Part shown: positions 1 to 64,000 of the stretch, in pieces
Layout of the letters: each line of letters starts with the position of its first letter
Numbering within the stretch: position 1 is the first letter of the stretch
Origin: Mollicutes bacterium Phil14
GTDB lineage: Bacteria > Bacillota_I > Bacilli_A > ML615J-28 > CAG-698
Assembly: GCA_001940985.1 (NCBI GenBank)
Contig: MSHB01000026.1
Span: 2,215-66,214 of the forward strand
Direction of reading: 5' to 3'
Length of the DNA: 64,000 bases
The notes under the pieces: model-generated
What the model was told of the DNA's origin: nothing
Databases searched by the model: none
What the model saw: only the letters and a program-made list of their open reading frames with translations
Program-made: the position numbers and the translations under genes

Positions 1-131
1 ATTAAACATCCTATCTCACCATCTTCTTTACTTACTACTGGATATACTCCACAAATAGCTGTCTCAGCTGCTATCTTAAGATCTTCTTCTATATTTTTAC
101 TTTCTTCAGTAAAGTATCCATCGTTCTTCAT
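1..131 (-). CDS. hypothetical protein, N-terminal part only (runs off left edge)
   Basis: ATG at 131-129 and open to the window edge: MKNDGYFTEESKNIEEDLKIAAETAICGVYPVVSKEDGEIG... Below the track size cutoff. Confidence 0.3.
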   Translation of the reverse strand, partial: MKNDGYFTEESKNIEEDLKIAAETAICGVYPVVSKEDGEIGCL

Positions 132-216
132 AAAGTAAAAGTAATTTAATAGTTCTTTAGGATTTTTGTTAGTAATATCTACTATAAATAGAGTACTAGG
201 ATATATATTAGTATAC

Positions 217-1095
217 TTAAATATTTTTATATCTTTCATTAAATTCTTCATGTAAAGGATGAGCTAACTTATAAGCATCAGGATGAGCTGCTTTACTATC
301 TCTAAGTTCAAAGAAATGATCCCAATCTGATAAGAATCCTGTCATTACTAATTCTGTTTTTAAACAGTTAGGTAGCATTGCTCTAGCTTCTTGTGGTTTA
401 AAATCTTGTTTGATCATACTAATATAGTAACCTTCAGCTTCTTTTAAATACATCTGAAAATCTACTTCTTTATCATTCTGAGCACTTACTAAAGAACCAG
501 TCTGTTCTACTGACATATCTCTGCCAGTATACCAACTAGGTTTAATAAAGGTTAGTTCATTACCAAATTTATCTTTACTGTAATTGCAATATCTAGTAGA
601 TTCTTGAGCAAAACTGAATACTCTATGTCTTACAAATTCATGAGATACTCCTCTATCACAAGTAAACTTAACTGTTACTCTTTTCTCATGATATTCAGTA
701 GGTTCACATAAGAACTCTAAATCTTCTAAACAATTATTCTCTACTAGAACTCTAAAATTAGTAGTTATACACCATGCACATACTTTATCTCCAAATTTAT
801 CAGTGAAGATAAAATCATTACATGGAGTTACTTTTGAATATGGATTAGTATTATAATTATTTATTGCATCTGGAGCATAAGTAGTCATTGGTATAGCTAA
901 ATATATAGTACCATGTTCTAACATAGCATGATGACCACTATTAATCATTCTATCAACAAACTCCTTAGCTGAAGTATCAGTAATCTTATCCTCAGATTTA
1001 TAACAAGTTCTACCAGCTCTTTCAATAGCTTTGTATATACCTTCTAAGCCTGGTTCTTGTTCAATAATCTCGTATGATGATTCAATTAGTTTCAT
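217..1095 (-). CDS. thyX: flavin-dependent thymidylate synthase ThyX
   Basis: 292-aa ORF carrying the ThyX signature RHRxxSxxxxSxR (RHRVFSFAQESTRY). TAA stop. Confidence 0.9.
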   Translation of the reverse strand: MKLIESSYEIIEQEPGLEGIYKAIERAGRTCYKSEDKITDTSAKEFVDRMINSGHHAMLEHGTIYLAIPMTTYAPDAINNYNTNPYSKVTPCNDFIFTDKFGDKVCAWCITTNFRVLVENNCLEDLEFLCEPTEYHEKRVTVKFTCDRGVSHEFVRHRVFSFAQESTRYCNYSKDKFGNELTFIKPSWYTGRDMSVEQTGSLVSAQNDKEVDFQMYLKEAEGYYISMIKQDFKPQEARAMLPNCLKTELVMTGFLSDWDHFFELRDSKAAHPDAYKLAHPLHEEFNERYKNI

Positions 1096-1249
1096 TCTTA
1101 TATCTCTTTTTAAGTTTTATTTTAAATAAGTAAGCAAACATGATATCCTTATTATCATTATCATCAGCTATTACTGATTTAGCAAATTTAAAAGGACTAT
1201 TACAGATTACTTCTACTACTTGATAAGGTATGTTATATTTATTGGACAT
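1082..1249 (-). CDS. hypothetical small protein
   Basis: Track ORF 1082..1288 trimmed to the internal ATG (MSNKYNIPYQ...), which overlaps the upstream stop. Confidence 0.4.
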   Translation of the reverse strand: MSNKYNIPYQVVEVICNSPFKFAKSVIADDNDNKDIMFAYLFKIKLKKRYKNETN

Positions 1250-1571
1250 CTCTGTAAAGAAGGACACTCGCTTCTGTGGTTGGGGCATAGTATTTACTAT
1301 TTTCTACTTCTAATATAGACTTGTCAAAAGTATTAGGTCTTATAGCATTTATGATTACAGTATTAGATTCATTACTGTCTTCACAAAGTAAGAGCATTTC
1401 TCTTAACTTATCTAGTTCTTGTTTTGAGTACTTTTTCTTAGGAGCATAAATTGTATTCTCAAATATCGGCTCACCTTTAAAGTAACGAATAAATCGTTTC
1501 CAAAATGTGAAGAAGTTTGTAACTACAATTTCACCATTCCAAGAAATAGTACAAAATTTTTTATTCTTCAT
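1239..1571 (-). CDS. hypothetical protein
   Basis: 110-aa track ORF, tightly packed with its neighbours. No motif recognised. Confidence 0.5.
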   Translation of the reverse strand: MKNKKFCTISWNGEIVVTNFFTFWKRFIRYFKGEPIFENTIYAPKKKYSKQELDKLREMLLLCEDSNESNTVIINAIRPNTFDKSILEVENSKYYAPTTEASVLLYRDVQ

Positions 1572-1932
1572 TAACTTTTAGTATTATACTAATTTGTACT
1601 CGATCTTTAATTAGTTCAGGAATTAATATCTTGTTTACTAACCATTGACCATCTATTTTACCTTTTACTAAGAATCCTAAATCTTTAAATTTACTGAAGT
1701 ATCTGCTTAAATTATCAGGAGTAATACCAGTCTTACTAGTAAGGTATTTGCGGTTCTCTGCACTAATCACATTTTCGTGATATCCTTCTAAGTTAGGTTT
1801 ATTTACTTGTAACTCTATTAAGCAAGATAACAGTTCTAATTCTCTATTAGGTAACTAGATAATTCCATTTAAAGCTTTTAAGAACTCAAAGTAAAGATCT
1901 TTTTTGCTACAGGTCTTAACTAGTTTATTCAT
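1561..1932 (-). CDS. putative winged-helix DNA-binding protein with one in-frame TAG
   Basis: Track ORF 1561..1770 (GTG start) extends in frame through TAG 1855-1857 to ATG 1932-1930. That ATG overlaps the upstream stop (ATGAATAA). Product: MNKLVKTCSKKDLYFEFLKALNGIIqLPNRELELLSCLIELQ... Confidence 0.6.
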
Positions 1933-2329
1933 TAAGTAAATTGTCTATAGTATCTAAAATTTTATTCATATTAAAGTAAACTGTATCCGCTTCTGTTTTA
2001 ATACATGCTGGTACGTTACCTTCATTATATTCTTCAGTCAATGATTTGTGATCTTCAGCGTATTGTTCTTTTAACTGATGAATTGTATCACTAATCTTAT
2101 TGATCTTATTTAGGAGTTCTTCTTCTCTAAGTGACGGTTGAACAATTTCTGTAACAAAGCCTGCATCAACCAGAGTATCCATAATAGAGGGAGAAACAGA
2201 CATATAACGAGCGCAATACATGTCGTTACAGTTAGAGTCCACATCCAGGACGAAATTTTCATCTTCTTCATTAAATAGTTCTCCTTTATTGGCGCAACCA
2301 AATTCTTTAATAACTTTAAACTGTTTCAT
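1925..2329 (-). CDS. hypothetical acidic protein
   Basis: 134-aa track ORF. The antisense ORF 2110..2301 is judged spurious. Confidence 0.55.
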   Translation of the reverse strand: MKQFKVIKEFGCANKGELFNEEDENFVLDVDSNCNDMYCARYMSVSPSIMDTLVDAGFVTEIVQPSLREEELLNKINKISDTIHQLKEQYAEDHKSLTEEYNEGNVPACIKTEADTVYFNMNKILDTIDNLLNE

Positions 2330-2410
2330 AATATATTATTTTGTTTGACTATATAAACGCATATTGCATAAATAGTTTCATTATTTAACATTAGTTAACT
2401 ACTAGACAAT

Positions 2411-2438
2411 AAAAAAGCCCCACTAAAAGTGGAGCTCC
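2411..2438 (-). terminator. rho-independent terminator
   Basis: Minus strand reads CTCCAC-TTTTA-GTGGGG followed by CTTTTTT. It sits just downstream of the 2461 stop. Confidence 0.65.
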
Positions 2439-2460
2439 TTATAATCTAATCAAATATAAA

Positions 2461-2835
2461 TTATTTCTTCTTTTCAACAGCAATTACATCATATGGTTTA
2501 ACTAACATACTGTCTTTGAATAAATCAAACTCTTTAGCAAACTTCTTAGGATAAATGATAGTATCTCCTAAATTTAAAGTAAGCTGATTAGCTTCAAGTA
2601 TCTTATCGTTAGGTAATGCTATAATTATACCTTTTGCTAGATCTGACTCTATCTCTTTACTGGTAGTTTGTGTATCATACTTTTCAAATCCTTCTTCATC
2701 CTTTTCACCAGTAGGTACTTGTTCTGTAATTTCTTTAATGATTTTAACAGCAGGTAAGGGTTTTACTAATATATCTTTTTTAAACTCATAAGGTAGACCT
2801 TCTACCACAGTATCTAATATTTTATCGTTTTCCAT
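2461..2835 (-). CDS. GroES/gp31-like co-chaperonin (tentative)
   Basis: 124 aa. The pattern DILVKP...(acidic loop)...AKGIIIALPND...LGDTIIYPK...MLVKPYDVIAV resembles the GroES fold order. Judged by eye only. Confidence 0.45.
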   Translation of the reverse strand: MENDKILDTVVEGLPYEFKKDILVKPLPAVKIIKEITEQVPTGEKDEEGFEKYDTQTTSKEIESDLAKGIIIALPNDKILEANQLTLNLGDTIIYPKKFAKEFDLFKDSMLVKPYDVIAVEKKK

Positions 2836-2850
2836 TTCTTTTTAAATTTA

Positions 2851-3054
2851 TTATTTATCGAGAGAGTTATATTTTCTAGCAAAGATTACATGATTGTTTT
2901 GGCATATATCTAACCTATCTTGATATTTATAACAATCTATTTTATTCATAAATGCACAACCTACGCAACTGCCTTTACTTAACTCCGGTACTGTTGTATA
3001 AGTTTTATTTTTAAATTTATATTCAATCTTAGAATTCTTGATATTCTTATTCAT
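2851..3054 (-). CDS. small Cys-rich protein
   Basis: 67-aa track ORF with CVGC...C...C spacing. Confidence 0.5.
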   Translation of the reverse strand: MNKNIKNSKIEYKFKNKTYTTVPELSKGSCVGCAFMNKIDCYKYQDRLDICQNNHVIFARKYNSLDK

Positions 3055-3190
3055 TACAAACTAGTTTATAGGTGGGGGAATCCCTTTTACTATAGACCGT
3101 AGAGGGATTAAACTACGTCTACACTACGGTTAGAACCCACAGTGAGCTAGCTTTGCAGCTAAGCCGGGGTGTCCTACGATCTCTTGTACT
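3055..3190 (-). other. structured RNA element (unclassified)
   Basis: Visibly less AT-rich patch. On the minus strand there is a GCAA (GNRA) capped hairpin (GCTTAGCT-GCAA-AGCTAGC), an 8-bp stem CACTGTGG/CCGTAGTG, and overlapping CGTAG/CTACG pairings. Confidence 0.3.
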
Positions 3191-3324
3191 TCGAGCTTAG
3201 TCTCTTCAAATTGAAGCTTATATTCTACTAGATAGTTATATATAATTTCATCATATACTAACCATATTGACATTATAATCATATAAGCTACTATTGCAAA
3301 CATCAAATAAAAATACCAAGGCAT
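3130..3324 (-). CDS. small membrane protein
   Basis: Track ORF with a hydrophobic N-terminus (MPWYFYLMFAIVAYMIIMSIWLV). Its C-terminal 20 codons overlap the structured element, so the true end is uncertain. Confidence 0.4.
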   Translation of the reverse strand: MPWYFYLMFAIVAYMIIMSIWLVYDEIIYNYLVEYKLQFEETKLEVQEIVGHPGLAAKLAHCGF

Positions 3325-3344
3325 ATTAAGCGTCTATTAACATT

Positions 3345-3482
3345 TTAACAATCGTATATCGAAAATCCATAATATCTAAACAGTCTAACTTCTTCTAATG
3401 TATACTTATCCTCTATACAGTTAGCTATATCTAATAAGATGTTAGGTTGTTCATTATAATTAATTAAATTAATCTTAACCAT
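3345..3482 (-). CDS. hypothetical small protein (45 aa)
   Basis: ATG 3482-3480 to TAA 3347-3345: MVKINLINYNEQPNILLDIANCIEDKYTLEEVRLFRYYGFSIYDC. Below the track cutoff. Confidence 0.3.
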   Translation of the reverse strand: MVKINLINYNEQPNILLDIANCIEDKYTLEEVRLFRYYGFSIYDC

Positions 3483-3601
3483 AGTAAGTCATTAGTAATT
3501 CTAAAGTAATAGGACTAACATCATCAGTTTGACTTAATATATAATCTATATCATTCATAATCCGAGTAATAAGTAAGACAAGTAGTATTAGTATTAATCA
3601 G

Positions 3602-3655
3602 TATATATCGATATATATCAGTTATACTGTATTAAACTGTATTGACTGATACAGT
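3602..3655. promoter_or_regulatory. palindrome plus ACTGTA repeats in the divergent control region (operator or origin candidate)
   Basis: Perfect 16-bp palindrome TATATATCGATATATA at 3602-3617. ACTGTATT occurs at 3626-3633 and 3636-3643 (10-bp phasing). Inverted ACTGATACAGT at 3645-3655. A very AT-rich tract follows at 3700-3770. Confidence 0.4.
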
Positions 3656-3954
3656 AACGAATAGAATTAAACTTTGTTTCTCTTTACTATAGTTTGTTAA
3701 CACTTTTTATAAAAATATATGTTTATTTAATAGCTAAAATAAAAAATTATATATTAAAAAATTGAAAGAAGAATCGTGAGCGTGTGGATCTGTACTCAAA
3801 TACGGCCCCCCTACTAAATGTCGACCGAAATACCCCGGTAGGTTGTTTCATCTTAAATTAATTATCATGAGCGATTTAATTACTCCTGAATGGCTGTTAA
3901 GTGATATCGATGATGAATACATCGATTCATGGTTCAATGTGTAAGTAGTCAATT

Positions 3955-4161
3955 ATGGCTACTTACTTTACTTTGTTTGTTCAACTTAAATCATATTATA
4001 TGAAAGTACTATTATCTATCTTGTTTATTATCATATCAGCAGCTAGTCTAGTACTAGCAGTAGCTACTCATAACAGGTATGCTGCAGCAGTCTATATGAC
4101 TCTATTTGCATTCAGTGCATTATGTGTATACGGTATTAATGAATCGGTTAGTAAGCAATAA
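3955..4161 (+). CDS. small membrane protein
   Basis: 68-aa track ORF with two hydrophobic helices. Confidence 0.5.
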   Translation: MATYFTLFVQLKSYYMKVLLSILFIIISAASLVLAVATHNRYAAAVYMTLFAFSALCVYGINESVSKQ

Positions 4162-4355
4162 GCTTGCTAATCGTTTCCATTACTGCTGCCACAAATACAG
4201 TTCTACTGCTAAATAAAGAGTAAGAGTAGTTCTACTTCTGTTAGTAGGTAATAAATGAAGTTTTAGGATAGATGCTGAATCGAGTCCTATTACCCTACTC
4301 TTACTCATCTTTATATTTATTTATGATTTATTAACAGTAAAAAATATTTACAATT

Positions 4356-4607
4356 ATGAAAGAAGAACAACCTACTCAAAACTCTATTCCAGCTGATGTA
4401 CAATTTCCTGTAGATTATCATGAAAACATCAGTATGTTAATAGATATGTTTTTCAAACTAGATGAAAAGGTTTCATCTGGAGAGATGGATATATCTATAT
4501 CTATGGAAGTAATAGCAGAATTACGTAGTCAATTAGACTATGTACAGTGTCTTTATAAGAAAAGAGGTGCTTATATTAATAGGCAATTACCATTAAAAGA
4601 TGATTAA
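4356..4607 (+). CDS. hypothetical protein
   Basis: 83-aa track ORF. TAA stop. Confidence 0.5.
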   Translation: MKEEQPTQNSIPADVQFPVDYHENISMLIDMFFKLDEKVSSGEMDISISMEVIAELRSQLDYVQCLYKKRGAYINRQLPLKDD

Positions 4608-4609
4608 TT

Positions 4610-4699
4610 ATGGGAGACTATGTATTAAAACAGAATGTTGCAATGATATTAATATACTTTGTTATATTTGTAATTGCATATGCTAGTACTAATCGTTAA
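4610..4699 (+). CDS. tiny membrane peptide (29 aa)
   Basis: MGDYVLKQNVAMILIYFVIFVIAYASTNR, starting 2 nt after the upstream stop. Confidence 0.3.
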   Translation: MGDYVLKQNVAMILIYFVIFVIAYASTNR

Positions 4700-5313
4700 T
4701 GAATAGTAAATAATCTTTACAGATTATGGGGCCAGAAAGGCCTCAGCCAACGCCACAAATACAGCCCTTCTTCAAAATAATGCGATATAAAGAAATTTAT
4801 ATTGTATTATATATTGAGTGTGAGATGTGAAGATTTTATGATATCACTTCTTTTCCATCAATACGTTATCATTACTGTCACTGGCGATTTACGTATTTAC
4901 TCAATATATAGCTAAATTTATCCATCTGAGGTTGAGAGTTTGCGAAGTACTAGCACATCAAAGATGGATAAATATTTATATGAACAAACATTTATAAGTT
5001 AAACCAAACTTCGCAATTCGGTAAAATGCTATTCCGAAGATTACAGAGTGCAAACTGTAATACAATGCAAAATACAGATAATAGGAATTAACGGCTTAGC
5101 GATTAATTATTTGCACCGTATTATCTGCGTATGTAAAATGAATGAGTGCCAACTCCAAGGATAGGTAGAACTAATAGAACTAAGCACTATTAGAAAGGCT
5201 TCTATCTATTCTTGTAATATTAATGTAGCCAGCTTTATGCTGAGAGTCCAAAGCCTCTATAAATACAGATAGATATTATCATCACGTTTACTAATCATCT
5301 AAATTTAGAAAAT
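4700..5313 (+). ncRNA. structured RNA or long structured leader (unclassified)
   Basis: No ORF; stops in all frames. Nested stems: 4917-4927/4962-4972 (11 bp), and 5160-5170/5200-5210 (11 bp with 2 G:U pairs valid only on the plus strand) enclosing 5171-5177/5187-5193. Also a CAGATAATA/TATTATCTG stem. Confidence 0.4.
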
Positions 5314-5961
5314 ATGGCAAAATTCGAATTATGCAACCCAGAAATTAAAAAAGTTGCAAAAGGAAACAACGCAGGTAAAGAGTATTTAACTGGTACATTA
5401 TTAAACACATTGGCAATATTAGACAGACCAACAACTCATGTAGAGTTCAATGACCGTCTAGTAGAAATGTACAAACCATTTATTTCAGCAGCAAAAGGTG
5501 GAACTGCTGAAACAGACCAAGAATTACCAGAAAGATTACGATACATAACTGCACACAGAGTAAATTGGCAACCACCTAAAGAGTCAATACCATTCAACCG
5601 CATCTATCTTACAGATGTAACAGATGGTACAGGAAAAACTCATAAAGCCGGAGATACAATTTGCGACCGTAACGGTAACCCAAGGTTATACGAGTCAATA
5701 GTAGTATTCTGTAAGTACTTCAGAGACCCTGATTTTCCAGACAAAGTATCCTATTATGCAGGAGATGAGCCAGACCAAAAAGGTCAAGCTTATTTCGGTT
5801 CATTCTGTATCAAAGCTACCTTACCCAAAACAACAGTTAGCGATGAAGATGAAGGAGCTTACAAAGCACCAACATCAACAACTTCAACTAAAGAAGAGAA
5901 ACCAGCTCTTCCAGACGGTTGGAGATACAATGAACAAGGAATACCAGAACCTATCGCTTAA
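5314..5961 (+). CDS. hypothetical protein
   Basis: 215-aa track ORF with visibly higher GC than its neighbours and a Ser/Thr/Glu-rich C-terminus. No motif recognised. Confidence 0.7.
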   Translation: MAKFELCNPEIKKVAKGNNAGKEYLTGTLLNTLAILDRPTTHVEFNDRLVEMYKPFISAAKGGTAETDQELPERLRYITAHRVNWQPPKESIPFNRIYLTDVTDGTGKTHKAGDTICDRNGNPRLYESIVVFCKYFRDPDFPDKVSYYAGDEPDQKGQAYFGSFCIKATLPKTTVSDEDEGAYKAPTSTTSTKEEKPALPDGWRYNEQGIPEPIA

Positions 5962-6033
5962 TTAATAAGTCCTAGCATTAGCTAGGATTTATTATGTATT
6001 AACTCAAATATCAGATAAATAAGACTGAAAATT

Positions 6034-6258
6034 ATGGAAAAAGAAACTACTCAAACAATAACCAACAACAATGAAATTTGTCAAGGATTATTCGATAATT
6101 TGGATAGTCAAATACTATTATTAAAAGAACTAGATGGATTTTTAAAATCAAGAAAACTACAATCCGGTGAAGCAGCAATATGTATAACACATGCGATAAT
6201 GCATACTGCCGAAACTTTAGCTAATTATTATGATGTAACATATCCTAAGAACATCTAA
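6034..6258 (+). CDS. hypothetical protein
   Basis: 74-aa track ORF. Confidence 0.5.
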   Translation: MEKETTQTITNNNEICQGLFDNLDSQILLLKELDGFLKSRKLQSGEAAICITHAIMHTAETLANYYDVTYPKNI

Positions 6259-6260
6259 TC

Positions 6261-6434
6261 ATGAACAACGTACTAGCATGGATACTTGTAATGATTTCTT
6301 TATCATTAGGTATAGTATTCGCATCTCAAATTAACTGGACATATATGCATGGACTAGCTTCATTATGTTTCTGGTTTATATGCGTATCATTACTTCTTTA
6401 TATCAAAAAACATTCAAAAGATGAAGACGAATAA
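6261..6434 (+). CDS. small membrane protein (57 aa)
   Basis: MNNVLAWILVMISLSLGIVFASQINWTYMHGLASLCFWFICVSLLLYIKKHSKDEDE. Overlaps the next start. Confidence 0.45.
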   Translation: MNNVLAWILVMISLSLGIVFASQINWTYMHGLASLCFWFICVSLLLYIKKHSKDEDE

Positions 6435-6618
6435 AGAATTAATACAGAAAATAAGTTATTGGTGTTTATTAGTATTCTTATCATTAGCTGAATCATCAAT
6501 ACTAATAATGATATACAAAGATACTATAGAGTTAAAACCATCTATGGTATTAGCAGATAGTATATTTGGAGCAGTAATAGCGGGATTAACTTACTTCATA
6601 GTAACAAGAGATGAATAA
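6421..6618 (+). CDS. small membrane protein
   Basis: 65-aa track ORF with two hydrophobic segments. Confidence 0.5.
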   Translation: MKTNKELIQKISYWCLLVFLSLAESSILIMIYKDTIELKPSMVLADSIFGAVIAGLTYFIVTRDE

Positions 6619-6781
6619 TAAATATATCAGATTAAAGTTACTTATCACAGCGATAATGACTATAATATTTATTATTATGGCAATAATAATATTACATAAA
6701 GAACCTTTACCAAATATATTATCTATTATTGCAATAATAGTATCTATTCACAATTTAATAATATTTATGATAACTACTTAA
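6611..6781 (+). CDS. small membrane protein (56 aa)
   Basis: MNNKYIRLKLLITAIMTIIFIIMAIIILHKEPLPNILSIIAIIVSIHNLIIFMITT. Overlaps the upstream stop. Confidence 0.45.
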   Translation: MNNKYIRLKLLITAIMTIIFIIMAIIILHKEPLPNILSIIAIIVSIHNLIIFMITT

Positions 6782-6897
6782 ACCATATCAAAATGGCAAG
6801 AACAAAAACAAAAATAAAAGCAATTAAGATTGCAATTTGCAACTGTAACAAGTTGTATTTTTTAAATTTAAAGTAAAGAACTATTAAATTTAACAAT

Positions 6898-7119
6898 ATG
6901 TTAGAAAAATTACCAAAACAATTACATCAGTATTTAAGACTGACTTATTCTCTTTATAAACAAGATTGTTTAACAATAGATACTGTAACCTCGACTATAG
7001 ATGATATAGTTGTTCTTAACTATGATGTTGATAACTATTGTGAAACAACTAGTGTTATACAAAAAGAATTAGAAGAGAACTATAACCGAGCTACTGATTG
7101 GCGAATCATAGAAGAATAG
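6898..7119 (+). CDS. hypothetical protein
   Basis: 73-aa track ORF. It ends at TAG, so the real C-terminus is uncertain. Confidence 0.5.
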   Translation: MLEKLPKQLHQYLRLTYSLYKQDCLTIDTVTSTIDDIVVLNYDVDNYCETTSVIQKELEENYNRATDWRIIEE

Positions 7120-7317
7120 TTATAGGATTTTTGTTAGCTTATTCCTATAACAGTTCATTTACTGTTAATGGTATTCATGGTATCAATGTGTGTTAGAGTT
7201 TTGTTTTGTCTCATTTTACTAATTGTGCAAAAGAACGACTTTCTGAAAGCTAACATAATACAACTGTATGTGAATATCGTTGTATTAAACTTTTAATAAC
7301 TTTAATTCATAATCAAT

Positions 7318-7911
7318 ATGGCATTAAAAAAAGAAAAGAAACAAGAATTAGAAGAAAAACGTATTAGTCTTTCATTAGAAAAAGAACAATACGAAAAGTC
7401 TAGAAATATAGACTTAATACCAATTCTCAAAAAGATAAAACCTGGAACTATCTTATATTCTCCTATAATTGGTAGATGTAAAGTTACAGATATCAATAAT
7501 GATAATATCTTAATAACTAGTATTAATAATACTAGAGTATTTATTGTACTATTTAAAACAGGTCATCTAAAAGAAATAGCTATTAAATGCGGAGGTGAGC
7601 CACTTTTAAGGCCTAATGAAAATCCAGAAGTAACTTGGGAACAATTACTAGTGAAAAACAAAAGAGATTTAAATCTATTAACTCCAGTTATGTTTAAACA
7701 ACATTTTATTAATGAAGTAACTAATTTTGGTTATTATGCTGGACAAAATGCAGTCTATATAAGAATGCCAAATACTAATGAACACTCACTAACTAAACAT
7801 GTCTGTGATATAATAGTTCCTACTTGTAAATTTAACTTTAAAAATATGTCTTTTAATGCAGAAGACAATTATGGAAAAGCAGATCTTGGAATTGGAGAAT
7901 GTATTATGTAA
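7318..7911 (+). CDS. hypothetical protein
   Basis: 197-aa track ORF preceded by the conserved CATAATCAATATG leader. Confidence 0.65.
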   Translation: MALKKEKKQELEEKRISLSLEKEQYEKSRNIDLIPILKKIKPGTILYSPIIGRCKVTDINNDNILITSINNTRVFIVLFKTGHLKEIAIKCGGEPLLRPNENPEVTWEQLLVKNKRDLNLLTPVMFKQHFINEVTNFGYYAGQNAVYIRMPNTNEHSLTKHVCDIIVPTCKFNFKNMSFNAEDNYGKADLGIGECIM

Positions 7912-7931
7912 ATATGGGAGATTATTCTCCC

Positions 7932-8489
7932 ACTCTTCAGAAAATGACAAACATGTGGGGCGTAAGTAATAAAATAGTATTGTATAATGATAAACTAGCA
8001 ATAGTCATTATACTAAATTGCTAGTATTTTATTATGATCGTGCGGACGTAAAAATCATGTATACTAATAAGGATAATGTGACAGTTATCCTGCTACAGTA
8101 TTAAAACTTTGTGAGAGTCAAAATTGAATCCTTATCATAGAACGTAGAAGGAACAACGTCTTATTAATATATTAATACAGCGGTATTAGTATAGAAATAA
8201 GTTTACTTATATCTATTCATATAAGTAGTAAAATACAAATGTAAAATCCATAGAATAGTATGGCGTCATTAGTTAGTATTCCGATTAGAAAAGACTAGTG
8301 TAGAGAAGTATATGTAACATATCACATTAAACACATGTGCTTAATATGAATATCAAGGCATACCCAGTTCTATGCTAGTCTTACTTTTATTTGTATATCG
8401 TCTGCCAGACTTTATATAGGTGGAGACTTCGGTCAACCCAGGAGAGTACTATGAGAGAGAGCATAGTACTCTTTCCTTTTATTTGTTTT
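7932..8489 (+). ncRNA. candidate discrete structured RNA ending at a strong terminator
   Basis: ORF-free with stops in all frames. Hairpins at 7994-8002/8017-8025, and GAC-TTCG-GTC near 8425. Closed by the 8443-8489 terminator. Confidence 0.35.
8443..8489 (+). terminator. rho-independent terminator
   Basis: 11-bp stem AGAGTACTATG/CATAGTACTCT with loop AGAGAGAG, followed by TTCCTTTTATTTGTTTT. Confidence 0.8.
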
Positions 8490-8596
8490 ATGTTGTGAAG
8501 AACAGTAGCAATGGTTAAAAACAAAGTGACTGAGTATCAATATGATACTAATTAGATGTACTATTAATTTAAATCCTTAGGTACAAAGGTAAATCT

Positions 8597-8770
8597 ATGC
8601 AAGTAAAACAAACAATCAATGGTGTGGAATATATCATCCACATAAACAAAAATTATGGTATATGTGATTTATCACATCGGAGAGAGTTATTAACTAAGTA
8701 TATCGGGCAAGATTTCCGATTAGTATCTGAGAAAGTATTTAAAGATATGAGTACTTCTAATGTTAATTAA
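8597..8770 (+). CDS. hypothetical small protein (57 aa)
   Basis: MQVKQTINGVEYIIHINKNYGICDLSHRRELLTKYIGQDFRLVSEKVFKDMSTSNVN. Ends 2 nt before the next ATG. Confidence 0.4.
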   Translation: MQVKQTINGVEYIIHINKNYGICDLSHRRELLTKYIGQDFRLVSEKVFKDMSTSNVN

Positions 8771-8772
8771 GT

Positions 8773-9336
8773 ATGGAAAAATCAGAGTACAAAAAATTAG
8801 TAGAAGAAGTTATAGCATTTGCAAAGGAAAATGCAGGAAAACAATGTATTATAACAGATAGAAATCTAAGAGAATCAGGTACAATCTGTGGTTATAATGA
8901 ATCTATATCTTCATCAATAGATGAACCTATGCTAATAGTAGCTGTATATGCACCTATAGGATGGAATGTAATAGAATCTGATGATATATTACTATACAAA
9001 GTAAAACAAGATACTAGTATAGTACATGATATGAAAAAGTTTTCTTATTTATATGTACCATTAGATAAAATTAGATTAGTAGAACATAAGAGTAAATTAC
9101 CTGAAGTAGCTAGATACCGCAATCTTACTTTAGGCAGATTAACTCAAATTAAAGCTGCTATTGATTACATTCTTACTAGTTCTCCTGATAAAGTAAGAAG
9201 TACTATGGATGAAGAGAAGGAAGACTTATTACGTATTAAATATGCTCTACAAGATGTAGTTAGTATGTGGAGATACAATACTAAAGTATTATTAGAGAAA
9301 ATTAAAAAGGATCAAGAAGATGGCAAGTGGAAGTAG
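8773..9336 (+). CDS. hypothetical protein
   Basis: 187-aa track ORF. Terminal codon is TAG. Confidence 0.6.
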   Translation: MEKSEYKKLVEEVIAFAKENAGKQCIITDRNLRESGTICGYNESISSSIDEPMLIVAVYAPIGWNVIESDDILLYKVKQDTSIVHDMKKFSYLYVPLDKIRLVEHKSKLPEVARYRNLTLGRLTQIKAAIDYILTSSPDKVRSTMDEEKEDLLRIKYALQDVVSMWRYNTKVLLEKIKKDQEDGKWK

Positions 9337-9619
9337 AAAAGCAATTCAAGATTTACTACCATACGCATGGGAAGTAATCTTACGCAAGCATCATTTACTA
9401 TCACACTTTTGTGAAAGTCTTTATCAAACGATGCCTAAAGGATGGAGAAATAAATATTATTACAAAAATATTTTAACTCGTGCTAAGTGTTGGTACAAGC
9501 TACCATTTACTACTATTATCTACAGAATACCTAATCTTATGGATCCTATAAAGTACCCTGAGAAACTTTGGTTAGAAATCAATGATGAAATTAATCAACT
9601 TTTAAATAGAGTAAAATGA
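9320..9619 (+). CDS. hypothetical protein
   Basis: 99-aa track ORF. TGA stop overlaps the next ATG. Confidence 0.5.
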   Translation: MASGSRKAIQDLLPYAWEVILRKHHLLSHFCESLYQTMPKGWRNKYYYKNILTRAKCWYKLPFTTIIYRIPNLMDPIKYPEKLWLEINDEINQLLNRVK

Positions 9620-9867
9620 AACTAGTAGCATCTTTCTTTTATGGTATACTAACAACACTAGTTATACTAATAACAACTATAAGATACACACATTATAGTT
9701 TTATAGATGATTGGACAGCTTCTCAGTTAAAATACGGAGATTATAGTATATATTGGTATTGGATAGTACTAGTTATATATACTATGTGGTTAGTATTTAC
9801 TATTGAATCTATACTTAGTATCTTTAAACATAATAAAGATGAAAATATGTCGAAAACTATGGAATAG
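9616..9867 (+). CDS. small membrane protein
   Basis: 83-aa track ORF with two hydrophobic helices. Terminal TAG, with TAA 6 codons later. Confidence 0.5.
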   Translation: MKLVASFFYGILTTLVILITTIRYTHYSFIDDWTASQLKYGDYSIYWYWIVLVIYTMWLVFTIESILSIFKHNKDENMSKTME

Positions 9868-10006
9868 TTATCTAAGACAAATAGATAAAATCTTTGATTT
9901 TGCAGAGAATAATCCAAAAACAGTATTCGTTATATTCATTATTATATGTATAACTATACTAGTTATTAACATTGAGATTTTAGTACCATATTTATTAAAC
10001 AATTAA
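9803..10006 (+). CDS. small membrane protein (uncertain)
   Basis: 67-aa track ORF that overlaps the previous gene by 65 nt. Confidence 0.3.
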   Translation: MNLYLVSLNIIKMKICRKLWNSYLRQIDKIFDFAENNPKTVFVIFIIICITILVINIEILVPYLLNN

Positions 10007-10020
10007 AACATTTATCAAAA

Positions 10021-10425
10021 ATGAGAAATTATTTTGCATTATGCATTGCAGGTATTATTGCTATGTTTATTATAGCAGTTACCTTTGAGAGTTGTAAGCC
10101 TAAAACAGGCAATAATTCACAAGAACAAAACGATTTACCTACTTTCGAAACGGATACTGTAGAAACAGCTCCGTTAACTGTCGCAGAAGTTTTACAGCGG
10201 CGAGATGATATGAGACTATGTGAATACGAAGATTCTATTTGGTTAACAATGCCAGATGAAATTATTGTACAAATCTGCGTAAATAAAGGCACAGATTTAT
10301 CGCAATATGAAATCGTAGAAACATATTTACAGAATAAAGAATTTTATGATGGATTCGTTAAAGGCTCAAGATACGTAAAAGAGCATAAAGAATCTGATAT
10401 TCCTATAACAGATAGTATAAAATAA
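10021..10425 (+). CDS. putative lipoprotein
   Basis: 134 aa. The N-terminal hydrophobic signal ends ...AVTFESC, which is lipobox-like. Confidence 0.55.
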   Translation: MRNYFALCIAGIIAMFIIAVTFESCKPKTGNNSQEQNDLPTFETDTVETAPLTVAEVLQRRDDMRLCEYEDSIWLTMPDEIIVQICVNKGTDLSQYEIVETYLQNKEFYDGFVKGSRYVKEHKESDIPITDSIK

Positions 10426-10430
10426 CGCCT

Positions 10431-10673
10431 ATGAAACAAAAATTAGCATCCCTATTATGTGCTATATTTGGACATTCATGGGAAACATTTGATACCTTGA
10501 ACGCTAGTAGATCTATTGCAGATCGTACTTATTGTTCTAGATGTGGGATAAAATATCACACTCATATCTTTCGTCGTATAAATAAAGAGAATCAAAAAGA
10601 AGAATTTCATCGTGATCCTCAAGTTAGGTATAGAAACCTAACTGAATATTTTAAGAAAACTTCAAACAAATAA
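10431..10673 (+). CDS. small Cys/His protein
   Basis: 80-aa track ORF with C..H...C..C spacing. Confidence 0.5.
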   Translation: MKQKLASLLCAIFGHSWETFDTLNASRSIADRTYCSRCGIKYHTHIFRRINKENQKEEFHRDPQVRYRNLTEYFKKTSNK

Positions 10674-10677
10674 TAAT

Positions 10678-11088
10678 ATGAAAGTAGTAGTTTTTTGTGT
10701 ACCAAACCACATTTCTGAATCTGATTTAGCAAATGCTATGGAAGAAATGTTATGCAACTTAGATTGTTGCGTAGGATTTCATGTATTAACTGATAATGAT
10801 TCTGTTCCTAAGATTAAAGGAGTAAAATCAAAAGGTAGAACAGCTCTAGAAGAGTTATTCAAAATATGTGGAACTCCAAACACTTATTCTTCAAATAAAG
10901 AATTTCTTGCTAAAGTAAGAGAAGTTCTTCTTAATAGAGGAGGAACAATTAACTTAGAATTAGCTAATATTATAGCTGATCCTAGGTCTTTTACTAAGAG
11001 AGATCAACAATTCTTAAACAATAATAAAGGTAATATGATTATTGATTATTGTAGAGCCTTTATTGCATTATTTGAAGATTTAGTATGA
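10678..11088 (+). CDS. hypothetical protein
   Basis: 136-aa track ORF. Confidence 0.6.
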   Translation: MKVVVFCVPNHISESDLANAMEEMLCNLDCCVGFHVLTDNDSVPKIKGVKSKGRTALEELFKICGTPNTYSSNKEFLAKVREVLLNRGGTINLELANIIADPRSFTKRDQQFLNNNKGNMIIDYCRAFIALFEDLV

Positions 11089-11444
11089 TAAGTAGAAAAC
11101 AACGAGCATTAGCTAAAAGAAATCAAATCCTATTAAAAGAAAGGTTAAATCGTAATCCTTTAAATGGAAAATTACAACTTACCAAAATTAAAATAGGAAT
11201 AAATCCTAGTTCTGAACTAGAGATGCGTAAAGTACTCTATCAAGTAAGACAAAAAGAAATTAGAGAAGCAGAGAAGCTTAGAAAGCTTCAAGCTGAAACT
11301 AAAAGATTTTTAGGACTTGATATATATTATGATAATTTATTAACTTACGATAATTCTCCAAAAGATGACGGATTAAGTTGTAAAGAACGTCGTTTAATGA
11401 AGAAATACGGAGTTAAACGATATCATAACATAAGTATAGCTTAA
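11085..11444 (+). CDS. basic hypothetical protein
   Basis: 119-aa track ORF. Its ATG overlaps the upstream TGA. Confidence 0.55.
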   Translation: MISRKQRALAKRNQILLKERLNRNPLNGKLQLTKIKIGINPSSELEMRKVLYQVRQKEIREAEKLRKLQAETKRFLGLDIYYDNLLTYDNSPKDDGLSCKERRLMKKYGVKRYHNISIA

Positions 11445-11510
11445 ACTTAAAACAAAATAAGCTTTATTCATAAAAATCAATTTTATTAACAATTTAAATT
11501 ATCAAAAATT

Positions 11511-11978
11511 ATGAAACAAATTGCATTAAGAATGGCAGCAGTAGCTCCTTACATGAGATTTATCACAGCAGACGATTCTCTCAAAAATGTAGACGGTTTT
11601 TCAAATCCTAATTCGGAAATCATGGATGAAATCCGAAAAGAAGAAGAAGAACGTGAACGTGAAGAGAAAAAGAATGCTGCTAAAATCCAGTTACAAATCG
11701 ATACTTTCGAACAAGAGCTAGCCGCTATTGAACTTCGTCAAGCTCGTGCAAAAGAGGAAGCTAAAACAAAAGCTTTAAAAGCTCGTACGGACGAAAACGA
11801 AAAATATATGGCCGGCGGAAAAGATACCGAAGACCATAAGAAAGCAATTGCAGCAATTGAGGAAGAATATGCTAATAACGTTCGGAAAGCAGATACCGAA
11901 TTCAACAAAGCATATCAGAATCTCAAGGCTAAGAATCCTATGGGGTATTCCCGTAGCTCTCGTAGTTGCCGTTGGTAA
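11511..11978 (+). CDS. coiled-coil hypothetical protein
   Basis: 155-aa track ORF, E/K/A-rich and visibly less AT-rich. Confidence 0.6.
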   Translation: MKQIALRMAAVAPYMRFITADDSLKNVDGFSNPNSEIMDEIRKEEEEREREEKKNAAKIQLQIDTFEQELAAIELRQARAKEEAKTKALKARTDENEKYMAGGKDTEDHKKAIAAIEEEYANNVRKADTEFNKAYQNLKAKNPMGYSRSSRSCRW

Positions 11979-11998
11979 AATTACGAACTAACTATTTA

Positions 11999-12298
11999 CT
12001 TATCAGTACCTTGTGTCACGATAAGAAAGAATATATTCTAATCATGCATACGGGGATTTTGCAATTACCTATGGAGCTATTCACAGAATATAAACTTTAA
12101 TACTCAGTATATACTTCGGTGTATACTGAGTAGATAAATAGAAAACGTGCCACTGATCATGTGCCTAAAGATCTAAAGGTATTCCTCAGTGTTAGGAATA
12201 TGCTTCTAACTATAAGTACCTTGTGTCAACATAGTTAGACTAGTCTTATGACGATAAACAGAAATCTATCAAGAGTTATATATGAGTACCTCGTGTCT
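11999..12298 (+). repeat. three copies of AGTACCTYGTGTC, two displayed in hairpin loops
   Basis: Copies at 12005-12018, 12215-12228 and 12285-12298. The first two sit in loops of the stems CTTATC/GATAAG (11999-12025) and CTAACTAT/ATAGTTAG (12206-12238). Confidence 0.6.
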
Positions 12299-12492
12299 AA
12301 AGTTCAATTGAGTCCCTTCAAGGTGAGCACTTGCTTTACATATATAAATCAAAAAACAATGTAGTAATTATAAGAAGAGAGTGTCTAGTACCTATAGTAT
12401 TATTATTTACTGTGATGGTAAATAATAGACTATACTCAACTTATAAATACATATTATAAAGTATAGAGTTCTTGATTGAGCTCTATACTACT

Positions 12493-12651
12493 ATGAACAG
12501 AGGAAGACATAAAAGCTTGAAAAAGAAGATTAAGTATATGTCAAATGAACAGATGCTTAAAATGTTAGAAGAAATGAACAATATTAAAACTGATTGTAAA
12601 GAATTTATTGAGCAATGTATTGTTTACTCTAACTATAGTATTAAAAAGTAA
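12493..12651 (+). CDS. hypothetical small protein (52 aa)
   Basis: MNRGRHKSLKKKIKYMSNEQMLKMLEEMNNIKTDCKEFIEQCIVYSNYSIKK. The first 20 nt are identical to the start of 13563..13832. Confidence 0.4.
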   Translation: MNRGRHKSLKKKIKYMSNEQMLKMLEEMNNIKTDCKEFIEQCIVYSNYSIKK

Positions 12652-12957
12652 AACGACTGTTAGGTCTATGAATCACTGTTTGGACACGGGTTTGATTCCC
12701 GTCACCTCCACGAATATGTTTCGATTAAGAGAGAGAGTCTACCGTTTAATGCATTTCATACGACTCAGTGAGATTTCTCACTTAAACTGAATAGAAATGC
12801 ATTATTTTAATCGGGGGTGAATGAGTTTGACAGGCAGAATGTGAAGTAGAATAGGTCGCATGCAGATAACTGGCAACACAAGTTATGTAACGGATTATAC
12901 TCGTATTGCAGCGTAATATGAGAATCCAACGGCTAAGCTAATGTCGTAAAAAGCTGG
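12652..12957 (+). ncRNA. ssrA: circularly permuted (two-piece) tmRNA-like gene
   Basis: The upstream piece ends GGAC-ACGGG-TTTGATT-CCCGT-CACCTCC-A (12682-12710). The downstream piece starts GGGGGTGAATGAGTTTGACAGG (12813-). The two strands form a 7-bp acceptor stem with G3:U70 and discriminator A. Tag-like frame at 12872-12916: GNTSYVTDYTRIAA-TAA. Confidence 0.7.
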
Positions 12958-13030
12958 AGTACTATAGTTGTAATTGGTAAAATATAACACTGATAAAGTT
13001 AAGTTACAGGTTCAAATCCTGTTAGTACTA
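12958..13030 (+). tRNA. tRNA-Ile (anticodon GAU)
   Basis: Acceptor AGTACTA/TAGTACT. T arm ACAGG-TTCAAAT-CCTGT. Anticodon loop CTGATAA, with an A:A mismatch closing the stem. Hand fold, 73 nt. Confidence 0.7.
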
Positions 13031-13060
13031 CTATAAAATTAATCAATAATTTAAAACACT

Positions 13061-13546
13061 ATGGCGGAAGATATAGAAGATAAAACACTTGAAGATCCTG
13101 CATTTTTATCCTTTTTTAATTCAATCATGAGTATTATATGTAATACAAAAGGTAAAGAAAAAGCAATAAGAGTTAAAGAGAAAATAAATTGCTATTTACG
13201 GTCATTACAAGTAGATGGACAAATTAAAGGATTAAAACCTTTAACGATTAAAAAGTATGATGTAATTCGTACCATAATAGGAAAAATGAATCATTATTCA
13301 ATAGTATATAAAGTAGATAATAAAAACAAACTACTCTGGGTAGTTCCAATTACTACATCTTCTACTTACTTATTTAAATTATGGGAAGTTAAGAGTAGAA
13401 TATATACTGGATATTATGGTAATTGTATTTATTTCGTACCTATGAATGGAGATTATAATTTCTGTAATATATTTGACAATAAAATTGATTTTAATAAATA
13501 TATGAAAGAACTAAAAACTTATTACAAAAAAACTTTATATTTATAA
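13061..13546 (+). CDS. hypothetical protein
   Basis: 161-aa track ORF. Confidence 0.6.
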   Translation: MAEDIEDKTLEDPAFLSFFNSIMSIICNTKGKEKAIRVKEKINCYLRSLQVDGQIKGLKPLTIKKYDVIRTIIGKMNHYSIVYKVDNKNKLLWVVPITTSSTYLFKLWEVKSRIYTGYYGNCIYFVPMNGDYNFCNIFDNKIDFNKYMKELKTYYKKTLYL

Positions 13547-13562
13547 GAATAGTTAATTCATT

Positions 13563-13832
13563 ATGAACAGAGGAAGACATAATAGTAAAACTACTCCAGG
13601 TACAATCATAACAAATTTCTATAGGAAATATCCAAGAGCTAAACTTTTATTTATAGAACAAGATTTACTTAAGATATTATATTATCAAAAAAAATGTGGA
13701 AATAATCCTGATCTAGAAATATTTATAAGTGACTATTACAGAGGATATACAAGTGGAGGATTTAACTGGGATGATACTAAAGAAAAATATCCTTATTGGT
13801 TAAAAGTAATGGAAAACTTCAACATATTATAA
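13563..13832 (+). CDS. hypothetical protein
   Basis: 89-aa track ORF with an MNRGRH start shared with 12493..12651. Confidence 0.55.
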   Translation: MNRGRHNSKTTPGTIITNFYRKYPRAKLLFIEQDLLKILYYQKKCGNNPDLEIFISDYYRGYTSGGFNWDDTKEKYPYWLKVMENFNIL

Positions 13833-13847
13833 TAATAAATAAAGAAG

Positions 13848-14036
13848 ATGGAAGAATTATTTGAAATTACTAGTTGGGTTACATTCAAGAAGCCTGGACT
13901 AAAAAAAGAGATCATTGAATTAAGTAAAACATGTGCTGATGCAGATGAGTTTAAATCTAAACTTCAAGATCGCTATCAGGTCAGTTTATCTACTGCCTAT
14001 ATCTTATCAAAAAAGTTTTATAAACCTCAAAATTAG
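13848..14036 (+). CDS. hypothetical protein
   Basis: 62-aa track ORF. Ends TAG, immediately followed by TAA. Confidence 0.5.
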   Translation: MEELFEITSWVTFKKPGLKKEIIELSKTCADADEFKSKLQDRYQVSLSTAYILSKKFYKPQN

Positions 14037-14045
14037 TAAATAATT

Positions 14046-14504
14046 ATGAAATTGTCAGATGGAGTATGGATGGCACAAGGCCCATCTCAAAATGTGATTA
14101 TTAAAGTAGTAGGAGAGCAACCTTTTATTAAAATAGTAAAAGGAATACTTATGAATGATTTCTTTAACTATGGAAGAGTAAAAGAGCTTAGTGAGAATAG
14201 TTTAGAGATCCAACATATTCTTCAAAACCCAAGCTTATATAATTTTGAGCATTTAACAGTATCTCAAGCAGTATTAGACACTATTGGTGTAGGAACTCGC
14301 ACTTTTCAAAAGTGGGAAAATCTTACTGATGAAGATGTAAAAGAATTAGTAGAACAATATCAGAATCATTTGAAGATATATGGTGATACTAATGATGCCG
14401 CATTTATCATTAAGATGTGTAAAGAATTCAGGATTACTACTGGTCAAGCTAGTAATATCCTTGAAAATAAAGTAAAACGAATATTAAGTTTTACTTTCGG
14501 GTAG
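14046..14504 (+). CDS. hypothetical protein
   Basis: 152-aa track ORF. Ends at TAG, with TGA 5 codons later. Confidence 0.6.
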   Translation: MKLSDGVWMAQGPSQNVIIKVVGEQPFIKIVKGILMNDFFNYGRVKELSENSLEIQHILQNPSLYNFEHLTVSQAVLDTIGVGTRTFQKWENLTDEDVKELVEQYQNHLKIYGDTNDAAFIIKMCKEFRITTGQASNILENKVKRILSFTFG

Positions 14505-14508
14505 TATC

Positions 14509-14955
14509 ATGGAAGCAATTGATATTATTAACAGAAGTCTAGAAGAACCTTTTTTATTTCCATTAGATTATATTAATATAATAAATAAGGAATTAATAAC
14601 AGAAGTATATCTGAATGATGAATTTGATTATCATTTATATGGTAAAAATGAGTATTATTTAAAACGTATAGAAGAGTATCAAAAGATTATTAAATGGATG
14701 ACTTCTAAATTATACTTTCCTTTAATTAAAGCTGCAATACAAGGAGATTCTATTGCTATAGCTACTTCTACTACTAAAGTTAGATTAAGAATAGCTACAA
14801 ATATGGTAATGAAAATTCCTGATCACAAAATTAGTAACTTTAAAAGATTAAGTAATTCTATAAAATTAGATACTGTAGAATATATAACTCAAGCATATTG
14901 GAATAGACAAATAGCTTGTTCAGATTATTATTTTAAGTATCAGGTTCCATTCTAG
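14509..14955 (+). CDS. hypothetical protein (may extend to 15018 if TAG is read through)
   Basis: 148-aa track ORF ending at TAG 14953-14955. The frame stays open for 20 more codons to TGA 15016-15018, which overlaps the next ATG as ATGA. Confidence 0.6.
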   Translation: MEAIDIINRSLEEPFLFPLDYINIINKELITEVYLNDEFDYHLYGKNEYYLKRIEEYQKIIKWMTSKLYFPLIKAAIQGDSIAIATSTTKVRLRIATNMVMKIPDHKISNFKRLSNSIKLDTVEYITQAYWNRQIACSDYYFKYQVPF

Positions 14956-15014
14956 AACTATGATAGTAGTTGTTGGTTTAACTACTATCAACAAATAACC
15001 ATTAAATTAGCACT

Positions 15015-15566
15015 ATGAAAGAAGAAATAATTCAATTAGTAGAGCAAGCTAAAAATGGTGATGAAAGATCTTTCAATAAACTTTATACATATTATAAACA
15101 AACTATATGGTATACTATATATAATATAGTAAAGAATGTAGATGTTACAGACGATCTGTTATCTGTTGTATTTACTAAAGCGTACGAAAGATTATCTTCT
15201 TATATACAACACATTTCATTTGAGATGTGGCTAAAGACTATTGCAATAAATAGTTCTATAGATTATATAAGAAGAAACAAACAAGAACAATTAAATAACT
15301 ATATTGACGATGAAGACTGTAAAATACAACTAGATAGTTGTGATAATAGTCCTGAAGATAAACTAGTAATAACTGAAAAGTTAAAATTAGTTCAGGAAGC
15401 TATGACTACTCTTCAAAAGAAATATAGAAATTTAATTGAACTACGATTAGAAGGTAAATCCTATAAGGATATTGCTGAAGAGCTTGCTCTATCAGAATCT
15501 AGAGTAAAATCAGATTTAAATAAAGCAAGACAACAATTAAAGAAAAAGATTTCAAAAATTTACTAA
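15015..15566 (+). CDS. ECF-type sigma-70 family RNA polymerase sigma factor
   Basis: 183 aa. Region-2-like DDLLSVVFTKAYERL...WLKTIAINSSIDYIRR. Region-4 HTH-like YRNLIELRLEGKSYKDIAEELALSESRVKSDLNKARQQLKK. Confidence 0.8.
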   Translation: MKEEIIQLVEQAKNGDERSFNKLYTYYKQTIWYTIYNIVKNVDVTDDLLSVVFTKAYERLSSYIQHISFEMWLKTIAINSSIDYIRRNKQEQLNNYIDDEDCKIQLDSCDNSPEDKLVITEKLKLVQEAMTTLQKKYRNLIELRLEGKSYKDIAEELALSESRVKSDLNKARQQLKKKISKIY

Positions 15567-15579
15567 TATCTAACAAACT

Positions 15580-15942
15580 ATGACACTTATTTATTTGTTG
15601 TCAGCATTTATAGTAATCTTCATTATTTCGCGACTAATGAAGACTAACAAAATAGATGCTTTTACTAGAATGCTAAGCATGCTAGGAATTGGTTTATTGT
15701 TAGGTGCATCATCTAGCTATATAGTTAAGTCTATTAGCACAGATGTTGAGAAAGCTGTAGTAGGTATTACTGCTTCTAGTCCCATGCAATCTTCATTACA
15801 TTCACCTGTTGTAGGGAGTGTATGTAATACAGATGAAATTGCAGGTCAGGACACTATAATAGAAGTTGGCACAGTAGTACCTGAAACAGAAGGAACACCT
15901 TGCAAGTTAACAAACTTATCTGAGATTCAAGATGATAGTTGA
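15580..15942 (+). CDS. membrane protein, possible anti-sigma partner
   Basis: 120 aa with two N-terminal hydrophobic helices. Located immediately downstream of the sigma factor. Confidence 0.45.
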   Translation: MTLIYLLSAFIVIFIISRLMKTNKIDAFTRMLSMLGIGLLLGASSSYIVKSISTDVEKAVVGITASSPMQSSLHSPVVGSVCNTDEIAGQDTIIEVGTVVPETEGTPCKLTNLSEIQDDS

Positions 15943-16030
15943 ACTAGAACTTTATTCTAGTGTAAATTATCAAGTTATTAACCTTTTAAATTGTTAAATT
16001 TTTATTAATACATTAAAATTCATAATCAAT

Positions 16031-17698
16031 ATGAGTAAAGCAAAGAACAAAGCTAAGTCTAACTTAGCTCAACGTAACAAAGAAGCATTAGCAAAGGCTA
16101 AAGCTGCAGTAAAAACTACTAAAACCGTAGAGAAAACTGAAACTAAGGAAAAGAAGGACGAAACAGTTAAATCTGAAAAGGTTCTTCCACCATATGATCA
16201 TGCAGTCCTTATAGCTAAGGATCCAGAAAAGTATACTGTCAAGGAAGTAAGAGAATTTGTTGATGACAAAAAGATTCATCAAATTTCATTCTCTTTCGTA
16301 ACCAAAGACGGTAAAACAGAAGGTAATATTACATTCCCGAAATCTTGTCTGAAAGAGGGTGATAGTATTACTATTACTGTACCATTAGCTACAGAGACTA
16401 AAACAGAAGAGAAACCTGCTTCTAAGGCTAAGGTTGATACTAAACCCGAACCTAAGGAAACAAAAGTTGATCCTAATGCTGCTAAGCAACAGAAACAACC
16501 GAAACAAAAGAAAGAAGAGATTCTTGTCCCGGAAGAGGTTAAACCCGAACCTAAGAAAGAAGAGGTTAAATTGCATACTGATAACTTAGTAGCAAAAGTT
16601 CATAACATTCCGAATTTAGGACGAATTGATGAAAATCATCAAATTGAGTTCTTGAATATGTTACGGAGTGATTTAGCTAAAGAAGATCACTCAATGGGTG
16701 AAGAACTGAAAGCTGGGCTTAATGAAGTTTATCAGGTAGGCCGGATGCAGATGGTAATGATCTATGCTGCTCAGTTAGAGAAAGAAGGAAAAGCAGTACT
16801 AGGAGGAGAAACAATTCAGAAAGAATTATTTCCTCAAGTAAAGAAAGCTTATCTTGATTTCTTCGGAGTAACAGTAAAAGCTCTTGAATCAAAGACTGAC
16901 GATTCACAGCTTCAGATTAAATTCGAAGACATTCCTAAGGATGTAAAAGATGCAGCTAAAGCAGATGCTAAAGCTCCAGAAATATTTGATATCCCGGAAG
17001 CAGATCCTAATTTATCCGAAGAACAAAAACTTGAAGTACTTCGGAGTATTATGAAACGTACTAATGCTTCGGAAGGATCTAAACGTTCAGCAGATCGAAG
17101 AGGGTTAAACCTTGTAGATGCTATTGAATGGGCACGGAAAGCTTTCGAGATTAAGTCTGAAGAACCAGCAGCTACTGTAGCATTATTGTGTGAGAAGTTT
17201 GGAAAAGACTCAAGCGCACTGCTTCTGAAAGGATTTACTGGTATGTCTTACTCAGGTTTGCTATCAAACAATACTCCGTTAATTCCTCATGCTATCTTCT
17301 CAATGTCATTGAAAGAAGTAGGTTTTAACGATAGTCAGATAGCTAACGTTGTACGTACTTTCTGTGTAAATGCATTAGAAAATACTAGTAAAGATGAAAA
17401 AGAGTTTACTCAAAAAGTAGCTCCAGTTAATAACCTTCTAAAGTACAGTACTACTGAAGAAATCATTCAGAGTATCTTGGACAAACAAGAGGCAATTCCT
17501 CTAGCTGTTGATGGATTGCCGAAAACTAAGAACAGCAATATAAACGGAGCTAAAATCTATAGCACATATGTAAATATGATTGGCTCAGATTCTCCTGCTA
17601 TTATTAGCGAGAAACTGAAAGAAGTAGCTCAGTATTATACAAAACCGTTAGGTAGATTAGCTAATTATAAAGACGAATCTGCTTATTCAAAATCATAA
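16031..17698 (+). CDS. hypothetical protein with K/E/P-rich N-terminal half
   Basis: 555-aa track ORF preceded by the CATAATCAATATG leader. Antisense track ORFs inside it are judged spurious. Confidence 0.75.
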   Translation: MSKAKNKAKSNLAQRNKEALAKAKAAVKTTKTVEKTETKEKKDETVKSEKVLPPYDHAVLIAKDPEKYTVKEVREFVDDKKIHQISFSFVTKDGKTEGNITFPKSCLKEGDSITITVPLATETKTEEKPASKAKVDTKPEPKETKVDPNAAKQQKQPKQKKEEILVPEEVKPEPKKEEVKLHTDNLVAKVHNIPNLGRIDENHQIEFLNMLRSDLAKEDHSMGEELKAGLNEVYQVGRMQMVMIYAAQLEKEGKAVLGGETIQKELFPQVKKAYLDFFGVTVKALESKTDDSQLQIKFEDIPKDVKDAAKADAKAPEIFDIPEADPNLSEEQKLEVLRSIMKRTNASEGSKRSADRRGLNLVDAIEWARKAFEIKSEEPAATVALLCEKFGKDSSALLLKGFTGMSYSGLLSNNTPLIPHAIFSMSLKEVGFNDSQIANVVRTFCVNALENTSKDEKEFTQKVAPVNNLLKYSTTEEIIQSILDKQEAIPLAVDGLPKTKNSNINGAKIYSTYVNMIGSDSPAIISEKLKEVAQYYTKPLGRLANYKDESAYSKS

Positions 17699-17703
17699 TC
17701 AAT

Positions 17704-18087
17704 ATGATAAAACGTCTAAACATGTTCATAATGCTAGGCATTATGGCATTCGGAGGAATCATTGCATATAGTGGATCTGATCAATCTACTGTAAAAGCAG
17801 AAATAATTCCTAAATATCGTGAAATAGCAGTACTTAAACCAGTAGAAGTACCTACTATTAATGTTGATTTAAATACAAATACTATCGCAGTAGAAGGTAC
17901 ACCTACAGCAACAGTAAACATAAATCAACCAGAGCGAACTATAGTTAAGTGGAAAACAAAAATAGTTGAGAGATTTGTACCTTTCAACTATCCTAATGTA
18001 GATGCTACTAAGCATACATTACCTGTTTTAAACTTACCTAAAACAAGTGTAATAGATAAAATTGACTGGAAGTATGAAAGACCATGA
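17704..18087 (+). CDS. membrane-anchored hypothetical protein
   Basis: 127 aa with an N-terminal hydrophobic anchor. Preceded by the CATAATCAATATG leader. Confidence 0.6.
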   Translation: MIKRLNMFIMLGIMAFGGIIAYSGSDQSTVKAEIIPKYREIAVLKPVEVPTINVDLNTNTIAVEGTPTATVNINQPERTIVKWKTKIVERFVPFNYPNVDATKHTLPVLNLPKTSVIDKIDWKYERP

Positions 18088-18481
18088 TAAGCTAGTTGTA
18101 CAGCACATGTTGCGTACTTCTAATGTCATATTGCATTTAAAAAATAGTAGAGTTGAGCTACAAAAAGCTAACTCTGCTATGCCAATAGATATAGTAGGAG
18201 GACGAACAAATTACGAGAATCAGGCAGGAATCAATCGTAGGATTCTTGAAATACAAATGCTTGAACAAAGCATGATGCATCGTAATGCAAAACTATTTAA
18301 GACGTTAAGTGGCTTTGACAGTTCTATAATGGACCCTATCAGTTTTATATCTTCGTATGATATAAAACAGAAAGTTGTTGATATCGTTAAGAATACTAAA
18401 TATGTTGGTTACTTAGATCTTAATACTGGAAAGATCCAAGTTATCGGAGAAGATAAACCCGACACGCAACTAGAGCAGTAA
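18074..18481 (+). CDS. hypothetical protein
   Basis: Track ORF 18062..18481 trimmed to its first ATG (MKDHDKLVV...). Confidence 0.55.
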   Translation: MKDHDKLVVQHMLRTSNVILHLKNSRVELQKANSAMPIDIVGGRTNYENQAGINRRILEIQMLEQSMMHRNAKLFKTLSGFDSSIMDPISFISSYDIKQKVVDIVKNTKYVGYLDLNTGKIQVIGEDKPDTQLEQ

Positions 18482-20373
18482 AGCGTGTAATAAGAGCTAT
18501 AAACTGTATCGTTAGCAGCGTAACTGCTTCGCCCACGACACTATAATCAAATATAGTTGGGAATGCTGAAAACGTGGTAAGTAAGCATTAATAGCACAGA
18601 ATGTAATGAGGCTTAAGTCATAGCTACAACTATGCTAAGTAAACGATTGCATAATAACTTGTTCGTGTCGAATTTGCTATTTAAGACTGAAGAAACGACG
18701 AGAGAGAGGGAGAGCGTGAGAAACCCTCGGTGAGAACCACTTGGTGACTGAAGACGCAACATAGAAATCAGCAGATCTCTATAGTTAAACATCTCAAGGT
18801 ATCGTTAATACATCCGAATCCTTACAATCAAGTAAAAATCAAAAGGGGATGTTACCTTAAACACGAGCTGCAAGAGTCGGAAAGGCCGACTATAAATAAA
18901 ACATTAATGACTCCAAATCATTAATGCTAAAACTTACAGACATACTAACGTCTTAGGGAAGCTCCAAACTTTCCTTGTGGTAAAAATATCACTAAAATAT
19001 TTATGCTACCATAGTGTTCAGTCCTGGCCTTTATTAGGATAGAAGGATGTATGAAGGTGGTGACAATTATATTATAATACTGTTTAATAATATGATAAAG
19101 TGAGAAGTAAATTACGTGCTTTATAGCTGAGAAGCTATGATCCATATATATTGCCTTGTTTGTATAAAGCAACATATATGATAGATTACCTCGATTAGGT
19201 GCCAAACCTATGCGTAATGTTAGTAATAAGGATATACATTCCAGTATATAGATAAAATACTACTAATCCTAAGTTTATTAAAATCATATTGTGAGATATG
19301 AGTTCTCAGTTGAATGGGATTGTGTAATTTTGAGTAATATATTGTCTAAACTCAGTTTCTACTTATCTGAGTATAAATCCTAGAGTGCTTTGCAACAGGT
19401 CATAAAGTAGATATGGGATGAAGAGCCAGAAAACTCTATTTCGTTAACGTAATATCGATAAGCATAAGGTATAAGTTATAATTAGTGGGAGATAACCCCG
19501 TGACAAAATCGATTTGAGTATTCGAAAAATACTAATATTATAAGATTTCTAGGCCAAGTCAAGTAGATGTACAAGACTATGAGCTAATAGAAAGACATAA
19601 TAAAGAAGCTTATTGTTTAACTTAATAACCAATGAGGAAGTTCAATGGAAGTAGTACGCTACATCACCACCCTCGACTGTACAATATAATTGCTGTAAAC
19701 GAAACTTATGTGCCGCAACACATATTAGTAGGTTCGCTGATACCTTCATTAAGGTTGAATGAGTGGAAATCTCATAAATTATGTGCAGAATAAGAACGAA
19801 GTCGTAGATAACACGCAGCCGTAGAGTAAACTACAGGCTATATGAAAGTGGGTGTTTTGAAACATAAACAGCTTTAAATAAAACCGGTTACACTATAATC
19901 GATAAAAATACATCCTGTCTCGATGTAATATTATATAGTAACATACTACATTAGTAGAAGCTTAAAATAAGCTTATGTTTACTTCGAAGTGTACAATAAC
20001 ACTTAGCAAGCACGTTTTTAGGTATTTCCTGTTAGGCTTGTAAAACAATCAGATAAACCAATTATCTTAAGGGGTATATATCTCATACCGTTTGAGTCCC
20101 CGTTATATGCACATATGATTACATATCCCTAGAATATAACTACGATAATCATTAACAAACAATTTCAAAAGAATTTCAAAACAATTACAAACTTATGTAA
20201 GCAGAAATCTCATATAATATCAAAGTAATGTAGAGGTAAATAAGTATCAAATGACGAGTTTTATCATACAATATCAGGTATTTTCAAAATAGCTACTATA
20301 GGATATCCATTGAATTGGAAGTATTATATATACTAAGAGATCTATCTATATAGTATGCAGGAGTAAAGAGTAT
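18482..20373 (+). ncRNA. 1.9 kb ORF-free block, candidate large structured RNA(s)
   Basis: TAA, TAG and TGA are frequent in all six frames. Visibly less AT-rich than the coding flanks. Many local stems, for example 18875-18891, 18902-18926, 19123-19138 (GAGA loop) and 19143-19180. Strand inferred from G:U pairs. Confidence 0.4.
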
Positions 20374-20400
20374 TTGCTTACTTTAAAAAGAATAATCATT

Positions 20401-20964
20401 ATGGAAACAGTATATCAAAACCAAATTAGTCCTAAATTGGAAGCCCGTTTACGGGAAGTACGGAAAATTATTAGCGACATGGGTAGCATGTTAGGCAAAA
20501 CAATTTGTTATTTGCAAGTAGATAATGTTGATCTGTCTCACAAAGAGAAAGAAATCAACAATAATCACCCACGGCTAGTTGTTCCGTTATTGAAGTTTAT
20601 GGTAAATAGTATTACCATTAGCGAACAAAAGATTTTAACGATTGGAGATGATGTCTATCTCGAATTTAATGGTAAAGAGAACTTACGGGCAAAGATTATA
20701 CAGAATCCTAAATTCTTTGCAGATGCTAGCGATAATGCTATTATCGAAGAAGCAGTAGAACGGGCAATGAATGGAGGTACACCGATTTTCTTTGCTAACC
20801 GGCAGAAATTAACTGCTGAAGCGAATTTCCGGAACAAACAAGAGATGGAGAAAGCAGACCGTCTTGCTAACGAATTCTTACAACAAGCACAGTTGTTGAG
20901 TGATCTTACGAAAGCTCAGGAACATGACTGTGAAGAGTATTACAAACAATTAGGTTTAGTCTAA
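20401..20964 (+). CDS. hypothetical protein
   Basis: Track ORF trimmed to its first ATG (METVYQNQISPK...). Visibly higher GC. Confidence 0.65.
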   Translation: METVYQNQISPKLEARLREVRKIISDMGSMLGKTICYLQVDNVDLSHKEKEINNNHPRLVVPLLKFMVNSITISEQKILTIGDDVYLEFNGKENLRAKIIQNPKFFADASDNAIIEEAVERAMNGGTPIFFANRQKLTAEANFRNKQEMEKADRLANEFLQQAQLLSDLTKAQEHDCEEYYKQLGLV

Positions 20965-20978
20965 AACTTTTATAGCTT

Positions 20979-21518
20979 ATGAATACTACTGTAAAAATAG
21001 ATAGTTTTCATAAAGCACTACTCAGCTTAATTCTTCAAAACAAATACGTACGAAATAATATCTTGATGGGAGATAAACTTGCTGGTGAAATAGAGATTCA
21101 TGACGATGGGTCTATACGAATCTATACAAAACAGCGTAAATTTAAATGGCTATGTGTGATATTTGGAGATTTTGTAGATAAAAGCTTTAGAGATCTTGCC
21201 CTTACTCTTATTGATGTAATAGCAGGGCCTGATAATTCTTCTAATAAACGGAACTTTGATGGAATGACCCGTGAATTCATGAAGAATGCTGTAAGAAAAC
21301 TAAATTATGAATACGTAATCGATATGCTTTTCGATGTGCTAAGAGTTGGTGTACGAGATGGAGAATACACTAGCAAATATCTAGCAGATCCTGAAGATGA
21401 ACAATACCAAAGGGAACACTCTTCTAGAGTTGGAACTTTTAGTAGGATGCGTGGATATGCACTGCTTAACAGCGGTGAACCGTTAGGAGATGTGGAACTC
21501 TTTATTAAAAGACCATAA
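20979..21518 (+). CDS. hypothetical protein
   Basis: 179-aa track ORF. Confidence 0.65.
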   Translation: MNTTVKIDSFHKALLSLILQNKYVRNNILMGDKLAGEIEIHDDGSIRIYTKQRKFKWLCVIFGDFVDKSFRDLALTLIDVIAGPDNSSNKRNFDGMTREFMKNAVRKLNYEYVIDMLFDVLRVGVRDGEYTSKYLADPEDEQYQREHSSRVGTFSRMRGYALLNSGEPLGDVELFIKRP

Positions 21519-21529
21519 AACTATTTTAT

Positions 21530-21560
21530 GAGTTCTGATGGGGAACTCTATTTTTCTTTC
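21530..21560 (+). terminator. rho-independent terminator
   Basis: GAGTTC-TGATGGG-GAACTC followed by TATTTTTCTTTC. Confidence 0.6.
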
Positions 21561-21753
21561 ATAATTTCAATTTAAGACTATATTATGATGGGTAATATAG
21601 TTATATCCGAGTGATAATACTACTAAGATAGTTAATAAGGCAAGCTACAAGAAGAAGACGTAGCTATCTTTTCGATGAGAGCACTCGGACTATTTACAGG
21701 TAAACGATTTCTAATATAAAATAGTATTAATCATTTAAAACTCAATATATATT

Positions 21754-22248
21754 ATGAAATCAAAAGCATTTATTATAAAACGTAACGAAATATCTCAAGA
21801 ATTAACTAATTATTGGAAGATAATGCATGTTCATAATGTTCTTAATAAGAATTATGAGCGTAAATATAACTTGAAAGAGATATATTCTAATATTAAAACA
21901 TTATCTGAAGAACGTGCTTTAGTAAAACTAAAGTTACAAGCAATTAATCTTGGACTGAAGAAGTTTAGCGACTTACCCGCAGAATGTAATCAGTTTAATA
22001 TATTTCGTCTAGGAGAGCTCAAAGAGCTCAAGAAGCAACTTGGACTAATTAAAACTATTAATCCAGTCCTAAAAGCGAAGAAAGGTAAGAAAGCTTTAAA
22101 TCGTACAGAAGAGTTAACAGCTAACTGGATTAAAGCTCGTATTAAGGAACTAGATTTAGAAATCCTTGAACTAAGTGAGAAGTTGGAGAAATTTAATGAG
22201 GAGACAGATTTTGATGATGAGTGTGCTCCAATGGTTCTTGCTGCATAA
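21754..22248 (+). CDS. hypothetical coiled-coil protein
   Basis: 164-aa track ORF. Confidence 0.6.
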   Translation: MKSKAFIIKRNEISQELTNYWKIMHVHNVLNKNYERKYNLKEIYSNIKTLSEERALVKLKLQAINLGLKKFSDLPAECNQFNIFRLGELKELKKQLGLIKTINPVLKAKKGKKALNRTEELTANWIKARIKELDLEILELSEKLEKFNEETDFDDECAPMVLAA

Positions 22249-22258
22249 TAGTTATACT

Positions 22259-22546
22259 ATGGAAAAACAAAATCATGAAGCATCTAGGTATTTATGGAGT
22301 TTAGAGAAGGACGGTTTAATTAACGTTCTTGGAACTTCTCCAGAAATAACAGATGCTGTTAATAATTTAATAGAAGTAGTTGATCCTAAGATAGAAGATT
22401 ATTCTCTTACTTATGAAGAATTTGTAAGTGATATAGCTAATGAATTTGAAAAAATTATAGCTGATGAATCTGCTATTGAAGAAAATCGAGCTATTAATAT
22501 TAATAAATTATTAACTAATTTAACAGAGAAATATAAAATAGGATAA
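22259..22546 (+). CDS. hypothetical acidic protein
   Basis: Track ORF 22175..22546 trimmed to the ATG after the upstream stop (MEKQNHEASRY...). Confidence 0.55.
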   Translation: MEKQNHEASRYLWSLEKDGLINVLGTSPEITDAVNNLIEVVDPKIEDYSLTYEEFVSDIANEFEKIIADESAIEENRAININKLLTNLTEKYKIG

Positions 22547-22581
22547 TGTCCTAAATTTTAACTTATAAAAGTATAATCAAT

Positions 22582-23376
22582 ATGAAAAAGATATCACAAG
22601 ATTGGGGAAAGAAAACAGTATTAAAAAATGAACCAGTATTACCAGAAATCAGAAGTTATAAACCTAAAGCAGATAAAGGAGTAAAGACAGATATTGTCTT
22701 TAAATGGTCTAAAACTGCATTAGAAGCAAAGCAGAGTTTACAAGATCAGAAGATTAGTAAACCTATTATTTATAATTCTAAAGATGGAGTTAGTAAAACT
22801 TTTAATATAAAGTCTTATCCTAAACTAAAAGATTTAACTTTCAAAAAACCTGAAGTTAAAGAGTATATTTTACCTAGTAGAGAGGATAGAAAAAAGGCTA
22901 AAGAAGAAGCTATTAATAAGCTCACTTTTAGTAAGTTGCATCATAAATTAGTAGCAGGATTATATATTAATCCATTCTCTGCAGAGAGACGAATGAAGCA
23001 GAGAGCTGAGCAAAATGCTCACAACTTAAAGATTGAAAAACTTGCTGAAGAGTTACGAAATCGTAAACTAAGTAGATATAAGTATCGTTTAGAGACAATC
23101 TGTGATACAGTAGATAAAGGTTTACATCGAGCTTTCGTAAATTATAGTAGTCAGAAAGAGAATGTTCTGATTGATAGTATTACTAGATTAGCTAAGAAAT
23201 ATGCTAAGAGTTTAACTAACTTTAGTCATATGAAATTAGTAGATAATATTACTAGTAAGCTAATTCATGTTAGCACTGGCGGAGTAGATGAAGACAAGGA
23301 GAATATGCTCAATAAGCTAAAACTAGATAGATTACATCTAGAATATCCAGATTACTACGCTGATAAAGCAGCATAA
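22582..23376 (+). CDS. hypothetical basic protein
   Basis: 264-aa track ORF preceded by TATAATCAATATG. Confidence 0.65.
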   Translation: MKKISQDWGKKTVLKNEPVLPEIRSYKPKADKGVKTDIVFKWSKTALEAKQSLQDQKISKPIIYNSKDGVSKTFNIKSYPKLKDLTFKKPEVKEYILPSREDRKKAKEEAINKLTFSKLHHKLVAGLYINPFSAERRMKQRAEQNAHNLKIEKLAEELRNRKLSRYKYRLETICDTVDKGLHRAFVNYSSQKENVLIDSITRLAKKYAKSLTNFSHMKLVDNITSKLIHVSTGGVDEDKENMLNKLKLDRLHLEYPDYYADKAA

Positions 23377-23436
23377 GATATTTTCATATAATTATAGATT
23401 TATATCAAGGTTTGTAGAGTACCTTAAACTCTACAC

Positions 23437-23510
23437 GATTCTGTAGCTCAATTGGATAGAGCAACGCCCTTCTAAGGCGTCGGTTTTGCGTTCGAGTCGC
23501 AACAGAATCA
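23437..23510 (+). tRNA. tRNA-Arg (anticodon UCU)
   Basis: Acceptor GATTCTG/CAGAATC. D arm GCTC-AATTGGATA-GAGC. Anticodon arm ACGCC-CTTCTAA-GGCGT. T arm TTGCG-TTCGAGT-CGCAA. Confidence 0.85.
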
Positions 23511-23524
23511 CTAATTTATATTTT

Positions 23525-25462
23525 ATGAAGGTTAGAGGAAAAACAGTATATGTATATGATATAGAAGTATTTCAAAATGTATTTCATTGTACAGTAAAGA
23601 ATACTGAAACAAAAGAATATTATAAATTTGAAATATCTAAAAGAAAGAATCAACTGAAAGAACTAGTTGAATTCTTTTATACTATTAAGAATAAATATAC
23701 GTTAGGAAATCTATATACTACAGAAATCCAGTTAGATACAGATAAGATATTTGCTGGATATAATAATCTTCATTATGATAACCCTATTATTAATTATATT
23801 ATAGACTATTATGAAGTAATGAGTAATAAAAATTATTTATCTATTTGTAATAGTATATATAATTTAAGTAAAATAATAACTACATCAAAGGATGATATTT
23901 CTCTTTGGAAGAAGTGGAAATATATGATTAAGTTTGAATCTTTTGATATACTTACTATGTTATACTCACAAAAGTTACGTGTTGGATTAAAAGAAATTCA
24001 AGTAACTATGCAGTACAAAAATGTACTAGAATTTAATCATGATTGGTCATTGCCTTTAGAGGTTGATTTGATTGATGAAATGATTGAGTATAATATTAAT
24101 GATGTAGATTCTACTGAAGAGTTATTAAATAGGTGCAAAGATCAAGTAGATTTAAGAATAGCTATTGAAGACGAATATGGAGTACGAGTACTAAGTAAAG
24201 ATGGAGTAAATATTGGTATGAAGATACTTACTCAAAAATATCTTGAAAAGACAGGTTTAACTTGGTGGGATATAGAAGGACTAAGAAGTCCTGCTGATTT
24301 TATTGATTTAAATAAAGTAATATTACCATATATTGAATATAGAGATCCAATACTTCAAAAAGTTTTATCTGATATGAAACAACAAGTTGTTTCTCCAGGT
24401 AGAAAAGGATATGAAAATAAATTCATATTTAGAGGATTAAGATATTCAGTAGGAGTTGGAGGTATTCACTCTGTAAATAGTCCAGAAATAATTATTCCTA
24501 AAGAAGATGAAATGCTGATAGATATAGATGTAGCATCGTTGTATCCAAGCATGATCATAGAATATAAGTTTTATCCAAAGCATTTGGGACCTGAGTTCTT
24601 AGAAGTATATACTCAGATTAAGAACGAACGAATTGAAGCTAAGCATAAAGGAGATAAAGTTAAGAGTGAAACTCTTAAATTAGCTCTTAATGGACTTAGT
24701 GGTAATCTGCAAAATGAACATAACTTTTGTTATAGTCCATTTACTGTAATGCAGATTAGAATAAACGGTCAGCTATTATTGTTAATGTTAGCTGAATCAT
24801 TATCAGATTTAGGTTGTAGAATAGTACAAGCAAATACAGATGGGTTGTTTGTATTATTAAAGAAAGATATATATAGTAAAGTACAAGAAGTATGTAAGGC
24901 TTGGGAACAAAAGACTAAGCTTACTTTAGAAGAAGAACGTTTTGAAGCTATGTATCAATATGCAATTAATGATTATATTGCAGTAGAAGAAGGATATAGT
25001 AGTAGCAAAGACAGAAAGCTTATAAAGGAGAAAGGAATGTTTATTACTAAAGTATTATTAGGTAAAGGCATGTCTGCAAAGATAATTCCTGAAGCTATTG
25101 AAAGATACTTTGTTGATGGAATTCCTATAAAAGATACTATATATAACTGTAAAGATATTAATAAATTTCTTACTTACCAGAAAGTAGATAAGAAATTTAG
25201 TGTTGAGTATAATAATAATTTAATTCAAAGAATTAATAGATTCTATGCATCTACTAACGGACCTTATTTATTTAAGTGTGAAGTAGATAGTGAAGGAAGA
25301 AGAAGTAATTATACTAATTTATTAGTAGCTTCTGGTGTTACTATACTTAACAAATTTGATGATAAACCTATTGAAGAAAGAAAAATAAATTATCGGTACT
25401 ACATAACTGAGTGCCAAAAGATAATAGAAGAACTCAAACCAAGACAAATGAGCTTATTCTAA
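23525..25462 (+). CDS. family B DNA polymerase
   Basis: Exo motifs YVYDIEV, YNNLHYDNPI and YNINDVDST. Pol motifs DIDVASLYPS, KLALNGLSGNL and QANTDG. The start was moved to ATG 23525 because the track N-terminus overlaps the tRNA. Confidence 0.85.
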   Translation: MKVRGKTVYVYDIEVFQNVFHCTVKNTETKEYYKFEISKRKNQLKELVEFFYTIKNKYTLGNLYTTEIQLDTDKIFAGYNNLHYDNPIINYIIDYYEVMSNKNYLSICNSIYNLSKIITTSKDDISLWKKWKYMIKFESFDILTMLYSQKLRVGLKEIQVTMQYKNVLEFNHDWSLPLEVDLIDEMIEYNINDVDSTEELLNRCKDQVDLRIAIEDEYGVRVLSKDGVNIGMKILTQKYLEKTGLTWWDIEGLRSPADFIDLNKVILPYIEYRDPILQKVLSDMKQQVVSPGRKGYENKFIFRGLRYSVGVGGIHSVNSPEIIIPKEDEMLIDIDVASLYPSMIIEYKFYPKHLGPEFLEVYTQIKNERIEAKHKGDKVKSETLKLALNGLSGNLQNEHNFCYSPFTVMQIRINGQLLLLMLAESLSDLGCRIVQANTDGLFVLLKKDIYSKVQEVCKAWEQKTKLTLEEERFEAMYQYAINDYIAVEEGYSSSKDRKLIKEKGMFITKVLLGKGMSAKIIPEAIERYFVDGIPIKDTIYNCKDINKFLTYQKVDKKFSVEYNNNLIQRINRFYASTNGPYLFKCEVDSEGRRSNYTNLLVASGVTILNKFDDKPIEERKINYRYYITECQKIIEELKPRQMSLF

Positions 25463-25516
25463 CAAATAAATTTCAAATCGTATCAAACTAGCTCATATTT
25501 TAAAAATATAAAACTT

Positions 25517-26083
25517 ATGATCCTAGAACTAGATACAGATTTATTCAAGATATTTGGAGATATATCTATAAATCAATTAGTATTTTTAACCCTAGTAATG
25601 AATGATAATCAATCAAATAATCAAGACATTCACGAATTTCTCAGCCGAATTAGTGAGGATGATATACTAGAGTTAATCAACCATGGCTACATTGTAGTTA
25701 CTACTACTGACAATGAAACCATTTATAGTCTTACTGAAGAGTATAAAGAAAAAGTTAAACCAGAGAAAACTTGGTTTGATTATTTCTATGAACTTTATCC
25801 AGTATATGTTATTAGACCTGACGGAACTAAAGGTTTTTTACGAGCTAATGTAAATAAGTGTCGTAAAGAATATAATAAAGTTGTTGGTAAATCTAAAGCT
25901 ATGCATCAACATATATGCGATTGTCTTACTAAAGAAATCAATTATAAGATGGATACTGGCAATATTGGATATATGAAGACTATGTGGAAATGGATCACTC
26001 AAAAAGAGTGGGAAGCTATGGAAGAAGCAAACAATATAGAAACTGTAAAAGATGAGGAGGAGTATGGAAATGCCCTTATTTAA
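25517..26083 (+). CDS. hypothetical protein (replication module)
   Basis: 188-aa track ORF. Confidence 0.6.
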   Translation: MILELDTDLFKIFGDISINQLVFLTLVMNDNQSNNQDIHEFLSRISEDDILELINHGYIVVTTTDNETIYSLTEEYKEKVKPEKTWFDYFYELYPVYVIRPDGTKGFLRANVNKCRKEYNKVVGKSKAMHQHICDCLTKEINYKMDTGNIGYMKTMWKWITQKEWEAMEEANNIETVKDEEEYGNALI

Positions 26084-27014
26084 GACGATACAGGAAGTTT
26101 CAGTTGAAGCTGTAGACTATATTAGAAAGAGAAAAGATCATACAATAGATCCGCTTAAAACACGCTGGAAGAAGTTTAATAAAGTGTGTTGTGGAGGTAT
26201 TGAACCTAATATGATCTTTACTATTGCCGGTGGTTCTGGTAGTGGTAAATCTGCGTTTGCTAATACATTGAGTTTTGATTTAATAGATCTTAATCCTAAA
26301 CAGGATATAGTTGTTCTTAGTTTTTCTTTTGAAATGTTAAGTTATCGAAACGTAGGACGTGCGATAAGTAACAAGATGAGAAAAACAACTTCAGAGTTAT
26401 ATAGTGCTGAAGTAGATTTATCTGATGAAGACTTTATACAAGTAAAGGAAACAGTAGATGAAATTAGTGAGTATCCTATATACTATGTAGATACTCCTAT
26501 GAACGTAGAGAAAATAGAACAAACTATAAAATATTTCCATGAGAATATTGCTAAAAATAAATGGTTGATCGTAATTCTAGATCATACTTTATTAGTTGAA
26601 GGCGATAGTGAACGTGGAACAATAGTCGATTTACAGAAAATGTTTATTCGTATTAAGAAATTAAAAAATACTAGCATTATACAGATTTCACAGATGAATC
26701 GAAATATTGAACAACCTGAAAGGCTTAATAATCCAAGCAGTCACTTTCCAATGAGAAGTGACTTAGCAGCATCAGATGCAATTTTTCAAGCAAGTGACTA
26801 CGTTATAGCAATTCATAGACCTGAATTATTAGGTCTTTCTATATATGGAAGTCGACGTTTACCTGTAAAAAACAAGATCTATCTACATTTCTTAAAAGTA
26901 AGAGATGCTGGAGAACCGTGTATATTAGAATTCGATAATGAATTAAAATATGGTAACTTAATTGAATATGCTCTAGATACTGAAAAAGAACCAAAAGTAG
27001 TATTTAAAAATTAA
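26052..27014 (+). CDS. DnaB-like replicative helicase (RecA-fold domain)
   Basis: Walker A AGGSGSGKS, Walker B LIVILDH, and an ISQMNRNIE motif typical of the DnaB C-terminal domain. The exact start is uncertain (ATG 26052, or 26067/26073). Confidence 0.75.
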   Translation: MRRSMEMPLFKTIQEVSVEAVDYIRKRKDHTIDPLKTRWKKFNKVCCGGIEPNMIFTIAGGSGSGKSAFANTLSFDLIDLNPKQDIVVLSFSFEMLSYRNVGRAISNKMRKTTSELYSAEVDLSDEDFIQVKETVDEISEYPIYYVDTPMNVEKIEQTIKYFHENIAKNKWLIVILDHTLLVEGDSERGTIVDLQKMFIRIKKLKNTSIIQISQMNRNIEQPERLNNPSSHFPMRSDLAASDAIFQASDYVIAIHRPELLGLSIYGSRRLPVKNKIYLHFLKVRDAGEPCILEFDNELKYGNLIEYALDTEKEPKVVFKN

Positions 27015-27026
27015 AAAGGCTGAATT

Positions 27027-27581
27027 ATGAAATCATTTTATTTTAAACTTCCTAGTAAGAAACAAGATAATAACGGTACTTTGAAAGAGTACATCATTAA
27101 TAAAATCGCTGATAAATATCCATGGTTGTCTATGGATGGTATTGATGGACCGAAATCCTATTCTAGTCTGCAATATGCAGGACCAGAAGATTATATTGCA
27201 TTTGATGCATCACCTAAATATGATGTATGTGCAGTTCGTCCGTATTCATGGGAACAGTATAAACCGTCTTGTCCGTGTTATAAATGTCCGTTTGATATCT
27301 TTGATACAACGAACAAATATGATTTAGCAAGCGAGTTTGATATTGCTATGAAAAAACTAGATGAATATGCATATAACAAAGGCTATTATGATAAAGGATA
27401 TGATTATAAGTGGTTCGGATTACCAGTTAAAGCATACCAAAACTTCATACAGGTTGGAAATACCTTTATTCCTAAAAAGAATAATACTTATATTATTCCT
27501 TCTGATTTGAGTATTGAACAAAAAACAACAATTAATAATGTTATTATTAATATTTATAACATTATTAATGAAGCAGCATAA
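27027..27581 (+). CDS. hypothetical protein
   Basis: 184-aa track ORF. Confidence 0.6.
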   Translation: MKSFYFKLPSKKQDNNGTLKEYIINKIADKYPWLSMDGIDGPKSYSSLQYAGPEDYIAFDASPKYDVCAVRPYSWEQYKPSCPCYKCPFDIFDTTNKYDLASEFDIAMKKLDEYAYNKGYYDKGYDYKWFGLPVKAYQNFIQVGNTFIPKKNNTYIIPSDLSIEQKTTINNVIINIYNIINEAA

Positions 27582-27592
27582 TTTAATTATTT

Positions 27593-28333
27593 ATGATTTT
27601 ACCAAAAGAACGGAGTATACCTCAAACAAATAATCCTAAATTTCTTATCTTATTTGGTAAACCAAAATCAGGTAAGAGTACTTTAATAGCTGGACTTGAA
27701 AGTAATTTAGTTATTGATTTAGAGAATGGTTATAAGTCTCTTTCCGTATTAGCTATTCAAGCAAGAGGAATTAAAGATTTCTCTGATATAGCTAATTCTT
27801 TAAGAGAAGAAATGAAGAATAATGGAGGTAAATTTCCATACAAATATATTACTATTGATAATGCTACTAGACTTGAAGAAATGTGTCTAAGTTATGCAGT
27901 AACTCTGTATAAACAAACTCCAATGGGAAAAGCGTATACTGGTACAGATGTACGCACTTTACCTAATGGAGCTGGATACTTATATTTAAGACAGGCAGTT
28001 AAGAAAGTAATAAGTATGTTTAAAGAGCTGTGTGATACTTTAATTTTAGTTGCTCATGTTAAAGAAAAGATGATCAACAAAGATGGAGAAGAGCTAAGCG
28101 AAATGTCAATCGACTTAACTGGAAGGTTAGGTGATATACTTTGTGGAGAAGCTGATGCTATTGGATATGTGTATCGTAAGAAAAATGAGACTATTGTATC
28201 ATTTGAAGGTGGTGAATATACTATACGAGAAGCAAGAGCTTTACATTTGAGAGGAAAGAAGATAGTAGTAGCTACTAGTGATGAGGATAACAAAGTTACA
28301 GTAGATATGACAAAAATATTTTTACCAGAATAA
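27593..28333 (+). CDS. RecA-like ATPase (AAA_24 / Sak4-like)
   Basis: Walker A FGKPKSGKST and Walker B-like ITIDNAT. Size and position in the replication module fit phage AAA_24 proteins. Confidence 0.6.
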   Translation: MILPKERSIPQTNNPKFLILFGKPKSGKSTLIAGLESNLVIDLENGYKSLSVLAIQARGIKDFSDIANSLREEMKNNGGKFPYKYITIDNATRLEEMCLSYAVTLYKQTPMGKAYTGTDVRTLPNGAGYLYLRQAVKKVISMFKELCDTLILVAHVKEKMINKDGEELSEMSIDLTGRLGDILCGEADAIGYVYRKKNETIVSFEGGEYTIREARALHLRGKKIVVATSDEDNKVTVDMTKIFLPE

Positions 28334-28343
28334 TTGAATTAAT

Positions 28344-28940
28344 ATGTACGATAAAAATAAAGCAGTTGAGGCTGCAAACAAAAAAAGTGCTTTTGTAGCA
28401 GGAATTAATGATGATGTCAAAGTAGCGTCAGCTAAAGTACAAACTAGTCCTACTGGACTAACCTTCTTAGAAATTACATTCGAGAAGAATGGAAAAGAAG
28501 TAAAACAGACTGAATGGGCTCCAAAGATGGCTCCTTGGATGAAAACAGCAGCAGATCTTGAAGAAGCAGAGAATAGACAATATGCTCGTATGCTTCAGAT
28601 CTTGACTTGTTTCTATCCTGATGAGCAATTAAACTTCGTTGGAGATTCATTTAAAGATTTTGCAGCTTGGGTAGTAGAACTTATTAACAATGCTGATAAG
28701 AATATACTTACTCGTATTAAGCTTGTATACAATAAGAATGGGTTCCTTACTTTACCGAATACATCTAGCAATGATAATAAATTCATTGAAAAGATGGAAA
28801 TTCCTAAAGATAAATCAGAACTCTATATTGGACCGAAAGACGTTATTGTACGTCCTGTTGTTGCAGATGTAGAAGTTCCTGTTGATCCATTCCAAACAAC
28901 AGAGGAAGCAAATGATCCTTCAAGCGACTTGCCGTTTTAA
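28344..28940 (+). CDS. ssb: single-stranded DNA-binding protein (tentative)
   Basis: 198 aa. The acidic C-terminal tip ...DPSSDLPF resembles the SSB D-(I/L)-P-F tail. Located in the replication module. Confidence 0.55.
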   Translation: MYDKNKAVEAANKKSAFVAGINDDVKVASAKVQTSPTGLTFLEITFEKNGKEVKQTEWAPKMAPWMKTAADLEEAENRQYARMLQILTCFYPDEQLNFVGDSFKDFAAWVVELINNADKNILTRIKLVYNKNGFLTLPNTSSNDNKFIEKMEIPKDKSELYIGPKDVIVRPVVADVEVPVDPFQTTEEANDPSSDLPF

Positions 28941-28984
28941 GGATATTTAAAATAAGCTGCCTACGCTAGGCTTTATATAGCGAT

Positions 28985-29016
28985 ACGTGAGTATTAGTAA
29001 TAGTACTCACGTTTTA
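28985..29016 (+). terminator. rho-independent terminator
   Basis: 9-bp stem ACGTGAGTA/TACTCACGT followed by TTTT. It ends 2 nt before the tRNA-Trp. Confidence 0.6.
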
Positions 29017-29018
29017 AA

Positions 29019-29091
29019 GGGTGATTAGTTCAGTAGGAAGAACGCTGGTCTCCAAAACCAGATGTCGGGGGTTCGAATCCTTCATCACCTG
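29019..29091 (+). tRNA. tRNA-Trp (anticodon CCA)
   Basis: Acceptor GGGTGAT/ATCACCT. Anticodon arm CTGGT-CTCCAAA-ACCAG. T arm GGGGG-TTCGAAT-CCTTC. Confidence 0.85.
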
Positions 29092-29107
29092 CATATTTTT
29101 ATAGCAT

Positions 29108-30085
29108 ATGTATGACAAAAATAAAATAAAAAAACCGGTAACTTTAGAATGGATTCTTTCTAGAGTAACTGAGTATGATATATATGCCCATTATATAGGT
29201 CAATTTAAAGTAGGAATGATATATAAGAGTCCTTTTAGAAAGGATAAAAATCCATCATTCGGTATATTTTATTCGAAAAGAACAAAACAACTACTATTTA
29301 AAGACCATGGAACTGGTGAGTGTGGTAATATTATTAAGTTTGTATCTTTACTTAAAGGTATAACTAACTATTCAGATATACTACAAGATATAGTAAATCA
29401 ATTAAATATTACTTCACACACAAAACTCGATAGCTCTAAGCAATATATACCTACAGAAGATACAGTAATTGGTGTTGTACGTCAGGAATTTACTGATATT
29501 GACATCAATTACTGGTCACAATTTAATATTAGTAAAACAACATTGAAGAAATTTAATGTTAATAGTATTAAATATTACTTATGTAATGGTGTAGTAAAAG
29601 GTATATATAAAGATAATAATCCTATGTATGCTTATAAAGTATATAATAACTTTAAGATATATAGACCTTATGGTGATAAATATACTAAATGGAGGAATAA
29701 TCTAACAAGTACTGATATACAAGGACTTCAACAATTACCAAAGAAAGGAGATATACTAATAATCACTAAATCTTTAAAAGACGTAATGTGTTTATACGAA
29801 ATGGGTATACCAGCTATTTCTCCTTCGTCAGAAAGTACTTTTATACCAGAAAAAATATTAGAAAACTTAAAAAAAAGGTTTAAAACGATATTAATATTAT
29901 TTGATAGAGATTCCAGTGGATGTAAAAATTCTATCAAATATAGTAACAAATTCAATTTAAAATCGTTATTTATAAATAAAAAATTTAAATCAAAAGATAT
30001 ATCAGATGCAATAAAAAATAATTCATTTAATGATATAAAAGCTTGGTTTACAAAAGAATTATCTTATGAACGAAATAAAAATTGA
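29108..30085 (+). CDS. DNA primase (Toprim domain)
   Basis: 325 aa. Toprim-like LIITKSLKDVMCLYEMGIPAISPSSE...ILILFDRDSSG. Confidence 0.7.
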   Translation: MYDKNKIKKPVTLEWILSRVTEYDIYAHYIGQFKVGMIYKSPFRKDKNPSFGIFYSKRTKQLLFKDHGTGECGNIIKFVSLLKGITNYSDILQDIVNQLNITSHTKLDSSKQYIPTEDTVIGVVRQEFTDIDINYWSQFNISKTTLKKFNVNSIKYYLCNGVVKGIYKDNNPMYAYKVYNNFKIYRPYGDKYTKWRNNLTSTDIQGLQQLPKKGDILIITKSLKDVMCLYEMGIPAISPSSESTFIPEKILENLKKRFKTILILFDRDSSGCKNSIKYSNKFNLKSLFINKKFKSKDISDAIKNNSFNDIKAWFTKELSYERNKN

Positions 30086-30575
30086 ATGGAAACCTGTTAA
30101 AGAATATTCCGATAGATATTTAATATCAAATACAGGAGATGTATTAAGTTTAAAAACTAATAAGATATTAAAGCAAGAGCTACGTAGAGGGTATTTAAGC
30201 GTACAACTATTTAATGGTAAACGATATAAACATTATTCAATTCATAGATTAATAGCAGATCATTTTATAGATAATCCATATAATTATCTATATGTAAATC
30301 ATAAAGATGAGAATAAATTGAATAATAATGTAAATAATTTAGAATGGTGTACAGCAGCATATAATGTTAATTATGGTACAGCAAAAGAACGAGCTAGAGA
30401 AAAAAAGATTATTGGTGTAAGTATGTTTTTAAAAGATGGTACTTTTATACGTGATTTTGATTCAATCATAACTGCACAACGAATAATGCACATACCAAAT
30501 CCAAACATTGTTAAATGTTGCAAAGGCAAAAGGAAAACAGCAGGAGGTTATATTTGGAGATATATAAACAGTTAA
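30066..30575 (+). CDS. HNH homing endonuclease (NUMOD4 + HNH + C-terminal GGYIWRY)
   Basis: WKPVKEYSDRYLISNTGDV...HRLIADHFIDNP...VNHKDENKLNNNVNNLEW...AGGYIWRY. Overlaps the primase stop. Confidence 0.85.
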   Translation: MNEIKIEWKPVKEYSDRYLISNTGDVLSLKTNKILKQELRRGYLSVQLFNGKRYKHYSIHRLIADHFIDNPYNYLYVNHKDENKLNNNVNNLEWCTAAYNVNYGTAKERAREKKIIGVSMFLKDGTFIRDFDSIITAQRIMHIPNPNIVKCCKGKRKTAGGYIWRYINS

Positions 30576-30586
30576 AAATTGGATAT

Positions 30587-30871
30587 ATGACAGCATTGGA
30601 ATTCAACGATAAGTATGAAAGTTATATTGAAGAAGGCTTTTGCGGCCTAGAATTTGATATACCTAATGTAACTGAGTTCCTAGATAAGATATTTACAGAT
30701 CTTACTAAGATACCTGATTTTAAAGTAAGTCAGATTAAATTAAAATTTCATATGGCTAGATTTTACGCAAATTGTTCAACAACATTATGTAGAATTATAG
30801 AATCTGAAATTGATGAACTAGTTAAACAATATGATTTAGAACAAGAAAGTAAAGAATGCGACAAAGATTGA
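30587..30871 (+). CDS. hypothetical protein
   Basis: Track ORF trimmed to the ATG after the HNH stop (MTALEFNDKYES...). Confidence 0.5.
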   Translation: MTALEFNDKYESYIEEGFCGLEFDIPNVTEFLDKIFTDLTKIPDFKVSQIKLKFHMARFYANCSTTLCRIIESEIDELVKQYDLEQESKECDKD

Positions 30872-31202
30872 GATAGACGGAATTAAGTTTAGATCAAAAC
30901 TTGAAGCATATACATATAAAAAGCTGAAAGAAGTTAAACTCTATGCCGAATATGAATCATAGAAATTTGAGCTTCTTCCAGCTTTTACTTTTCAGGATAC
31001 TAAAGTAAGAGCTATTACTTATACTCCTGATTTTGTAGGAAAAGATTTCATTATCGAATGCAAAGGATTCCCTAATGATGCTTATCCTTTAAAAAAGAAA
31101 TTATTTGAGTATTACTTAGTTACTCATAATATAGATTATAAGTACTATGTAGTACATAACCAAAAAGAGGTTGATCAATTGATTGAATCTCTAAAACAAT
31201 AA
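30831..31202 (+). CDS. DUF1064-like PD-(D/E)xK nuclease with two in-frame TAG codons
   Basis: Missed by the track. MIqNKKVKNATKIEIDGIKFRSKLEAYTYKKL...YESqKFELLPAF...YTPDFVGKDFIIECKG... TAGs at 30837-30839 and 30960-30962. TAA at 31200-31202. Confidence 0.65.
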
Positions 31203-31207
31203 GAATT

Positions 31208-32008
31208 ATGTCAGAATTTATTAAAAGTGGAGATAGAGTAGTGCCAATGCCGCAAGGTTTAATGTATGACTTAGAACCTGGTAGAGTATATGATTTAAAA
31301 ATATATACTAGCTGGGGGGAAACAGTTGAAGCATTAACTTTAAATGGAGAATTAAATACTCCTAAAAAGGTATATGTCACTGATAAGGATGAGCAGTTTG
31401 TTAAAAGAGTTTTAAACGATTTTAATAATACAGCAAAGAATACTACAGGAGTATTATTAGTAGGTGAAAAAGGAACAGGTAAGACTGTAACTGCTAAATT
31501 ATTAGCAGAACGTGGAGGTTTACCTATTATTGTTATGAATCCTAAAACTGAGTTAGATAAAATAACAGGTTTCTTTAAGAAATTTACTACTCCAGTGTGT
31601 ATACTATTTGATGAAGTTGATAAAGAATTTGACACTTCTGAACTATTAACTTTCTTAGATGGATTACAAAAGACTTCTAAGAAATTAGTAATTATGACAG
31701 CAAATGATGAATATGAAATAGATAATTATCTTAAGAACCGATGTTCACGTATTAGATATTATCGTCAGTATAATATTAAAGACGATGCTGAAGAATATGC
31801 TAAACTTATATGTAAAGATAAAGGATTAGATAATGTAGACGAAGTAATAAAATTTATCTTAGATAAGATTTCTTGTCCATCTATTGATAACATTTTATCA
31901 TTTGTTGATGAAATACTTCTTACTAAAGAATATAATTTAACTTTAGATGAAGTGTTAGAATTTATGAATATTAATATAGTTGAGAATGATGAGAGTAAGT
32001 GCGATTAG
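31208..32008 (+). CDS. AAA+ ATPase
   Basis: Walker A GEKGTGKT, Walker B ILFDEVD, sensor-1-like VIMTAN. Ends TAG, immediately followed by TGA. Confidence 0.7.
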   Translation: MSEFIKSGDRVVPMPQGLMYDLEPGRVYDLKIYTSWGETVEALTLNGELNTPKKVYVTDKDEQFVKRVLNDFNNTAKNTTGVLLVGEKGTGKTVTAKLLAERGGLPIIVMNPKTELDKITGFFKKFTTPVCILFDEVDKEFDTSELLTFLDGLQKTSKKLVIMTANDEYEIDNYLKNRCSRIRYYRQYNIKDDAEEYAKLICKDKGLDNVDEVIKFILDKISCPSIDNILSFVDEILLTKEYNLTLDEVLEFMNINIVENDESKCD

Positions 32009-32666
32009 TGATATTCATGGAGATTTAAATATAAAAGTACCTCGGTGTGAGGTACTTTGTATTTGTGGAGATATAGTAGGACTTAATGATCAAAGATCAA
32101 TGGATGCATCTGAACATTGGTTTAAGAATAGATTTGTAGAGTGGATTAATTCTTTACCTTGTGAATTTGTATTAATTGTTCCTGGTAATCATGATTTTTA
32201 TCTTGAAGATCTATATAAAAAAGAAGAGTTAAATACTTTTAATATTGAATTAGCTAAACTAACTAATAATAAAGCAATAGTATTAGTTGATAGTATAATT
32301 GATATTAATGGTATTACTTTTTATGGATGTCCATGGATAAATCCTATACCTTTCCAAGAAGGTAGATGGGCTTTCGTAGAAGATTCAAAGAATATTCATT
32401 ATCAAAGTATACTAGATTGTGATGTATTACTTACGCATGATAATCCTTTTAATAATGAAGACCTTGAATATTGTAGTTTTGGAAAATCAAAAGTACATTT
32501 CTTTGGTCATTGGCATGATGGTGTTGATAACGTTGAACAGAACAAATTTAACGTATCTTACTTAAATGATATGTATAATATCAAAAAGAAGTATAAAGCA
32601 CCTGTAGTTAATATTGAAAAGATTACTGAAGTAACTGTAGTTGAAGATGAAGAAGATGATAATTGA
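31986..32666 (+). CDS. calcineurin-like metallophosphoesterase
   Basis: Motifs SDIHGD, CGDIVG, PGNHDF, THDNP and GHWH, in the canonical order. Confidence 0.85.
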   Translation: MMRVSAISDIHGDLNIKVPRCEVLCICGDIVGLNDQRSMDASEHWFKNRFVEWINSLPCEFVLIVPGNHDFYLEDLYKKEELNTFNIELAKLTNNKAIVLVDSIIDINGITFYGCPWINPIPFQEGRWAFVEDSKNIHYQSILDCDVLLTHDNPFNNEDLEYCSFGKSKVHFFGHWHDGVDNVEQNKFNVSYLNDMYNIKKKYKAPVVNIEKITEVTVVEDEEDDN

Positions 32667-33648
32667 TATTCCTTACTATGAGGATATGTCACGATATTCT
32701 AATAGTGATATTGGATATTTCATAAAAAATGGGCCTAAAGGTCTAAAAGATTATAAGGAAGGAAAAGTTCCTAAAATGGATGCTTCTTTTCTAAAAAAAG
32801 GTACAATGATTCATGAGTATTTACTTCAACCAGAAGAATTCTGGAAAGATTATATTATACTTGAGTTTGCAGTACCTAAAGTAAAACAACAGAAAGATTT
32901 TCTAGAACAGTATTCTACGTATGAATTAACTGATCCTCTAGAAGATAAAGATAAACTAATATTAATGGCTTATAATGCAGCCTATAGTAATAGTAAACCT
33001 GATTCTAAGAAAATTGAAGAAGGTAAAGAGTTGTTAAACTTATATCAAGATTATATTGAATATTTTCGTGCTAAAGAAAGTAAGATAGTAATATCATATG
33101 CTGATTTACAAACGCTTAAGAAGATTAAGGAAAATATTGTAAATCATAAGAAAGCTAATGAATTATTATTTGCACTACCAGAAACATTTGAATCTCATAA
33201 TGAATTTCATATTAACTGGGAAGTACCTAAGTATAATAATATTAAATGTAAATCATTATTAGATAGAGTATGTTTTGATCATGTTAATAAGAAGATTATA
33301 CTTATTGACTTAAAAACTACTCAAAATGTATATAATTTTGCACATTCTGTTGAAGAATATGATTATTATAGACAAATAGCTTATTATGGATTAGCAATTC
33401 AGTGGTATATGCAAGAAGTGTTAAACTTAAATTCTGAGGAATATGAGTTTGAAGCATATATTATTGCTATAGGTAAAGATGCTAATAATGAGATTAGAGT
33501 CTTTGATATGAGTGATAATAAGATCATCAGTGAGAAAGTAGATCTAATTTCAAAAAATCTCAAAACTATTTCAGAACATATCAGTACTGATCAATGGGAT
33601 CACACTTTAGAATATTACGAAGGTGATGGAGTTGAAAAATTGTATTGA
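32647..33648 (+). CDS. PD-(D/E)xK family exonuclease (RecB/Cas4-like fold)
   Basis: Motif ...LLDRVCFDH...IILIDLKTTQN...YYRQIAYY. Located in the replication and recombination module. Confidence 0.55.
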   Translation: MKKMIIDIPYYEDMSRYSNSDIGYFIKNGPKGLKDYKEGKVPKMDASFLKKGTMIHEYLLQPEEFWKDYIILEFAVPKVKQQKDFLEQYSTYELTDPLEDKDKLILMAYNAAYSNSKPDSKKIEEGKELLNLYQDYIEYFRAKESKIVISYADLQTLKKIKENIVNHKKANELLFALPETFESHNEFHINWEVPKYNNIKCKSLLDRVCFDHVNKKIILIDLKTTQNVYNFAHSVEEYDYYRQIAYYGLAIQWYMQEVLNLNSEEYEFEAYIIAIGKDANNEIRVFDMSDNKIISEKVDLISKNLKTISEHISTDQWDHTLEYYEGDGVEKLY

Positions 33649-34106
33649 TGAATAAAGTAAGCAAATTCATTGTTCCATTAATAGATGATAATATAACTGA
33701 AGCAGACTTATCTGAAGAAGCAGGATTTGTAGATGCTTATACAGAAGATAAAAATAGACCTTATTTAGAAGATAAGGTCTTTCTTATGTATAAGCCTACA
33801 CGTACTCAACAATCTTTAGATACTTACTTAAAATTAAGTAAGCTAGATAGTTTGTATAATATTAAGTATATTACTATTAATAGAGAGCATTTTACGATAT
33901 ACTGTTTTGTTACGTTAAATAAGGATATAAATCAACTTAAAAAGGGTAGTAGATTCAAGAGTGTAAATTCAAGAGTCAGAATTCTAAACTTTTGGTCAAC
34001 TAAGAGTGATGACTTAGTTCGAAGAGTTTTTTTGCCAGATTTTCAATTCAATGAACCAATAAGAGAAGAATTACCTGAAGAAGATTATTATCCTTATAGA
34101 CCGTAA
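33645..34106 (+). CDS. hypothetical protein
   Basis: 153-aa track ORF with an ATGA overlap to the upstream gene. Confidence 0.6.
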   Translation: MMNKVSKFIVPLIDDNITEADLSEEAGFVDAYTEDKNRPYLEDKVFLMYKPTRTQQSLDTYLKLSKLDSLYNIKYITINREHFTIYCFVTLNKDINQLKKGSRFKSVNSRVRILNFWSTKSDDLVRRVFLPDFQFNEPIREELPEEDYYPYRP

Positions 34107-34114
34107 TTAAATAG

Positions 34115-34156
34115 AAAAGCCTGATAACTTAATTGTTACCAGGCTTTGTTTTTTTT
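34115..34156. terminator. bidirectional terminator between the convergent modules
   Basis: AAAAGCCTGATAAC-TTAAT-TGTTACCAGGCTTTGTTTTTTTT. An A-run lies upstream and a T-run downstream, between stops at 34106 (+) and 34195 (-). Confidence 0.75.
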
Positions 34157-34194
34157 GGATTGGATCCAACTATTGATAAATGTGACTGAAAATT

Positions 34195-37100
34195 TTAGAA
34201 CATTAATTGATGTTCAAGATAATTACGTTTTGCTCGAACTGTCTATGGATCCCACATTTCAATTAATCCGTGTCCAGGAGATGCTTTAATGATATTACGT
34301 AACACTTTAGGAAATCCTTTATATGCACCACTCTTAACTGTAGCAAACGGATTACCATCACCAAAGTAGTTAGGAATCCATAGTACTTTTAACATATCTG
34401 ATCCAGTTTCAATAACATTTACTGCGGCAGAAGGAGAGTTAAGCAAAGAAGTTAATTCAAAAGGATTATACATAGTACGGAACTCAAAAGCCGTTCTCAT
34501 AGCTACATATGAAGCAGCTTGCAATGCTAAATTGTCTTTATCATCATCTGCTGCTGGAACTAATATTAAGCTTACTAATAACGATAATGCTACAATATTA
34601 CCTAATTCTAATATCACTTTTCTAACATTATACTTCTCATAATCAGACATACTATCATATGTAGCTATCATCTATTTTATTGCTAAAAATTTCTTTTTAC
34701 CAAATCCGCTTTTAATTACATCAGCCGCTGATTGATATAATCCTCTTTCTACTTCGCCAGTATTATAGTTAAATTGAGTACCTTTAAAACGATCTTCAAG
34801 TCCAACTATCATAAAGTTTCTATGCATTACTACAAACTGAGCATAAGCATTAGCGTGAATCTAAGCTCTATCTGTATCAGTTAACATACCATCTATTTTA
34901 CCTGCTAAGGTTTGAGCTTTGTTAGTAACTGCATTTTTAAGTTGTTCTGTTACTAAGTCTTTATATTCATCTAATACTACTAACTTATCATCTTTAATAT
35001 CATACGCATCGTATAACGTTGTTTTAAGCTCTTTCCAGGCACTTTCTCCAGCTTCCTTATTATCTGCATAATATTGAGATAAAAATTGATTCTTGGACAT
35101 GAATTTACCGTCATGTAACTTATAGTTATGATATACTGCTAGTAATACTTGAGATTTAACAGTAAAGTCACCAGCACTATAACCATTAAACCAGAAATGC
35201 TGATTTATAGCTCTCATTGTAGCAGACTGATCTAATCTATCAAATGTTTCCTCATTAGATCTACTTACTTGGTTAAGCTATAATAACATCATTATCTTAT
35301 TCTTATGATTTACATTACCTATATTAGTAACTACATCAGCATAATTAGACATTAATTCTTCTTTAGCAAATGCTATATCACTCTTGTCATAATATCTACC
35401 TAATATACCTTCTATATCAGTATATCCTTGACCAGTTACAAAGTTAGTCATAATAGCCCAAGGATTGAATGCAAGATTTACTTTAGTAACAAATTGATAT
35501 AAGCTTCCTAATGGTTTACTTATATCTCTTCCTCCTATCGTAGTAACATTTTTCTTCTATCCGTATAGATTCATATTAAGTAAATCCTAAGCTTTCTAGA
35601 ATGCACGTAATGTACCAGCAGCTTTCTACTTCTTACCGTCACGCATTTCTAATTGAGATAGTCTCTCAAGTATCATTTCTAGATCATATTGTACTTCAGA
35701 CATATTTCTAAAGTTTTCAGCCATATGATGATACATAATAACTGAACCAACTACATCAGAAGTAATTTTGGTAGGATCATCTAACATCCTCATATATCTA
35801 GTAGGTATATTCTTAATAGGAGATCCATCAGGTCTAGTAGAGTTACTTACATTATACTAACTATCATCGTCTTTAATAGTAAGATTATCTTTAAGTATAT
35901 ATTTGATATTATCTACAGTAAGACCACCTCTACTAAGTAATGTCATATCTCTAGCAGACATCTAAGGTAATTTATATTTATTAGAGTTTGATAAGAATGA
36001 TATTTTCTCATTACTCTATTCCATATCTTTAATTATGGCATCATATAATTCCTTAGCTGAACCTTTTATTTTATTAAATTCTTTTGAATTATCATAGAAT
36101 TCTTTCTTAGGTTGAATATATTCATCTTCATTAGTATTGAATTCATTATCGGCAAATGTAGAAGCTCCATCTAATTCTCTAAAGAATCTACCTGGTACTA
36201 ATCTAGAGTATTTAGACATATACTCATCTTTAGGTTTTAAATAAGTATATCTAGATACTGGAACCATATAACCACTTTGATTTTCATAATGATTTCTCTG
36301 GAACCAATTATCAAAATCAGTAGGTCCTAGATTCTTATATCTATTATAATCTTCGTAATATTGATCAGTTTTAGCTATTTCAGCAAATTCATTAAATTCT
36401 GTTTTTGGACCTTTTACTCTTAAATTAGCAATTTCTTGTTCAAGATCTCTTAATTCTTTTTGCTGTTTTTCTGATAGATCCATATATTCATTAGTAGTAT
36501 TAGGTAATCTATACATTTTAAGTAATTGTTTACGCTTATCTACTAATTTGTTATATTCTTCACTCTATTCAGCTCTTTCTAATTGAGCCAATCTTTCATA
36601 GAATTCATCTGTAAATTCAACTTGAGTATTATATTTTACCCAGTTCTAGAATTCCTTACTTTGTGCTCCGTATTTAGCTGATACCATAGAAGCAGCTTTA
36701 TTGAACTTAGCCATATTAGCTTTATAACTAAGTCCTTCTCCAGTTTTCTTGTAGAATTCTCTTAATTCCTAAGCAATCTGTAAATCTGTACCATCTTTCT
36801 TAGTACCATCATAGTAATATTCAGATGATAAATTCTCTTTTTCTTTAAGTAAAGCATCTAGATTGTTTCTATCTTTATCTGTCATTAATACTGATAAAAA
36901 TATATCACCTCTAGAATATCTATCTAATATATAATTTATCTCTTTCTATACTTCATCTAGAGCATTAACTGTTACTTCAGATAATTTGTTCTTTAGTTCG
37001 TAATATTCAGGAGTATATCTACGATGTGTATATTTAGCATACCATCTATTCATGCGTTTATTGTACTCCTATTTAGTAGAATAATCTGGGAATACTATAG

Positions 37101-38730
37101 ATCCATCTGTATCTATTTCTAATACCATATCTTTTATTACTTTGTCTTGATATGCTTTTTCATCTTGATACATCAAACCGTAGTTTAATGATCTAGTAAT
37201 ATATCCAGTAGGTAATCCATTTTTATCTTTTTCCTAGAACATAGTAGCTACATCCTATCCGAATTCTTCTTTTGCTTTCTTTAGTATGTTAACTAAACTC
37301 ATACCAGCATCATAGGTGTTCCTATTAGTCTTATTCTAAGTATTACGAAGTATATTTTCCATTATTCGTATTACTTCATTACTAGAGTTTGAAGACATTC
37401 CTATATAATATCCTAACCAACTTATATCATTCTTAGGATCTTCTAACCACTGTATCATATCTCCTACAAATGGAGATCCTGATCTAGTAGCATAATCTAC
37501 TAAGAATTCTCTAGTATTATGTTTTAGAATGTAATCAAACTTATCTTGTATCTATTGTAAACTACCTAAGTCAGCACTAACATTTGATACAAACTGTTCA
37601 TAATCTGGTAAATCGTTAAGAATATCAGTGTTATTGATAAGATAAGATACATCTTTCATCATAGGGTAATAGAAGTCTAAGTAATCATGTTTAAGCTAAA
37701 CTAATTGCTTAGAATTGATATTTGATATATCACCATTTAAGAATTGAATAGTAGTAGCCAAAGTATCTTCAACATGATCTACAAACTACATTACGGCTGA
37801 TTTAGAATCTGCTTTATTTAAATCATCTATTAATCTTGATATCTGTTGTTCTACTTCAAGATTACGTTTTCCGTATCTTTTTAAGGTATTTAATCTTGAT
37901 TTTACACCTTTGGTTATCTCTTCGTATAATTTATCTATAGATTCTGCATTTCTACTATAGAAATTATTTTGAAGATGCTATAGTACAGGAGCTTGTTTTA
38001 TAGCACTAATCTCTCTAAGATCCTATCTCGCTAAGTAAGCATTAGTAAGAATGTTCTTTAATTGTTCTTTATCATACTGTTTCCAACTATTATACTTATT
38101 TCTAAGCCAATTAACAAACTTATCCCACCAACTCCAAGCTTCACCTTTTTGCTTAACTGCTTGCTCACCAATAGCCTGTACTAAAGCTTCTTCACTACCC
38201 CATTTATTAATAGCTTCTTGAACAATCTCCGTATCTCTAAATGTATCAATATAATAGTGTGCATATTCATGAGGAATAGTATCTTCACTAGCTAACATAG
38301 CTATTATATCAATCTATTTCTGAGCTTTCATGAATCTACCTTTGAATTCTCCTTCTAAAGGTTTTGATTCAGCTTTAATATTTATGCTTATTTCAGGATA
38401 TAACTCTTTAAGTTTGTAGTATAGTTCATCCTATAACTCTACTACTCTATTCTATAACCAAGCTTCTCGTGCTTCTGCTGTAGCCTAGAATCCATCTGCT
38501 TTTAAGGATTCTTGATCTCTATAAAATCCCAATTTATCTTCAGAAGATGTTTTTTGATAGAACACTTCTTGTTGCTAGGTAAAAGAGCTAGCATCCTAAG
38601 ACGCTAACTCATAATTACCTTCATGCTTGTTCCAGAGATAATATGCAACATTCTCCCCAACTTTATCAACTAAAGTATCAAATTGTTCTTTTACTTCTTT
38701 TAAACTAAAATTTGGACAAAATACTTTCAT
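34195..38730 (-). CDS. 1511-aa late protein with HExxH motif (TAG read as sense, 30 TAGs)
   Basis: Frame-0 fragments 34243..34671, 34861..35217, 36016..36516 and 38023..38298 join through TAG only (checked codon by codon). ATG at 38730, TAA at 34195-34197. HEYAH at 38257-38271. Confidence 0.75.
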
Positions 38731-38732
38731 AA

Positions 38733-41700
38733 TTATTCTCCTTTACATTTGTTTTTAATTTGTTCACCTTCTTCGTTTGCTCTTCTGAATTCATCATTAT
38801 TAATGTCCGATTCTTCTGATAATACACCAATTGTTTTTTCATATACATCTCGAATCGCCTATATACCATCTTCAGATATATTTCTAGTACCAATTCCTGC
38901 AAAATTCTAAGTTAAAGTAGGAGTTTCTGATTCACTCCATTCTCCATCTATATTTTTGTACCATTTGTTAGTCTATTGATCAAATACATAAACAGGTTTT
39001 CCTTCCTGTATAGCCATTTCTACTGCGTATCCAGTTCCTCCAGTAACCATTTTATGTAGAGCTACTCTTGAATCATTTTTCTAATCAGGAAATGCTTTCT
39101 AACCAGACTATATCAAGTTTCCTATAGCATATATAGCATCTGAGTATTTTACCTATGCCCAATTTCTAATTAGTCTACTATCTTTCATTGTTGCATACTA
39201 ATATCCCCAGTTAGCTTTAGCAGCTTCAGCAACTTTGTATCTACCTTCTTCGTAGTCCTATTGAGTTATTTCAACGTTACCATTTGGACTATTGTACTAT
39301 GATCTTTCTCCACTATAATAATGATTTGAAGTTACTCCGTACTATTCTCCAATTTGTGCCCACATTGTATCAGATCCAAGAGCTCCTCCTGAATGATTAA
39401 CAAATCCGTTTAGTTCTGGTTCTTCTTGCATATAGTCATCTAAAGTTTTATCTGTTTCTACTTCTAGATCTTCTAACTTAGTATTATAAATACTATCGTA
39501 TGATTCTATAGACATTGAATCGAAACTTAACAACCCATTGTTACTATACTTTTCATTTAGTAAATCTACAATGTTAAGTCTAGCAGTTTCACTGTTATTA
39601 CTTATCGGGAATCTATTAAATGAGTAGTTATCGGTTCTACCATACTCAGTAATAGTATTACCTTGCATCTTATATCCCTTCTTATCTACTAAGTGATATA
39701 CTGGTATGAATTGAGTATTTCCAGAACGTCTGTGTTTCTATATTGCCATACCTGTTAATTCATATACCATAGTGTTATTAGGAGTATTTTCGTTAAAGTA
39801 TTTAATCTTAACATATGGAGGATATATCGGATATGTTGCTCCTAGAGCATCTGTTTTATATCCAATAGGTTTAATATCATCTCCTCTATAAGAGGTTCTC
39901 ATACCAACAAAAGTTTCTAATATAGGATATTTAATACCAGGTATTTCAGTATATGGGCTATCTATACCAACTAATCCATTATTAACTGTAACTAAAGCCA
40001 TATCTCCATCTTCATTACGTTGAAGTCTTTGAGATACTACATAGTACTTGATGGGCTTTACTAAATTATCATTCTACCAGTTGTTTAAAAATACCTCTTT
40101 CCAACTTATATTAGCAGAACCGTATTTAAATTGCTCTAATTGATGTTCTATATAATCTGCATAACCTATATCTCTTCTCATTTTGTTAGGTAAGTACTTG
40201 AAGAAATTATTCATACCTGCATTATCACCAGAAGTAATAAATGAATAGTAGATTAAATCTCTAGCAAATGTACTTACTTCAGGATCAACACTATCATACA
40301 GTTCTTGCCAGCTATCAATAATAGAATTCTATCCATTAACATCTTGATCAAACATTGAGTAAGTATCAATGAAGTCTGGTTTAGCAAATTTCTTTTCGTA
40401 TTTACCTATATTAGATATCAAGAAGTTAAGTAATGTATTGTTAAGAGTTCCATCAGGATTTAAATATCCTTTAAGTTTACCACTATATATCTTCTACTTA
40501 ATATCTACTAGCCTACTAGCCATAGAGTTTTCACCATACAATAAATCTTTAGCAGTAAGTCCTAACTCTTGCATCTTTTGATTAAAGAATTGAGATTTAA
40601 TAGCAGCTTGCATAGACCCTATAATAGGTTTTAATATCTTAGCATTAGCTGTAGTACGTCTATTTATCTTATCTAATATTAAATCCTATACGTCTAAGAA
40701 TGCCTAGGTATTTCTAATTAACTGATTTTCAAATAGTTTGTTACCAAAATGTATACTGTTTTCACGTTTAGTTTGTAAGAAAGTTTCATTATAAAATCTT
40801 CTTACTTCTCCTGCACCAAATAGTGGGTCAACAGTTAAGTCTTCCATTCCTATATCGTATACCCTTTGTTCTGCAAAGCTATTACCCATTCGTTTGGTAT
40901 CAATCTTAGAATACTTAACTAAATCAGACATTGATTGAGCATATTTACTTAGCTCTTTAAAAGCATAGTATATGTAAATCTACATAGTGTTATAATCAGG
41001 ATCTGTCTCAGACATATTCATTATATTTCTAAGGAAATCCTTCTTAAATAAATCCTTAAACTATATAGATTTAGCATAGTTATCACGCATTACTGCTTTA
41101 AATGCTTTAGATTCAGAACTATTTGGATCATACTTCTTTATTACTTCTTCTATAGCAGCATTTTCTCTTTGACTCTGAGTTAAGTGTTGATCTACTCCAT
41201 ATTTACCTCTAGTTTTTAATACTGCTTGTGCAATATCTTTCATTATAGGTTGATTAAGGAAATAGAATGTATTCTCACCTTTACCCATGCGTAACAGATA
41301 TGCTGTAATATTGTATGTATAAGCATTTACATTCAGTCTAGTAATGTACGGATCTTTAGCTATATCCACAAATGCATTAATCAAAGCTGATAACCAACTT
41401 AATACACGGGTTCTTTCACCACTTCTATTAGATGTAGCATCATCATATATCTTACCAGCATCTACTAAGTCTAAAGCTTTAGTGAACTCATTTTCTACCA
41501 TCTGTAAATGAGTAAGCTAAGTAAGAACATGATGAGCATTGTTCAACGCAAATGGTCCAATACCAGCTTTACCACTAGTATACTCTTCTTTCTTCTATGA
41601 TTGATATTTAGGAGAATATTGGAAGAATGGAGTAACATATTTAGTAGCTTGAATACTTTCAATATCTTTCAATACTGTTTTTACATTCTCAGTATCGTTA

Positions 41701-44700
41701 TCGATTGATATTTTAAGTTCATTAGTATGATCAGTAGTAAGAAGAACTTTTAAGTATTGATCTACTAAGTTGTTCTTATTCTAAGCTTCACTGTTTTCAT
41801 CATGAGTTTTAGAATGATCAAATTCTATCTTATTACCTTCTTTGTCATAAGCATATCTTGATATAAATAACTTATCGACGTCGAAGTCAGAACCAGTAAG
41901 TTTAGTAAATTCTTCAGGTAGTACTACTGTATCACCCATTATTTCAGGTAATACATCAACAAATCTTAATGCTGATATTGACGCTTGAGACTGAGTAGGG
42001 ATACGATAACCGATTGAATTAGCTGTAGAATTCTATCCTATTATATTATGGTCTATCAACCACTGTTTAGCTTGATTAAAAGTAAGTTTATTATAATTAG
42101 GTATTATATGCTTAAATAAGTTAATACTTACTATTGCATCCATACTACCTTCTTCATTAATCATCTTTAATGGTTTACCATCATTCAACATTAAATCGGT
42201 AATATATCTGCTATCATTTGCAGTAATGCCAAATGCTGATCTTTGAATGAATGAACCTCCTGGAAGATTAATATCTATAGTGTGTTTATTTATATAAGCT
42301 ATAAATCTACTCTCAATCCAACTATTCTCTGATAATGCTGATAATGGTAATGACATCTTACCATCTTTATAAGTAAGAGCATTGATAATGTTATCGTTAG
42401 CATCTTGAGTTTCAGCATCAGCTAATAGAGCTTTAGCTAGTTTCTCTTCATTAACACTACCATCAGGATTACATAATTCATTTTCTATAAACTTTCTACC
42501 TATATTAGATAGAGCATTCATAGAAGCAAATACCTCATTACGTATCTATTTTCCAGTGGATTCTTTATCTTTACCATATCTTTCTTTCATACCAAGATTT
42601 GATAAAGCTACTTTCTACATCTGAGTACCTAACATTGATTCCTCATGAGTGTGAGGATCTGTCTTTAACTGATGTCTTAGATATTTAAATGGTTGTTGAT
42701 AAGTAGTAAGTTTAGATAAATCTGCTATATTACCATCTTTAGTATAATAACTCTGAGCGTCTTGAGAACCAGCTTTAACTGCACTATTAAACAAAACCAT
42801 ATCGATATTACGTTCTTTCATAGTATCATAAAGAGCTTTCATATCTCCAGTAGCTACTTGTTTAAATAATGGGAACAATGCCATCTTATCAAAGTAAGGT
42901 ACAGCTAAATCATTCTGGAATCTATTACCAAATGCCATATATTTCAATGGTTTAAGTAAAGCAGAACGCATCTTATTATACAACTTAATATCATTCATCC
43001 AACTATCGTTATCAGATTCAATGATATTGTAAGCTTCTTCTTGTTCTACACCCCATTCACCAATCATACGCATCATATTACGATACATCTTAGGTGTTAC
43101 ATATACAGCTGCATCGGCTACATTTATGCCTTCAGCATAACCCGATGCCTCTTTTTCAGTAGCTATCTCAGCATATTTAACTGCTTCAGGATACTTCTAT
43201 ACTAATTCATCATGAGTAAGTTCTTGTCCTTCCTCATTAAATAAAGCATCTTGTCCGTATAACTGTTTAACTGCTGTTATCACATTACCTCTGAAGAATA
43301 AAGGTTTGATAGTTTCTATGTACATATCAGAACCTTTTTCAAAGTCCTTTAATTCAGTACATGTATATTCAGTAGGAACACCTTCTATATCTAATCTATT
43401 GTTAGTACCAGTAGATGTTAATGCACCTAAACGTTTGATCTTATCTATACTGTTTTCTACTAACCCATTCTCATTATAAGTCCATTTATAATAAGCAGGA
43501 TCGCCATTAAACAGCCTCTCTATTTCATTGATAGATACAATTGTATTAATAGTATTATCTGCTATAATATCAATTATACCTCTGGACAATGCTACATCAT
43601 TTACTTCTTGACCTGTTTGTAGATGTTTATAAGCTCTTTCGTACTGTTGTGAAAAGTCTATCAGTTTAGAACTAAATATTCCATTTGATACATCTATTAC
43701 ACCCAATTCAGCAGCATATGCTAGTTCATCTTCTATTCTCTTTTGTAACAATCTATTCATTATTCTAGCTTGTTCATTAGGAGTTTTATCGAAGAATTCT
43801 TTCTTAGCTAATTTGACTAGTTCTTTAGATGATTTCTTAGGATCAGATAAATCTATGTATACTTCTTTCCAATTACCATTTTCATCTCTCTGATAAGCGT
43901 ATAAACCAGTTAAGAACCTAAATCTAGTTCCATTAGGATCTACTTTATGTTTCTTACCATTCTTATCTGTATAAGATGAATCTGTATGATAATTCTTAAT
44001 CTTTTGATCTTGATTCAATGGTGGATGATATTCATTGTTTTCATCAGTATAACCTTCAAGTTGTTGTATACATTGTTCTACAGCAGCTAAATCTGAGTTT
44101 GCATACTGTATCATTTGATCTACACCATTGCTATCAAATGTCATTATTTCACCGAATCCTGGTATAGTTTGAATATTTACTGGATTGTGGAATAGTTTAA
44201 TACCTTTAATAGTATGATATGTTTTCTTATCAGCTATAGTTGGGAATAATATACGATCGTTAAGTATCAATGTCATTTTAGCAATATAATCTTCCTTAGT
44301 ATTGATACCAAAGTAGTCACTACCTGTATCATTGAATGATGAAGTCTTGAAGTTAACAAGTGTTTCAGCACTAAGTTGAACATTCTCATCTAACATTGCA
44401 TTTAATACTAATGAAGACTGATTGTATGGAACATTCTGTAATTGCATACGAAGTTCTTCATCCGTATTTAATTCACTAACACGATCTGTAGCAAAGTTAT
44501 TCTGTGATTTAGGATATAGTAGATTACCGCCAGCAGCATAACTTCTTAATTCATCTGTATTATTATGATACTGTACATAGTTATTAGCTAACTGTTTAAC
44601 AAATCCATTAGTAGGATATAATTCCTGAGTTCTAACGAACTGCAAATCAGTACCTCTACGTATTTCTAATCCATTCAAAGAAATATTCGGTTGTAAGAAT

Positions 44701-47700
44701 CTAGATAAGGTATTAAGTAGATTGTACATACCACCAAATGCTCTAGAATCCTAGGTAGTAAGGAACTAAGTTAATCTGTTCTTATCGTTACTTTCGGATG
44801 TACCATATACAGGTTCTTTTAATATAGTATCTATAGTTCCTACGTCTACAGTAATACCTAACATATTAAGAATCTTAACTATATCATCTTTAGCCTTAGC
44901 TATACCAAAAGGGGTATTTAAGTCATACGATTGATCTCTTACTACGTAAGGTTTGTTATCTACAAAAGCTTTTACTAACGAATTATATCTATTTATAAGT
45001 TGACGTAAAGTATTCTATCCTGTATTAGACCATTGTACATTACCATCCTTATCATAAGTAAATATAGATTCCTTCATTAACTATTGAGCCCATTGAGTAG
45101 GTATAACTCTAGATTTAATATCTACTGTATTATCTATAATATTTACAGTATTATTACCACTTTCTAATTCTTGAGTCTTAATAGTTAGGAATGTATGTAT
45201 ATGAGAATGAACTACACTATAAATCTAAGTAAGTAACACTTCAGCATCCATAGCTACTTTATGATCTTGACTCTTAGAATTAGTTATTACCTTATTCAGT
45301 TTATCTCTAACTGATGCGTACAATAAATTATTCTCTGCCAGCTTACTTACTTTCTGTTGTAATTCTAATATTGAATTACAATTGTGTAAATCATTAAGCA
45401 CTATATTCCAAGTAATAGTAGGATCAACAAATTGTGGTAAATTAGTAAGCGGATCTTTCTTTAGTACTACTTTACCTTCACTATTATAAGTATAAGCAGG
45501 TATTGTATTGAAGAAGAATTTAACAGCTGCGGGAGCATTATCATACAATGACGCTTCGTATGCAGCTTTAGTATGTTCACCTATATCATTATTACCATTA
45601 TCTCCAGCATCATTAGCCTATTCTTCAGCTTGAGCTTCTTTATTAATCATTTTAATCTAAATGTTACTAAGCTTCTTTGCTAAATCTTTAGCAAATACGC
45701 TGTTCCATTTATCGTATATCTCTTTAAATACTTTGTTATCACTACCTTTAAATAGATCTCTAACCTAATTTAAATCGATATTATCAACGTGATTAAATAT
45801 GTTTGATATTTTGTTTATATCAGATTGTAGTTTTAACTGCTAAGTAATAGTAATATATACTAAACTATTTAATATTTCATCATAAGCATAGCGAGTTGGG
45901 ATAGAACTCATTTCCTATCCTCTTACTTCAAAGTTAGCTCCTTCTGAGTATAACTTAGTAAACCTATCTATATTCTACTGATTAGGTTTAACATTAGCAA
46001 ACTTACCATAATTAATATCATAGTACAATTTAGCTAATTTTAAATTACCTACCTTACTCCAAACTTTAATAAAATTACGTATCTTTCTAAACCAACTTCT
46101 AGCTTGAAAGTCAGTATTTCTGATATTATCATCTAACATGAACTCTTTAAAGTCTTCAGCTAGTATTTCATCTATCTAAACATCAGAAAGATCTCTTCCA
46201 TATTTCTTTCTAGCTCTGCTGAATATAGCTTCACGTTTCTTCTCATTAATAAGTAAGTTAGATACTCTGTGCCATGCTTCATGATATTCTGTACCTTCTG
46301 GAGCTAATTCTGATAATGCTATAGAGTCTAATTTACTCTTACCTAATACATAAGTACCAGCTCTAGTAATCTCTATAACACTTTCAGATGTTTCAGTATC
46401 TACTCCTAATACTCTATTTATATATGACTTGGCGTGTTCCAGATTTATTTTATTATCTTGTAGAGTGGTAGTCGCATAATTTGCTCCAGGTTCTAGATCT
46501 GAGAATAAATCATCTAATGATACTGAGGAAGTTGGATCAGCTTTCTGTTCTGTAGGAGCTTCTTCAGTAGCTACATCAAATTGATTAGAAGCTACTTTAT
46601 CTACTAATGCTGCATCTTTGAAATAAGTACTAGCATTTCTTAATCCTATAGTATTAGTTTGTATTATACCTTGATGTATATACCAACCTAGCATACTTAT
46701 ACCTTTAGGGTATTTAGGATTATTTACAAATTTATCTCCTTGTTTAGCTAATCCTACTTGTTCTAAAGTAAACTCAAGTTCACCAGGAACTATAGTTAAT
46801 TTATCTGTTTTATTAGTTAAGAACCAAGCTCTAAGACCGTTAAATGGGTTACCTTCAGCACGTGCAGCTCCATAATAATTAAATAAAGCATTAGATTCTA
46901 CTCTGAATGTTAGATTATTCATTATATAATCTAAAGCTTGCTATCTAGTAACTGGATCTGAATTCAGTTTTGCAATGTTGAATACATTACTACCAAGTAT
47001 TAAGTTACCTTCTGTATCTAATGAGAACTGTTTTCTAATACGAGCTTGTCTTTGTTCTTCGCTATATCTATCTCCAAGATTTCCTACTAAAGTATCTGGT
47101 CCACTGTATACTAACATGTCCAGTAATTGTTGAGGAGTAAATGGAGTTCTAACATTCCCTATAGTTACATTGGTATCTTTAGATAATATCAAATCTAATA
47201 CTAATTGTGCTATACCAGGTTTATCTCTAAAGGTTGCAACACTTGATTGTGCTATAGCGTATTTAACTTCTGTACTTTCATTATGTTTGACAGGTATTGC
47301 CCACATAGGTTGACCTAACCAACTACCGTTACCTCTTACTACTAATCCAGCAATACGTATCTGACCATTAGGACCTCCAGTAGCTATACCTATTCTAGTA
47401 TTGTCTGCAGTAATATCCATTGGAGATAATGATTGATTCCATAATGGAGATTGATTAATTGGCATTCTAGAATCTGAATTAACAAATAATCCATTAGTTC
47501 TAGCTAATCCAATTAATTGTATTTCCTTATTAGGATCTTGTTTTACTTGCTTTATCATCTCTCTCAGTTTATCCAGTAATTGGACATTTGATTGAGACGG
47601 TAACATTTTAGTTTTTATATCCTTACCTTTGTAATGGAATGTAACAATTATATCTCCATCTACTTCATCTACAGTAATAGTAGAATCGGTAATGAAGTCA

Positions 47701-50700
47701 GGTTTAACTGAGTTTTCTATATAGTCTTTATTCTCCTCAAATGTAGCACCAACTATCCCATCTAATTGTGCATCTTGAGTTCTACTATATGATATTATTT
47801 TACTCTTAACAGATTCAGATTGTTGTTGTGATTCAATAGAATCTAATATCTCATCAATCTATTGACTTATACTATTTATTCTATTTACTATAGGAGTAAG
47901 CCTTCTACCATCTTCTACATCGAATATACCATTGATAAGACTATCTCTATTAGATATTAAATCGTCATATAAAGTAAGCAACTTATTTTGTTCTTCAGTA
48001 AGAGGTTCTTCTTGTAAAGCATCAAGATCTTGTTCTAAGAAGTATCTATCTCTATTATTAGTATTATATTTCCAAGAATTATCAGGATTAATTAATTGAT
48101 CTAGTATAGCTGGAGTTAATGCTTTATATACTTTAGATACTTCATCGTTCGCTCTTTGAATTGCTCTACCGTATGAATTATCAGTAAACTATTGATCCGG
48201 TTGCATACTTAATTCTTCATCTGTGTATGCATCAGGATTCTATAATTGAGCTCTAGTTTTATCTAACGATCTCTGTGATTTGTTAACCTTCTTCTATCCA
48301 ATAGTTACCTTCTTACTTCTTTTTTCGATTATCTTATTTCTAAGATCGTCTAATTCTTTCTGTTGTTGATTATCTATTTTAGCTTGATTCTTCTATTCTA
48401 CTTCTATTGCCTATTCTATAGGTTTTTCTTCAGTAGATATAGGAGTTTCTTCAACATGTTTAGTTTCCTATTCTTGATCTTTAACATCAGGAGTAGGTTC
48501 AGGCTTTTCTTCTATCTAAGCAGGAGGTGTTTCTATTATAGGTTCTATTTCAGGCTTAGTTTCAGACTTAGGTGTATCTTGTACCTCTGGAGTAATAACT
48601 TCAACTGGTTCAGGATTTACTGGTTCAGGTATAGGATCTTCTTTTATTTCAGTAGCTACGGTAGGCTGTTCTAATGGAATAACTTGTGCATCCTACTAAC
48701 TTATACCTTCATGAGCATCTTGAATTCTTTCTTGAAATTCTATATCATCCTTCTCAGCTTTAGTCATCTTATTCAGTCTAGATTGAATCTCTTTTACATT
48801 AGCATTACCTAACTTCTTACTATCGAATCCTAGATCTTTAAGAGCATTCTAAGCACGAGTTACTTCTATATAATGAGGTATAAACGATTCATACGCATCA
48901 GCTATTTCATCAGATGCAGATAACAATTGTGTATCTTCTTCTGCTAATTCCTATCCGTCTACGTACTTATTTAAAGTCTTAATACGATCATCAATAATCT
49001 TAGTTACTTCATCAATATCTAACTTATTAGTAGTAATACCTAATTTACCTAGTTCTTCACTATCTTCTTTGATATTATCAAACGCTTGTTTGTATTTCTA
49101 TAAAGCTTTAAGTTCACTAAGACCTCTAATCATATTAATCATAGCTTGCTTAGATTCTGCTGCCTTAGGATCTTCTCTATCTATTACATAAGTATTAAGA
49201 TAATCTTCTAATTGAGATTCGTCAATCTTTATATCTAAGTCTCTTACAGCTTGATCATATGTATCTCTAGCATCATTGTACATTTGATTATAGTAATCTA
49301 CCATAGATACTAATCTGTTGTACTCTTCACTGTTTGTATTGATGCCTAATTTATCTGTAGCTAACGTTTGTAGTGCTTTACTATTAGCAAGAGTCATAAC
49401 TCTAGCAGCTCTCTTCTTTTCAGCATCTATCATATCAGCATCAAATCCTTCGATACCTTTTAATTTATCAAAAGATTCTAATACTTGTCTAGTCTTACCT
49501 CTTACTGCTTTATCTGCATAATATTGATTCTTACGTAATAGATCTTTTTCGTACAGTCTATCAGTCATAGCCATCTCTGATACAAACTTATCAGCTGCCA
49601 TCTGTTTAGATGTCTATACTGCTCCACCTATAGTTCTAATAGAGCCAGTCATCAACATACCAAGTAAGCTACCACCTCTTGCATTCTCTAACCATTCTGG
49701 GTCAGACGATAATGCTGTATCCCACGGAGCATAGAATGAGTATAATGATTTAGTACCTTGACCTAAGTTATTAAGTACACTATCAAATATAGTATGATCA
49801 TCACCATACTTCCCTTGCATATATCTTTCACCATTCAAGTACTGATTACTCTCTTCCATCATTTCTGATGCTGAAGAAATCATTGTTCTAGTAGGTACAT
49901 CCAATATATAGTTACGTAAAGTACGTCTAGATAATCCTTCTACTGTTTTGGCTTTACCAAAATTAGTCAAATCGGTTATACGATGTCTTAATCCTTCATA
50001 CAACTGTTCACTCTTAGTAGCTAACTTCTTGGCTTTATTTCCTAATTTACCTAACTTAGCTAATGAACCAATCGGTAATATGATCATTGCTGTTTCTAAA
50101 GCTTCACTGCCCATAACAGCCACCATATCGTCTTGATATAATTGATTAAGTCCTTTAAATGCAGATAATCTATTCTAATCAAATTTAGGATCTTCTACAT
50201 CGATAGAACCACTTAATATTAAATCTAGTTTCTCATCATCAGTAAATTGAGCATACTGAGGATTAGAGTTTACTTTACTTAATATCTTACTTAAAGATCC
50301 GTCTGCTTCACTTAGTTGTTTTACTTGATCTCGGTAATGCTGATACATTTCAGCTTTATTCTCTTCAGTAGCCCCATACATACCCAAACCAAAAGTACTA
50401 GCTGCTCCTAATGCACCAACTACAAGTGGTGCAGCAGTACCTCCAGTTAATCCAATAGCAGCGGAAGTTCCTAAACCTACTGTCCATGCAGCAAGTGTAG
50501 TCTTCCAAGAAGAAGAAGAAGATCCAATTAAACCAGGTACTCCATATAAATAAGTATCTACATCAGTAAAATCTAAATCATTATCCTACTGCTTCTATTC
50601 AAAATAAGAACTTAATTTATGTTTATTCTTCCAATGTTCATTAGCCTGTTGATATTCTTGAACATCTGCTGCATTACTATCTATTTCTTGATTTAAGTAA

Positions 50701-51287
50701 TCGTTATATTTCTATAACATATCATACTTAGTATCATCAGATACTCTAGTAAATCCTTTTAAAGATGGAGCAGTACTGAATAGATTCATATCTTCTGATT
50801 CCATTACTATCTTTTCATAACTAGGACGTAATTCTCTATTACGTTCTATTAATTGTGATAGCATGTTTCTTTTATTAGGATCTGCATTTAAATCAGGATC
50901 TCCCTATAATTGAGAAATCTATTGAGCATTAGATACGTATTCATAAGAGTTATTTACATCATCTCTCTTCTATTGGAGATTAATAAGATCTGCTCTTCTA
51001 CTATCTATATTAGTATCATTCTATTTTACTTTCCAGTCAGTAAAAGCATCTTTTAAATAATCCATAACTCCATAATCATTAGGAGCTTTACCTTGAGCTT
51101 CTAACATCTAGAACTTCCACGGATCATCTTCTACATCCTAAGTACTAATATTACTAGCATCGATATAATTAAATCTGCCATTATAATCAACAGGTGCAGA
51201 TACTAATGGAGTCTGATACGATTGTTGTATCAGACTATTCATTATTGCTTCTTTAACTGGATCTATTTGTTTCTTCTTCTTTGCCAT
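38733..51287 (-). CDS. giant 4184-codon multidomain protein including an RNAP-like DPBB (TAG read as sense, 63 TAGs)
   Basis: 18 same-frame track fragments from 39342 to 50387 join through TAG only. ATG at 51287-51285, TAA at 38733-38735. Motifs: GYRIPTQ...LTGSDFDVDKL (DFDVD at 41874-41888), HEAWH at 46269-46283, and HSGGALGSD near the C-terminus. Confidence 0.75.
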
Positions 51288-51289
51288 AA

Positions 51290-53155
51290 TTATTGTCTTG
51301 TGAACGTTCTAATTGTCATGTCAGTTCTATCACCAGCGTTAACGCTTGTACCAAAATATCCTTTGTTAACTCCTAAACTTACGTTATCTACTGTGTAATC
51401 ATCATTAGATAGTGGTACATATACTTCAAACCTCATTTGTTTAGTATCAGAATCATATTCACCATTTAATGCTTTTACTGCCTGTTCTACATCTGTACCA
51501 TTAAATATACGTTCAGCTCCCTTAGGTATCCACATTAATGGATAAGTTAGAGTAGTAAACCAGCTTTCTTCATCTACGTCTGGTACTACAGCCGTTCCTT
51601 TCATGTATAATCTAGTATTTCCAGGAGCATAAGGGTCTGCTACAGATAATACTCTACCACTAGGTATTATTGATAAATCTTTAGCTCCAGATGTAATAGT
51701 TTTAATTAACTCATTATCTGCTCCAGGTATTTTGCCCTACATGTTAAGTAAACTAGCAGCTAATTGTTGAGGTAACAATACATCAGCTCCATTTTTAACA
51801 ACCGCTTCTCTTTTACCTAACGGACTTGTAACTTCAGTTCTAGCTCCAGTTAAATATTTAGTTATAGCAGCATCAGATTTACTATTAGTATCGTACCCAC
51901 TTCCACTCATATTATCAATCAAGTCTTGAGATACTTTATTAAATTTCTGAGCATCTACTTTGCCTTTAAAATTATTAAAATCTTCAGGTTTAATAGAACT
52001 ACCATACATGTTAGCAAACTCTTTTCTATTTACTGTAGCCTGATGTTGTCTAGCTTGCTAACTAGCTTTATCTATAATAGAACTTAGTTGTTGTAATTGT
52101 TCTGGAGAAGCCCCTCCATTTATAGCATTCTGATATTCTTCCATAGCTTGAGTAGCAAGGGAAGTATATTGAAGAGCTTTTGTTTGGTCTTCTTTATAAT
52201 CTGCTCTAGTAGGGTCTTGTATGTTCTTTCTAGCGTATCTATTAAAATCCTTATTAACGGAGTTTGTAAATTTCTCATAATCTGTCAAATAGGATTGAGT
52301 TTGACTATCAGCTCCAGCGCCTGTCATTCTAGCTTTAGCGTTTAATACTGCCATCTATAAAGAATAAGGATCCACTGTTTCAGTAGGCCTAAGAGTTTTG
52401 TCTATATTAGCAGCTACTATCATGTCTTTAAACATCTGTTGTGCTAAAGCAGGATCTCCTCCAGCTCTTTGTAACATCTGTTTATAATACATCTGACCTT
52501 GTGGAGTATTTATCAAATCACTTTGATGAGCTTCTGCTACTGCACGTAAGTCCCCTTCAGTATTACCTACTCTATTATATCTAATTCCATTACGATATAC
52601 AGGATCTAATGCTCCAGGTTTAAGATTATCAAAGTATTGCTTACTTAATTCAGCAGCTGACATGTATGGAACAGGATTTAAATCATCGAATACTTTATTG
52701 TTTCCTAAAGTATCGTAGTTACTAAAATCAACATCATGCCATTCAGGATTGTATCTTCCATTTAATAGTAACTATTGATTTAACTTCTATCTCTATACCA
52801 TAGCGTCTCTACTCTATTGTAGTTTAGCTAATTCTGCATATGGTCTACTATTAATGAAAGCTTGCATCTCCTATCTACCTGTAGCGGTTTTCAACAAGTC
52901 TGGATTCTATGCAAACTTCATAGCAATTTCTTTTGCTGGTTCGATAGTTAATTCATTATATCTCTGCATATCTATTGCAGAAGGAGATTGAAATTCACGC
53001 CACTTACTGAGATTATTACTAAATTCTTGTTGAGCCTAATCTACTCTATTGTTGTATTCTCTACCTACTTGATATAACTAATCAAATGGTATTGGTACAT
53101 ATTGACTAACATACTGATAGTCACTAGGTTCATAATATCTATTTACTGATGCCAT
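51290..53155 (-). CDS. 621-aa late virion-module protein (11 TAGs)
   Basis: Frame-1 fragments 51290..51604, 51737..52009, 52058..52354 and 52355..52663, plus the upstream part, join through TAG only. Starts MASVNRYYEPSDYQYVSQYVPIPFDq... Confidence 0.7.
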
Positions 53156-53157
53156 AA

Positions 53158-55344
53158 TTATCCTAACGAATTATATAATTTACTTACTACATCACTAGCA
53201 GAACCATAGTTGAAGAACTCTCTCATATACTCTAGTAACGCTTTATCTTTCTTACCTAACTTCTTATCTCTTGCCATATTAGCAAATACATTGTACATGT
53301 TGTTACGTCTACGATCATTAGTAGTATCTGCTACTCCTTTATTCCTAGCATACTCATCTGCTGCTCTATGTCTAGCTTCAGCGTCATATTGGTTACGAGT
53401 ATTAGCTATTTGTGCATTCTGGAATGCTAATTGATTTTCTACATTATTCTTTTGAGAATAAGCATCTGCTACTGCTCTATTTCTAGCATTACCCGATTGA
53501 ATTCCTAATGCTAAACTAGCTCCAGTTCTAGGGCTTACTCTAGAAGCATTATATCTATTCATAGAGTTAGTTAAATTAGCTTCTCTGATCAAAGGATCTA
53601 TATTGTATTCAGTAGGACCATAAGTTGGTTCATAAGTGTATGTATTTACTGGATCTGGTTTAACACTACCTCTTATTGCTCCAGCCATATTAGCTAAATC
53701 TCCCCAATCAAATGGGAATGAATTATCTGGACTATCATTACGATAATCAACATATGTTTGTGGAACTGGAGATGTTACAGTCTTAACGCTTCTAGGATCT
53801 AGTCCACTCTTATCATAATTGAAAGATGGGTTTAAATCCGGCATAGCAACTATAGGAGATTGTGGAGAAGATGATTCTATGACATTTACTCTTGCCTGAT
53901 TTCCTCTAACTCTAGGTTGTACTGATACTGGTGCAGATTGCTGTGTAGTAACAGTAGTTTGAGGAGCATTAACTGGAGACGCATATGTATAACCATCTAT
54001 ACTTGTAGGATAGGTCTGTGGCAACGGAAGTCCATTTGTACCTATTACTCTAGCTCTAGCGTTCATTCTATCTAGACCATGTTCAATCATGTTAGAAGTT
54101 TGAAGAGAGTTGACCTAACTGTTTCTAATATTATTAATCTGTTGTGCAGCAGATAATTTTCCGTTATTAACAGGTTGAGGCATAGCTCCATAATCTTGAC
54201 CAGGAACAAATCCTCTCATTAACTCTTCCCAATTTACTCCTAAACCAGAATTACCAGTCTATGCTTCAGGTACTCCTTTCTTACTTTCTTTTTTGCGCAT
54301 TCCTCTCTTACTCTTTATCTATTCTTGAGTAGCTAGTAATGCATCGTAAGCAGCTTGATTATTCATATCATTAAGCTTCTTACTATTTTCTGCAAATCTA
54401 TCTTTACCGTATTTTCTTGTTTTCATAATCTCTTTACCTGTTTCAGCGAAAGTCTTCTTTGTACCAGGTACTTTCATTTTATCGCTTAATACTTGCGTAC
54501 CAACAGGTACGTTTAATAAATTACTATCAGTAGGTTTACCTTCTTCTGGTATCTCACTTATCTATCCGTCTGGAGTTCTTATTAACTCTCCGTCATCTAA
54601 GTAAGCTAACGTAGTTGGTATAGTACCACCTTTAGCTGCCATAACGGTTTGTCTACCAACTCCTGGTTGAGTATAGTAATCAGCAGCCATCTAATCAGAT
54701 ATCTATTGTTGATACATACCGTCTTTTACATTACGAGCTCTATACTGTAGATATCCTTTACTGTGTCCAGTACCTAGTAAACCATTTAAACCATTAGGAC
54801 CTTTTATATCACCAGTCATTGGATCTACCATACCAGGAGTACCAATAGAACTAGTAATAGCTCCTACAGCTGCACCACCTATTGCTCCTGCTACATTACC
54901 AATACCAGGAATAATAGTACCTATAGCAGCTCCTGTAGCTGCTCCTGACATAGCTCCACCCAATGGGTCTACTACACCAGTCTTAGCTGAATTAACTGCA
55001 TTAGCACCAAAATCATAGATACCCTTTGCTGCTTGAACATATGGGACAGCTGTAGTAGCACTACTTACTCCAAGTTTACTTAACCCAGAAGCTACACCTT
55101 CTGCTGCTCCTAATGCTTTCTATGCGCCGTCACCTTTGGTGTTCATAGCTCCAAATATGTCTGTTAAAGCACTAGCATCATTAAGTAATCCTTGGGCTCC
55201 ATACCTAAAATCCCATCCTTTATTAATCTTATTTAATACATTGGGATCAACAGCATATCCTGCAACTGGACTAGTTATAGTATCAGGTAATACCGATGAA
55301 GTACCTAGTGCACATTTCTTTATTTTTTTATTCTTCTTTTTCAT
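53158..55344 (-). CDS. 728-aa late protein with basic/Cys N-terminus and Gly-rich segment (7 TAGs)
   Basis: Frame-0 fragments 53158..54090, 54703..54963 and 55120..55344 join through TAG only. Starts MKKKNKKIKKCALGTSS... The GAMSGAATGAAIGTIIPGIGNVAGAIGGAAVGA segment is glycine-zipper-like. Confidence 0.7.
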
Positions 55345-58300
55345 TATAACATCGAATATCTATATGTTGTACTAATATAAGGTATTTTGAATTCTTTGTC
55401 ACCATTGCAATTAAATGTATAGTTACATACTAGATACTTACCTCTCATTCTACCTAAGAATGATTTACTTTCTTTAGTCTATTCAGCACTAACATCTTCT
55501 CTTGGTATATAGAATCTATAGTTATCTTCTCTGTTCTCTATTTTACTTTGATCTAACGATAACGACTACTGAGTTTTAGTATCAAAATGAACATCTGTTA
55601 CAATATCGTTCTATTCTAATTCCCCAGTAAACCATACATTATCAAATACTTTAGTGTTCTATGCATCTTTATTTACTATGAATTGCATAGTACATATTCT
55701 ATCATACGGTTGTCTATTATCATTCTAATATAGATCATGAATGTAATTTAACTTACTATCTTTAAATGTAGTAATTCTATCGGAGAACGTCACTTGCCTA
55801 TCAAAGTCGTGATTATAGTAAGAAGTAAACGCTTGAAGATTCTCATTATAAATCAAAGGTTTATCTTTTACTTTAATCCACACTTCATTATATTTCTTAT
55901 CATATAATGATACAGGTATTTTATTCTCTTTAATATCTTTACGTTCATCCTGAGTAAGTGAATTTAAATCAGATTGTACCTATTTCTATTTAGATATAAT
56001 TTTAAATCCATCTCCATATGAACATATCTCATTCTTATCATAATCATACCAGTATAATTGAGCATCAGTAGTAACAATACTCTTATCATTAATAATAGAT
56101 GAACCGTTTTTAGTTATGATAGTATCATATCTAGGAAGTACTCCTCCTGTACCAAGTACAAGTTCAGCTCCACTGCTATCTGTAATAAGAGATCTATCAT
56201 TAACACTAAGTACCCCTACAGAACTATCTGTCCAATAGAATAGTTTATTACCAAATGATTTAATATTAGTTAACTCACCGTGATTAAAATCAACATCTAT
56301 ATAATTAGCAAATTTAAAATCACTCCACGAGTCTATTATTTCATCAGAAGTTTTCTACTCTGAAGCGTGAACTCTATTATTATATTGTTTATGTGATTCA
56401 TCATACAAACCTGATTCTACATAAGATAAAGATGTACCATCAGCTGAGTATGCATCATTATATCTGTATAAAGGTTTATCCTATATATAATTAGTATGAG
56501 CTACAGGATTATCTTGAATTAACCACGCTGTAGCTGGTTGTATATCTATTAGATTACTATAACTTTGATCTGAACGTAAATTTAAATTATATATTGTTTC
56601 TAACGGTATATAACTGTTTATAGTTTTGTTTCTATCTGCATAACTTAATACGTCATTTCTATGTTGATAAATAGAAGTAGTTAAGTGGTCAAATACACAC
56701 AAATAGGTATCTCCACCGTAACATGTACATGTTGTAGTACCAGCTAAATTATAACATCCAGTAGATATGTATATTCTACTTCTTCTTGCATTATAAGTAT
56801 TTCCTCCGTATTGATTTACAGCAGTATTATATATATTACATAATGCTGCAGTATTAGCTTTACCAAAAGTTTGTCCGTCTATATTATTTGCAGGATAGTC
56901 TATATACTAAGAGATAGGAGCAGTATCAGAATTTCCGCTTAATCTACTTAACGCTACGATAAGCGACCTTCCGTGCTTACTATAACTCCATTTATCACTA
57001 CCATCGTCAAAATATGATATATTAAGATATAAACTATTACTTATTTGCTGAGTGTATGAAGTAACAACAGAAGATTCTTGTATATCTACTCCTGGATCGA
57101 ATCCGTCTATTCTGGTAGCTATACAATCTTCAATTCTATATAATTTGTTTCCGGTATCTCTGATAGGCTTAGCGAAATAATAATATTTCATTGTGTTAGC
57201 TGCTATTTGTCCATATTCACCTAACATTGCTCCAACATCCTTATAATATATGTCTGATAATCCTGGACGATGATCACTAGCATACTAACTAGTAGATACT
57301 CCTTCTAGATAAGCAGCGTTACCCACATTTTTATTTTGATTAATGTTATTAAGAGTTTTAGTATATTTCCAATATCCTAAAGTAAAAGTAGCAGAAGCTT
57401 CTTTCTTATTATGACCAGTTTTTAAATCTTCTGGAAGATCATTAGAACGATACCCTGAATACGATGCCGTATATCCTATTACTTTAACGTTGTTAGAAGT
57501 GACATAATCTACTGAAGATTCTGGAGCAAAAGATCCTTCTGGACATATTAGTTCATATATATTCTTAGATCTAGTAGCTACTGCCTAGTTGGTATCATGC
57601 TCTTCTTTTAATATCCACCACCTTATGCGCTATAAATTATCTTCATCCATAGTAGAATTAATACCTTGATCACTTCTACGTTGAGTGTAAGGCCAAGGGT
57701 GAGGTAATAATCCAATATTACCTAGAGCTGTAGGATAAATAGTTTTACTAGGATTCCAAGTATTACTTAATATACCTTGAGTTAATACGGTTCTATCTGC
57801 TTTAGTTCTATCACATCGTACTATTTCATATGCTACTACATTCTTGGGTAAGTTCTTTACTTCAAACTCTAATCCTAATGCGTAACCTACTAAGTCTACT
57901 GTTTTATTAAGTAACTTAGAATACCTACCACAGTGATAAGGATCTATATAATCTCTAGGTACAGTAGATACATCATATGATGCATATTGACTAGGCATCT
58001 TAATATCTGCAATCCAATGTACTGGAGAAGGTTGAGACTTACTATTATAAAATACTATACCAAATGAATATACTTCATCTCTTTGATACCCAGTACAATC
58101 TACGCATGTAGCAGGATCTGAGTAGTTAGGTATAGTCTTTTTAGTTACTGTCTTACTTGTAGTACCGTCATCTAATCTATAATATCTTCTAGTATTATTA
58201 ACCTGCTTTACTGATAATTTATTAGTAGTAGCAGGTTTATTAGTTTCTGCTTGTTCATCTGACAATATTACTTCAGTAAATACGAACTTATAAGATACAT

Positions 58301-59558
58301 TCTTACCAGTACCTCCTAAGTATAAGTTGTTGTTACTATCTACTCCGTATACATATTTTTGACCATCATCTAATCCTATTAGTATGTTACTAGGATTAAT
58401 ACAATCGTGATCTTCAGATGGATAATTACCATTGATGCTACCGTCAGATCTCAATGTACCACTTATAGTACCATTGGCACTATCTTGTAGTTGTACGGAT
58501 CTATATTTATCACATCTAAATGCTCTAGCATCGTAGTCTTCTATATCAAACGTTAAGTCCTTTAGATTAGCACTAAATAATCTGTCTCCATGCTTCTCTA
58601 TTATCTATGCAGAAAAAGAGTTACCTATTATATTAGAGAACTCTTCATTTGGAACAGTAGATATACTACTTCTACCTGAATCATTATAAGTTATTTCATT
58701 ACCTACGATCTTCTATTCTAATATAATATTTATAGTAGGAACAGAACTATCATTAGTATAAGTAACTCGATATATACGAATATAATCAAATGATTTTACT
58801 TCTTCTCCTACTTTAATAGATATAGTACATCCTTGTTTACTAATATCATCTGTAGGTAATCCTAATATAGAATTAGAATCTGTACTATAATTAGTAATAG
58901 GAATAATATTACTTAATGGAGATAATGCTGTTCTAGTACCATTTTTATGAAATAACATATAAGTGTATTGTACTTTACCAGCTAGTAATACTCCTTCACA
59001 ATATTCTACAAATATAGGTTGTGTTAGATTAGAATTAGGATGTATATCAAACTATTCTGCAGTAGTAACATTAGGTATATTATCATTGATATTTACTACT
59101 TTAATTTCAGTCTTTCCATCTGATATATAAATATTACTAACTGAAGTAGATTCATAGTTTGAAACCATAGTTACTTCACTAGTTATACCTAAATCAAAAT
59201 TTATGAAAGGATCTTTTAAACAGTATAGTTGTCCATCTTCAAATCCTACTATTATACGTAGCTTATTTACATTGTTTACTCTAGTTAATACTACAACACA
59301 GTCCCTAGCCTTACCTCCTTCGTAATCTTTATCGTATATTTTAGCTTCTACACTACCTAATATCATTTCATTAGTAGCTAATACTTGATTATACTATCTA
59401 ATATGATCTCTAGGTTGTATATAACCAGTACTACCATTATCATTAGTAATGACTCTAATATCCTCAGCATATCTATATGATTGTTCTTTAACCATATATT
59501 CACTACTGTCTCTATCCATTCCACCAAGGAAAGTGCTTGTTTGTGAATTAGCTGCCAT
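55344..59558 (-). CDS. 1404-aa late (tail-module?) protein (17 TAGs)
   Basis: Frame-2 fragments 56481..56702, 56907..57227, 57630..58454, 58713..58958 and 59052..59366 join through TAG only. ATG at 59558. TAA at 55344-55346 overlaps the next ATG (TAATG). Confidence 0.7.
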
Positions 59559-59559
59559 A

Positions 59560-60474
59560 TCAATATATATTAGAATTATATACTATTTGTCTATCTCCAG
59601 TAGTACTGTAGAAGGTATCGTGCTCGTTTACTTCTGGAATTAAAGTGTGCCATATATTCTTAATAGACTCAATATCTCCCTAATCTGGAAGCATAGACTC
59701 TGCATATGCTTGTTTTCTATAGAAGTTCCAAGATGACTTAGCAGTCATATACAGCTCTCTAAAGTTCTTATCTCCTTTAGTCCATTCAATAAAGAACAAT
59801 TTCATTGCACAATACCAGTATACAGCTTCAAAGTAAGAAGGATTATCTGGTATAAGAGGCATACCTTCATCATCTAGATACTCTCCGTAGTATGATAACT
59901 TTACAAATCCATTAGGTACATTACAATAAATATATCCTGGTTTTAAATCATACTATAGTGAGTTACTAAAATTAGTTGAATTTGCCAAACCTTTTATCTT
60001 ACCATTCTTACTATCTACAGTATATTCATTAAGTAAACAACTAAGTGTTTCTCTTAAGTTAGGATCTTCGTTTAATTTAGCTAACGCATCTTTATCGTTA
60101 GTAAGATTAAACATATTCTTAACTAATGGAAATAAAGCAGTATCATGTACAATCATTTTGGGACATTCTCCTTTACAATGATTAAATACACTAAATGATC
60201 CAGTTGCTTTACGCATTGGTAACCAACCATTACAATTGCAGAATGAAAAAGCTACATTATCTAACTGAATAAGACCACAAGGTAACTTAGCTTGATATCC
60301 ATTAACTGGTACAACTGTTACTTTATGATCTAACTAATTAACTGATCCTATTTTGTGCAAAGCTTCAAAAATCCACTCAGTTATATCTGTTATCTTTATC
60401 TTATTTTCATCCAGATTAAGGTCAGCAATTATTTTTGCTATGACAGATTTTACTGTCGCTAATTTGTATATCAT
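59560..60474 (-). CDS. 304-aa late structural-module protein (3 TAGs)
   Basis: Frame-0 fragments 59680..59862 and 59953..60216 join through TAG. Starts MIYKLATVKSVIAKIIADLNLDE... TGA at 59560-59562. Confidence 0.65.
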
Positions 60475-60938
60475 ATTTCCTGATAATCTGTTTGTTTTGT
60501 CTTAATCAAAGTTGCTAATCTTCTTTTATTTGATCTAGTAAGAACCATCATATATTTAGTCTTATTTGGTACGATCATATCTAGTTTACTCCAATGAGCT
60601 CTATATTTAAATCCATCCGAATGCTAATTATCTAATAGTATTAGTTTATTATACTATTTAGTTAACTAATAATCTATTCTAAGACTTCTTTTATCATAAT
60701 ATTTTGGTCTACTTTTTATAATCTATAGAGTTCCTAATCTGTATGGTAACTTAATCTATTTACCTTCTTCAATAACCTAATCTCTTAAGTACTAAAAGTA
60801 ACTAGTTACTATCTATCTATATGTATTATAATCTATATCATATATAGTATTAGGTTCAATATCTTTTAAATAGGAATTATAAAAAGATGCAATTGTGTAA
60901 GACTTTGTTTTATTTGCTGTTTTGTTTATTTCGTTCAT
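60471..60938 (-). CDS. 155-aa late protein with 8 in-frame TAGs
   Basis: Invisible in the track. ATGA overlaps at both ends. MNEINKTANKTKSYTIASFYNSYLKDIEPNTIYDIDYNTYRqIVTSYFqYLRDqVIEEGKqIKLPYRLGTLq... No in-frame TAA or TGA. Confidence 0.6.
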
Positions 60939-61603
60939 CTCCTTATACTTCGATACATATTTGGATTGTAACTGTTTTGAGTATCATCCTTACTATCATT
61001 AGTTGTATCAGAAACCTCTTGTCTCATAGTAAGGAAATCTCTAGTAAAGATTAACTGTTTAATAGTACCCCACATATATGACGGAATAGGATATTTATCT
61101 TTACTTGGATCGTAACAGTATTTTAACTCAGTAGGATCTTCAGCTATTACTTTTACTTCTATATTCTCTAGTACATTAGAATCACCTTCTACATAAAGCT
61201 TCTTATCTTTTAAGTAAGCAATATAATGACTACAGGTATATTTTCTGTGTCTTTGGTATTTCATTTTAGTCTCAGAACCTATCTATATCACATTCCCGAA
61301 CATATCTTTTACAGATAATACTGCAGGTTTACCTCGTGCGCTAAGTAAAGAAGGTAGGTCTTCTTCAGTAACATATTCATAGTGTCCAGGTTCATCCTCT
61401 GTTCGTTCTAAATGCATAATAATAGTCTGAGTGAATTCATCATCTAGTTCTTCATCTTCCTTATCTATCTCCTACTTAATAAGATAAGCTCTGTATGACT
61501 AGATCCATAATTCAATTTGGTGTCGACTTAACTTTTCACTCTCAGTAATCTAATTATTACGAGCTTCAAGTAAGACATCATCAACAAGCTCATTAAGCGT
61601 CAT
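60935..61603 (-). CDS. 222-aa late protein (4 TAGs)
   Basis: Track ORF 60935..61264 extends in frame through TAGs at 61283, 61472, 61499 and 61550 to ATG 61603. Starts MTLNELVDDVLLEARNNqITESEKLSRHQIELWIq... Confidence 0.65.
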
Positions 61604-61723
61604 ATTTAATACGTATTAAAATTATATAATAGCTGTAGAACGCATTTTAAGGCTCTCTGTGAAGTTTAGATATATTTTCTGTACATTTGGTCGATTAAAC
61701 TAATAGCGCTTCTTAAAACTAAG

Positions 61724-61756
61724 TATAATAAAAAAGGGCTGCTATTAAGCAACCCT
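61724..61756 (-). terminator. rho-independent terminator
   Basis: Minus strand AGGGTTGC-TTAATA-GCAGCCCT followed by TTTTTTATTATAC. The TAA of the upstream gene lies in the loop. Confidence 0.7.
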
Positions 61757-62167
61757 ATCATTATTGACTTCTAACTAGTCAAGTATTTCCTTACATCGAT
61801 TCATCTCCTATTCATATTTTGTCATTGATTCTAATTTAGCTTTACATTCATTGTAGTTTCTCCTAACTGAATCGATAACGTGCTACTTCTCAGTAGCTAT
61901 AGTAAGACCGATGTTCTAGTCTATCATACTAGACTTATCAGCCTATACACTTAACTTTTTTACTTCTCCATCACAAGTAACAGTGATGTCTACCAATTTT
62001 CTCCTAGGTTGACCTGGTATTGGGAACTGACCTTGTTGTAGTGGTTCATCGTATGGCATTGATACTTGTGTAACAGTACCTATACAAAACTAGGTTATCT
62101 TTTTAAATGTACCTAGTACTTCTAATATGTAGACTTGATCGTCTATCTTTAACTGATTAAATGTCAT
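61745..62167 (-). CDS. 140-aa late protein (6 TAGs)
   Basis: Invisible in the track. MTFNQLKIDDQVYILEVLGTFKKITqFCIGTVTQVSMPYDEPLQQGQFPIPGQPRRKLVDITVTCDGEVKKLSVq... No in-frame TAA or TGA. Confidence 0.6.
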
Positions 62168-62180
62168 AATTATATTGATT

Positions 62181-62201
62181 TAAAAGGGCTCCGAAGAGCC
62201 C
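62181..62201 (-). terminator. UUCG-capped hairpin plus U-run (terminator or attenuator)
   Basis: Minus strand GGGCTC-TTCG-GAGCCC followed by TTTTAAATC, between the stop at 62207 and the ATG at 62167. Confidence 0.6.
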
Positions 62202-62206
62202 TATTG

Positions 62207-62626
62207 TTATGAAGCAGGAGCTGTTATAGTAGCTGGATATGCATTCATTAATTGGTATGATCCACTACACTTATTATAGTATATTAGATATCTACCATTC
62301 ATTTGCAAATCACCAGCCTATACGTCCTCCGCTAAAGCATTATGCAAAGTAGTTTGAACTGTTCCCTCAGAATCTTGATCTGATAAAGCTACAGGTAATG
62401 AAAAGTCAGGAGTAGATACTTGCTGTCTTACATCAAGAATGAATAAACCTTCTTTAGGGAGACTAGCAAATTCTTTATGACTAATATCATATCTTACTTG
62501 TGTAGCTGTAGTAAGCACATCTACTGTCTTTATTACTGGTATACCAGCTAGTGTACGTACTCTTTTACGAGGAAAGAATGGTACAAATGGGAACATTGCA
62601 GGTTGAACATTATAGAAAGGATACAT
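62207..62626 (-). CDS. 139-aa late protein (1 TAG)
   Basis: Track ORF 62318..62650 extends through TAG 62318 to TAA 62207-62209. The start is set at ATG 62626, which is preceded by AAGGAGGT. Confidence 0.6.
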
Positions 62627-62643
62627 AGTTACCTCCTTTCTTA

Positions 62644-63615
62644 TTAGCAACCACAGCTGTTATAACCACTGAATGCAGCATCACCAGCATAAGCACCAAA
62701 TGCTGCAGCACGATAAACTTCTGGATTGTATACAGATAATTGAGGATAAGGAACGCTTACTGTATTAGGTAATTTACACTTAATACCATCTACATCAGTT
62801 TGTAATGCATTCAGTTTAGTAACTATCGGAGTAGTTGCTTGACTGATCATAGAACCGAACGTAGCTGTTTGATGTTCCTGACTTAATTGACTCAACAAAG
62901 TTGAATTCTTTTCACGTAAGCCATCAATCTTGTCAAGTAATGCCTAGTTCTACATTGCGTCAAGTTTAGCTAAAACTGCATTAGTATTAGCTGTGCCATT
63001 ATCACGCAAAGATAATGCATTACTATTCATAGTATTTACTAAGTTATTAGTTTGATTGCATACTGATAATTGATTTTCATAACCCATCTTGGTTATGTTA
63101 AGGTTAACTCCATCGATAGATCTTTGAGTTGTGCAGCAACAGTTAGCCAACTGAGAAGCAAGGTTAGCATTACCAGAAGTAATAGCATTAATAACCTCAC
63201 AGCTAGATAACTTAGTATCACAAGCAATCTGATTTACACTTGAATTGATGTTACTCAATGCAGTCTGAACAGCATTGATATCACAATTAAGAGTAGTAGA
63301 CAAGCTACTGATAGCTTCTTTGTTACCATTGATAGCTTGCATTAATAGATTAGTGTTAGCGTCAGTGTTCAATTCAGAAGCTAATCTACCAGCATTCTGA
63401 CCATTACCACCGAAACCATTACCACCGAATCCACCCCAGCAGAAGAAGATAAGGATAATCCATATCCACCACATACCGTTGTTTCCTCCCATGCCACCAT
63501 TGTTCATCATAGCCATGAGAGCTGCAGGGTCCATTTTACCATTATTCTGCATTAACGCTGCAATACCTGGATCTATACCAGAGTTCTGTACATAAATTTT
63601 TTCAGGTTCGTACAT
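62644..63615 (-). CDS. 323-aa membrane-anchored, Gly/Asn/Cys-rich protein (2 TAGs)
   Basis: Track ORFs 62950..63615 and 62644..62898 are one frame-0 gene joined by TAGs at 62950 and 62944. Hydrophobic MWWIWIILIFFCWGGF segment. Confidence 0.65.
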
Positions 63616-63637
63616 AATTATTTATAATTTTGATTAA

Positions 63638-63976
63638 TTAATATCTTGATGATCTTCTTTCACGCATTTGACCTCTACGTTCATAACGATAATCTCTATC
63701 ATCATCTTCGTAATCGTCGTCTTCGTATCTACGTTTTGATTTAGCACGTCTTGCGTAATTGTAACGGGAGTATTCTTCTTCATCTTCATCATCTTCATCT
63801 TCTTCAAGAAACTCATCACGTAACTTATCACACATAATGAAACAATAGTAATACCACATCTTTCCTTCATCTATGTCTTTATCACATAGCCACGCTTCTG
63901 CTAATTTAGCAAAGCATCTTAAGTGGTCACTATTTGAGATAGTATTGATTACTTTGTAGTAATCTGAGTAAACCAT
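63638..63976 (-). CDS. 112-aa protein with highly charged D/E/R tail
   Basis: Track ORF. The overlapping 63634..63870 ORF is judged spurious. Confidence 0.55.
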   Translation of the reverse strand: MVYSDYYKVINTISNSDHLRCFAKLAEAWLCDKDIDEGKMWYYYCFIMCDKLRDEFLEEDEDDEDEEEYSRYNYARRAKSKRRYEDDDYEDDDRDYRYERRGQMRERRSSRY

Positions 63977-64000
63977 GTTTAATGCTACATACCAGTCATA

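Follow-up and report, generated by a model that had tools for sequence, protein, structure and literature searches.

A type-P1 twister ribozyme (5215–5278), preceded on its 5’ side by a small hairpin and a nested hairpin, lies toward the 3’ end of the non-coding stretch at positions 4700–5313 of the window. The window is the whole 64,000-nucleotide piece of DNA analyzed here, and all coordinates refer to it. Judged from the sequence, these three elements probably form an operon-junction processing module within a rightward gene block (probability approximately 0.72). Within the stretch, comparative backing is confined to 5144–5278, and relatives were found only for about 150 nucleotides (5128–5278). 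The remaining 440 nucleotides are not demonstrably special.

The phage locus and its non-coding stretch

The source contig (C26 of a 1.69-Mb metagenome-assembled genome, MAG) looks like a phage. It has approximately 30% G+C, carries a ThyX gene and numerous small ORFs, and encodes three tRNAs, a permuted tmRNA, and a hatchet ribozyme. A 555-amino-acid protein of the contig matches only crAss-like phages (cr114_1, cr125_1, and others), at less than 30% identity. The element hosting the twister locus is a crAss-like gut phage. The rightward gene block begins near position 3955, and the non-coding stretch lies inside it, between a 29-codon ORF and the gene that starts at 5314. The ATG of the 29-codon ORF (4610) is 3 nucleotides past the stop of the preceding ORF (4356–4607). 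The features of the locus are as follows.

4610–4699 (+), 29-codon hydrophobic small ORF, the last of the upstream gene block, marking the 5’ edge of the non-coding stretch
4700–5143 (+), lineage-specific non-coding spacer with local hairpins; it folds, and has no homolog and no Rfam match
4710–4727, 4728–4744, 5009–5039, and 5040–5061 (+), spacer hairpins
4777–4810 (+), spacer hairpin of 15 bp with a GAAA loop
4807–4820/4898–4911 (+), spacer stem enclosing two hairpins
4826–4896 (+), 71-nucleotide segment; close strains (contigs of runs X3 and X4) have a diverged sequence of equal length in its place
4916–4927/4962–4973 and 5075–5083/5119–5127 (+), spacer stems
5144–5155 (+), small hairpin GAGU-GCCA-ACUC, with a stem that covaries with related phages and a conserved loop GCC
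5156–5214 (+), nested hairpin with a 15-bp outer stem, a 7-bp inner stem, and the bulge AAAGGC at 5194–5199
5215–5278 (+), type-P1 twister ribozyme (RF03160 match, our own model R1, covariation, and free-energy fold)
5215–5220/5273–5278 (+), twister P1
5224–5227/5264–5267 (+), twister P2
5230–5233/5239–5242 (+), twister P3
5243–5245/5256–5258 (+), twister P4
5248–5250 with 5270–5272 (+), twister pseudoknot of 3 bp between L4 and the 3’ strand of L1, with a C5249·A5271 mismatch
5253–5254 with 5228–5229 (+), twister pseudoknot of 2 bp between L4 and the GC that follows P2
Between U5221 and A5222 (+), predicted cleavage site, 92 nucleotides before the 5314 start codon
5298–5309 (+), 12-nucleotide perfect palindrome UCUAAAUUUAGA, just 5’ of the 5314 start codon
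5314–5961 (+), downstream G+C-richer gene for a 215-amino-acid protein, family not assigned
7933–8060 (+), hatchet ribozyme that scores 95.3 bits against a cut-off of 51 and lies 2.7 kb downstream of the twister

The stretch was described in the first-pass annotation as lacking ORFs and containing at least five well-formed helices, and both descriptions hold. No ORF of 40 or more amino acids is present under translation table 11, with TGA read as W, or with TAG read as Q, and each of the six frames contains at least four TAA codons. A 34-codon ATG frame (MGPERPQPTPQIQPFF...) at 4726–4830 on the + strand, which runs through both the GGCC hairpin and the 15-bp one, may be a tiny gene. All of the named helices were found at, or within a few bases of, their reported positions. 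A stem reported as 11 bp (4917–4927/4962–4972) is a perfect 12-nucleotide inverted repeat (4916–4927/4962–4973), and the GGCC-AGAAA-GGCC hairpin reads in full GGGGCC-AGAAA-GGCCUC at 4728–4744. The reported two-level structure has an outer stem of 15 bp (5156–5170/5200–5214) that encloses the inner stem (5171–5177/5187–5193), and its two plus-strand G:U pairs are G5160·U5210 and G5165·U5205.

Several helices are clearly favored on the + strand because of their G·U pairs. The nested hairpin has a folding energy of −24.3 kcal/mol on the + strand and −18.1 kcal/mol on the − strand, and the 4777–4810 hairpin has −13.3 and −3.3 kcal/mol, respectively. This strand bias fits an RNA transcribed from the + strand.

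The downstream gene, noted earlier as visibly GC-richer, has a G+C content of 0.39–0.40 compared with about 0.30. Its 215-amino-acid product falls in no Pfam or PHROG family. Relatives with approximately 50% identity were found solely in uncultured contigs (Logan/ENA data); neither the protein nor the alignment, used as queries, retrieved a related locus from viral contigs, and none was found in genome contigs. The AlphaFold model of the protein is poor (pLDDT 57), and a Foldseek search with it returned nothing at an E value of 0.001 or better. The first 80 residues give weak, non-significant matches to OB-fold ssDNA-binding proteins. A protein atlas search returned only unnamed viral clusters, at 0.83.

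The twister ribozyme and the hairpins on its 5’ side

An Rfam/Infernal scan and a covariation analysis had been proposed for the whole region. The scan returned a sub-threshold twister-P1 at the 3’ end and nothing else in 4700–5215, where no RAGATH, riboswitch, or other family matched at E values up to 10 in a short search; the best hits there were chance-level miRNA and snoRNA models far under their gathering scores. The twister-P1 family (RF03160) matches at 5217–5276 over the full-length model (positions 1–68, cmscan) with 54.7 bits and an E value of about 8e-12 to 1e-11. The gathering cut-off is 67.2 bits, and relatives score 52–57 bits. The score falls below threshold because of a compensated change in the 3-bp pseudoknot, which is CCA:UGG in the phage subfamily and CCC:GGG in the Rfam consensus.

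The window copy scores 78.7 bits on R1, a covariance model derived from 24 related phage sequences. The same model found no second twister in the window (filters off over 3300–13300). A free-energy fold of 5215–5278 reproduces the same four stems, and the copy has the complete set of core motifs (UAA, GCC, GUCC-AAGCC, and UAAA). There are two departures from the twister core. One is a C-to-A change in L4 that is compensated by a U in L1 throughout the subfamily, and the other is the uncompensated A5271.

The pairing of the twister fold was compared with a control in which the 3’ partners were slid by one to three columns. Across the 24 distinct sequences, with the pseudoknots included, 90% of cells pair in the twister fold compared with 25–42% in the control, and the covariation score is 0.44 compared with 0.04–0.12. 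Twelve pairs across P1, P2, and P3 are altered on both sides. P4 and both pseudoknots are invariant (CCA:UGG and GC:GC in all), a constancy that weighs little because P4 and the L4 strands of the pseudoknots were already specified in the search pattern. Locus L099 has an additional compensated change, C-G to U-A, in the closing pair of P3. The Rfam match, the covariation, and the R1 score identify 5215–5278 as a twister. From the twister consensus, cleavage is predicted between U5221 and A5222.

In a blastn search of 50,697 phage records, the twister core is the only part of the region with relatives. These are two RefSeq crAss-like phages of the genus Burzaovirus, with 91% identity and an intergenic position in both. 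An exact 18-mer of the core occurs in 45 IMG/VR loci, and a looser pattern was found in three contigs of GTDB genomes from three other lineages. Two MAG contigs, labeled Erysipelotrichaceae and Firmicutes, each carry two same-strand twisters of the subfamily. These are about 135 nucleotides apart in L098 (3990–4051 and 4186–4258) and about 750 nucleotides apart in L096 (3022–3081 and 3832–3900).

The outer stem of the nested hairpin runs to 5214 and abuts P1, whose first position is 5215. The same arrangement can be seen in a related group of IMG/VR and metagenome phages (loci L007, L014, L026, L032, L033, L035, L038, L041–L043, L046, L049, and others), in which P1 and P2 have the same sequence as in the window. 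Before the ribozyme, these relatives have a 4–5-bp hairpin with a GCC loop and a long hairpin containing a second hairpin and the 6-nucleotide bulge AAAGGC. The stem of their small hairpin is GGGU/ACCC, CAGGU/ACCUG, or CAAGG/CCUUG, and the small hairpin is missing from two metagenome members of the group. Between the window and the group, 9 of the 14 compared pairs of the outer stem are changed on both sides and 3 on one side. In the inner stem 5 of 7 pairs are changed on both sides, and the bulge AAAGGC is identical. The nested hairpin is conserved with the related group by structure and not by sequence. A search of IMG/VR and metagenomes for the bulge-plus-P1 pattern returned only the group already known and chance matches.

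An nhmmer search with the 550-nucleotide alignment of the group matches the window only at 5128–5278. The proposed covariation check yields covarying relatives for the twister and its adjoining hairpins, and no relatives of 4700–5127 were found in the collections searched. In the related phages (L014:4737-5287:- and relatives, alignment A2; L099:1500-2074), the corresponding place is taken by a different element, conserved and ORF-free, of about 490 nucleotides up to the cleavage site. This element has a sharp 5’ boundary at TTAAAAAACTCAAT and matches no Rfam family. Several of its helices show compensated changes, a GCACC/GGUGU stem encloses a hypervariable interior, and the element always terminates in the hairpin plus the twister.

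A stable hairpin next to P1 is found well beyond this group. The 55 nucleotides before P1 were folded in every distinct member of the subfamily, and a hairpin was counted if it had −8 kcal/mol or better and ended 0–3 nucleotides before P1. Of the 33 distinct sequences, 25 have such a hairpin, as do at least 13 of the 17 independent lineages, where lineages were counted as independent when their hairpins are unrelated in sequence. Among 1500 55-mers drawn at random from these loci, 18% qualify by the same measure (binomial p about 3e-7 for 13 of 17). The predicted 5’ cleavage product was also folded free in 18 lineage representatives, with the window and its related group counted separately. 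All but two of these end in a terminal hairpin with a tail of 0–12 nucleotides.

A classical intrinsic terminator was considered for the nested hairpin and finds no support in the window or in most lineages, which lack a U tract. A terminator scan was empty at 5156–5225, and after the stem in the window no 8 nucleotides contain more than 4 U. Hairpins with the U tract of a classical terminator occur in few lineages, and a minority look terminator-like.

In all of the 57 distinct contexts examined, the ribozyme lies between genes and is co-oriented with its neighbors, and no same-strand ORF overlaps it. The next ATG ORF begins at a median of 51 nucleotides downstream of the ribozyme; in the window, 35 nucleotides separate the ribozyme from the 5314 start codon. 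The gap between the previous ORF and the hairpin or ribozyme ranges from 11 to 1534 nucleotides among lineages. The genes downstream of the hairpin-plus-twister module are unrelated between lineages.

Proposed mechanism and alternatives

From the twister, its abutting hairpin, and their position before a gene, we infer the following course of events. RNA polymerase would read through from the upstream small genes into the hairpins, and then the twister would fold and cut between U5221 and A5222. The upstream RNA would end in the nested hairpin plus a 7-nucleotide tail with a 2’,3’-cyclic phosphate. The 5314 message would start with a 5’-OH and the folded ribozyme body, 92 nucleotides before its start codon. 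Given such a cut, the two halves of the transcript can have separate stabilities. The nested hairpin probably shields the new 3’ end, keeps upstream sequence from disturbing the folding of the ribozyme, or both. Under this reading, 4700–5143 would be a non-coding spacer, or a 3’ trailer, that is specific to the lineage and has ordinary local hairpins, and the hatchet at 7933–8060 may set the other end of the 5314 message. The processing of polycistronic transcripts by bacterial twisters and hammerheads has been suggested, but not established (PMC6765202, section 13).

An unlikely alternative is that approximately 520 nucleotides (about 4700–5221) are an independent stable ncRNA, whose 3’ end would be made by the twister and which would terminate in the nested hairpin. 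In that case the ribozyme would act for this RNA and not for the mRNAs. The spacer is similar in size to the element of the related group, in which the same hairpin and twister invariably form the 3’ end. Both also contain a long stem enclosing a hypervariable interior, and the hairpins at 4777–4810 and 4916–4973 are plus-strand-specific. In the window, this interior is the 71-nucleotide segment at 4826–4896, which fills the inside of the 4807–4820/4898–4911 stem and is replaced in close strains whose flanks differ by only about 1%.

The spacer itself argues against an independent ncRNA. Between 4700–5127 and the element of the related group, nhmmer found no homology. No homolog of 4700–5143 was found in the phage, IMG/VR, metagenome, or GTDB collections, and no Rfam family matches it. 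The length of the space before the hairpin also varies among other lineages, from 11 to 1534 nucleotides. Separately, blastn comparisons of the region with the window and with the whole MAG yielded nothing beyond chance similarity, which indicates that it belongs to no repeat family and has no antisense target.

Folding energy does not set the spacer apart either. Compared with shuffled sequences, 4700–5140 has a fold z-score of −3.6 on the + strand and −2.9 on the − strand, and 4700–5216 has −5.0 and −3.4, respectively. Thirty-five + strand windows of 440 nucleotides from the same phage have a mean z-score of −2.1 (sd 1.7), and 17% of them reach −3.6. The spacer is only about 1 SD better than the phage average, and by this measure the 5’ three quarters of the stretch are unremarkable. 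The strongest + strand z-scores are found between 4 and 33 kb. The + strand is structure-rich throughout, so fold z-scores in this phage need a local background.

No promoter was identified in the region, which also counts against a separate transcript. The 13-mer GCCACAAATACAG, present at 4188 and 4752, was considered as a promoter lead and rejected, as 8% of shuffles equal its match count at two or fewer mismatches. By our own estimate, an exact 13-mer repeat within 600 nucleotides is unremarkable in an AT-rich window.

A speculative extension of the same idea, and an unlikely one, is that the P1-abutting hairpin and the twister form a dedicated 3’-end device in the window phage and the related group. 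The device would release a hairpin-capped structured RNA of about 0.5 kb, whose hypervariable interior (4826–4896 here) would be a specificity element. If true, phage twisters would gain a definite function, and phage ncRNAs matured by a ribozyme would form a new class. The biological role of bacterial and phage twisters is still open (PMC6765202).

It is quite improbable that the twister is a decaying, inactive relic in non-functional intergenic filler. Such a reading would draw on the sub-threshold Rfam score and on position 5271, where an A leaves a C5249·A5271 mismatch in the middle of the 3-bp pseudoknot. Single-nucleotide differences between close strains are also about as frequent in the non-coding stretch (about 1.1%) as in upstream coding DNA (1.25%). 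Against this, all other conserved positions and all stems of the window copy are intact, the abutting hairpin is maintained, and the same A variant occurs independently in locus L046. The contigs of runs X1 and X2 otherwise match the window exactly, and that of X1, which spans 5271, also has A. The close strains X3 and X4 (run contigs) have G at 5271, which restores the pair. In a large assay of natural twisters (PMC11662667), this pseudoknot (PK2 in that study) is sensitive at its middle positions, where the mean fraction cleaved drops to about 0.6 from 0.76, and C·A is among the better tolerated mismatches at that pseudoknot position. The A5271 copy is expected to have reduced, and not abolished, activity.

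The differences between close strains also respect the predicted structures. Six SNPs are present in 4700–5313, of which five lie in predicted structure, and none breaks a pair. The three in stems keep or improve pairing: 5023 A>G keeps its pair as G·U, 5160 G>A in the sister strains changes a G·U to A-U in the outer stem of the nested hairpin, and 5271 is described above. Two more are in loops (4944 G>A in the spacer, and 5148 G>A of the sister strains in the loop of the small hairpin). The sixth, at 4700, is just past the upstream stop codon.

The weakest alternative, a cis-acting structured leader (a riboswitch or attenuator) of the whole 600 nucleotides that controls transcription or translation of 5314, as had been suggested at first, is very improbable: it lies directly upstream of 5314 and is co-oriented with it, the G+C content of the gene differs, and the palindrome at 5298–5309 is next to the start codon, but a self-cleaving ribozyme stands between leader and gene, no known regulatory RNA family matches, the 5’ 440 nucleotides are not conserved, and in other phages the genes that follow the same hairpin-plus-twister module are unrelated. 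The last 64 nucleotides of the conserved structure are the twister, which would sever the upstream 520 nucleotides from the gene. What stands of the first interpretation is a non-coding sequence with RNA helices favored on the + strand; it does not stand as one 600-nucleotide unit controlling 5314.

With the processing module as the preferred reading, the locus offers a clean case in which a gene block is followed by a stable hairpin, the twister, 35 nucleotides, and the next gene. Within this phage twister subfamily, which the Rfam threshold misses, most independent lineages have a hairpin adjoining P1. This suggests a role in which polycistronic phage transcripts would be cut into separately stabilized pieces, and in which the hairpin would form a protected 3’ end after the cut. 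In terms of annotation, many of the “structured intergenic regions” of crAss-like phages may contain sub-threshold twisters.

Comparison with known systems

Self-cleaving ribozymes (twister, hammerhead, and hatchet) are known to cluster near each other and near phage genes (PMC6765202). The window twister and hatchet fit this pattern, as they are on the same strand and the pairing recurs in related phages; the same spacing between the two is seen in L014, L033, L046, and L099. The locus differs in the intervening genes, as none of the proteins encoded between twister and hatchet are homologous between the window and the related phages.

The RAGATH families of Rfam are candidate structured RNAs, conserved and hairpin-rich, that adjoin twisters or hatchets in phage DNA. 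In three of the related phages, a sub-threshold RAGATH-9 match (57 bits, cut-off 75) lies about 0.8 kb after the hatchet (L014:987-1121:-, L033:1066-1200:-, and L099:5694-5828:+). The window differs in having no RAGATH match in 4700–5215 and no RAGATH-9 match in 7880–9400.

With the twister family RF03160, the window copy shares the stem order P1-P2-P3-P4, both pseudoknots, and covarying stems. It also shares the UAA cleavage-site loop, the GCC after P2, the L4 loop GUCCnAAGCC, and the UAAA before the 3’ strand of P2. It differs in the CCA:UGG pseudoknot, which is found throughout the phage subfamily, and in the A in place of G at 5271, which is a feature of the window copy. A further difference is the stable hairpin that abuts the 5’ side of P1 in most phage lineages. 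A hairpin in this position is not known to be part of the published twister consensus. The window twister is a further member of the twister class, with a recurrent hairpin abutting P1.

Follow-up and report, generated by a model that had tools for sequence, protein, structure and literature searches.

Why would a phage keep several copies of one short sequence, displayed in hairpins, directly in front of its tmRNA gene? The question was raised by a stretch of 64,000 nucleotides (here called the window), in which a first-pass annotation had marked three copies of a 14-nt motif, the first two of them in loops of 15–17 nt closed by unrelated stems. It had read this arrangement as selection on a displayed single-stranded motif, which could be a protein or RNA binding site, a kissing loop, or a hairpin promoter of the kind used by the virion RNA polymerase (RNAP) of phage N4. 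Analysis of the locus, its genome and its relatives suggests, at about an even chance and on the strength of sequence comparison, that the region is a + strand structured non-coding RNA whose motif copies would be docking sites for one trans-acting reader.

The motif is confined almost entirely to this locus. The exact 14-mer was located at 12005–12018 and 12215–12228 and a third copy, with two mismatches, at 12285–12298, all on the + strand and all where they had first been reported; the repeat around the 14-mer extends to about 21 nt. When the whole contig was scanned at up to two mismatches, the single other + strand match, also with two mismatches, fell at contig position 83147, far from the locus. 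The bin's other 25 contigs contain no match at up to one mismatch, and the reverse complement has no match of at least 11 of 14 bases in the contig. A structure-pattern search adds a fourth candidate copy, with its halves swapped, at 12381–12392.

Genomic context

The source contig measures 100,908 bp at 31% GC, and its bin-mates make up a 1.69-Mb genome of 28% GC. Judged by its sequence, the contig is a crAss-like (Suoliviridae-type) phage. The tmRNA part is the only segment of the region that matches records in phage collections, and all matched records are crAss-like Suoliviridae, including cr53_1, cr4_1, cr113_1, cr114_1 and others. In the leftward block of the window (34243–64000, − strand), the ORFs are unusually short and fragmented under translation table 11, which would fit a possible stop-codon recoding.

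As first described, the motif-bearing region lies directly upstream of a tmRNA/tRNA cassette: Rfam matches place a permuted tmRNA at 12652–12916 and a tRNA-Ile at 12958–13030, both on the + strand, with the tmRNA starting about 160 nt past the end of the structured region. The neighbouring genes and the tmRNA all run in the + direction, the same as the structured RNA. On its left, the region begins at the stop codon of a 155-codon ORF. A search for relatives with this ORF returned nothing, and an ORF of the same length in cr53_1 is not detectably similar to it (E = 8.8), so that synteny of the upstream gene is not claimed. On the right, a 52-codon ORF (12493–12651, ATG at 12493) separates the region's last hairpin from the tmRNA; it overlaps the tmRNA start called by ARAGORN, has non-coding sequence in its place in the closest relatives (the L129 group), and gave no Pfam or PHROG match. 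Farther along, 3 kb downstream, is a gene for an ECF-type sigma factor (15015–15566), a position that it also holds in the relatives and the sole match when ten neighbouring ORFs were compared with Pfam and PHROG. Scans of the locus for sigma-70 promoters and terminators scored at or below chance.

Predicted structure of the region

The gap of about 514–517 nt between the flanking ORFs folds better than its shuffles (z = −4.8); the single hairpins taken alone, with z about −1, do not. The predicted fold energy is −100.8 kcal/mol for the + strand vs −92.2 kcal/mol for the − strand. With this fold score, and with blocks common to related phage loci, positions 11979–12492 on the + strand form a candidate structured non-coding RNA, which spans from the upstream stop codon to the last strong hairpin, has provisional edges, and may be co-transcribed with the tmRNA.

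Its parts, all on the + strand, can be followed from left to right. Hairpin H1 (11999–12025) has a 6-bp stem (11999–12004/12020–12025) and a 15-nt loop with copy 1 at 12006–12017. The UUCG-capped hairpin that had been noted between the copies is found at 12101–12132 (12101–12114/12119–12132, 14 positions with one mismatch); in an alignment to the Rfam family RAGATH-20, it replaces the GAAUUAAC-loop hairpin of the relatives. It is followed by a conserved 33-nt block containing ACUGAUCAU (12140–12173), near-identical to the 3' tail of RAGATH-20. Hairpin H2b (12205–12239) has a 9-bp stem (12205–12213/12231–12239) and a 17-nt loop with copy 2 at 12216–12227; measured in this way, the first two copies do sit in loops of 15 and 17 nt, closed by unrelated stems of 6 and 9 bp. 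A 21-nt block next to it (12241–12261) recurs unchanged in the seven IMG/VR relatives of the L129 group.

Copy 3 (12286–12297) is differently placed, in an internal loop of the larger H3 domain (12273–12350) and not in a terminal loop. H3 has an outer stem (12273–12284/12339–12350) and conserved inner blocks at 12301–12315 and 12323–12335, and its architecture of outer stem, motif and inner structure is the same as that of H3 in the relatives. The fourth element at 12381–12392, GUGUC UA GUACC with inner stem GU/AC, has counterparts at the same offset in the L129 group and in a further relative, L164; the single-sequence minimum free energy (MFE) fold pairs these bases differently, so that it counts as a candidate mini-hairpin only. 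Finally, a 12-bp hairpin (12460–12489) closes the region directly before the ATG at 12493.

Related loci

An anchor pattern taken from the 33-nt block retrieved 116 IMG/VR loci, almost all on crAss-sized contigs (50–105 kb). Elements of the motif's form stand at fixed offsets from the anchor in 83 of these 116 loci, as well as in cr53_1 and cr4_1; the absence from relatives that had been named at the outset as a refutation was not seen, and the search of genome and relatives found related elements at matching positions. Specifically, H1 lies 147 nt before the ACTGATCAT anchor in this phage, and copy 1 of the relatives is found at −148 or −138. The relatives' H2 is at −38 and their H3 at +91 to +97 (−148/−38/+97 in the cr4_1 type), the offsets here are −147, +63, +133 and +229, and those of L164 are −31/+67/+147/+243. 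The L164 counterpart of H2b occupies the same offset (+67 vs about +63/+64) with a different closing stem and a different inner stem. This phage shares with its relatives the placement before a permuted tmRNA and on the same strand, and it has the three to four bulged mini-hairpins with covarying stems at conserved offsets from the ACUGAUCAU block.

The element differs from lineage to lineage, with GAAUC UUU GAAUC and GUAUC UUU GUAUC in others and GUACC UU GUGUC here; L366 has four copies, each GUGCC UU GUGCC or GUGUC UU GUACC. Within a genome the version is mostly uniform (cr53_1-like, cr4_1-like, L366 and this phage) and it differs between genomes; L129, L164 and L305 have copies within one RNA that are unlike each other. 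The seven further loci of the L129 group share with this phage the 21-nt block and the inner part of H3. The cr113_1-like group, which has the true RAGATH-20, is without motif elements.

Searches with the exact sequence found only coincidences. The 14-mer has 120 single matches in unrelated IMG/VR contigs, which is chance, and two spaced copies occur at 42 loci in JGI metagenomes, all of them unrelated tandem repeats (a termite-gut repeat and minisatellites), with no close relative of the phage among them. The termite-gut contigs (L256, L259, L269, L286 and others) carry a dispersed or tandem repeat of about 25 nt, GACAAAAGGGGAC then GTACCTTGTGTC, with the same terminal 12-mer as the motif; the likeness is coincidental and does not make them relatives.

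RAGATH-20 (RF03048) and RAGATH-22 (RF03098) are entered in Rfam as candidate structured RNAs with no assigned function. In a local search, RAGATH-20 matches 12080–12173 weakly (34.8 bits, E = 0.0012) and does not reach its gathering threshold of 101.4, while cr113_1 scores 122.7 bits in the same place. The match is carried by the single-stranded 3' tail of the model with CCACUGAUCAUGUGCCUAAGAUC, which 12140–12173 follows nearly base by base apart from one additional A; the model positions of the 5' hairpin (GAAUUAAC loop) and of the nested second hairpin are gapped or unpaired, and the UUCG hairpin stands there instead. RAGATH-22 gave no match up to E = 10 in 11950–12660. No description of this RNA, of RAGATH-20 or of the repeated mini-hairpin module was found in the literature.

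The neighbourhood of the relatives holds further RNA elements. In some of them, a group I intron (Rfam, 74.9 bits) and a reverse-strand endonuclease gene split the acceptor piece of the tmRNA (intron at L126:1633-1884 in cr4_1 and L127:1848-2429 in cr113_1). A RAGATH-9 RNA (130–154 bits) lies slightly upstream in all four RefSeq relatives (L124:867-1039, L125:2043-2210, L126:120-281, L127:693-849), with no match in this window within 9000–16000, and cr114_1 has a hatchet ribozyme (L125:685-813). The relatives also show a strongly covarying 12-bp hairpin from about 75 to 35 nt before the tmRNA start (for example L124:2456-2497), interleaved with a GACCA.../UUUGGUC pairing into a pseudoknot-like arrangement; this hairpin is missing from the window.

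Covariation and the repeated element

In alignment A1, which comprises 65 sequences of the cr53_1 and cr4_1 types with the structure predicted by RNAalifold, 27 of the 55 predicted pairs show at least two standard pair types, and 99.5% of cells hold standard pairs. The prediction includes a long-range helix enclosing H1 and H2, the H2 stem, and the pseudoknot-like hairpin before the tmRNA. When relatives are compared with the motif as anchor, the closing stems of H1, H2, H2b and H3 show compensatory substitutions (AAGCU/AGCUU vs AGAGU/ACUCU vs AAACCUG/CAGGUUU; CUCAUU/AAUGAG vs CACACUA/UAGUGUG), and the exceptions observed in them are G-U wobbles on the + strand. Because the wobbles fall on the + strand, and because in 19 of 23 lineages it is this strand and not the − strand that gives the better fold, the structure is assigned to a + strand RNA.

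The motif itself is probably a mini-hairpin closed by a G-C pair, with A or U as the bulged base, an inner stem of 2 bp and a loop of 5–6 nt, YUU(U)GW. Numbered as G1 W2 N3 N4, loop, N11 N12 C13, the element has positions 3–12 and 4–11 complementary throughout, with identities that vary between lineages: AU/AU in the cr53_1 and cr4_1 types; AC/GU in this phage and in L164 at +67; GU/AC in L366, L357 and the fourth element here; GC/GC in L129, L164, L366 and L305; and GG/CC in L129. What stays constant is the closing pair, the A-or-U bulge and the YUU(U)GW loop, with A-U in place of the closing G-C in L305. Part of this list comes from a scan that required pairing, for which an unfiltered test is a partial correction: among pattern instances collected regardless of pairing, 18 of the 53 unique ones inside the RNA have two Watson-Crick inner pairs, vs 70 of 884 in the DNA that flanks it in the phages (Fisher p = 2.7e-7). 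The H3 element, defined independently through the conserved block downstream of it, is paired in all of five lineages with three different inner stems. Direct-repeat half-sites (GWAYC..GWRUC) for a dimeric DNA binder are rejected, since the dinucleotides that vary are complements of each other (AC/GU, GG/CC) and not copies.

The first-pass proposal of selection on a displayed single-stranded motif is thereby divided. Selection is upheld, as the stems compensate and the element is kept, and the displayed object is probably a mini-hairpin instead of a single strand. A mini-stem of 2–3 bp is thermodynamically marginal and too short for stability alone; single-sequence folds give the mini-stems only partly, and the whole-region MFE pairs copy 1 differently. 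Such marginal stability is typical of partner-stabilised elements.

Hairpins at start codons

The repeated element was not found on start codons of this genome, either by sequence at up to three mismatches or by degenerate pattern. Its structure pattern has 12 matches on the + strand vs 14.8 +/- 3.6 by chance, none on a start codon, and sequence searches of cr53_1, cr4_1, L164 and L366 gave no start-codon copies either, although copies with other stems could escape them. A different hairpin does occur at such sites. The + strand has seven hairpins in which a stem of 4–7 bp carries an AUCAA pentaloop, every one of them within 7.3–22.6 kb; the expectation from shuffles is 4.5 +/- 2.3 over the entire contig strand. 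Five of them (window 7312, 10014, 16025, 17698 and 22576) are at start codons, with the ATG of the downstream gene in the 3' arm, and the other two (11476 and 13042) lie on either side of the cassette of non-coding RNA and tmRNA. Within the related non-coding RNAs, AUCAA(G/A) is again a recurring element.

Competing explanations

If the element is an RNA structure, it might still act without a separate partner. Its copies could be internal architecture, with loops that make tertiary or kissing contacts for folding, within the RNA or with the tmRNA/tRNA transcript. The mini-hairpins do stand at helix tips in a multi-helix RNA with long-range helices, and inspection of the sequences indicates that the recurring AUCAA(G/A) could pair with UUGA-type loops in some lineages. 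This explanation nevertheless appears unlikely: no complementary partner covaries with the loop versions, the CUUGU loop of this phage makes at most 3 bp with AUCAA, the contig lacks a reverse-complement match at the level given above, and the concerted change of all copies in a genome fits a shared external reader better. A further proposal, that the hairpins are ribonuclease processing signals through which a precursor is cut into the non-coding RNA, two tmRNA pieces and the tRNA, is quite improbable. No copy is found at the boundaries of the tmRNA pieces or in the intervening segment, and the three or four sites are distributed across a single conserved folded domain instead of marking junctions, even though they lie directly upstream of a permuted tmRNA, which must be processed, and ribozymes and a group I intron occupy the same neighbourhood in relatives.

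DNA-level functions fare worse. The virion-RNAP promoters of phage N4 are DNA hairpins with a stem of 5–7 bp and a 3-nt loop that a T7-like polymerase recognises, and three of them serve as early promoters. The likeness that made a hairpin promoter tempting consists of short conserved elements in hairpins, three clustered copies as in the N4 early set, and a phage with a presumed virion RNAP; alternatively, host RNAP might use the copies together with the phage ECF sigma factor, encoded 3 kb downstream, or through a Bacteroidetes −7 box, as the cr4_1-type version contains TAnnTTTG. That the copies are promoters of either kind is nonetheless very improbable. The N4 case differs in loop size, strand, context and polymerase family: stems of 6 and 9 bp here carry loops of 15 and 17 nt instead of 3, copy 3 is internal, and the structure with its wobbles belongs to the + strand, which is not the template for rightward genes, where an N4-type hairpin would be on the template strand before early genes. 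No copy precedes any protein gene, and all are embedded in one folded RNA; the N4-type reading of the first-pass annotation is not supported. The TA of a −7 box would fall on the freely covarying stem, which is for instance GC or GG in other lineages; the box fits the cr4_1-type version only, and near-matches elsewhere in cr4_1 look random. Moreover, the virion RNAP of crAss-like phages is built on another fold, with two barrels, and the early transcripts that it makes in phi14:2, the one such phage studied, share no common upstream motif (10.1101/2020.03.07.982082). Least probable of all, with hardly any credence attached to it, is a role of the copies as DNA iterons, at which a DNA-binding protein of the phage would attach to a replication origin or packaging site. 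Three to four repeats in an AT-rich, gene-free stretch with hairpins, in genome-specific versions, would suit such a site, but the turning points of cumulative GC skew fall near 3.5 kb and 34 kb of the window and follow gene orientation, with no switch of strand composition at the locus. The G-U wobbles, being strand-specific, and the covarying stem of 2 bp, with its asymmetric bulge, point to RNA, and the element has no DNA-level symmetry.

Proposed role and comparison with known systems

The available data are thus weighed most favourably for docking sites on a structured RNA, and a protein or RNA binding site is still the best reading of those first offered, in view of the compensating stems and the kept element. 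In this model, transcription of the RNA would accompany or shortly precede that of the phage tmRNA and tRNA, and the RNA's longer helices would present the mini-hairpin outward three to four times per RNA. The copies would then be equivalent docking sites for one trans-acting reader, presumably a phage or host RNA-binding protein that recognises the shape together with the bulge and loop bases. A single reader is suggested because the same shape, in three to four copies, is held out on helices with a free stem and a fixed bulge and loop; that it would be external to the RNA is suggested because all copies per genome change together in several lineages. The RNA might thereby act as a multivalent scaffold, sponge or decoy that adjoins the phage's translation-related RNAs. 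Among the neighbouring ORFs, comparison with Pfam and PHROG gave no candidate for the reader, only the ECF-type sigma factor. Abundant long non-coding RNAs made from long intergenic regions have been described for one crAss-like phage (10.1101/2020.03.07.982082).

A more specific version of this model is possible but doubtful. The RNA would then stand at the hub of a control circuit of RNA and protein: as a sponge or decoy it would titrate, through its three to four operator-like mini-hairpins, an RNA-binding regulator of phage or host origin. Given the adjacent tmRNA/tRNA and the start-codon hairpins nearby, that regulator might be linked to the take-over of translation.

The locus matters beyond this one phage, as few viruses of the human gut are as abundant as the crAss-like phages, and very little of their RNA biology has been described. 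The analysis points to a widely conserved, folded RNA before the tmRNA, built around a repeated and covarying mini-hairpin, that has been catalogued only as fragments (RAGATH-20 and RAGATH-22). Both families come from the same phage group and the same place, and cr113_1 has a true RAGATH-20 between an upstream gene and its tmRNA. RAGATH-22 ends in GCCACUGAUCA, the same block as the RAGATH-20 tail and 12140–12173, and its consensus has one element of mini-hairpin form, GAGCC UU GAGCC, which is not drawn as a hairpin in the model. The RAGATH-20 model, in contrast, is without repeated mini-hairpin modules, and its 5' hairpins are replaced in this phage. With 12–13 nt, the mini-hairpin offers a small, mutable handle for finding the reader of this RNA family, and hence its function.

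Two well-known systems offer the closest parallels. CsrB/RsmZ-type RNAs are protein sponges that display repeated GGA-containing loops for CsrA/RsmA, and the likeness lies in one non-coding RNA with many copies of a short element in hairpin loops; the difference is that the loop here is YUU(U)GW and that the nearby ORFs have no Pfam match to a partner of that kind. The operator hairpins of phages MS2 and PP7, which are read by the phage coat protein, resemble the element in their lower stem, single bulge on the 5' side, short upper stem and small loop, whereas the element of this phage group bulges an A or a U below a loop of 5–6 nt, and its three to four copies stand on a non-coding RNA, with none over a start codon in this genome. 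If the more specific hub model were true, the locus would represent a Csr-like or MS2-operator-like system, as yet without a described protein partner, in phages that abound in the human gut.

Follow-up and report, generated by a model that had tools for sequence, protein, structure and literature searches.

tmRNA is the RNA that frees stalled ribosomes. The pseudoknots PK1 to PK4 are typical of this RNA, though not universal, and the processing of tmRNAs made of two pieces has reportedly been established (Keiler, Shapiro and Williams 2000; Sharkady and Williams 2004). In the two-piece tmRNAs of alpha-proteobacteria, a beta-proteobacterial group, and cyanobacteria and in their marine phage copies (e.g., Melnitz; PMC9004378), the acceptor piece lies upstream and the acceptor stem and P2 connect it to the coding piece, an arrangement shared by the locus described here. 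Published two-piece tmRNAs of phages include those of Melnitz, pelagiphages, and cyanophages (PMC9004378).

For crAss-like phages, Table S1 of Buchholz et al. 2022 (PMC9004378) gives 14 CrAssphage genomes with a tmRNA, and 8 of the 9 examined among these are marked "Permuted", including cr115_1 and cr114_1. RefSeq carries the feature "transfer-messenger RNA, SsrA" at the place homologous to our locus in the Suoliviridae genomes cr114_1, cr60_1, cr125_1, cr52_1, and cr115_1. A tmRNA database paper from 2025 comprises 79 bacteriophage sequences and does not discuss crAss-like phages, Yutin et al. 2021 make no mention of tmRNA, and the literature searched held no analysis of the crAss-like tmRNA family beyond pipeline mentions. 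As RefSeq and the 2022 table already list crAss-like tmRNAs, the gene analyzed here joins a catalogued, barely studied family, and the novelty in a crAss-like phage that was implied when the gene was first predicted from its sequence has to be withdrawn.

Detection and Layout of the Locus

The window, i.e., the whole 64,000-nt stretch of DNA that was analyzed, has its nearest records among Suoliviridae genomes from human feces (~77% identity over the polymerase region), and the Pfam families found in it include crAss muzzle and tail-ring proteins. The strings and coordinates on which the original prediction of a permuted tmRNA-like gene at 12652–12957 was based (12682–12710, 12813, and 12872–12916) are all present in the window sequence. 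The detectors it had named as a check, ARAGORN and Rfam covariance models, both gave a positive result. ARAGORN called a permuted tmRNA (tmRNA*) at 12621–13007 on the + strand with the same tag, and the Rfam 15 model RF04321 (tmRNA_permuted) scored 55.1 bits at 12652–12916, above its gathering score of 47 (whole-window E = 5e-8; model positions 1–213 of 213), the acceptor piece lying upstream of the coding piece. RF04321, which takes the window above threshold, is a general model built from the alpha, beta, and cyanobacterial groups; the lineage models RF01849, RF01850, and RF01851 stayed below their gathering scores. The beta_tmRNA match (35.9 bits against 84) covered the tRNA-like part only, and no alpha_tmRNA or cyano_tmRNA match was listed, any overlapping match to another family of the clan (which would include alpha_tmRNA, cyano_tmRNA, and standard tmRNA) having scored lower than the listed beta_tmRNA match. 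An unconstrained MFE fold of 12652–12957 recovered the acceptor stem, the T-arm, three P2 helices, the tag-end hairpin, and the tail hairpin. The signal at 12652–12957 is far beyond chance. Judged from sequence comparison, the segment is very probably an ssrA gene in circularly permuted form, carried by a crAss-like (Suoliviridae-type) phage and belonging to a large phage family of such genes.

The features of the locus are listed in Table 1. The 5' boundary at 12652 is that of the Rfam match, and an ORF of 59 codons ends at 12651, just upstream of the acceptor piece. After the discriminator A12710, the genome reads A-CGA; CCA is thus not encoded, as had been noted from the start, and since the intervening segment begins with CGA, with only the C following the discriminator, CCA must be added after trimming. 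The intervening segment contains a long hairpin at ~12747–12804 (fold −22.6 kcal/mol, z = −2.4). At the other end of the locus, AAAAAGCUGG comes after the tail hairpin and has its last base at 12957.

Table 1. Features of the predicted permuted tmRNA locus, with positions in the window.
Feature	Position	Strand	Sequence or remark	Basis
Acceptor piece (= 3' half of standard tmRNA)	12652–12710	+		Rfam alignment, covariation, MFE fold
P2c strand, acceptor piece	12654–12657	+	CGAC	covariation, MFE fold
P2b strand, acceptor piece	12665–12668	+	UCUA	covariation, MFE fold
P2a strand, acceptor piece	12676–12682	+	CUGUUUG	covariation, MFE fold
T-arm and acceptor 3' strand	12682–12710	+	GGAC-ACGGG-UUUGAUU-CCCGU-CACCUCC-A (GGACACGGGTTTGATTCCCGTCACCTCCA)	sequence
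T-stem	12686–12690 with 12698–12702	+	ACGGG/CCCGU	covariation, MFE fold
T-loop, acceptor piece	12691–12697	+	UUUGAUU	
Acceptor 3' strand	12703–12709	+	CACCUCC; discriminator A12710 next	
Intervening segment	12711–12812	+	102 nt; presumed removed in processing	
Coding piece (= 5' half of standard tmRNA)	12813–12957	+		sequence, ARAGORN, Rfam, fold, covariation
Coding-piece start	12813–	+	GGGGGTGAATGAGTTTGACAGG (GGGGGUGAAUGAGUUUGACAGG)	sequence
Acceptor 5' strand	12813–12819	+	GGGGGUG; pairs with CACCUCC 12703–12709	
D-loop analogue, coding piece	12820–12830	+	AAUGAGUUUGA	
P2a strand, coding piece	12831–12837	+	CAGGCAG	
P2b strand, coding piece	12847–12850	+	UAGA	
P2c strand, coding piece	12855–12858	+	GUCG	
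Tag frame	12872–12916	+	GGC...GCG TAA = GNTSYVTDYTRIAA, then stop; no start codon	ARAGORN
Helix H5, two-tier hairpin	12892–12927	+	GGAUU...AAUCC outer, CUCGUAUUGC/GUAAUAUGAG inner	MFE fold, family variants
3' tail hairpin	12929–12947	+	ACGGC-UAAGCUAAU-GUCGU	MFE and centroid folds
tRNA-Ile (GAU)	12958–13031	+	abuts coding piece	ARAGORN; Rfam tRNA, 59.6 bits

Covariation of the tRNA-Like Domain and P2 in Relatives

In INPHARED, 14 records match the region, none of which covers more than one third of the 701-nt query. The crAss-like RefSeq relatives named above (cr114_1, cr60_1, cr125_1, cr52_1, and cr115_1) show ~80–87% identity to the window over the matched parts and the same order of the pieces, and have the conserved 5' motif, the 3' tail, and a downstream tRNA or tRNA-like element in common with it. 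At least 120 IMG/VR contigs with homologs, mostly ~100 kb and crAss-like, were found with the tail motif, which is 19 nt long and comes from the coding piece's 3' tail; a pattern of T-arm plus CACCTCCA matched mostly unrelated phage tmRNAs, by the T-arm only.

A 7-bp pairing of 12813–12819 with 12703–12709, including G3:U70 and followed by the discriminator A12710, had been predicted and is seen in the sequence, and the compensatory conservation proposed as a check on it was found in relatives. In 105 loci, the acceptor 3' strand is exactly complementary to the 5' end of the coding piece, with G3:U70, and it ends at a fixed distance of 56–58 nt from the conserved 5' motif GACUGUUAGGUC. The exact complement was a parsing requirement for the 105 loci, and the relatives were chosen by the tail motif, so that both the perfection of the acceptor stem and the conservation of the tail are partly built in. 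The fixed spacing is evidence for the pairing that is independent of this selection; chance occurrence of the 8-mer is expected in <3% of the 1.7-kb upstream stretches. Seven variants of the acceptor stem occur (GGGGCAU, GGGGCUG, GGGGCUA, GGGGUAU, GGGGAUG, GGGGGUA, and the window's GGGGGUG), with positions 5 to 7 covarying in the family alignment; compared to the other 104 loci, the stem GGGGGUG/CACCUCC is unique to the window. G3:U70 is present in 68 of 68 unique relatives, the apparent exceptions in a 30-sequence count being three misaligned rows.

Covariation was counted in a 30-sequence alignment with a specified structure of 29 pairs (866 cells). Standard pairs occupied 95.2% of the cells, compared to 77% after shuffling and 35–48% for slid partners. 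Changes on both sides were observed in 19 of the 29 pairs, the covariation score was 0.44 as opposed to 0.05–0.14 for slid partners, and none of 500 shuffles reached any of the observed pairing measures. Some of the cells left unpaired trace to three misregistered rows and to an extra G that the window has in P2a. Covariation is seen in the T-stem and in each of P2a, P2b, and P2c, none of which was used to select the sequences. The 5-bp T-stem has standard pairs in 68 of 68 sequences, with three to four pair types per position, and the three P2 helices are 89–100% paired, with 11 of 17 pairs changed on both sides. The pairing AGGCAG/CUGUUU, initially offered as a possible link between the pieces, proved to be helix P2a. 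P2c of the window is shorter than that of its relatives, with 4 bp and a C:G in place of their U:A.

One caveat raised at the outset was a U instead of C at position 56. The U is indeed present, and the doubt attached to it is cleared by A19 in the D-loop analogue: in 10 of 10 unique sequences with UUUGAU[CU] T-loops (U at position 56, i.e., T-loop position 3), GA replaces GG in the D-loop analogue, so that the elbow pair G19:C56 becomes A19:U56. This U56/A19 elbow variant and its own 102-nt intervening segment distinguish the window from the RefSeq crAss-like relatives. The two separated segments are thus predicted to be able to form a tRNA-Ala-like domain, with a 7-bp acceptor stem, G3:U70, discriminator A, a 5-bp T-arm, and an A:U elbow.

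Two sets of relatives depart from this pattern. Some (e.g., L124, L208, and L133) have non-canonical T-loops (UAUCGUAU, GGCAGUG, or UUCGCC) and altered D-loop analogues with the T-stem kept, which suggests a relaxed or altered elbow geometry; their contact with SmpB and the ribosome may therefore differ. In ten IMG/VR loci (e.g., L139, L183, and L201), the coding piece starts with AAGGGUGUGAAAUAGUAUUGAACC, with three G instead of GGGG, and the parser did not place an acceptor partner; these loci may form a divergent or degenerate sub-family.

Tag Frame, H5, and Tail

The three P2 helices would link the tRNA-like domain to an mRNA-like part that comprises AUAACU, GGC, a tag frame of 14 codons, and a stop inside H5. 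The resume codon GGC lies at 12872–12874, directly after AUAACU, and the UAA stop at 12914–12916. The original prediction had already placed an open frame here, ARAGORN reported the same tag, and the frame is open in 68 of 68 unique sequences, which encode 19 related tags, all ending in A. Related tags are assigned by ARAGORN to the RefSeq crAss-like relatives; tags of the window's family in these take the forms GNTSYV[TM]DYTR[IL][AV]A and GNFYVTDYTRIAA. Within the 68 unique sequences, the resume codon is GGC (n = 54) or GAC (n = 14), AUAACU stands upstream of it in 51, and the tag stop is UGA (n = 39) or UAA (n = 29), never UAG. Helix H5, which spans the last part of the tag frame together with its stop codon, was listed in ~40 distinct forms; all of them fold to an equivalent two-tier hairpin with differing stem sequences, i.e., they covary.

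The conserved coding features bear on whether the RNA could be a tmRNA-shaped decoy or competitor that occupies host SmpB, AlaRS, or stalled ribosomes and damps host trans-translation without productive tagging. A pure decoy would need neither an open tag nor an A-stop end, a resume context, or H5. In the phage family, however, all 68 unique sequences preserve an open tag frame, in which the changes are conservative; the last residue of each tag is A, and the stop after it is UAA or UGA; the AUAACU-type resume context is retained, and H5 covaries around the stop codon. A precedent for such an inhibitor exists in the CDS-less tmRNA-like gene of mycobacteriophage DS6A, which is reported to inhibit endogenous tmRNA in E. 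coli (PMC11915505), and the phage RNA's lack of any pseudoknot and the odd T-loops of some relatives are in line with it. On balance, we consider a decoy highly unlikely.

None of the pseudoknots PK1 to PK4 was found in the RNA, where P2c and the resume codon are 13 nt apart and 41 nt remain after the stop codon. The early view that there is no room for PK2–PK4 holds. The proposal that GGUCGCAUGCAGA resembles the PK1 region was rejected, because 13 nt between P2 and the resume codon leave no room for this pseudoknot and the PK1 pairs are flagged as non-standard in the Rfam alignment of the window.

The 3' tail is invariant among the loci picked by the tail motif. In the divergent cr4_1, it reads ACGGC-UCGCCAUU-GUCGU; the stem is kept, the loop is changed, and CUAA is lost. 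A second pairing suggested early on, of the 5' end with the 3' tail (ACGAC/GUCGU plus UUAG/CUAA), competes with P2c; the invariant relatives do not discriminate between the two, and both are compatible with the variation seen in the window and in L138. Since the tail of cr4_1 loses CUAA and keeps its local hairpin, we prefer, on the strength of this one sequence, P2c together with a local tail hairpin, and the pairing of 5' end and tail is not favored.

Insertions and Genomic Neighborhood

The intervening segment of the relatives spans 15 to 216 nt, or ~600 nt where it holds an endonuclease ORF, and its sequence is not conserved. The ~600-nt form is found in cr113_1 and cr56_1 (L124 and L125, 900–1501), with the annotated endonuclease on the opposite strand, and a tRNA-His lies inside the intervening segment of cr114_1 (L001, 2567–2639). 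In other relatives, the acceptor piece itself is interrupted at the T-loop region, which applies to cr4_1 (L123, NC_055893, 598–1412), cr6_1 (L130, NC_055894, 314–1242), and nine further IMG/VR loci (e.g., L136, L157, and L174). A group I intron (Rfam, 75.4 bits) separates the T-loop from the 3' strand of the T-stem in cr4_1; in cr6_1 and others, an insertion of ~870 nt with an endonuclease ORF inside follows GGGTT. The exons flanking the T-loop insertions restore a normal T-arm, and these genes are both permuted and intron-interrupted. The tmRNA genes of cr4_1, cr6_1, cr113_1, and cr56_1, with an intron or endonuclease gene inside, were missed by ARAGORN, Rfam, and RefSeq annotation.

Downstream of the coding piece, every relative inspected has either a tRNA (a tRNA-Leu in the case of cr60_1) or a minihelix that resembles the acceptor and T-arm of a tRNA. 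Close upstream of the tmRNA gene, relatives have RAGATH-9, RAGATH-20, or RAGATH-7-assoc RNAs scoring 100–158 bits (L129, 1142–1321; L127, 1075–1243; L001, 2043–2210; L126, 929–1030; L130, 184–305). At the corresponding place, 12080–12173, the window has no more than a weak RAGATH-20-like match (34.8 bits against 101.4, E = 0.0014). At 7933–8060 (+), the window also matches the full model of the Hatchet self-cleaving ribozyme RF02678 (95.3 bits; gathering score, 51); cr114_1 has such a ribozyme as well (L001, 685–813). A scan for sigma-70 promoters and intrinsic terminators around the tmRNA gene revealed nothing above chance; crAss-like phages have their own transcription machinery, and the scan therefore says little.

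Comparison to Gut Bacteroidales tmRNAs

Pseudoknots are absent from the window RNA, unlike from the two-piece tmRNAs of alpha-proteobacteria, the beta-proteobacterial group, and cyanobacteria. The tmRNAs of gut Bacteroidales (Bacteroides, Segatella, Parabacteroides, Odoribacter, and Muribaculaceae) are encoded in one piece and not permuted, and their genes measure 394–400 nt, as opposed to ~205 nt in two pieces for the phage RNA. Both share a GGC resume codon after UAAYU, a tag start G-x-[TN]-x-Y, an AA end, and the 5'-part string UGG.UUUGACAGCG; in their 3' part, gut Bacteroidales tmRNAs and typical members of the phage family have GUUUGGACGAGGGUUCGAYUCCCUC in common. The gut Bacteroidales tags, GETNYALAA or GENNYALAA, bear out the resemblance to the Bacteroides tag start G-x-T-x-Y that had been noted when the gene was first described. 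They are 9 residues long, whereas the phage tag has 13–14, with a V-T-D-Y-T-R stretch inserted. The Bacteroidales segment from P2 to the resume codon is ~50 nt longer than that of the phage and has room for PK1, and the CCA end is encoded in at least one gut Bacteroidales tmRNA gene (one of five shown), whereas the window gene lacks it. Permuted tmRNAs have also been tabulated for Bacteroidota genomes (PMC11915505, Table S2).

The 25-nt T-arm/P2a string typical of the phage family, GTTTGGACGAGGGTTCGAYTCCCTC, was found in at least 120 genome contigs, all Bacteroidota among the titles listed. Many elements integrate into ssrA, and the identity of this string to the 3' ends of Bacteroidota tmRNAs would agree with an upstream piece that is merely an attachment-site remnant of a host ssrA 3' end and matches the downstream piece by chance. 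Covariation between the upstream and downstream pieces (seven acceptor-stem variants, three P2 helices) already contradicts this account. Moreover, the Pfam listing for the window (25 families) contains no integrase, and the phage tail motif was found in 6 of 185,579 species genomes, none of them assigned to Bacteroidota. The likelihood of an attachment remnant is thus practically negligible. All six tail-motif hits are MAG contigs assigned outside Bacteroidota; as one of them, a contig labelled as Sphaerochaeta MAG (L488, MSGT01000071.1), is 100,100 bp (100.1 kb) long, the six are probably misbinned crAss-like phage.

The Bacteroidota-like T-arm/P2a string, resume context, and tag start are a pointer to a separate permutation event. 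The simplest reading of the sequences is that this phage lineage captured a host-type tmRNA, which was permuted and pared down in the phages. The likeness to Bacteroidota may also stem from convergence on the requirements of host SmpB and AlaRS.

TAG Recoding of the Late Genes

TAG recoding of the phage had been part of the original prediction and was located in the late block. In the minus-strand block at ~34001–64000, ORFs of at least 150 aa (stop-to-stop) add up to 2994 aa in the standard code; reading TAG as sense raises the sum to 9907 aa and extends the longest late-block ORF from 517 to 4195 aa. Recoding is absent from the first 34 kb of the window, which include the tmRNA gene. No suppressor tRNA was found in the window, whose only tRNAs are Ile-GAU, Arg-UCU, and Trp-CCA. 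As in the window, the late block is TAG-recoded in cr114_1 and cr60_1, where the annotated terminase, portal, capsid, and tail genes contain 1–31 in-frame TAG codons; all three of the tmRNA-bearing genomes examined thus have TAG-recoded late genes.

The phage tmRNA might accordingly be specialized for the TAG-recoded late program, rescuing or tagging ribosomes where failed suppression makes them pause at an in-frame TAG. The recoded late block in all three genomes and the absence of UAG among the tag stops of the family speak for this idea. However, the co-occurrence comprises three genomes of one family and is confounded by ancestry, recoding being common in Suoliviridae (formerly the Delta group), and the tmRNA gene itself sits in the standard-code early block. 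In addition, tmRNA acts poorly on a ribosome that stands at TAG with intact mRNA downstream, unless that mRNA is cleaved. We therefore regard this specialization as unlikely, and a link between tmRNA and TAG recoding is speculative.

A more general account appears to us a serious but far from assured possibility. The tmRNAs of crAss-like phages would have a permutation origin of their own, from a Bacteroidota-type tmRNA, and would have been reduced to a pseudoknot-free two-piece RNA of ~205 nt with a lengthened tag, which tolerates group I introns, homing-endonuclease genes, and tRNAs; it would be kept because trans-translation matters in phages with TAG-recoded late genes.

Proposed Processing and Function

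At all three junctions, the features fit tRNA-type processing. From the variable, unconserved intervening segment and the tRNA-type processing sites, we infer that the precursor is probably cleaved to two base-paired RNAs. A single precursor would be transcribed, and RNase P would cut before G12813 and before the tRNA-Ile at 12958, the latter cut creating the 3' end of the coding piece. The processing of tRNA 3' ends would trim the acceptor piece to A12710, followed by CCA addition, and the mature pieces of ~62 nt and 145 nt would remain base-paired. The RNA would then be charged with alanine by host AlaRS and brought to stalled ribosomes by host SmpB and EF-Tu. The nascent chain would gain A-GNTSYVTDYTRIAA and be released for proteolysis; tagged proteins would bear C-terminal A-GNTSYVTDYTRI.. 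peptides.

The Pfam listing for standard-code ORFs of at least 95 aa in the window (25 families) does not include SmpB, and tblastn of the window with an approximate E. coli SmpB sequence gave nothing better than E = 2.6, the window being only a part of a genome whose relatives measure ~100 kb. As no SmpB was detected in the window, the RNA would depend on SmpB, AlaRS, and EF-Tu of the host. The likely benefit to the phage is that ribosomes would be kept free during infection. The phage-specific tag suggests that the fate of tagged proteins differs somewhat from that given by the host tag.

Significance of the Phage tmRNA Family

Annotation of the gene is routine, as standard tools detect it and relatives are already labelled; the value lies in the family, an abundant phage-borne tmRNA of the human gut. 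Three of its traits are undescribed in the literature searched: an RNA of ~205 nt without pseudoknots; a tRNA-like part and tag start that match the host Bacteroidota tmRNA, not the classic permuted lineages; and the introns, endonuclease genes, or tRNAs inside the gene in some relatives. The family has the smallest coding tmRNA architecture among those compared here, its permutation appears to be independent and to derive from a Bacteroidota template, and it co-occurs with TAG recoding. It opens questions on the minimal needs of trans-translation, on why phages carry a ribosome-rescue RNA, and on whether the longer tag redirects tagged proteins.

Follow-up and report, generated by a model that had tools for sequence, protein, structure and literature searches.

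Conservation and covariation point to an undescribed family of very large, multi-domain structured RNAs in the replication module of delta-group crAss-like phages

Large and intricately folded non-coding RNAs are known from bacteria and their phages. GOLLD (RF01998), of about 0.8 kb, is a very large RNA of phages and prophages with many covarying stems and highly conserved loops, and comes from Lactobacillales or lake-water sequences. ROOL (RF03087), of about 0.6 kb, is a large ornate RNA of gut and rumen bacteria which is often found in phages or prophages. OLE RNA, a conserved structured RNA of about 0.6 kb as well, is chromosomally encoded in extremophilic Firmicutes, membrane-associated, and scaffolds an RNP together with partner proteins dedicated to it. 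Structured RNAs of 120-550 nt can also have a mechanical or priming role, as the phi29 pRNA, which forms the ring of the DNA packaging motor, and the replication primer ColE1 RNA II. Delta-group crAss-like phages, which are studied here, rank with the most abundant human gut viruses. GOLLD is reported to form RNA-only multimeric cages and ROOL homo-oligomeric assemblies (PMC12286853). For crAss-like phages Yutin et al. 2021 described stop-rich, unrecognisable regions, mainly in the Zeta group (PMC7886860), and a UG27 reverse-transcriptase system occurs in some Crassvirales-like phages (PMC9226505).

In the DNA analysed here, a stretch of 64,000 nucleotides referred to as the window, an earlier note had singled out a block at 18482-20373 as free of ORFs, rich in local helices and reminiscent of GOLLD and ROOL. 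The block indeed lacks a usable ORF under any stop-codon reassignment. TAA, TAG and TGA together occur 48-61 times per frame on the plus strand and 33-50 times on the minus strand, the longest stop-free stretches are 58 codons (plus) and 104 codons (minus), and recoding of TAG or TGA leads to frames of 85 and 117 codons at most. No open frame recurs at an equal place across lineages, and the 86-aa minus-strand ORF (18945-19205), which had looked spurious in the note, is not conserved in relatives. The block was also said to be less AT-rich than its neighbours, which is true to a small extent (GC content of 0.330 versus 0.318 and 0.303 in the flanks, and 0.308 in the entire window). Conserved structure begins at about 18443, still within the 3′-terminal part of the upstream ORF and slightly 5′ of the limit set before. 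The element measures about 1.65 kb in the window (~18443-20126), with hairpins and repeats continuing to ~20320.

Within the cr6_1 species cluster the variable sites of the three flanking ORFs show a strong 3-base periodicity (p = 1e-34, 2e-23 and 6e-9); those of the element are distributed flatly by position mod 3 (65/80/70, p = 0.44). Variable sites amount to 12.8% in the element versus 17-20% in the flanking ORFs. The element is non-coding, and purifying selection is stronger on it than on the adjoining genes. In late genes of delta crAss-like phages stop codons are reassigned, but neither a long frame nor a 3-base periodicity was found that would indicate such a gene here. Least probable of the explanations considered is that the block represents a self-splicing intron of group I or II which has degenerated or lacks an ORF, or else a protein gene, split or recoded, with missed exons; coding signal and intron signature are both absent. 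Both group I introns and recoded late genes are found in delta-group crAss-like phages (PMC7886860), and the Intron_gpI model detected a group I intron elsewhere in one relative (L098). In the element, however, neither Intron_gpI nor Intron_gpII and group-II-D1D4 gave a match even at E ≤ 10. No host gene is split and no ORF lies inside. The ORFs on either side are unrelated to one another, and each is complete, with a start and a stop of its own. The position is moreover fixed family-wide, unlike that of a mobile element.

Scanning positions 18300-20500 with all 4227 covariance models of Rfam 15 gave no match at the gathering threshold. With permissive filters (E ≤ 10) only noise appeared (Pistol with 15.9 bits, E = 8.8, and SCARNA7 with 11.5 bits), and the GOLLD and ROOL models of the same library remained without a match at this E-value. 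The impression that the block belongs to no known family is supported by the Rfam scan, and the likeness to GOLLD and ROOL holds in kind but not as membership. The element is about twice as long as GOLLD, with no match in sequence or structure, and is found in gut crAss-like phages within a replication-module operon; ROOL likewise differs in host range and gene context. A location near tRNA genes, as reported for GOLLD and ROOL, does not apply, since the nearest ones are tRNA-Arg at 23437 (3 kb downstream) and tRNA-Ile at 12958 (5.5 kb upstream). There is no homology to OLE, and no sequence or structure similarity to phi29 pRNA or ColE1 RNA II, which can serve as candidate functional analogies; the element is not located beside packaging genes and shows no GC-skew sign of an origin. 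Other orphan structured RNAs from comparative genomics are present in the same phages: a Hatchet and a twister-P1-like match in the window, RAGATH-7 and RAGATH-9 in relatives, and in addition a permuted tmRNA. The RAGATH, Hatchet and twister motifs are single-domain RNAs of 60-210 nt, whereas the element is 8-25 times larger, multi-domain and absent from Rfam. A conserved motif of ~75 nt downstream of the element in relatives has no Rfam family either. Full-text searches of the literature did not find a description of the element. The earlier note's remark on extended non-coding regions in some crAss-like genomes has only a loose match in the regions of Yutin et al. 2021, which do not include the element. 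No reverse transcriptase, as would be expected for an RT-associated ncRNA, was found among the flanking proteins scanned.

Searching with the downstream protein alone gave no relatives, and related loci were gathered by alignments and DNA patterns instead. Altogether 155 loci carry the element. They include 78 of the 79 for which the sigma-factor gene served as anchor, and the remaining locus is truncated; every informative related contig thus has a collinear homologue of 1.6-1.76 kb at the equivalent syntenic place. Measured lengths stay within 1591-1763 nt. The element occurs in four subfamilies of the Suoliviridae (delta-group crAss-like gut phages). Its collinear blocks share 70-85% identity with cr6_1 and cr125_1, compared to 22-43% for the flanking proteins; in a stretch of 14 kb only the element, the sigma-factor gene and orf164 can be aligned to cr6_1 at the DNA level. 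An equivalent gene-free gap exists in cr56_1, cr1_1, cr10_1 and cr118_1, with homology by nhmmer (E 4e-31 to 9e-52) and/or covariance model (50-101 bits). In the Oafivirinae (cr130_1, cr7_1) the syntenic gap is there with weak or partial homology. The public RefSeq records have a hole of 2 kb without annotation at this place; the regions concerned are 45.8-47.9 kb of cr6_1 (NC_055894) and 92.7-94.8 kb of cr125_1 (NC_055900). A genome scan with an AT-richer DNA pattern matched only phage contigs mis-binned into MAGs and no chromosomal copies; with a 19-nt GC-rich pattern chance matches swamped metagenome and genome collections. Conservation among relatives, on which the ncRNA reading had been made to depend, is strong and family-wide.

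An RNAalifold analysis of the whole 1.8-kb alignment could not be interpreted because the clades are misaligned, and averaged pair probabilities, a covariation scan and folding by domain were used in its place. The 124 proposed pairs in 27 helices are paired in 95.0% versus 32-44% in slid controls, and double (compensatory) changes occur in 67 of the 124 pairs versus 10-20 in slid controls. Part of this structure was derived and counted on one alignment, a circularity which the tests on held-out lineages lessen but do not remove: at 53-62% identity these lineages keep 81-86% of the pairs (slid controls 35-46%), and each of them adds 7-12 new compensatory pair types. Nine antiparallel helices covary compared to none in the parallel null. 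The covariance model of the 5′ domain (R1) scores 225 bits in the window as the single match in 64 kb and 50-175 bits in lineages outside its building set, including distant subfamilies. In the R1 alignment pairing holds in 93.4% of the cells, and compensatory changes are seen in 25 of 32 pairs. None of 500 shuffles reaches any of five measures, and further pair types number 63 as opposed to 44.4±2.5 in the shuffles (0/500). Covariation, the second test named beforehand, is abundant. A collinear multi-domain architecture is kept, in which dozens of helices covary and the loops and junctions are invariant. Being non-coding, with covarying helices and invariant unpaired nucleotides, the element is a candidate member of the descriptive class of large ornate structured ncRNAs, in line with the original reading. 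We consider it likely that ~18443-20126, with hairpins and repeats to ~20320, encodes a very large structured ncRNA of several domains, whose family has not been described before and was inherited vertically in the Suoliviridae. The parts of the element and the neighbouring genes are listed in Table 1.

Table 1. Parts of the element and flanking genes, in positions of the window.
Feature	Coordinates	Strand	Basis and details
ECF-type sigma factor gene	15015..15566	+	Pfam Sigma70_r2 and r4; synteny anchor
555-aa orphan protein	16031..17698	+	always precedes the element; not part of the RNA
5′ boundary module, two hairpins	18443..18494	+	read by eye from alignment
Boundary hairpin 1	18444-47 with 18459-62		UCGG/CCGA; loop GAAGAUAAA-like
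Boundary hairpin 2	18463-67 with 18483-87		CACGC/GCGUG
Leader hairpins	18514..18557	+	AGCAG-CGUAA-CUGCU (18514-28); ACUAUA-AUCAAA-UAUAGU (18540-57)
5′ domain	18590..18854	+	RNAalifold consensus and covariance model R1
5′ domain, helices	18601-05/18648-52; 18619-23/18630-34; 18658-66/18695-702 around 18667-71/18683-87; 18706-10/18724-28; 18817-23/18847-53		18706-10/18724-28 with 13-nt invariant loop AGAGCGUGnnnAA
5′ domain, invariant single-stranded blocks			GAUAACUU, ACUGAAGAA, GUGAGAACC, AAGACGC, AGCAG, UAAAC
Three hairpins	18875..18977	+	18875-91; 18902-26; 18955-77
Central domain	19003..19465	+	closed by long-range helix 19003-07/19461-65
Central domain, inner helices	19009-12/19057-61; 19122-28/19133-39; 19143-50/19175-80; 19196-200/19206-10; 19350-55/19367-72; 19422-25/19434-37		
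Central domain, candidate pseudoknot	19359-62 with 19407-10		
Variable linker	19466..19613	+	segment length comparison
3′ domain	19614..19900	+	RNAalifold on 3′ part and per-helix counts
3′ domain, invariant blocks			AUGUUUAA, GGAAGUUCAAUGG, CCACCC, CGCUGA, CAUUA, AGUGGGUG, GAAACAU
3′ domain, hairpins	19707-12/19719-24; 19743-45/19752-54; 19760-63/19771-74; 19853-56/19867-70		loop CCGCAA in the first, UGGAAAU in the third
3′ domain, longer-range helix	19677-84/19780-88		
3′ terminal part	19901..20126	+	window-specific insert and two hairpins; read by eye
Three 11-nt direct repeats, AAACAAUUUCAAA-type	20157..20191	+	spacer before next gene; spacing 11 and 11
Small hairpin UCCA-UUGAAU-UGGA	20306..20319	+	~80 nt upstream of downstream gene; read by eye
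187-aa orphan protein	20401..20964	+	immediately downstream of the element
orf164	21754-22248		~1.4 kb downstream of the element; DNA alignable to cr6_1

At the 5′ boundary the TAA stop of the upstream ORF (18479-81) falls into the loop of boundary hairpin 2, and a conserved AUAAGAGCUAUAAAC comes after this hairpin. Across lineages the stems of both hairpins are exchanged while the loops stay constant (TCAGA/TCTGA, TCAGT/ACTGA and CTGC/GCAG for hairpin 1; TCGCA/TGCGA, ACCGT/ACGGT and ACCGC/GCGGT for hairpin 2), and outside these hairpins the upstream ORF is not alignable between the covarying lineages. The first leader hairpin exists in some lineages only; the second covaries (CTCCTA/TAGGAG, CTCAT/ATGAG, TCTAA/TTAGA) below a conserved AUCAAA-type loop. 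All six helices listed in the earlier note were found at their positions. AGTCGG/CCGACT (18875-18891) and CATTAATGA/TCATTAATG (18902-18926) covary in relatives and form a clade-specific insertion, and AGGGAAG/CTTTCCT (18955-18977) is kept in relatives with an internal mismatch. The hairpins at 18902-18926 and 18955-18977 share a conserved CUCCAAA loop on covarying stems (CTCGC/GCGAG, CTAAAG/CTTTAG, CGTAGT/ACTACG). ATAGCT-GAGA-AGCTAT (19123-19138) is conserved with G:U variation only, CATATAT.../...ATATATG (19143-19180) covaries in relatives, and AAGCTT-AAAAT-AAGCTT (~19958-19975) is specific to the window.

The closing helix of the central domain exists in four complementary versions (ATGCT/AGCAT, ATGTC/GACAT, ATATT/AATAT, ATATC/GATAT), and of the helices counted in this domain numbers 9 and 12 are paired in 100% and number 18 has compensatory changes in 4 of 6 pairs. 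The linker segment is 246 nt long in the window compared to 322-402 nt in the 17 other representatives; the window is devoid of a sub-domain of ~100-150 nt (block GACACGAAGCAGA...AAUCUGUGUAUUGC) which nearly all other aligned lineages carry. For the 3′ part RNAalifold found 18 pairs, 13 of them compensatory, including an 8-bp stem below the CGCAAC loop; the 8-bp helix of the 3′ domain shows 4 double changes, and its helices 26 and 27 are included in the per-helix pairing counts. In the 3′ terminal part the hairpin GGGG...CUCA-UACCGUU-UGAG...CCCC (20071-20101) covaries in its inner stem (CTCA/TGAG versus CTCC/GGAG), as does AUAUG-AUUA-CAUAU (20113-26; CTCT/AGAG, CTTT/AAAG). In the cr6_1 group a U run follows the stem corresponding to this 3′ terminal hairpin.

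Plain helix counts do not separate the strands (562 versus 569 helices, 39 versus 37 of them covarying), and the MFE of 18590-19470 is significant on both strands when compared to dinucleotide shuffles (z-scores of -3.0 on the plus and -4.6 on the minus strand). By a strand-symmetric criterion, local covarying helices contain 42 G:U and 12 A:C combinations, as opposed to 48 and 119 in distant, mostly spurious helices, and in the six most stringent helices the ratio is 17 to 1. A loose helix set, in which spurious long-range helices dominate, gives more A:C than G:U, so that local or stringent helices alone are informative here. The large excess of G:U over A:C in well-supported helices points to a plus-strand RNA, and all flanking genes are co-directional with it. 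The scan for promoters and intrinsic terminators, which did not cover Bacteroidota-type and phage promoters, recognised none and performed no better than on shuffles.

The same counts bear on the idea that the element acts as DNA, either as a replication origin, possibly with a ColE1 RNA II-type RNA primer, or as a packaging site. Its place among replication-module genes upstream of the DNA polymerase, the short direct repeats at the 3′ edge, the plentiful inverted repeats and the fact that both strands fold better than shuffles would fit such a function. Tolerance of G:U together with avoidance of A:C in the covarying helices, however, means that the constraint acts at the RNA level, and covarying stems with invariant loops are not expected for protein-binding DNA repeats. 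The GC skew keeps its sign through the element, its changes being at ~4 kb and ~34 kb. Among the lineages there is no conserved iteron array and no conserved AT-rich unwinding block, and the sole short repeats, the three 11-nt copies, are clade-specific and confined to the 3′ edge. We regard a DNA-level function as highly improbable.

It is a different question whether the structured RNA is one molecule. A helix linking the 5′ and 3′ ends was looked for and not found, and because of this a single 1.65-kb molecule cannot be distinguished from several adjoining RNAs. A speculative possibility, rather less likely than not, is one RNA of ~1.65 kb that forms a compact multi-domain particle or multimer with a new biochemical or architectural function which the delta-group crAss-like phages need for replication; this function could be a ribozyme or RNP activity unrelated to known classes. 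A cluster of independent smaller structured RNAs and cis elements (a 3′-UTR element, two to four ncRNAs and a 5′-leader) appears unlikely in comparison. It would agree with the missing closing helix, with supported long-range pairing that closes the ~460-nt central domain only, with the independent gain and loss of sub-domains (one missing in the window, some hairpins clade-specific) and with the many small ncRNAs elsewhere in these phages. Against a cluster, the order of the blocks is constant and the length stays at 1.6-1.76 kb despite proteins at 22-30% identity, internal promoter- or terminator-like sites were not found, and there is no lineage in which the domains are split apart by genes. 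Even less probable is a cis-acting operon leader or spacer for antitermination, RNA stability or translational control with no function in trans. The element is co-directional with its neighbours inside an operon-like gene string, and conserved hairpins adjoin the upstream stop codon and the downstream start; but no leader known from bacteria or phages comes near it in size or sequence constraint, its invariant loops number dozens along 1.6 kb, and the genes supposedly controlled are less conserved than the element itself.

For the large RNA the following course can be proposed. The element would be co-transcribed with the early/middle replication-module operon (sigma factor ... DNA polymerase), and the pair of conserved hairpins that straddles the upstream stop codon may be where the RNA is parted from the preceding mRNA. 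Several autonomous domains would then fold, namely the 5′ domain, the central domain with its long-range closing helix, and the 3′ domain, and the invariant loops AGAGCGUG, CUCCAAA, CGCAAC, UGGAAAU and GUUCAAU might make tertiary, RNA-RNA or protein contacts. By analogy, the role would most likely be that of a trans-acting architectural RNA, either as an RNA-only assembly of the GOLLD/ROOL type or as a phage RNP scaffold, and it would be exerted in the replication phase of infection. One possible RNP partner is the 555-aa orphan protein, for which OLE and its partner proteins provide a model of the putative pairing. This protein has homologues in the same phages only and no Pfam, PHROG or PDB match, and its AlphaFold model (mean pLDDT 67) matches in fold only the proteins of cr114_1 and cr56_1. 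The 187-aa protein shares 22-30% identity with its cr6_1 and cr125_1 orthologues and matches no family. For the neighbours Pfam, PHROGs, NCBIfam, PDB sequence search and AlphaFold with Foldseek (PDB, BFVD) were uninformative with regard to function.

The better conservation of the element than of most surrounding proteins, at one position in at least four subfamilies, implies an important unannotated function. As one molecule, the RNA would roughly double the record length of ornate non-ribosomal RNAs in bacteria and phages and would invite cryo-EM work in the manner of GOLLD, ROOL and OLE; folded into a single particle, it would exceed in size every non-ribosomal structured RNA so far known from phages or bacteria. 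For crAss-like phage biology the element offers a family marker and a non-coding gene that may be essential, and several orphan proteins may have a partner in it. ORF-free gaps in phage metagenome assemblies also merit analysis at the RNA level.

Tandem repeats at the end of the block had been noticed before and are present in three copies. They may represent a promoter or operator for the downstream genes, and the AAUUUCA motif of this 3′ spacer recurs in the closest relatives. In the small hairpin at 20306-20319 the UUGAAU loop is constant, and the stem shows covariation in many lineages (TCTA/TAGA, GTGA/TCAC, GTCA/TGAC, GTTA/TAAC).

The window covers a portion of a crAss-like phage genome, and its closest public relatives are cr6_1 (NC_055894; Suoliviridae, Bearivirinae) and cr125_1 (NC_055900; Uncouvirinae), which resemble it only in patches of about 75% identity. 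Plus-strand genes occupy about 5-34 kb of the window, and the element studied here lies within this block between two orphan genes. The earlier note had described positions 18482-20373 as free of usable ORFs and rich in local helices, and both statements hold. Each plus-strand frame contains 48-61 stops and each minus-strand frame 33-50, the longest stop-free runs being 58 and 104 codons, respectively. Delta-group crAss-like phages reassign TAG or TGA in late genes (PMC7886860); here, as had been claimed, such recoding rescues no ORF, giving at most 85 or 117 codons. All listed hairpins were found where they had been placed, the tandem repeats consist of an 11-nt unit present three times, and the block is indeed less AT-rich than its flanks, although the difference is small (GC 0.330 versus 0.303-0.318).

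The alternative of an intron or a hidden gene, which the earlier note had itself raised, is effectively excluded. No open frame recurs at one alignment position across lineages, and group I and II intron models give no match at E <= 10. For the cr6_1 species-level cluster (29-49 distinct sequences), variable sites were counted by codon position. In three flanking ORFs they concentrate at third positions (80/45/225, 12/5/79 and 30/13/64; p = 1e-34, 2e-23 and 6e-9), while in the element they are evenly distributed (65/80/70, p = 0.44) and less dense (12.8% versus 17-20%). Purifying selection is thus acting directly on the nucleotide sequence.

In cr6_1 and cr125_1 the sigma-factor gene is followed by a small ORF, an ORF of about 460-570 aa, one or two small ORFs, the gap, and two ORFs of about 190 aa. 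The unannotated gaps (2.08 and 1.85 kb) occupy the syntenic place of the element, and BLAST and MAFFT align them with it over their entire length in collinear blocks of 70-85% identity, whereas the orthologous flanking proteins share only 22-31%. DNA-level alignment to cr6_1 over 14 kb is limited to the element, the sigma-factor gene and one further ORF, and the five ORFs adjoining the element have zero coverage. The element is thus better conserved than its neighbours. DNA-pattern and protein-anchored scans of IMG/VR retrieved 155 element-bearing loci. Where loci were anchored on the sigma-factor gene only, 78 of 79 carry the element and the remaining contig stops before the expected position. 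Among 18 representatives from about ten lineages, the core varies only between 1591 and 1763 nt. In cellular genome assemblies it occurs solely on phage contigs mis-binned into MAGs.

Six more genomes have a syntenic, ORF-poor annotation hole of 1.9-2.5 kb: cr56_1 (Loutivirinae), cr1_1 and cr10_1 (Boorivirinae), cr118_1 (Uncouvirinae), and cr130_1 and cr7_1 (Oafivirinae). Homology was detected by nhmmer in cr56_1, cr1_1 and cr10_1 (E 4e-31 to 9e-52). With a covariance model built on the 5' domain, these score 52, 93 and 101 bits, respectively, and cr118_1 is added (50 bits, E ~1e-9); the two Oafivirinae gaps give only weak or partial matches. The element is inherited vertically in Suoliviridae, and a mobile element was rejected because the position is fixed across the family. 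The cr7_1 gap contains an annotated 160-aa minus-strand 'hypothetical protein' (NC_055895 25398-25880; 11388-11870 of our locus L502), which is probably a spurious gene call.

Compared with dinucleotide shuffles, the region 18590-19470 has a more favourable fold on either strand (z = -3.0 plus, -4.6 minus). An alignment of 18 sequences (A3) was scanned for column runs with a complementarity of 90% or more, which gave nine antiparallel helices of at least 5 bp with at least three compensatory pairs, against none in a parallel-register null. Combined with helices from averaged single-sequence pair probabilities, these yield a structure of 124 pairs in 27 helices. On A3 95.0% of cells are paired, compared with 32-44% when partners are slid by one to three columns; 67 of the 124 pairs are changed on both sides (10-20 in slid controls), and the covariation score is 0.388 (0.05-0.09 slid). 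On four of five measures none of 500 shuffles reaches the observed value. Because the structure was partly chosen on A3, lineages never used in its derivation were tested: in six of these, added to the alignment with MAFFT and 53-62% identical, 81-86% of the pairs are retained, compared with 35-46% slid, and each contributes 7-12 new compensatory pair types. A fresh RNAalifold run including three held-out lineages recovered identical 5' helices. A covariance-model alignment of the 5' domain (22 sequences) has 93.4% paired cells and compensatory changes in 25 of its 32 pairs, but, being fitted to the model, it leans towards the structure; by the conservative count of further pair types, 63 were found versus 44.4+-2.5 in shuffles, none of 500 being as high. 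The conservation and covariation that the earlier note had proposed to look for are therefore both present.

The plus strand carries all neighbouring genes. Counting helices does not by itself tell the two strands apart. When helices are selected by a strand-symmetric rule, the ten local covarying ones contain 42 G:U versus 12 A:C cells, the six most stringent helices 17 versus 1, and distant, mostly spurious helices 48 versus 119. The excess of G:U in the local and stringent helices favours a plus-sense RNA and speaks against an element that works purely as DNA.

Features of the element and of its surroundings (window coordinates)
Feature	Position	Strand	Remarks
ECF-type sigma factor gene	15015-15566	+	in plus-strand gene block
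555-aa orphan protein	16031-17698	+	always upstream of element; Lys/Glu-rich disordered region ~residues 117-199; confident helical C-terminal half
Two covarying hairpins	18443-18494	+	constant loops; within last codons of upstream ORF, its stop codon in second loop
Leader hairpins	18514-18557	+	
5' domain	18590-18854	+	six supported helices; long invariant single-stranded blocks
Three hairpins	18875-18977	+	CUCCAAA loop in two
Central domain	19003-19465	+	closing long-range helix in four complementary versions; several covarying hairpins; candidate pseudoknot
Variable linker	19466-19613	+	lacks ~100-150-nt sub-domain of nearly all other aligned lineages
3' domain	19614-19900	+	hairpins under invariant loops CGCAAC, UGGAAAU
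Terminal hairpins	19901-20126	+	
Spacer, 11-nt repeats	20157-20191	+	
Spacer, small covarying hairpin	20306-20319	+	UCCA-UUGAAU-UGGA
tRNA-Arg(UCU)	23437-23511	+	overlaps mechanically called TTG start of DNA polymerase ORF
DNA polymerase gene	23486-25462	+	in plus-strand gene block
tRNA-Trp(CCA)	29019-29092	+	

The element is non-coding, strongly constrained, multi-domain and structured on the plus strand. The combination of covarying stems and invariant loops characterises RNAs that make tertiary or intermolecular contacts. No 5'-3' closing helix for the whole element was found, which leaves room for a cluster of several smaller RNAs, a reading we consider unlikely. In the cr6_1 group a direct repeat of about 25 nt (CUAGCAUAGCAUUCGAUUUUCAGAU), different from the 11-nt units of the window, lies on both sides of the terminal hairpin (~5550-5580 and ~5660-5690 of relative locus L001). 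A motif of some 75 nt (GAACGGCUGACUCAUCUGUCUCAUGAGUAAAGUCCUACGGGGAAUGCCGAG...CGUUCUAGUA) is conserved about 100 nt downstream of the element in L001 (~5730-5810) and three further relatives (L002, L024, L008); the window lacks it at the aligned position, and Rfam offers no match for it at E <= 10.

The earlier note had matched no known family, and likewise Rfam 15 gives no match at gathering scores or E <= 10, including GOLLD, ROOL, group I/II introns, RNase P, tmRNA and rRNA. Full-text literature searches and the relevant crAss-like genomics papers yielded no published description, and RefSeq records are blank in this region. The element is a new RNA family. It is filed under the loosely defined 'large ornate structured ncRNAs of phages and bacteria' but stands apart from these in host, context and size, being about twice as large as GOLLD.

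Most likely it would be co-transcribed with the replication-module operon, be set free or marked off at its boundary hairpins and act in trans as an architectural RNA. OLE RNA is an RNP scaffold, and by analogy the element may serve as one. Alternatively it may form an RNA-only assembly as GOLLD and ROOL do (PMC12286853). Less likely rivals to this trans-acting architectural RNA are a giant cis-acting leader and an origin or primer element; against an origin stands that GC skew turns at ~4 kb and ~34 kb and not at the element.

The 555-aa protein is a candidate partner of the RNA because it is confined to phages carrying the element. Its structure model (mean pLDDT 67) matches only crAss-like proteins in BFVD and no PDB fold. 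The other neighbouring proteins have no relatives in Pfam, PHROG, NCBIfam or PDB, and the neighbourhood gives no functional clue. The real DNA polymerase start is probably downstream of 23486, because tRNA-Arg overlaps the called one.

Orphan structured RNAs are unusually abundant in these phages. The window contains a full-length Hatchet self-cleaving ribozyme (7933-8060, plus; 95.3 bits, gathering score 51) and a sub-threshold type-P1 twister match (5217-5276, plus; 54.7 bits against a gathering score of 67.2, E = 1.6e-10), situated at the 3' edge of a large stretch without ORFs. A permuted tmRNA (12652-12916, plus; 55.1 bits; ARAGORN tag peptide GNTSYVTDYTRIAA*) is directly followed by tRNA-Ile (12958-13031, plus). 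In cr10_1, cr130_1, cr7_1 and L024 a tmRNA has the equivalent place, about 1-1.5 kb upstream of the sigma-factor gene. L024 combines RAGATH-7, RAGATH-9, Hatchet and permuted tmRNA within about 5 kb (12210-12410, 7991-8154, 9633-9766 and 7717-7964; locus minus strand), and a group I intron occupies 12392-12564 of the relative locus L098.

Two more long ORF-free stretches lie at 2842-5262 (2.4 kb) and 5959-7305 (1.3 kb). The former, patchily similar to cr6_1 (10% coverage), is a better candidate for an origin or promoter region than the element because it lies between divergent gene blocks at a GC-skew sign change. The minus-strand half (~35500-62300) has many stretches of 0.5-1.5 kb without a long standard-code frame (e.g. 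36565-38025, 38314-39344, 61283-62320), perhaps because late genes here contain introns or reassigned stop codons, as has been reported in delta-group crAss-like phages (PMC7886860).

Follow-up and report, generated by a model that had tools for sequence, protein, structure and literature searches.

Reassignment of TAG to glutamine is known from the delta-group crAss-like phages, mostly in late genes (Yutin 2021, PMC7886860), and a later report describes the validation of genetic code 15 in crAss-like phages by metaproteomics (Peters 2022, PMC9523058). Borges et al. (bioRxiv 10.1101/2021.08.26.457843, later in Nat Microbiol) proposed a model where the code change sets the time at which late and lysis genes are expressed. 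Reassignment of a late-gene stop together with a suppressor tRNA is also found in the Lak megaphages (TAG recoded) and in the TGA-to-Trp (code 4) phages (some zeta/beta crAss-like phages, Agate, and Jade). A 2026 preprint (bioRxiv 10.64898/2026.08.21.746148) describes a Crassvirales genome from Egypt with code 15 late genes and standard-code replication genes, with tRNA-Met and tRNA-Ile present and tRNA(CUA) not detected. Because that genome is complete (101 kb), its lack of tRNA(CUA) is genuine within the reach of the detection tools.

The window, that is, the whole 64 kb stretch of DNA analysed here, resembles all of these systems in that its late genes use a reassigned stop codon, and amber recoding is real in this phage, but it is already well documented for the family. 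As in the Suoliviridae (delta), genes for a tail tubular protein and a stabilisation protein, two mid-size genes, a giant RNA polymerase gene of >4000 aa, and a large terminal gene are present; TAG is recoded mainly in the late block, with some TAG positions identical, and a standard-code replication module converges on that block. The codon, the inferred amino acid, and the phage order are those reported by Peters 2022, although the phages are different and this one is known from sequence. In contrast to the code 4 phages, TGA is a genuine stop here: it is never in frame in the window and terminates three late and seven early genes, and codes 4 and 25 (TGA reassigned) were rejected on these grounds.

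Results

The window represents approximately two thirds of the genome of a crAss-like gut phage close to Suoliviridae ("delta" group, order Crassvirales). Family and subfamily assignment is provisional because the window does not include the TerL, portal, and MCP genes and shows low identity to the reference genera. The signature late genes (tail tubular, tail stabilisation, and giant protein with a crAss-type RNAP) occur in the conserved order. Gene order and sizes agree with those of the nearest RefSeq phages, cr6_1 (NC_055894), cr115_1 (NC_055898), cr53_1 (NC_055889), and cr109_1 (NC_055892), whose late CDSs are already annotated in RefSeq with 1-80 in-frame TAG each. The 1404-aa tail protein displayed 35-37% amino acid identity to its RefSeq relatives (tblastn, 72 phage records, all crAss-like), and the one late gene tested was at most 84% identical to any IMG/VR contig. 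These low identities indicate a distinct lineage. An independent Logan contig was 100% identical over 11,095 bases and extended the sequence by 2.2 kb.

The last gene of the late block (34195-38730, minus strand, as are all genes of this paragraph; 1511 aa, 30 TAG, stop TAA) corresponds to homologous genes that occupy the equivalent place in cr109_1 and cr6_1. Adjoining it is a giant gene (38733-51287; 4184 aa, 63 TAG, stop TAA) with a crAss-type virion RNA polymerase domain, which matches PDB 6VR4 (phi14:2 gp66 RNAP, E=1.7e-37) and has orthologues of 4329-4646 aa in relatives. Two further late genes lie at 51290-53155 (621 aa, 11 TAG, stop TAA) and 53158-55344 (728 aa, 7 TAG, stop TAA), next to the genes for the virion structural or tail stabilisation protein (55344-59558; 1404 aa, 17 TAG, stop TAA; phrog_28748, E=1e-169) and a tail tubular protein homologue (59560-60474; 304 aa, 3 TAG, stop TGA; phrog_33740 and synteny). 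The small gene at 60471-60938 (155 aa, 8 TAG, stop TGA) matches phrog_12177 (E=5e-30) over residues 12-153, spanning all 8 TAGs, and occupies the position of a gene annotated as 'topoisomerase/histone-like' in relatives. A virion structural protein is encoded at 60935-61603 (222 aa, 4 TAG, stop TGA; phrog_9863, E=6e-36, residues 1-210), and a second small gene at 61745-62167 (140 aa, 6 TAG, stop TAA) has homologues in 46 IMG/VR loci. The single TAG of the late gene at 62207-62626 (139 aa, stop TAA) faces Q in 35/37 loci. Both TAGs of the gene at 62644-63615 (323 aa, stop TAA; phrog_16490, E=8e-66), whose homologue in relatives is annotated as a 'spike' or 'outer capsid' protein, likewise face Q (77/80 and 76/80 loci). 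A twelfth leftward gene, at 63638-63976 (112 aa, stop TAA), contains no TAG.

UAG is translated as an amino acid in the late virion, tail, and RNA-polymerase genes. Retranslation of the minus strand of 34195-63615 with TAG as sense, counting TAG in frame after the first ATG of each ORF, gave exactly the 152 in-frame TAG in 11 leftward genes that the initial annotation had counted by hand (1-63 per gene, with the first amber no more than 75 codons from the start in 9/11). Its remaining statements on the reading frames also held: no TAA or TGA occurs among the 9,731 in-frame codons of the 11 genes, nine of the 12 leftward genes stop at TAA and three at TGA, and the three merged peptides that it quoted (INLQqKRDDV, AWLqNRVVELqDELYYK, and NAQqISQLqGDP) were all found. 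Given an off-frame TAA plus TGA rate of 0.093 per codon in the late genes, the probability of encountering none in frame is approximately 1e-410. Coding density, a check it had proposed, was 99.3% with TAG as sense, whereas standard-code pieces of 60 aa or more covered 50%. The three genes that it had listed as invisible to a standard-code ORF finder (60471-60938, 61745-62167, and 30831-31202) are all real; 30831-31202, however, is on the plus strand, not leftward, and lies outside the block. TAG preference is uneven between genes: TAG makes up 8/10 of the TAG, CAA, and CAG codons (80%) in 60471-60938, and 3/7 in the adjoining tail tubular gene.

The standard code breaks the block into 163 pieces, as would be expected if the TAGs were real stops in decayed pseudogenes or the product of an assembly or sequencing artefact. 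However, the frames are interrupted by TAG only, the same TAG-interrupted pattern is present in hundreds of independent contigs, and the Logan contig is identical. Homologues, which might have ended at the TAG positions, do the opposite: PHROG profile, PDB 6VR4, and tblastn matches run across these positions, and homology continues across every break. Termination at TAG in these genes is thereby refuted, and we assign it a negligible probability. The amber codon is most likely read as glutamine in the late genes (genetic code 15), as judged from homologues. The comparison supports the initial reading of an amber reassignment, usually to Gln, in a crAss-like phage, and it corrects the accompanying view that the inserted amino acid could not be determined, since the residue can be inferred from homologues and Gln is by far the best-fitting. 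Log-likelihood ratios for the residue opposite TAG were +134.7 nats for Gln, +12.3 for Glu, and negative for all others (Lys -68, Tyr -479, and Trp -878), using substitution frequencies calibrated on the same alignments and homologue cells that are phylogenetically non-independent. Reciprocally, TAG in relatives faces 5.3% of Q cells and approximately 1% of cells for other residues. At nearly all of the TAG sites of this phage that are shared with relatives, Q is one of the alternatives to TAG, and at five it is the sole alternative. It is very improbable that UAG is decoded as another residue (Glu, Lys, Tyr, Trp, Leu, Ser, or pyrrolysine), even though Glu and Lys are the second and third commonest residues opposite TAG (plurality residue over 54 TAG sites: Q at 14, E at 10, and K at 7). 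Glu is invariant in relatives at codons 54 and 61 of 60471-60938, codon 120 of 61745-62167, and codon 26 of 51290-53155, and Gln would for that reason be a non-identical substitution at those four codons. Yet E and K are the usual substitution partners of Gln, with codons one base from TAG; close homologues carry Gln codons almost exclusively (CAG or CAA in 85/86 cells opposite TAG in alignments of at least 70% identity); and metaproteomics of related phages reportedly gave Gln (PMC9523058). ARAGORN labels tRNA(cta) 'Pyl' by default, but pyrrolysine was rejected, as no Pfam domains for Pyl synthesis (pylS, pylBCD) were present among 30 early proteins scanned and Lys fits far worse than Gln.

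How glutamine would be delivered to UAG is a related question. Neither the 64 kb window nor the additional 2.2 kb from the identical Logan contig yielded a tRNA(CUA), an observed difference from the Suoliviridae that may stem from the truncation of the suppressor slot. The expected slot (upstream of the terminase gene) lies approximately 2.2 kb past the left edge of the window. It opens with an initiator-like tRNA(CAT), of which the 5' half precedes the contig end, and because of this truncated start we infer, rather than see, the suppressor of this phage. The phage may alternatively lack its own tRNA(CUA), given that the conserved slot begins with tRNA(CAT); UAG would in that case be decoded by a host suppressor, by a non-canonical or intron-split tRNA missed by the tools, or by a near-cognate tRNA-Gln combined with impaired RF1. 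Recoding and detectable suppressors are known to match imperfectly (Yutin 2021, PMC7886860), the amber-reassigned genome from Egypt has no detected tRNA(CUA), and in three relatives both ARAGORN and Rfam missed a tRNA(CUA) whose anticodon loop is interrupted by an intron-like insertion that bears an ORF. We nevertheless consider this alternative unlikely, as the sequence lacks approximately 35 kb of the genome and breaks off within the tRNA that opens the slot; the absence here, as opposed to that in the Egypt genome, may be due simply to the third of the genome that is missing. Moreover, the slot is occupied by (CUA, CAT) tRNA pairs in relatives, and tRNA(CUA) is located there in 75/80 IMG/VR loci with a homologue of the slot-adjoining gene. 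A phage-encoded tRNA(CUA) remains our preferred source of suppression.

The tRNA(CUA) of cr109_1 is located upstream of the terminase gene, with one homing-endonuclease gene between, and is labelled tRNA-Gln in RefSeq. U1 and a weak 1:72 pair were present at the start of 26/27 distinct tRNA(CUA) sequences. A covarying pseudoknot-like element was observed directly upstream of the suppressor-tRNA slot. Pfam scanning of 30 early proteins revealed neither a release factor nor an aminoacyl-tRNA synthetase.

The rightward early and replication module (3955-34106, plus strand) consists of 48 standard-code ORFs with Pfam annotation, none of which contains an in-frame TAG; a resolvase gene with two in-frame TAG falls in a gap of this ORF list. 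Seven of the 48 ORFs end in TAG (6898-7119, 8773-9336, 9616-9867, 13848-14036, 14046-14504, 14509-14955, and 31208-32008, all plus strand), with the next TAA or TGA 0-58 codons downstream, and for one of these the TAG coincides precisely with the TAA stop of three homologues. The reassignment is therefore not genome-wide. In cr109_1, by comparison, 0/26 opposite-strand early or replication CDSs have TAG as the annotated stop. In the primase CDS of cr109_1 (1 of the 26 checked), a TAG precedes the annotated end by 7 codons.

Nor is the reassignment confined to the leftward block, as two genes outside it carry in-frame TAG. The resolvase gene (30831-31202, plus strand), a homologue of PD-(D/E)xK Holliday-junction resolvases inside the standard-code replication module, has TAG at codons 3 and 44, and downstream of codon 3 it offers no ATG, GTG, or TTG at which translation could start. 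An amber at codons 2-8 was present in 69/79 homologues, corresponding to 22/24 distinct N-termini. The other gene (1561-1932, minus strand; 123 aa, one TAG at codon 26) belongs to the leftward block leading toward the terminase gene and was missed by the standard-code gene caller. It displayed 73% identity to 83 homologues, with Q opposite the TAG in 70/83 and TAG in 7/83, and relatives have TAG at sites where this phage has Q.

Discussion

We consider it highly probable that this is a crAss-like phage whose late UAG codons are read as Gln, with a suppressor tRNA(CUA) at the head of the late operon and with ambers timing the late proteins. Judging from relatives and published work, the early and replication genes would be readable by the standard machinery of the host, some of them terminating at UAG. 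A phage tRNA(CUA) encoded where the late operon begins, immediately before the terminase gene, would suppress UAG once expressed, and full translation of the late genes would be possible only after this. Because the late genes would be fully translatable only once the suppressor is present, the ambers may serve as a lock that times the translation of late proteins, a timing of expression that we infer throughout. As UAG also ends seven early genes in the same genome, the codon would mean one thing early and another later.

In the replication module, the amber at codon 3 appears to place this lock on one gene by itself, that of the resolvase. With no alternative start following this amber, synthesis of the DNA-cutting resolvase would have to await the suppressor tRNA. 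We tentatively suggest, with slightly less than even confidence, that amber in this clade may be placed deliberately to gate the timing of individual genes, besides being part of a block-wide alternative code.

Our observations agree with the model of Borges et al. regarding standard-code replication genes, in-frame TAG in structural genes, uneven TAG preference between genes, and, in relatives of this phage, a suppressor tRNA upstream of the recoded block. They differ in that the lysis cassette lies outside this window and that it showed no 'code-change module' of RF2 or aaRS, and a single amber near the resolvase start does not appear in the accessible part of that paper.

Unless code 15 is used to annotate the late block of this contig, half of its coding capacity is lost or fragmented, including the 4184-aa RNA-polymerase-containing virion protein. 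The window adds a divergent lineage to the amber-recoded crAss-like phages and provides a clean example of one genome with UAG as stop in early genes and, most likely, Gln in late genes. The resolvase-start amber, the pseudoknot-like element, and the tRNA-splitting insertions bear on the timing of the code switch and are modest additions to an established picture.

TAG is a sense codon in the late genes

Retranslation with TAG as a sense codon joined the minus-strand ORF fragments between 34195 and 63621 into 11 long ORFs, whose lengths are 1516, 4196, 627, 747, 1428, 314, 171, 227, 145, 151, and 326 codons. From the first ATG of each gene onward, the number of in-frame TAG codons is 30+63+11+7+17+3+8+4+6+1+2 = 152, which is exactly the hand count of the initial annotation. 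Its other readings of this region were also borne out: no in-frame TAA or TGA is present in any of the 11 genes, the 12 leftward genes stop at TAA (9) or TGA (3) when the TAG-free gene at 63638-63976 is included, and every peptide context it quoted was found. In the two other frames of the late genes TAA and TGA occur at a rate of 0.093 per codon, and the probability of encountering none in 9,731 in-frame codons is ~1e-410. Reading TAG as sense raises the coding density of 34195-63615 from 50% (standard code, pieces of at least 60 aa) to 99.3%, and the use of TAG as a sense codon in the late block is thereby confirmed. The interpretation offered for it, amber reassignment, most likely to Gln (genetic code 15), is supported by our data, with corrections to its location and extent.

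The late genes contain 152 TAG, 295 CAA, and 83 CAG codons, which gives TAG a share of 29%. The share per gene ranges from 0.11 to 0.80, with the maximum in the 155-aa gene at 60471-60938. The first TAG falls no more than 75 codons from the start in nine late genes (9/11), so that translation of these nine with the standard code would abort early. In-frame TAG is absent from 47 tabulated early ORFs.

Homologues ending at the TAG positions had been named as evidence against a sense reading; instead, matches to PHROG profiles run across them. The match to phrog_28748 ('virion structural protein', E=1e-169) spans TAG positions, phrog_9863 covers residues 1-210 across TAG positions, and phrog_12177 matches residues 12-153 of the 155-aa gene with its 8 TAGs.

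The region belongs to a crAss-like phage

A tblastn search with the 1404-aa protein returned 72 phage records, all of them (72/72) crAss-like. The best matches were cr6_1, cr115_1, cr53_1, and cr109_1, all Crassvirales of the family Suoliviridae, at an identity of only 35-37%. The 4184-aa protein includes a crAss-type virion RNA polymerase (PDB 6VR4, phi14:2 gp66, E=1.7e-37). The annotated regions of the same four relatives share a gene order of tail tubular protein, stabilisation protein, two mid-size genes, a 13-14 kb CDS, and a large terminal gene. Each of their late CDSs that we checked contains between 1 and 80 in-frame TAG codons but neither TAA nor TGA; TAG as sense in orthologous late genes is thus already annotated in RefSeq relatives.

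The replication and early module consists of the genes on the plus strand between 3955 and 34106 and encodes a DnaB-like helicase, a DnaG-type primase, AAA ATPases, a PD-(D/E)xK exonuclease, an ECF-type sigma factor, and an HNH homing endonuclease. It meets the late block convergently at ~34.1 kb, as in cr109_1. No release factor (RF1, RF2), aminoacyl-tRNA synthetase, or Pyl gene was found among the 30 early proteins scanned. The primase region at 29108-30871 (+) appears to be split, with a DnaG-type primase ORF at 29108-30085, then an HNH/NUMOD4 homing endonuclease at 30066-30575, and finally a 119-codon ORF at 30515-30871. Intron-invaded primase genes have been reported in delta-group crAss-like phages, and this arrangement would fit them. 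The ~1.9 kb at 18481-20401 showed no convincing ORF on either strand in any code and no Rfam match.

Glutamine is the best-fitting residue at TAG

The 11 late proteins, with X at each TAG, were compared with eight Suoliviridae late regions by tblastn. Substitution frequencies were estimated on the same 36,565 aligned cells, and 530 cells opposite TAG were scored. In this tabulation of homologous residues, which the initial annotation had proposed, Gln fitted best with a log-likelihood ratio of +134.7 nats vs. +12.3 for Glu; Lys (-68), Tyr (-479), and Trp (-878) were disfavoured. The homologue cells behind these residue statistics are not phylogenetically independent. TAG codons of the relatives lie opposite 5.3% of the Q cells of the phage, 5.8% of its TAG cells, and ~1% of cells for other residues. 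In alignments of at least 70% identity with 80 IMG/VR loci, CAG or CAA stood opposite TAG in 85/86 cells, representing only two sites.

Glu and Lys are the residues that compete with Gln at individual positions. Across 54 TAG sites in the 80 IMG/VR loci, the plurality residue was Q in 14 cases, E in 10, and K in 7, and several TAG sites face a Glu that is invariant in the relatives. Codons for E and K are single-base neighbours of TAG, and both residues are common exchange partners of Gln. At sites where relatives also carry TAG, the remaining residues nearly always included Q, and at five of these sites Q was the sole other residue.

The block of TAG-containing leftward genes drawn at 34195-63615 proved too narrow, with an additional such gene at the window's left end (1561-1932, minus strand). 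Missed by the standard-code gene caller, it encodes 123 aa with one in-frame TAG and a helix-turn-helix-like segment (ITPDNLSRYFSKFKDLGFLV). Identity to 83 homologues is 73%; opposite the TAG they have Q in 70/83 and TAG in 7/83, and at one Q position of the phage, encoded by CAA or CAG, relatives in turn carry TAG. Judged from these alignments, this gene is the cleanest case for the residue at TAG. By comparison with cr109_1 and syntenic IMG/VR loci, the left-end leftward block runs on via thyX to a tRNA slot and the terminase gene, and is therefore an upstream part with the same leftward direction of transcription as the late operon.

TAG remains a stop codon in early genes

A reading of TAG as sense throughout did not hold, as 7 of 48 plus-strand ORFs terminate at TAG. 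The TAG stop of ORF 14509-14955 coincides exactly with the TAA stop of three homologues, and that of ORF 13848-14036 is no more than two residues away from where its homologues stop. In cr109_1 the primase gene has a TAG 7 codons ahead of its annotated stop; the simplest reading is that this TAG is an early-gene stop and that the code-15 annotation is over-extended.

From the TAG stops of the seven early genes to the next TAA or TGA there are 0, 0, 5, 6, 20, 25, and 58 codons. This spacing is about that expected by chance for AT-rich sequence, so a special backup-stop design was rejected and none is claimed. Two of the seven have tandem stops, TAG-TAA at 13848-14039 (+) and TAG-TGA at 31208-32011 (+), marginally above chance (about 0.06); these would terminate translation with or without UAG suppression.

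The suppressor tRNA slot lies left of the window

The window contains tRNA-Ile(GAU), tRNA-Arg(UCU), and tRNA-Trp(CCA). ARAGORN detected no tRNA(CUA) in it, with introns allowed or at 90% of its score threshold (no tRNA added), and none of the 28 extra low-scoring calls at 80% of that threshold had anticodon CTA. An Rfam E-value scan of the window gave the three ordinary tRNAs only. In cr109_1 the tRNA(CUA) lies upstream of the terminase gene, with one homing-endonuclease gene between.

A ThyX look-up yielded a 15 kb Logan contig (L001) that matches window positions 1-11095 at 100% identity. It prolongs the window leftwards by 2,235 bases and ends inside a tRNA. Left of window position 1 it carries thyX, genes of 153, 252, 121, and 182 aa, and then one of 89 aa. 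A tRNA(CUA) occurs in 75/80 IMG/VR loci that encode a 182-aa gene homologue; in the syntenic loci examined it directly follows the homologue of the 89-aa gene and precedes the terminase gene. Of the five loci that apparently lack it, three (L175, L213, and L180) have a split tRNA ~320-400 nt past the 182-aa gene homologue: the 5' half runs to '...GGCTCT' in the anticodon loop and is followed by an insertion with an ORF starting MTKNKIYALTDEQF... The simplest reading is that an intron with a homing endonuclease likely interrupts the anticodon loop of tRNA(CUA). These split tRNAs escaped both ARAGORN and Rfam, a possible source of some reports that recoded phages lack a suppressor. An amber-reassigned Crassvirales genome without detectable tRNA(CUA) is described in a 2026 preprint (bioRxiv 10.64898/2026.08.21.746148).

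After the 89-aa gene, the slot of the phage holds the 5' half of an initiator-like tRNA(CAT), CACGGGGTGGAGCAGTTGGTAGCTCGTCAGGCTCATAACCTGAAGGT, at L001 13287-13330, ~2.2 kb left of the window, with C1, an A11:U24-type D stem, and a CUCAUAA loop; the contig ends there. As six relatives carry tRNA(CUA) and tRNA(CAT) together in the slot, tRNA(CUA) may follow in this phage as well. A U1 and a weak 1:72 pair, which we take to be a tRNA-Gln-like feature (E. coli GlnRS identity elements), mark the start of 26/27 distinct tRNA(CUA) sequences; we regard this as a lead and not as a test.

A conserved H-type pseudoknot-like motif precedes the slot at L001 13243-13277. Stem 1 has 5-6 bp, the loop pairs over 5-7 bp with a downstream segment, and there is an A-rich linker such as TTAAAGAA. 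The motif lies 1-13 nt upstream of tRNA(CUA) in cr109_1 and in IMG/VR loci among L104-L250. It was present in 29/29 distinct upstream sequences with 11 stem-1 and 11 stem-2 variants (compensatory changes), and only 12% of shuffled windows scored equally high. Stems were scored by direct stem search, the MAFFT alignment being out of structural register. Rfam gave no match for the motif. Further copies in the window were rejected (4 weak matches vs. 1-5 in shuffles).

Other RNA elements were observed in the early region. A full-length hatchet ribozyme (RF02678, 95 bits vs. gathering score 51) sits in an ORF-free gap at 7933-8060 (+). A Twister-P1 ribozyme-like match (RF03160) at 5217-5276 (+), below its gathering score (54.7 vs. 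67.2 bits, E=1.7e-9), adjoins ORF 5314-5961 on the upstream side. A permuted (two-piece) tmRNA gene at 12621-13007 (+) was found by Rfam (RF04321, 55.1 bits vs. gathering score 47) and by ARAGORN, with tag peptide GNTSYVTDYTRIAA*; a tRNA-Ile(GAU) of very high AT content (12958-13031) comes immediately after it. In the portions of cr109_1 and the other RefSeq relatives examined, ARAGORN called no tmRNA. Speculatively, a phage tmRNA could matter if stop-codon suppression yields read-through ribosomes.

A conserved TAG near the start of a resolvase gene

The gene at 30831-31202, initially listed with the leftward late genes, does contain TAG (codons 3 and 44), but it reads rightward (plus strand) and sits within the replication module. 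Its product is a PD-(D/E)xK resolvase homologue, 64% identical to the 'Holliday junction resolvase' of cr109_1. In 80 IMG/VR loci (L252-L331), 79 homologues gave an anchored alignment. An in-frame TAG is present at codons 2-8 in 69 of these 79, or in 22 of 24 distinct N-terminal DNA strings, and in 55 homologues it is the only TAG. Upstream of this TAG is the nearest ATG and downstream the conserved domain, and no ATG, GTG, or TTG occurs between the TAG and the domain.

This TAG may be a single-codon translational gate on a nuclease needed late. The main alternative is that it has been conserved through shared ancestry of the sequences. The TAG is set in a Lys/Arg-rich tail that varies in sequence and length (MRRKK*LN, MKR*RKKK, MKK*KKQG, and MKS*NKKI; MI*NKK in this phage).

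Standing of the phage

Many Beta, Delta, and Zeta crAss-like phages translate TAG as glutamine (Yutin et al. 2021, PMC7886860). A timing model of the code change was put forward by Borges et al. (bioRxiv 10.1101/2021.08.26.457843), and metaproteomic data reported by Peters et al. (2022, PMC9523058) support code 15 in crAss-like phages. Published work thus already covers the recoding itself, its confinement to late genes, the assignment of Gln, and the timing hypothesis.

INPHARED held no near-identical record of the phage, exact-pattern scans with three short probe sequences gave no match in IMG/VR, JGI metagenomes, or GTDB genomes, and an exact-protein look-up of the 112-aa gene (63638-63976) gave none. 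The top amino-acid identity to any IMG/VR contig was 84% for the one late gene tested. The window shows every class-defining feature that can be tested in it, the suppressor tRNA slot falling outside. The phage belongs to the known class of crAss-like (delta/Suoliviridae-like) phages with code-15 recoding of late genes, within which it looks like an undescribed lineage.
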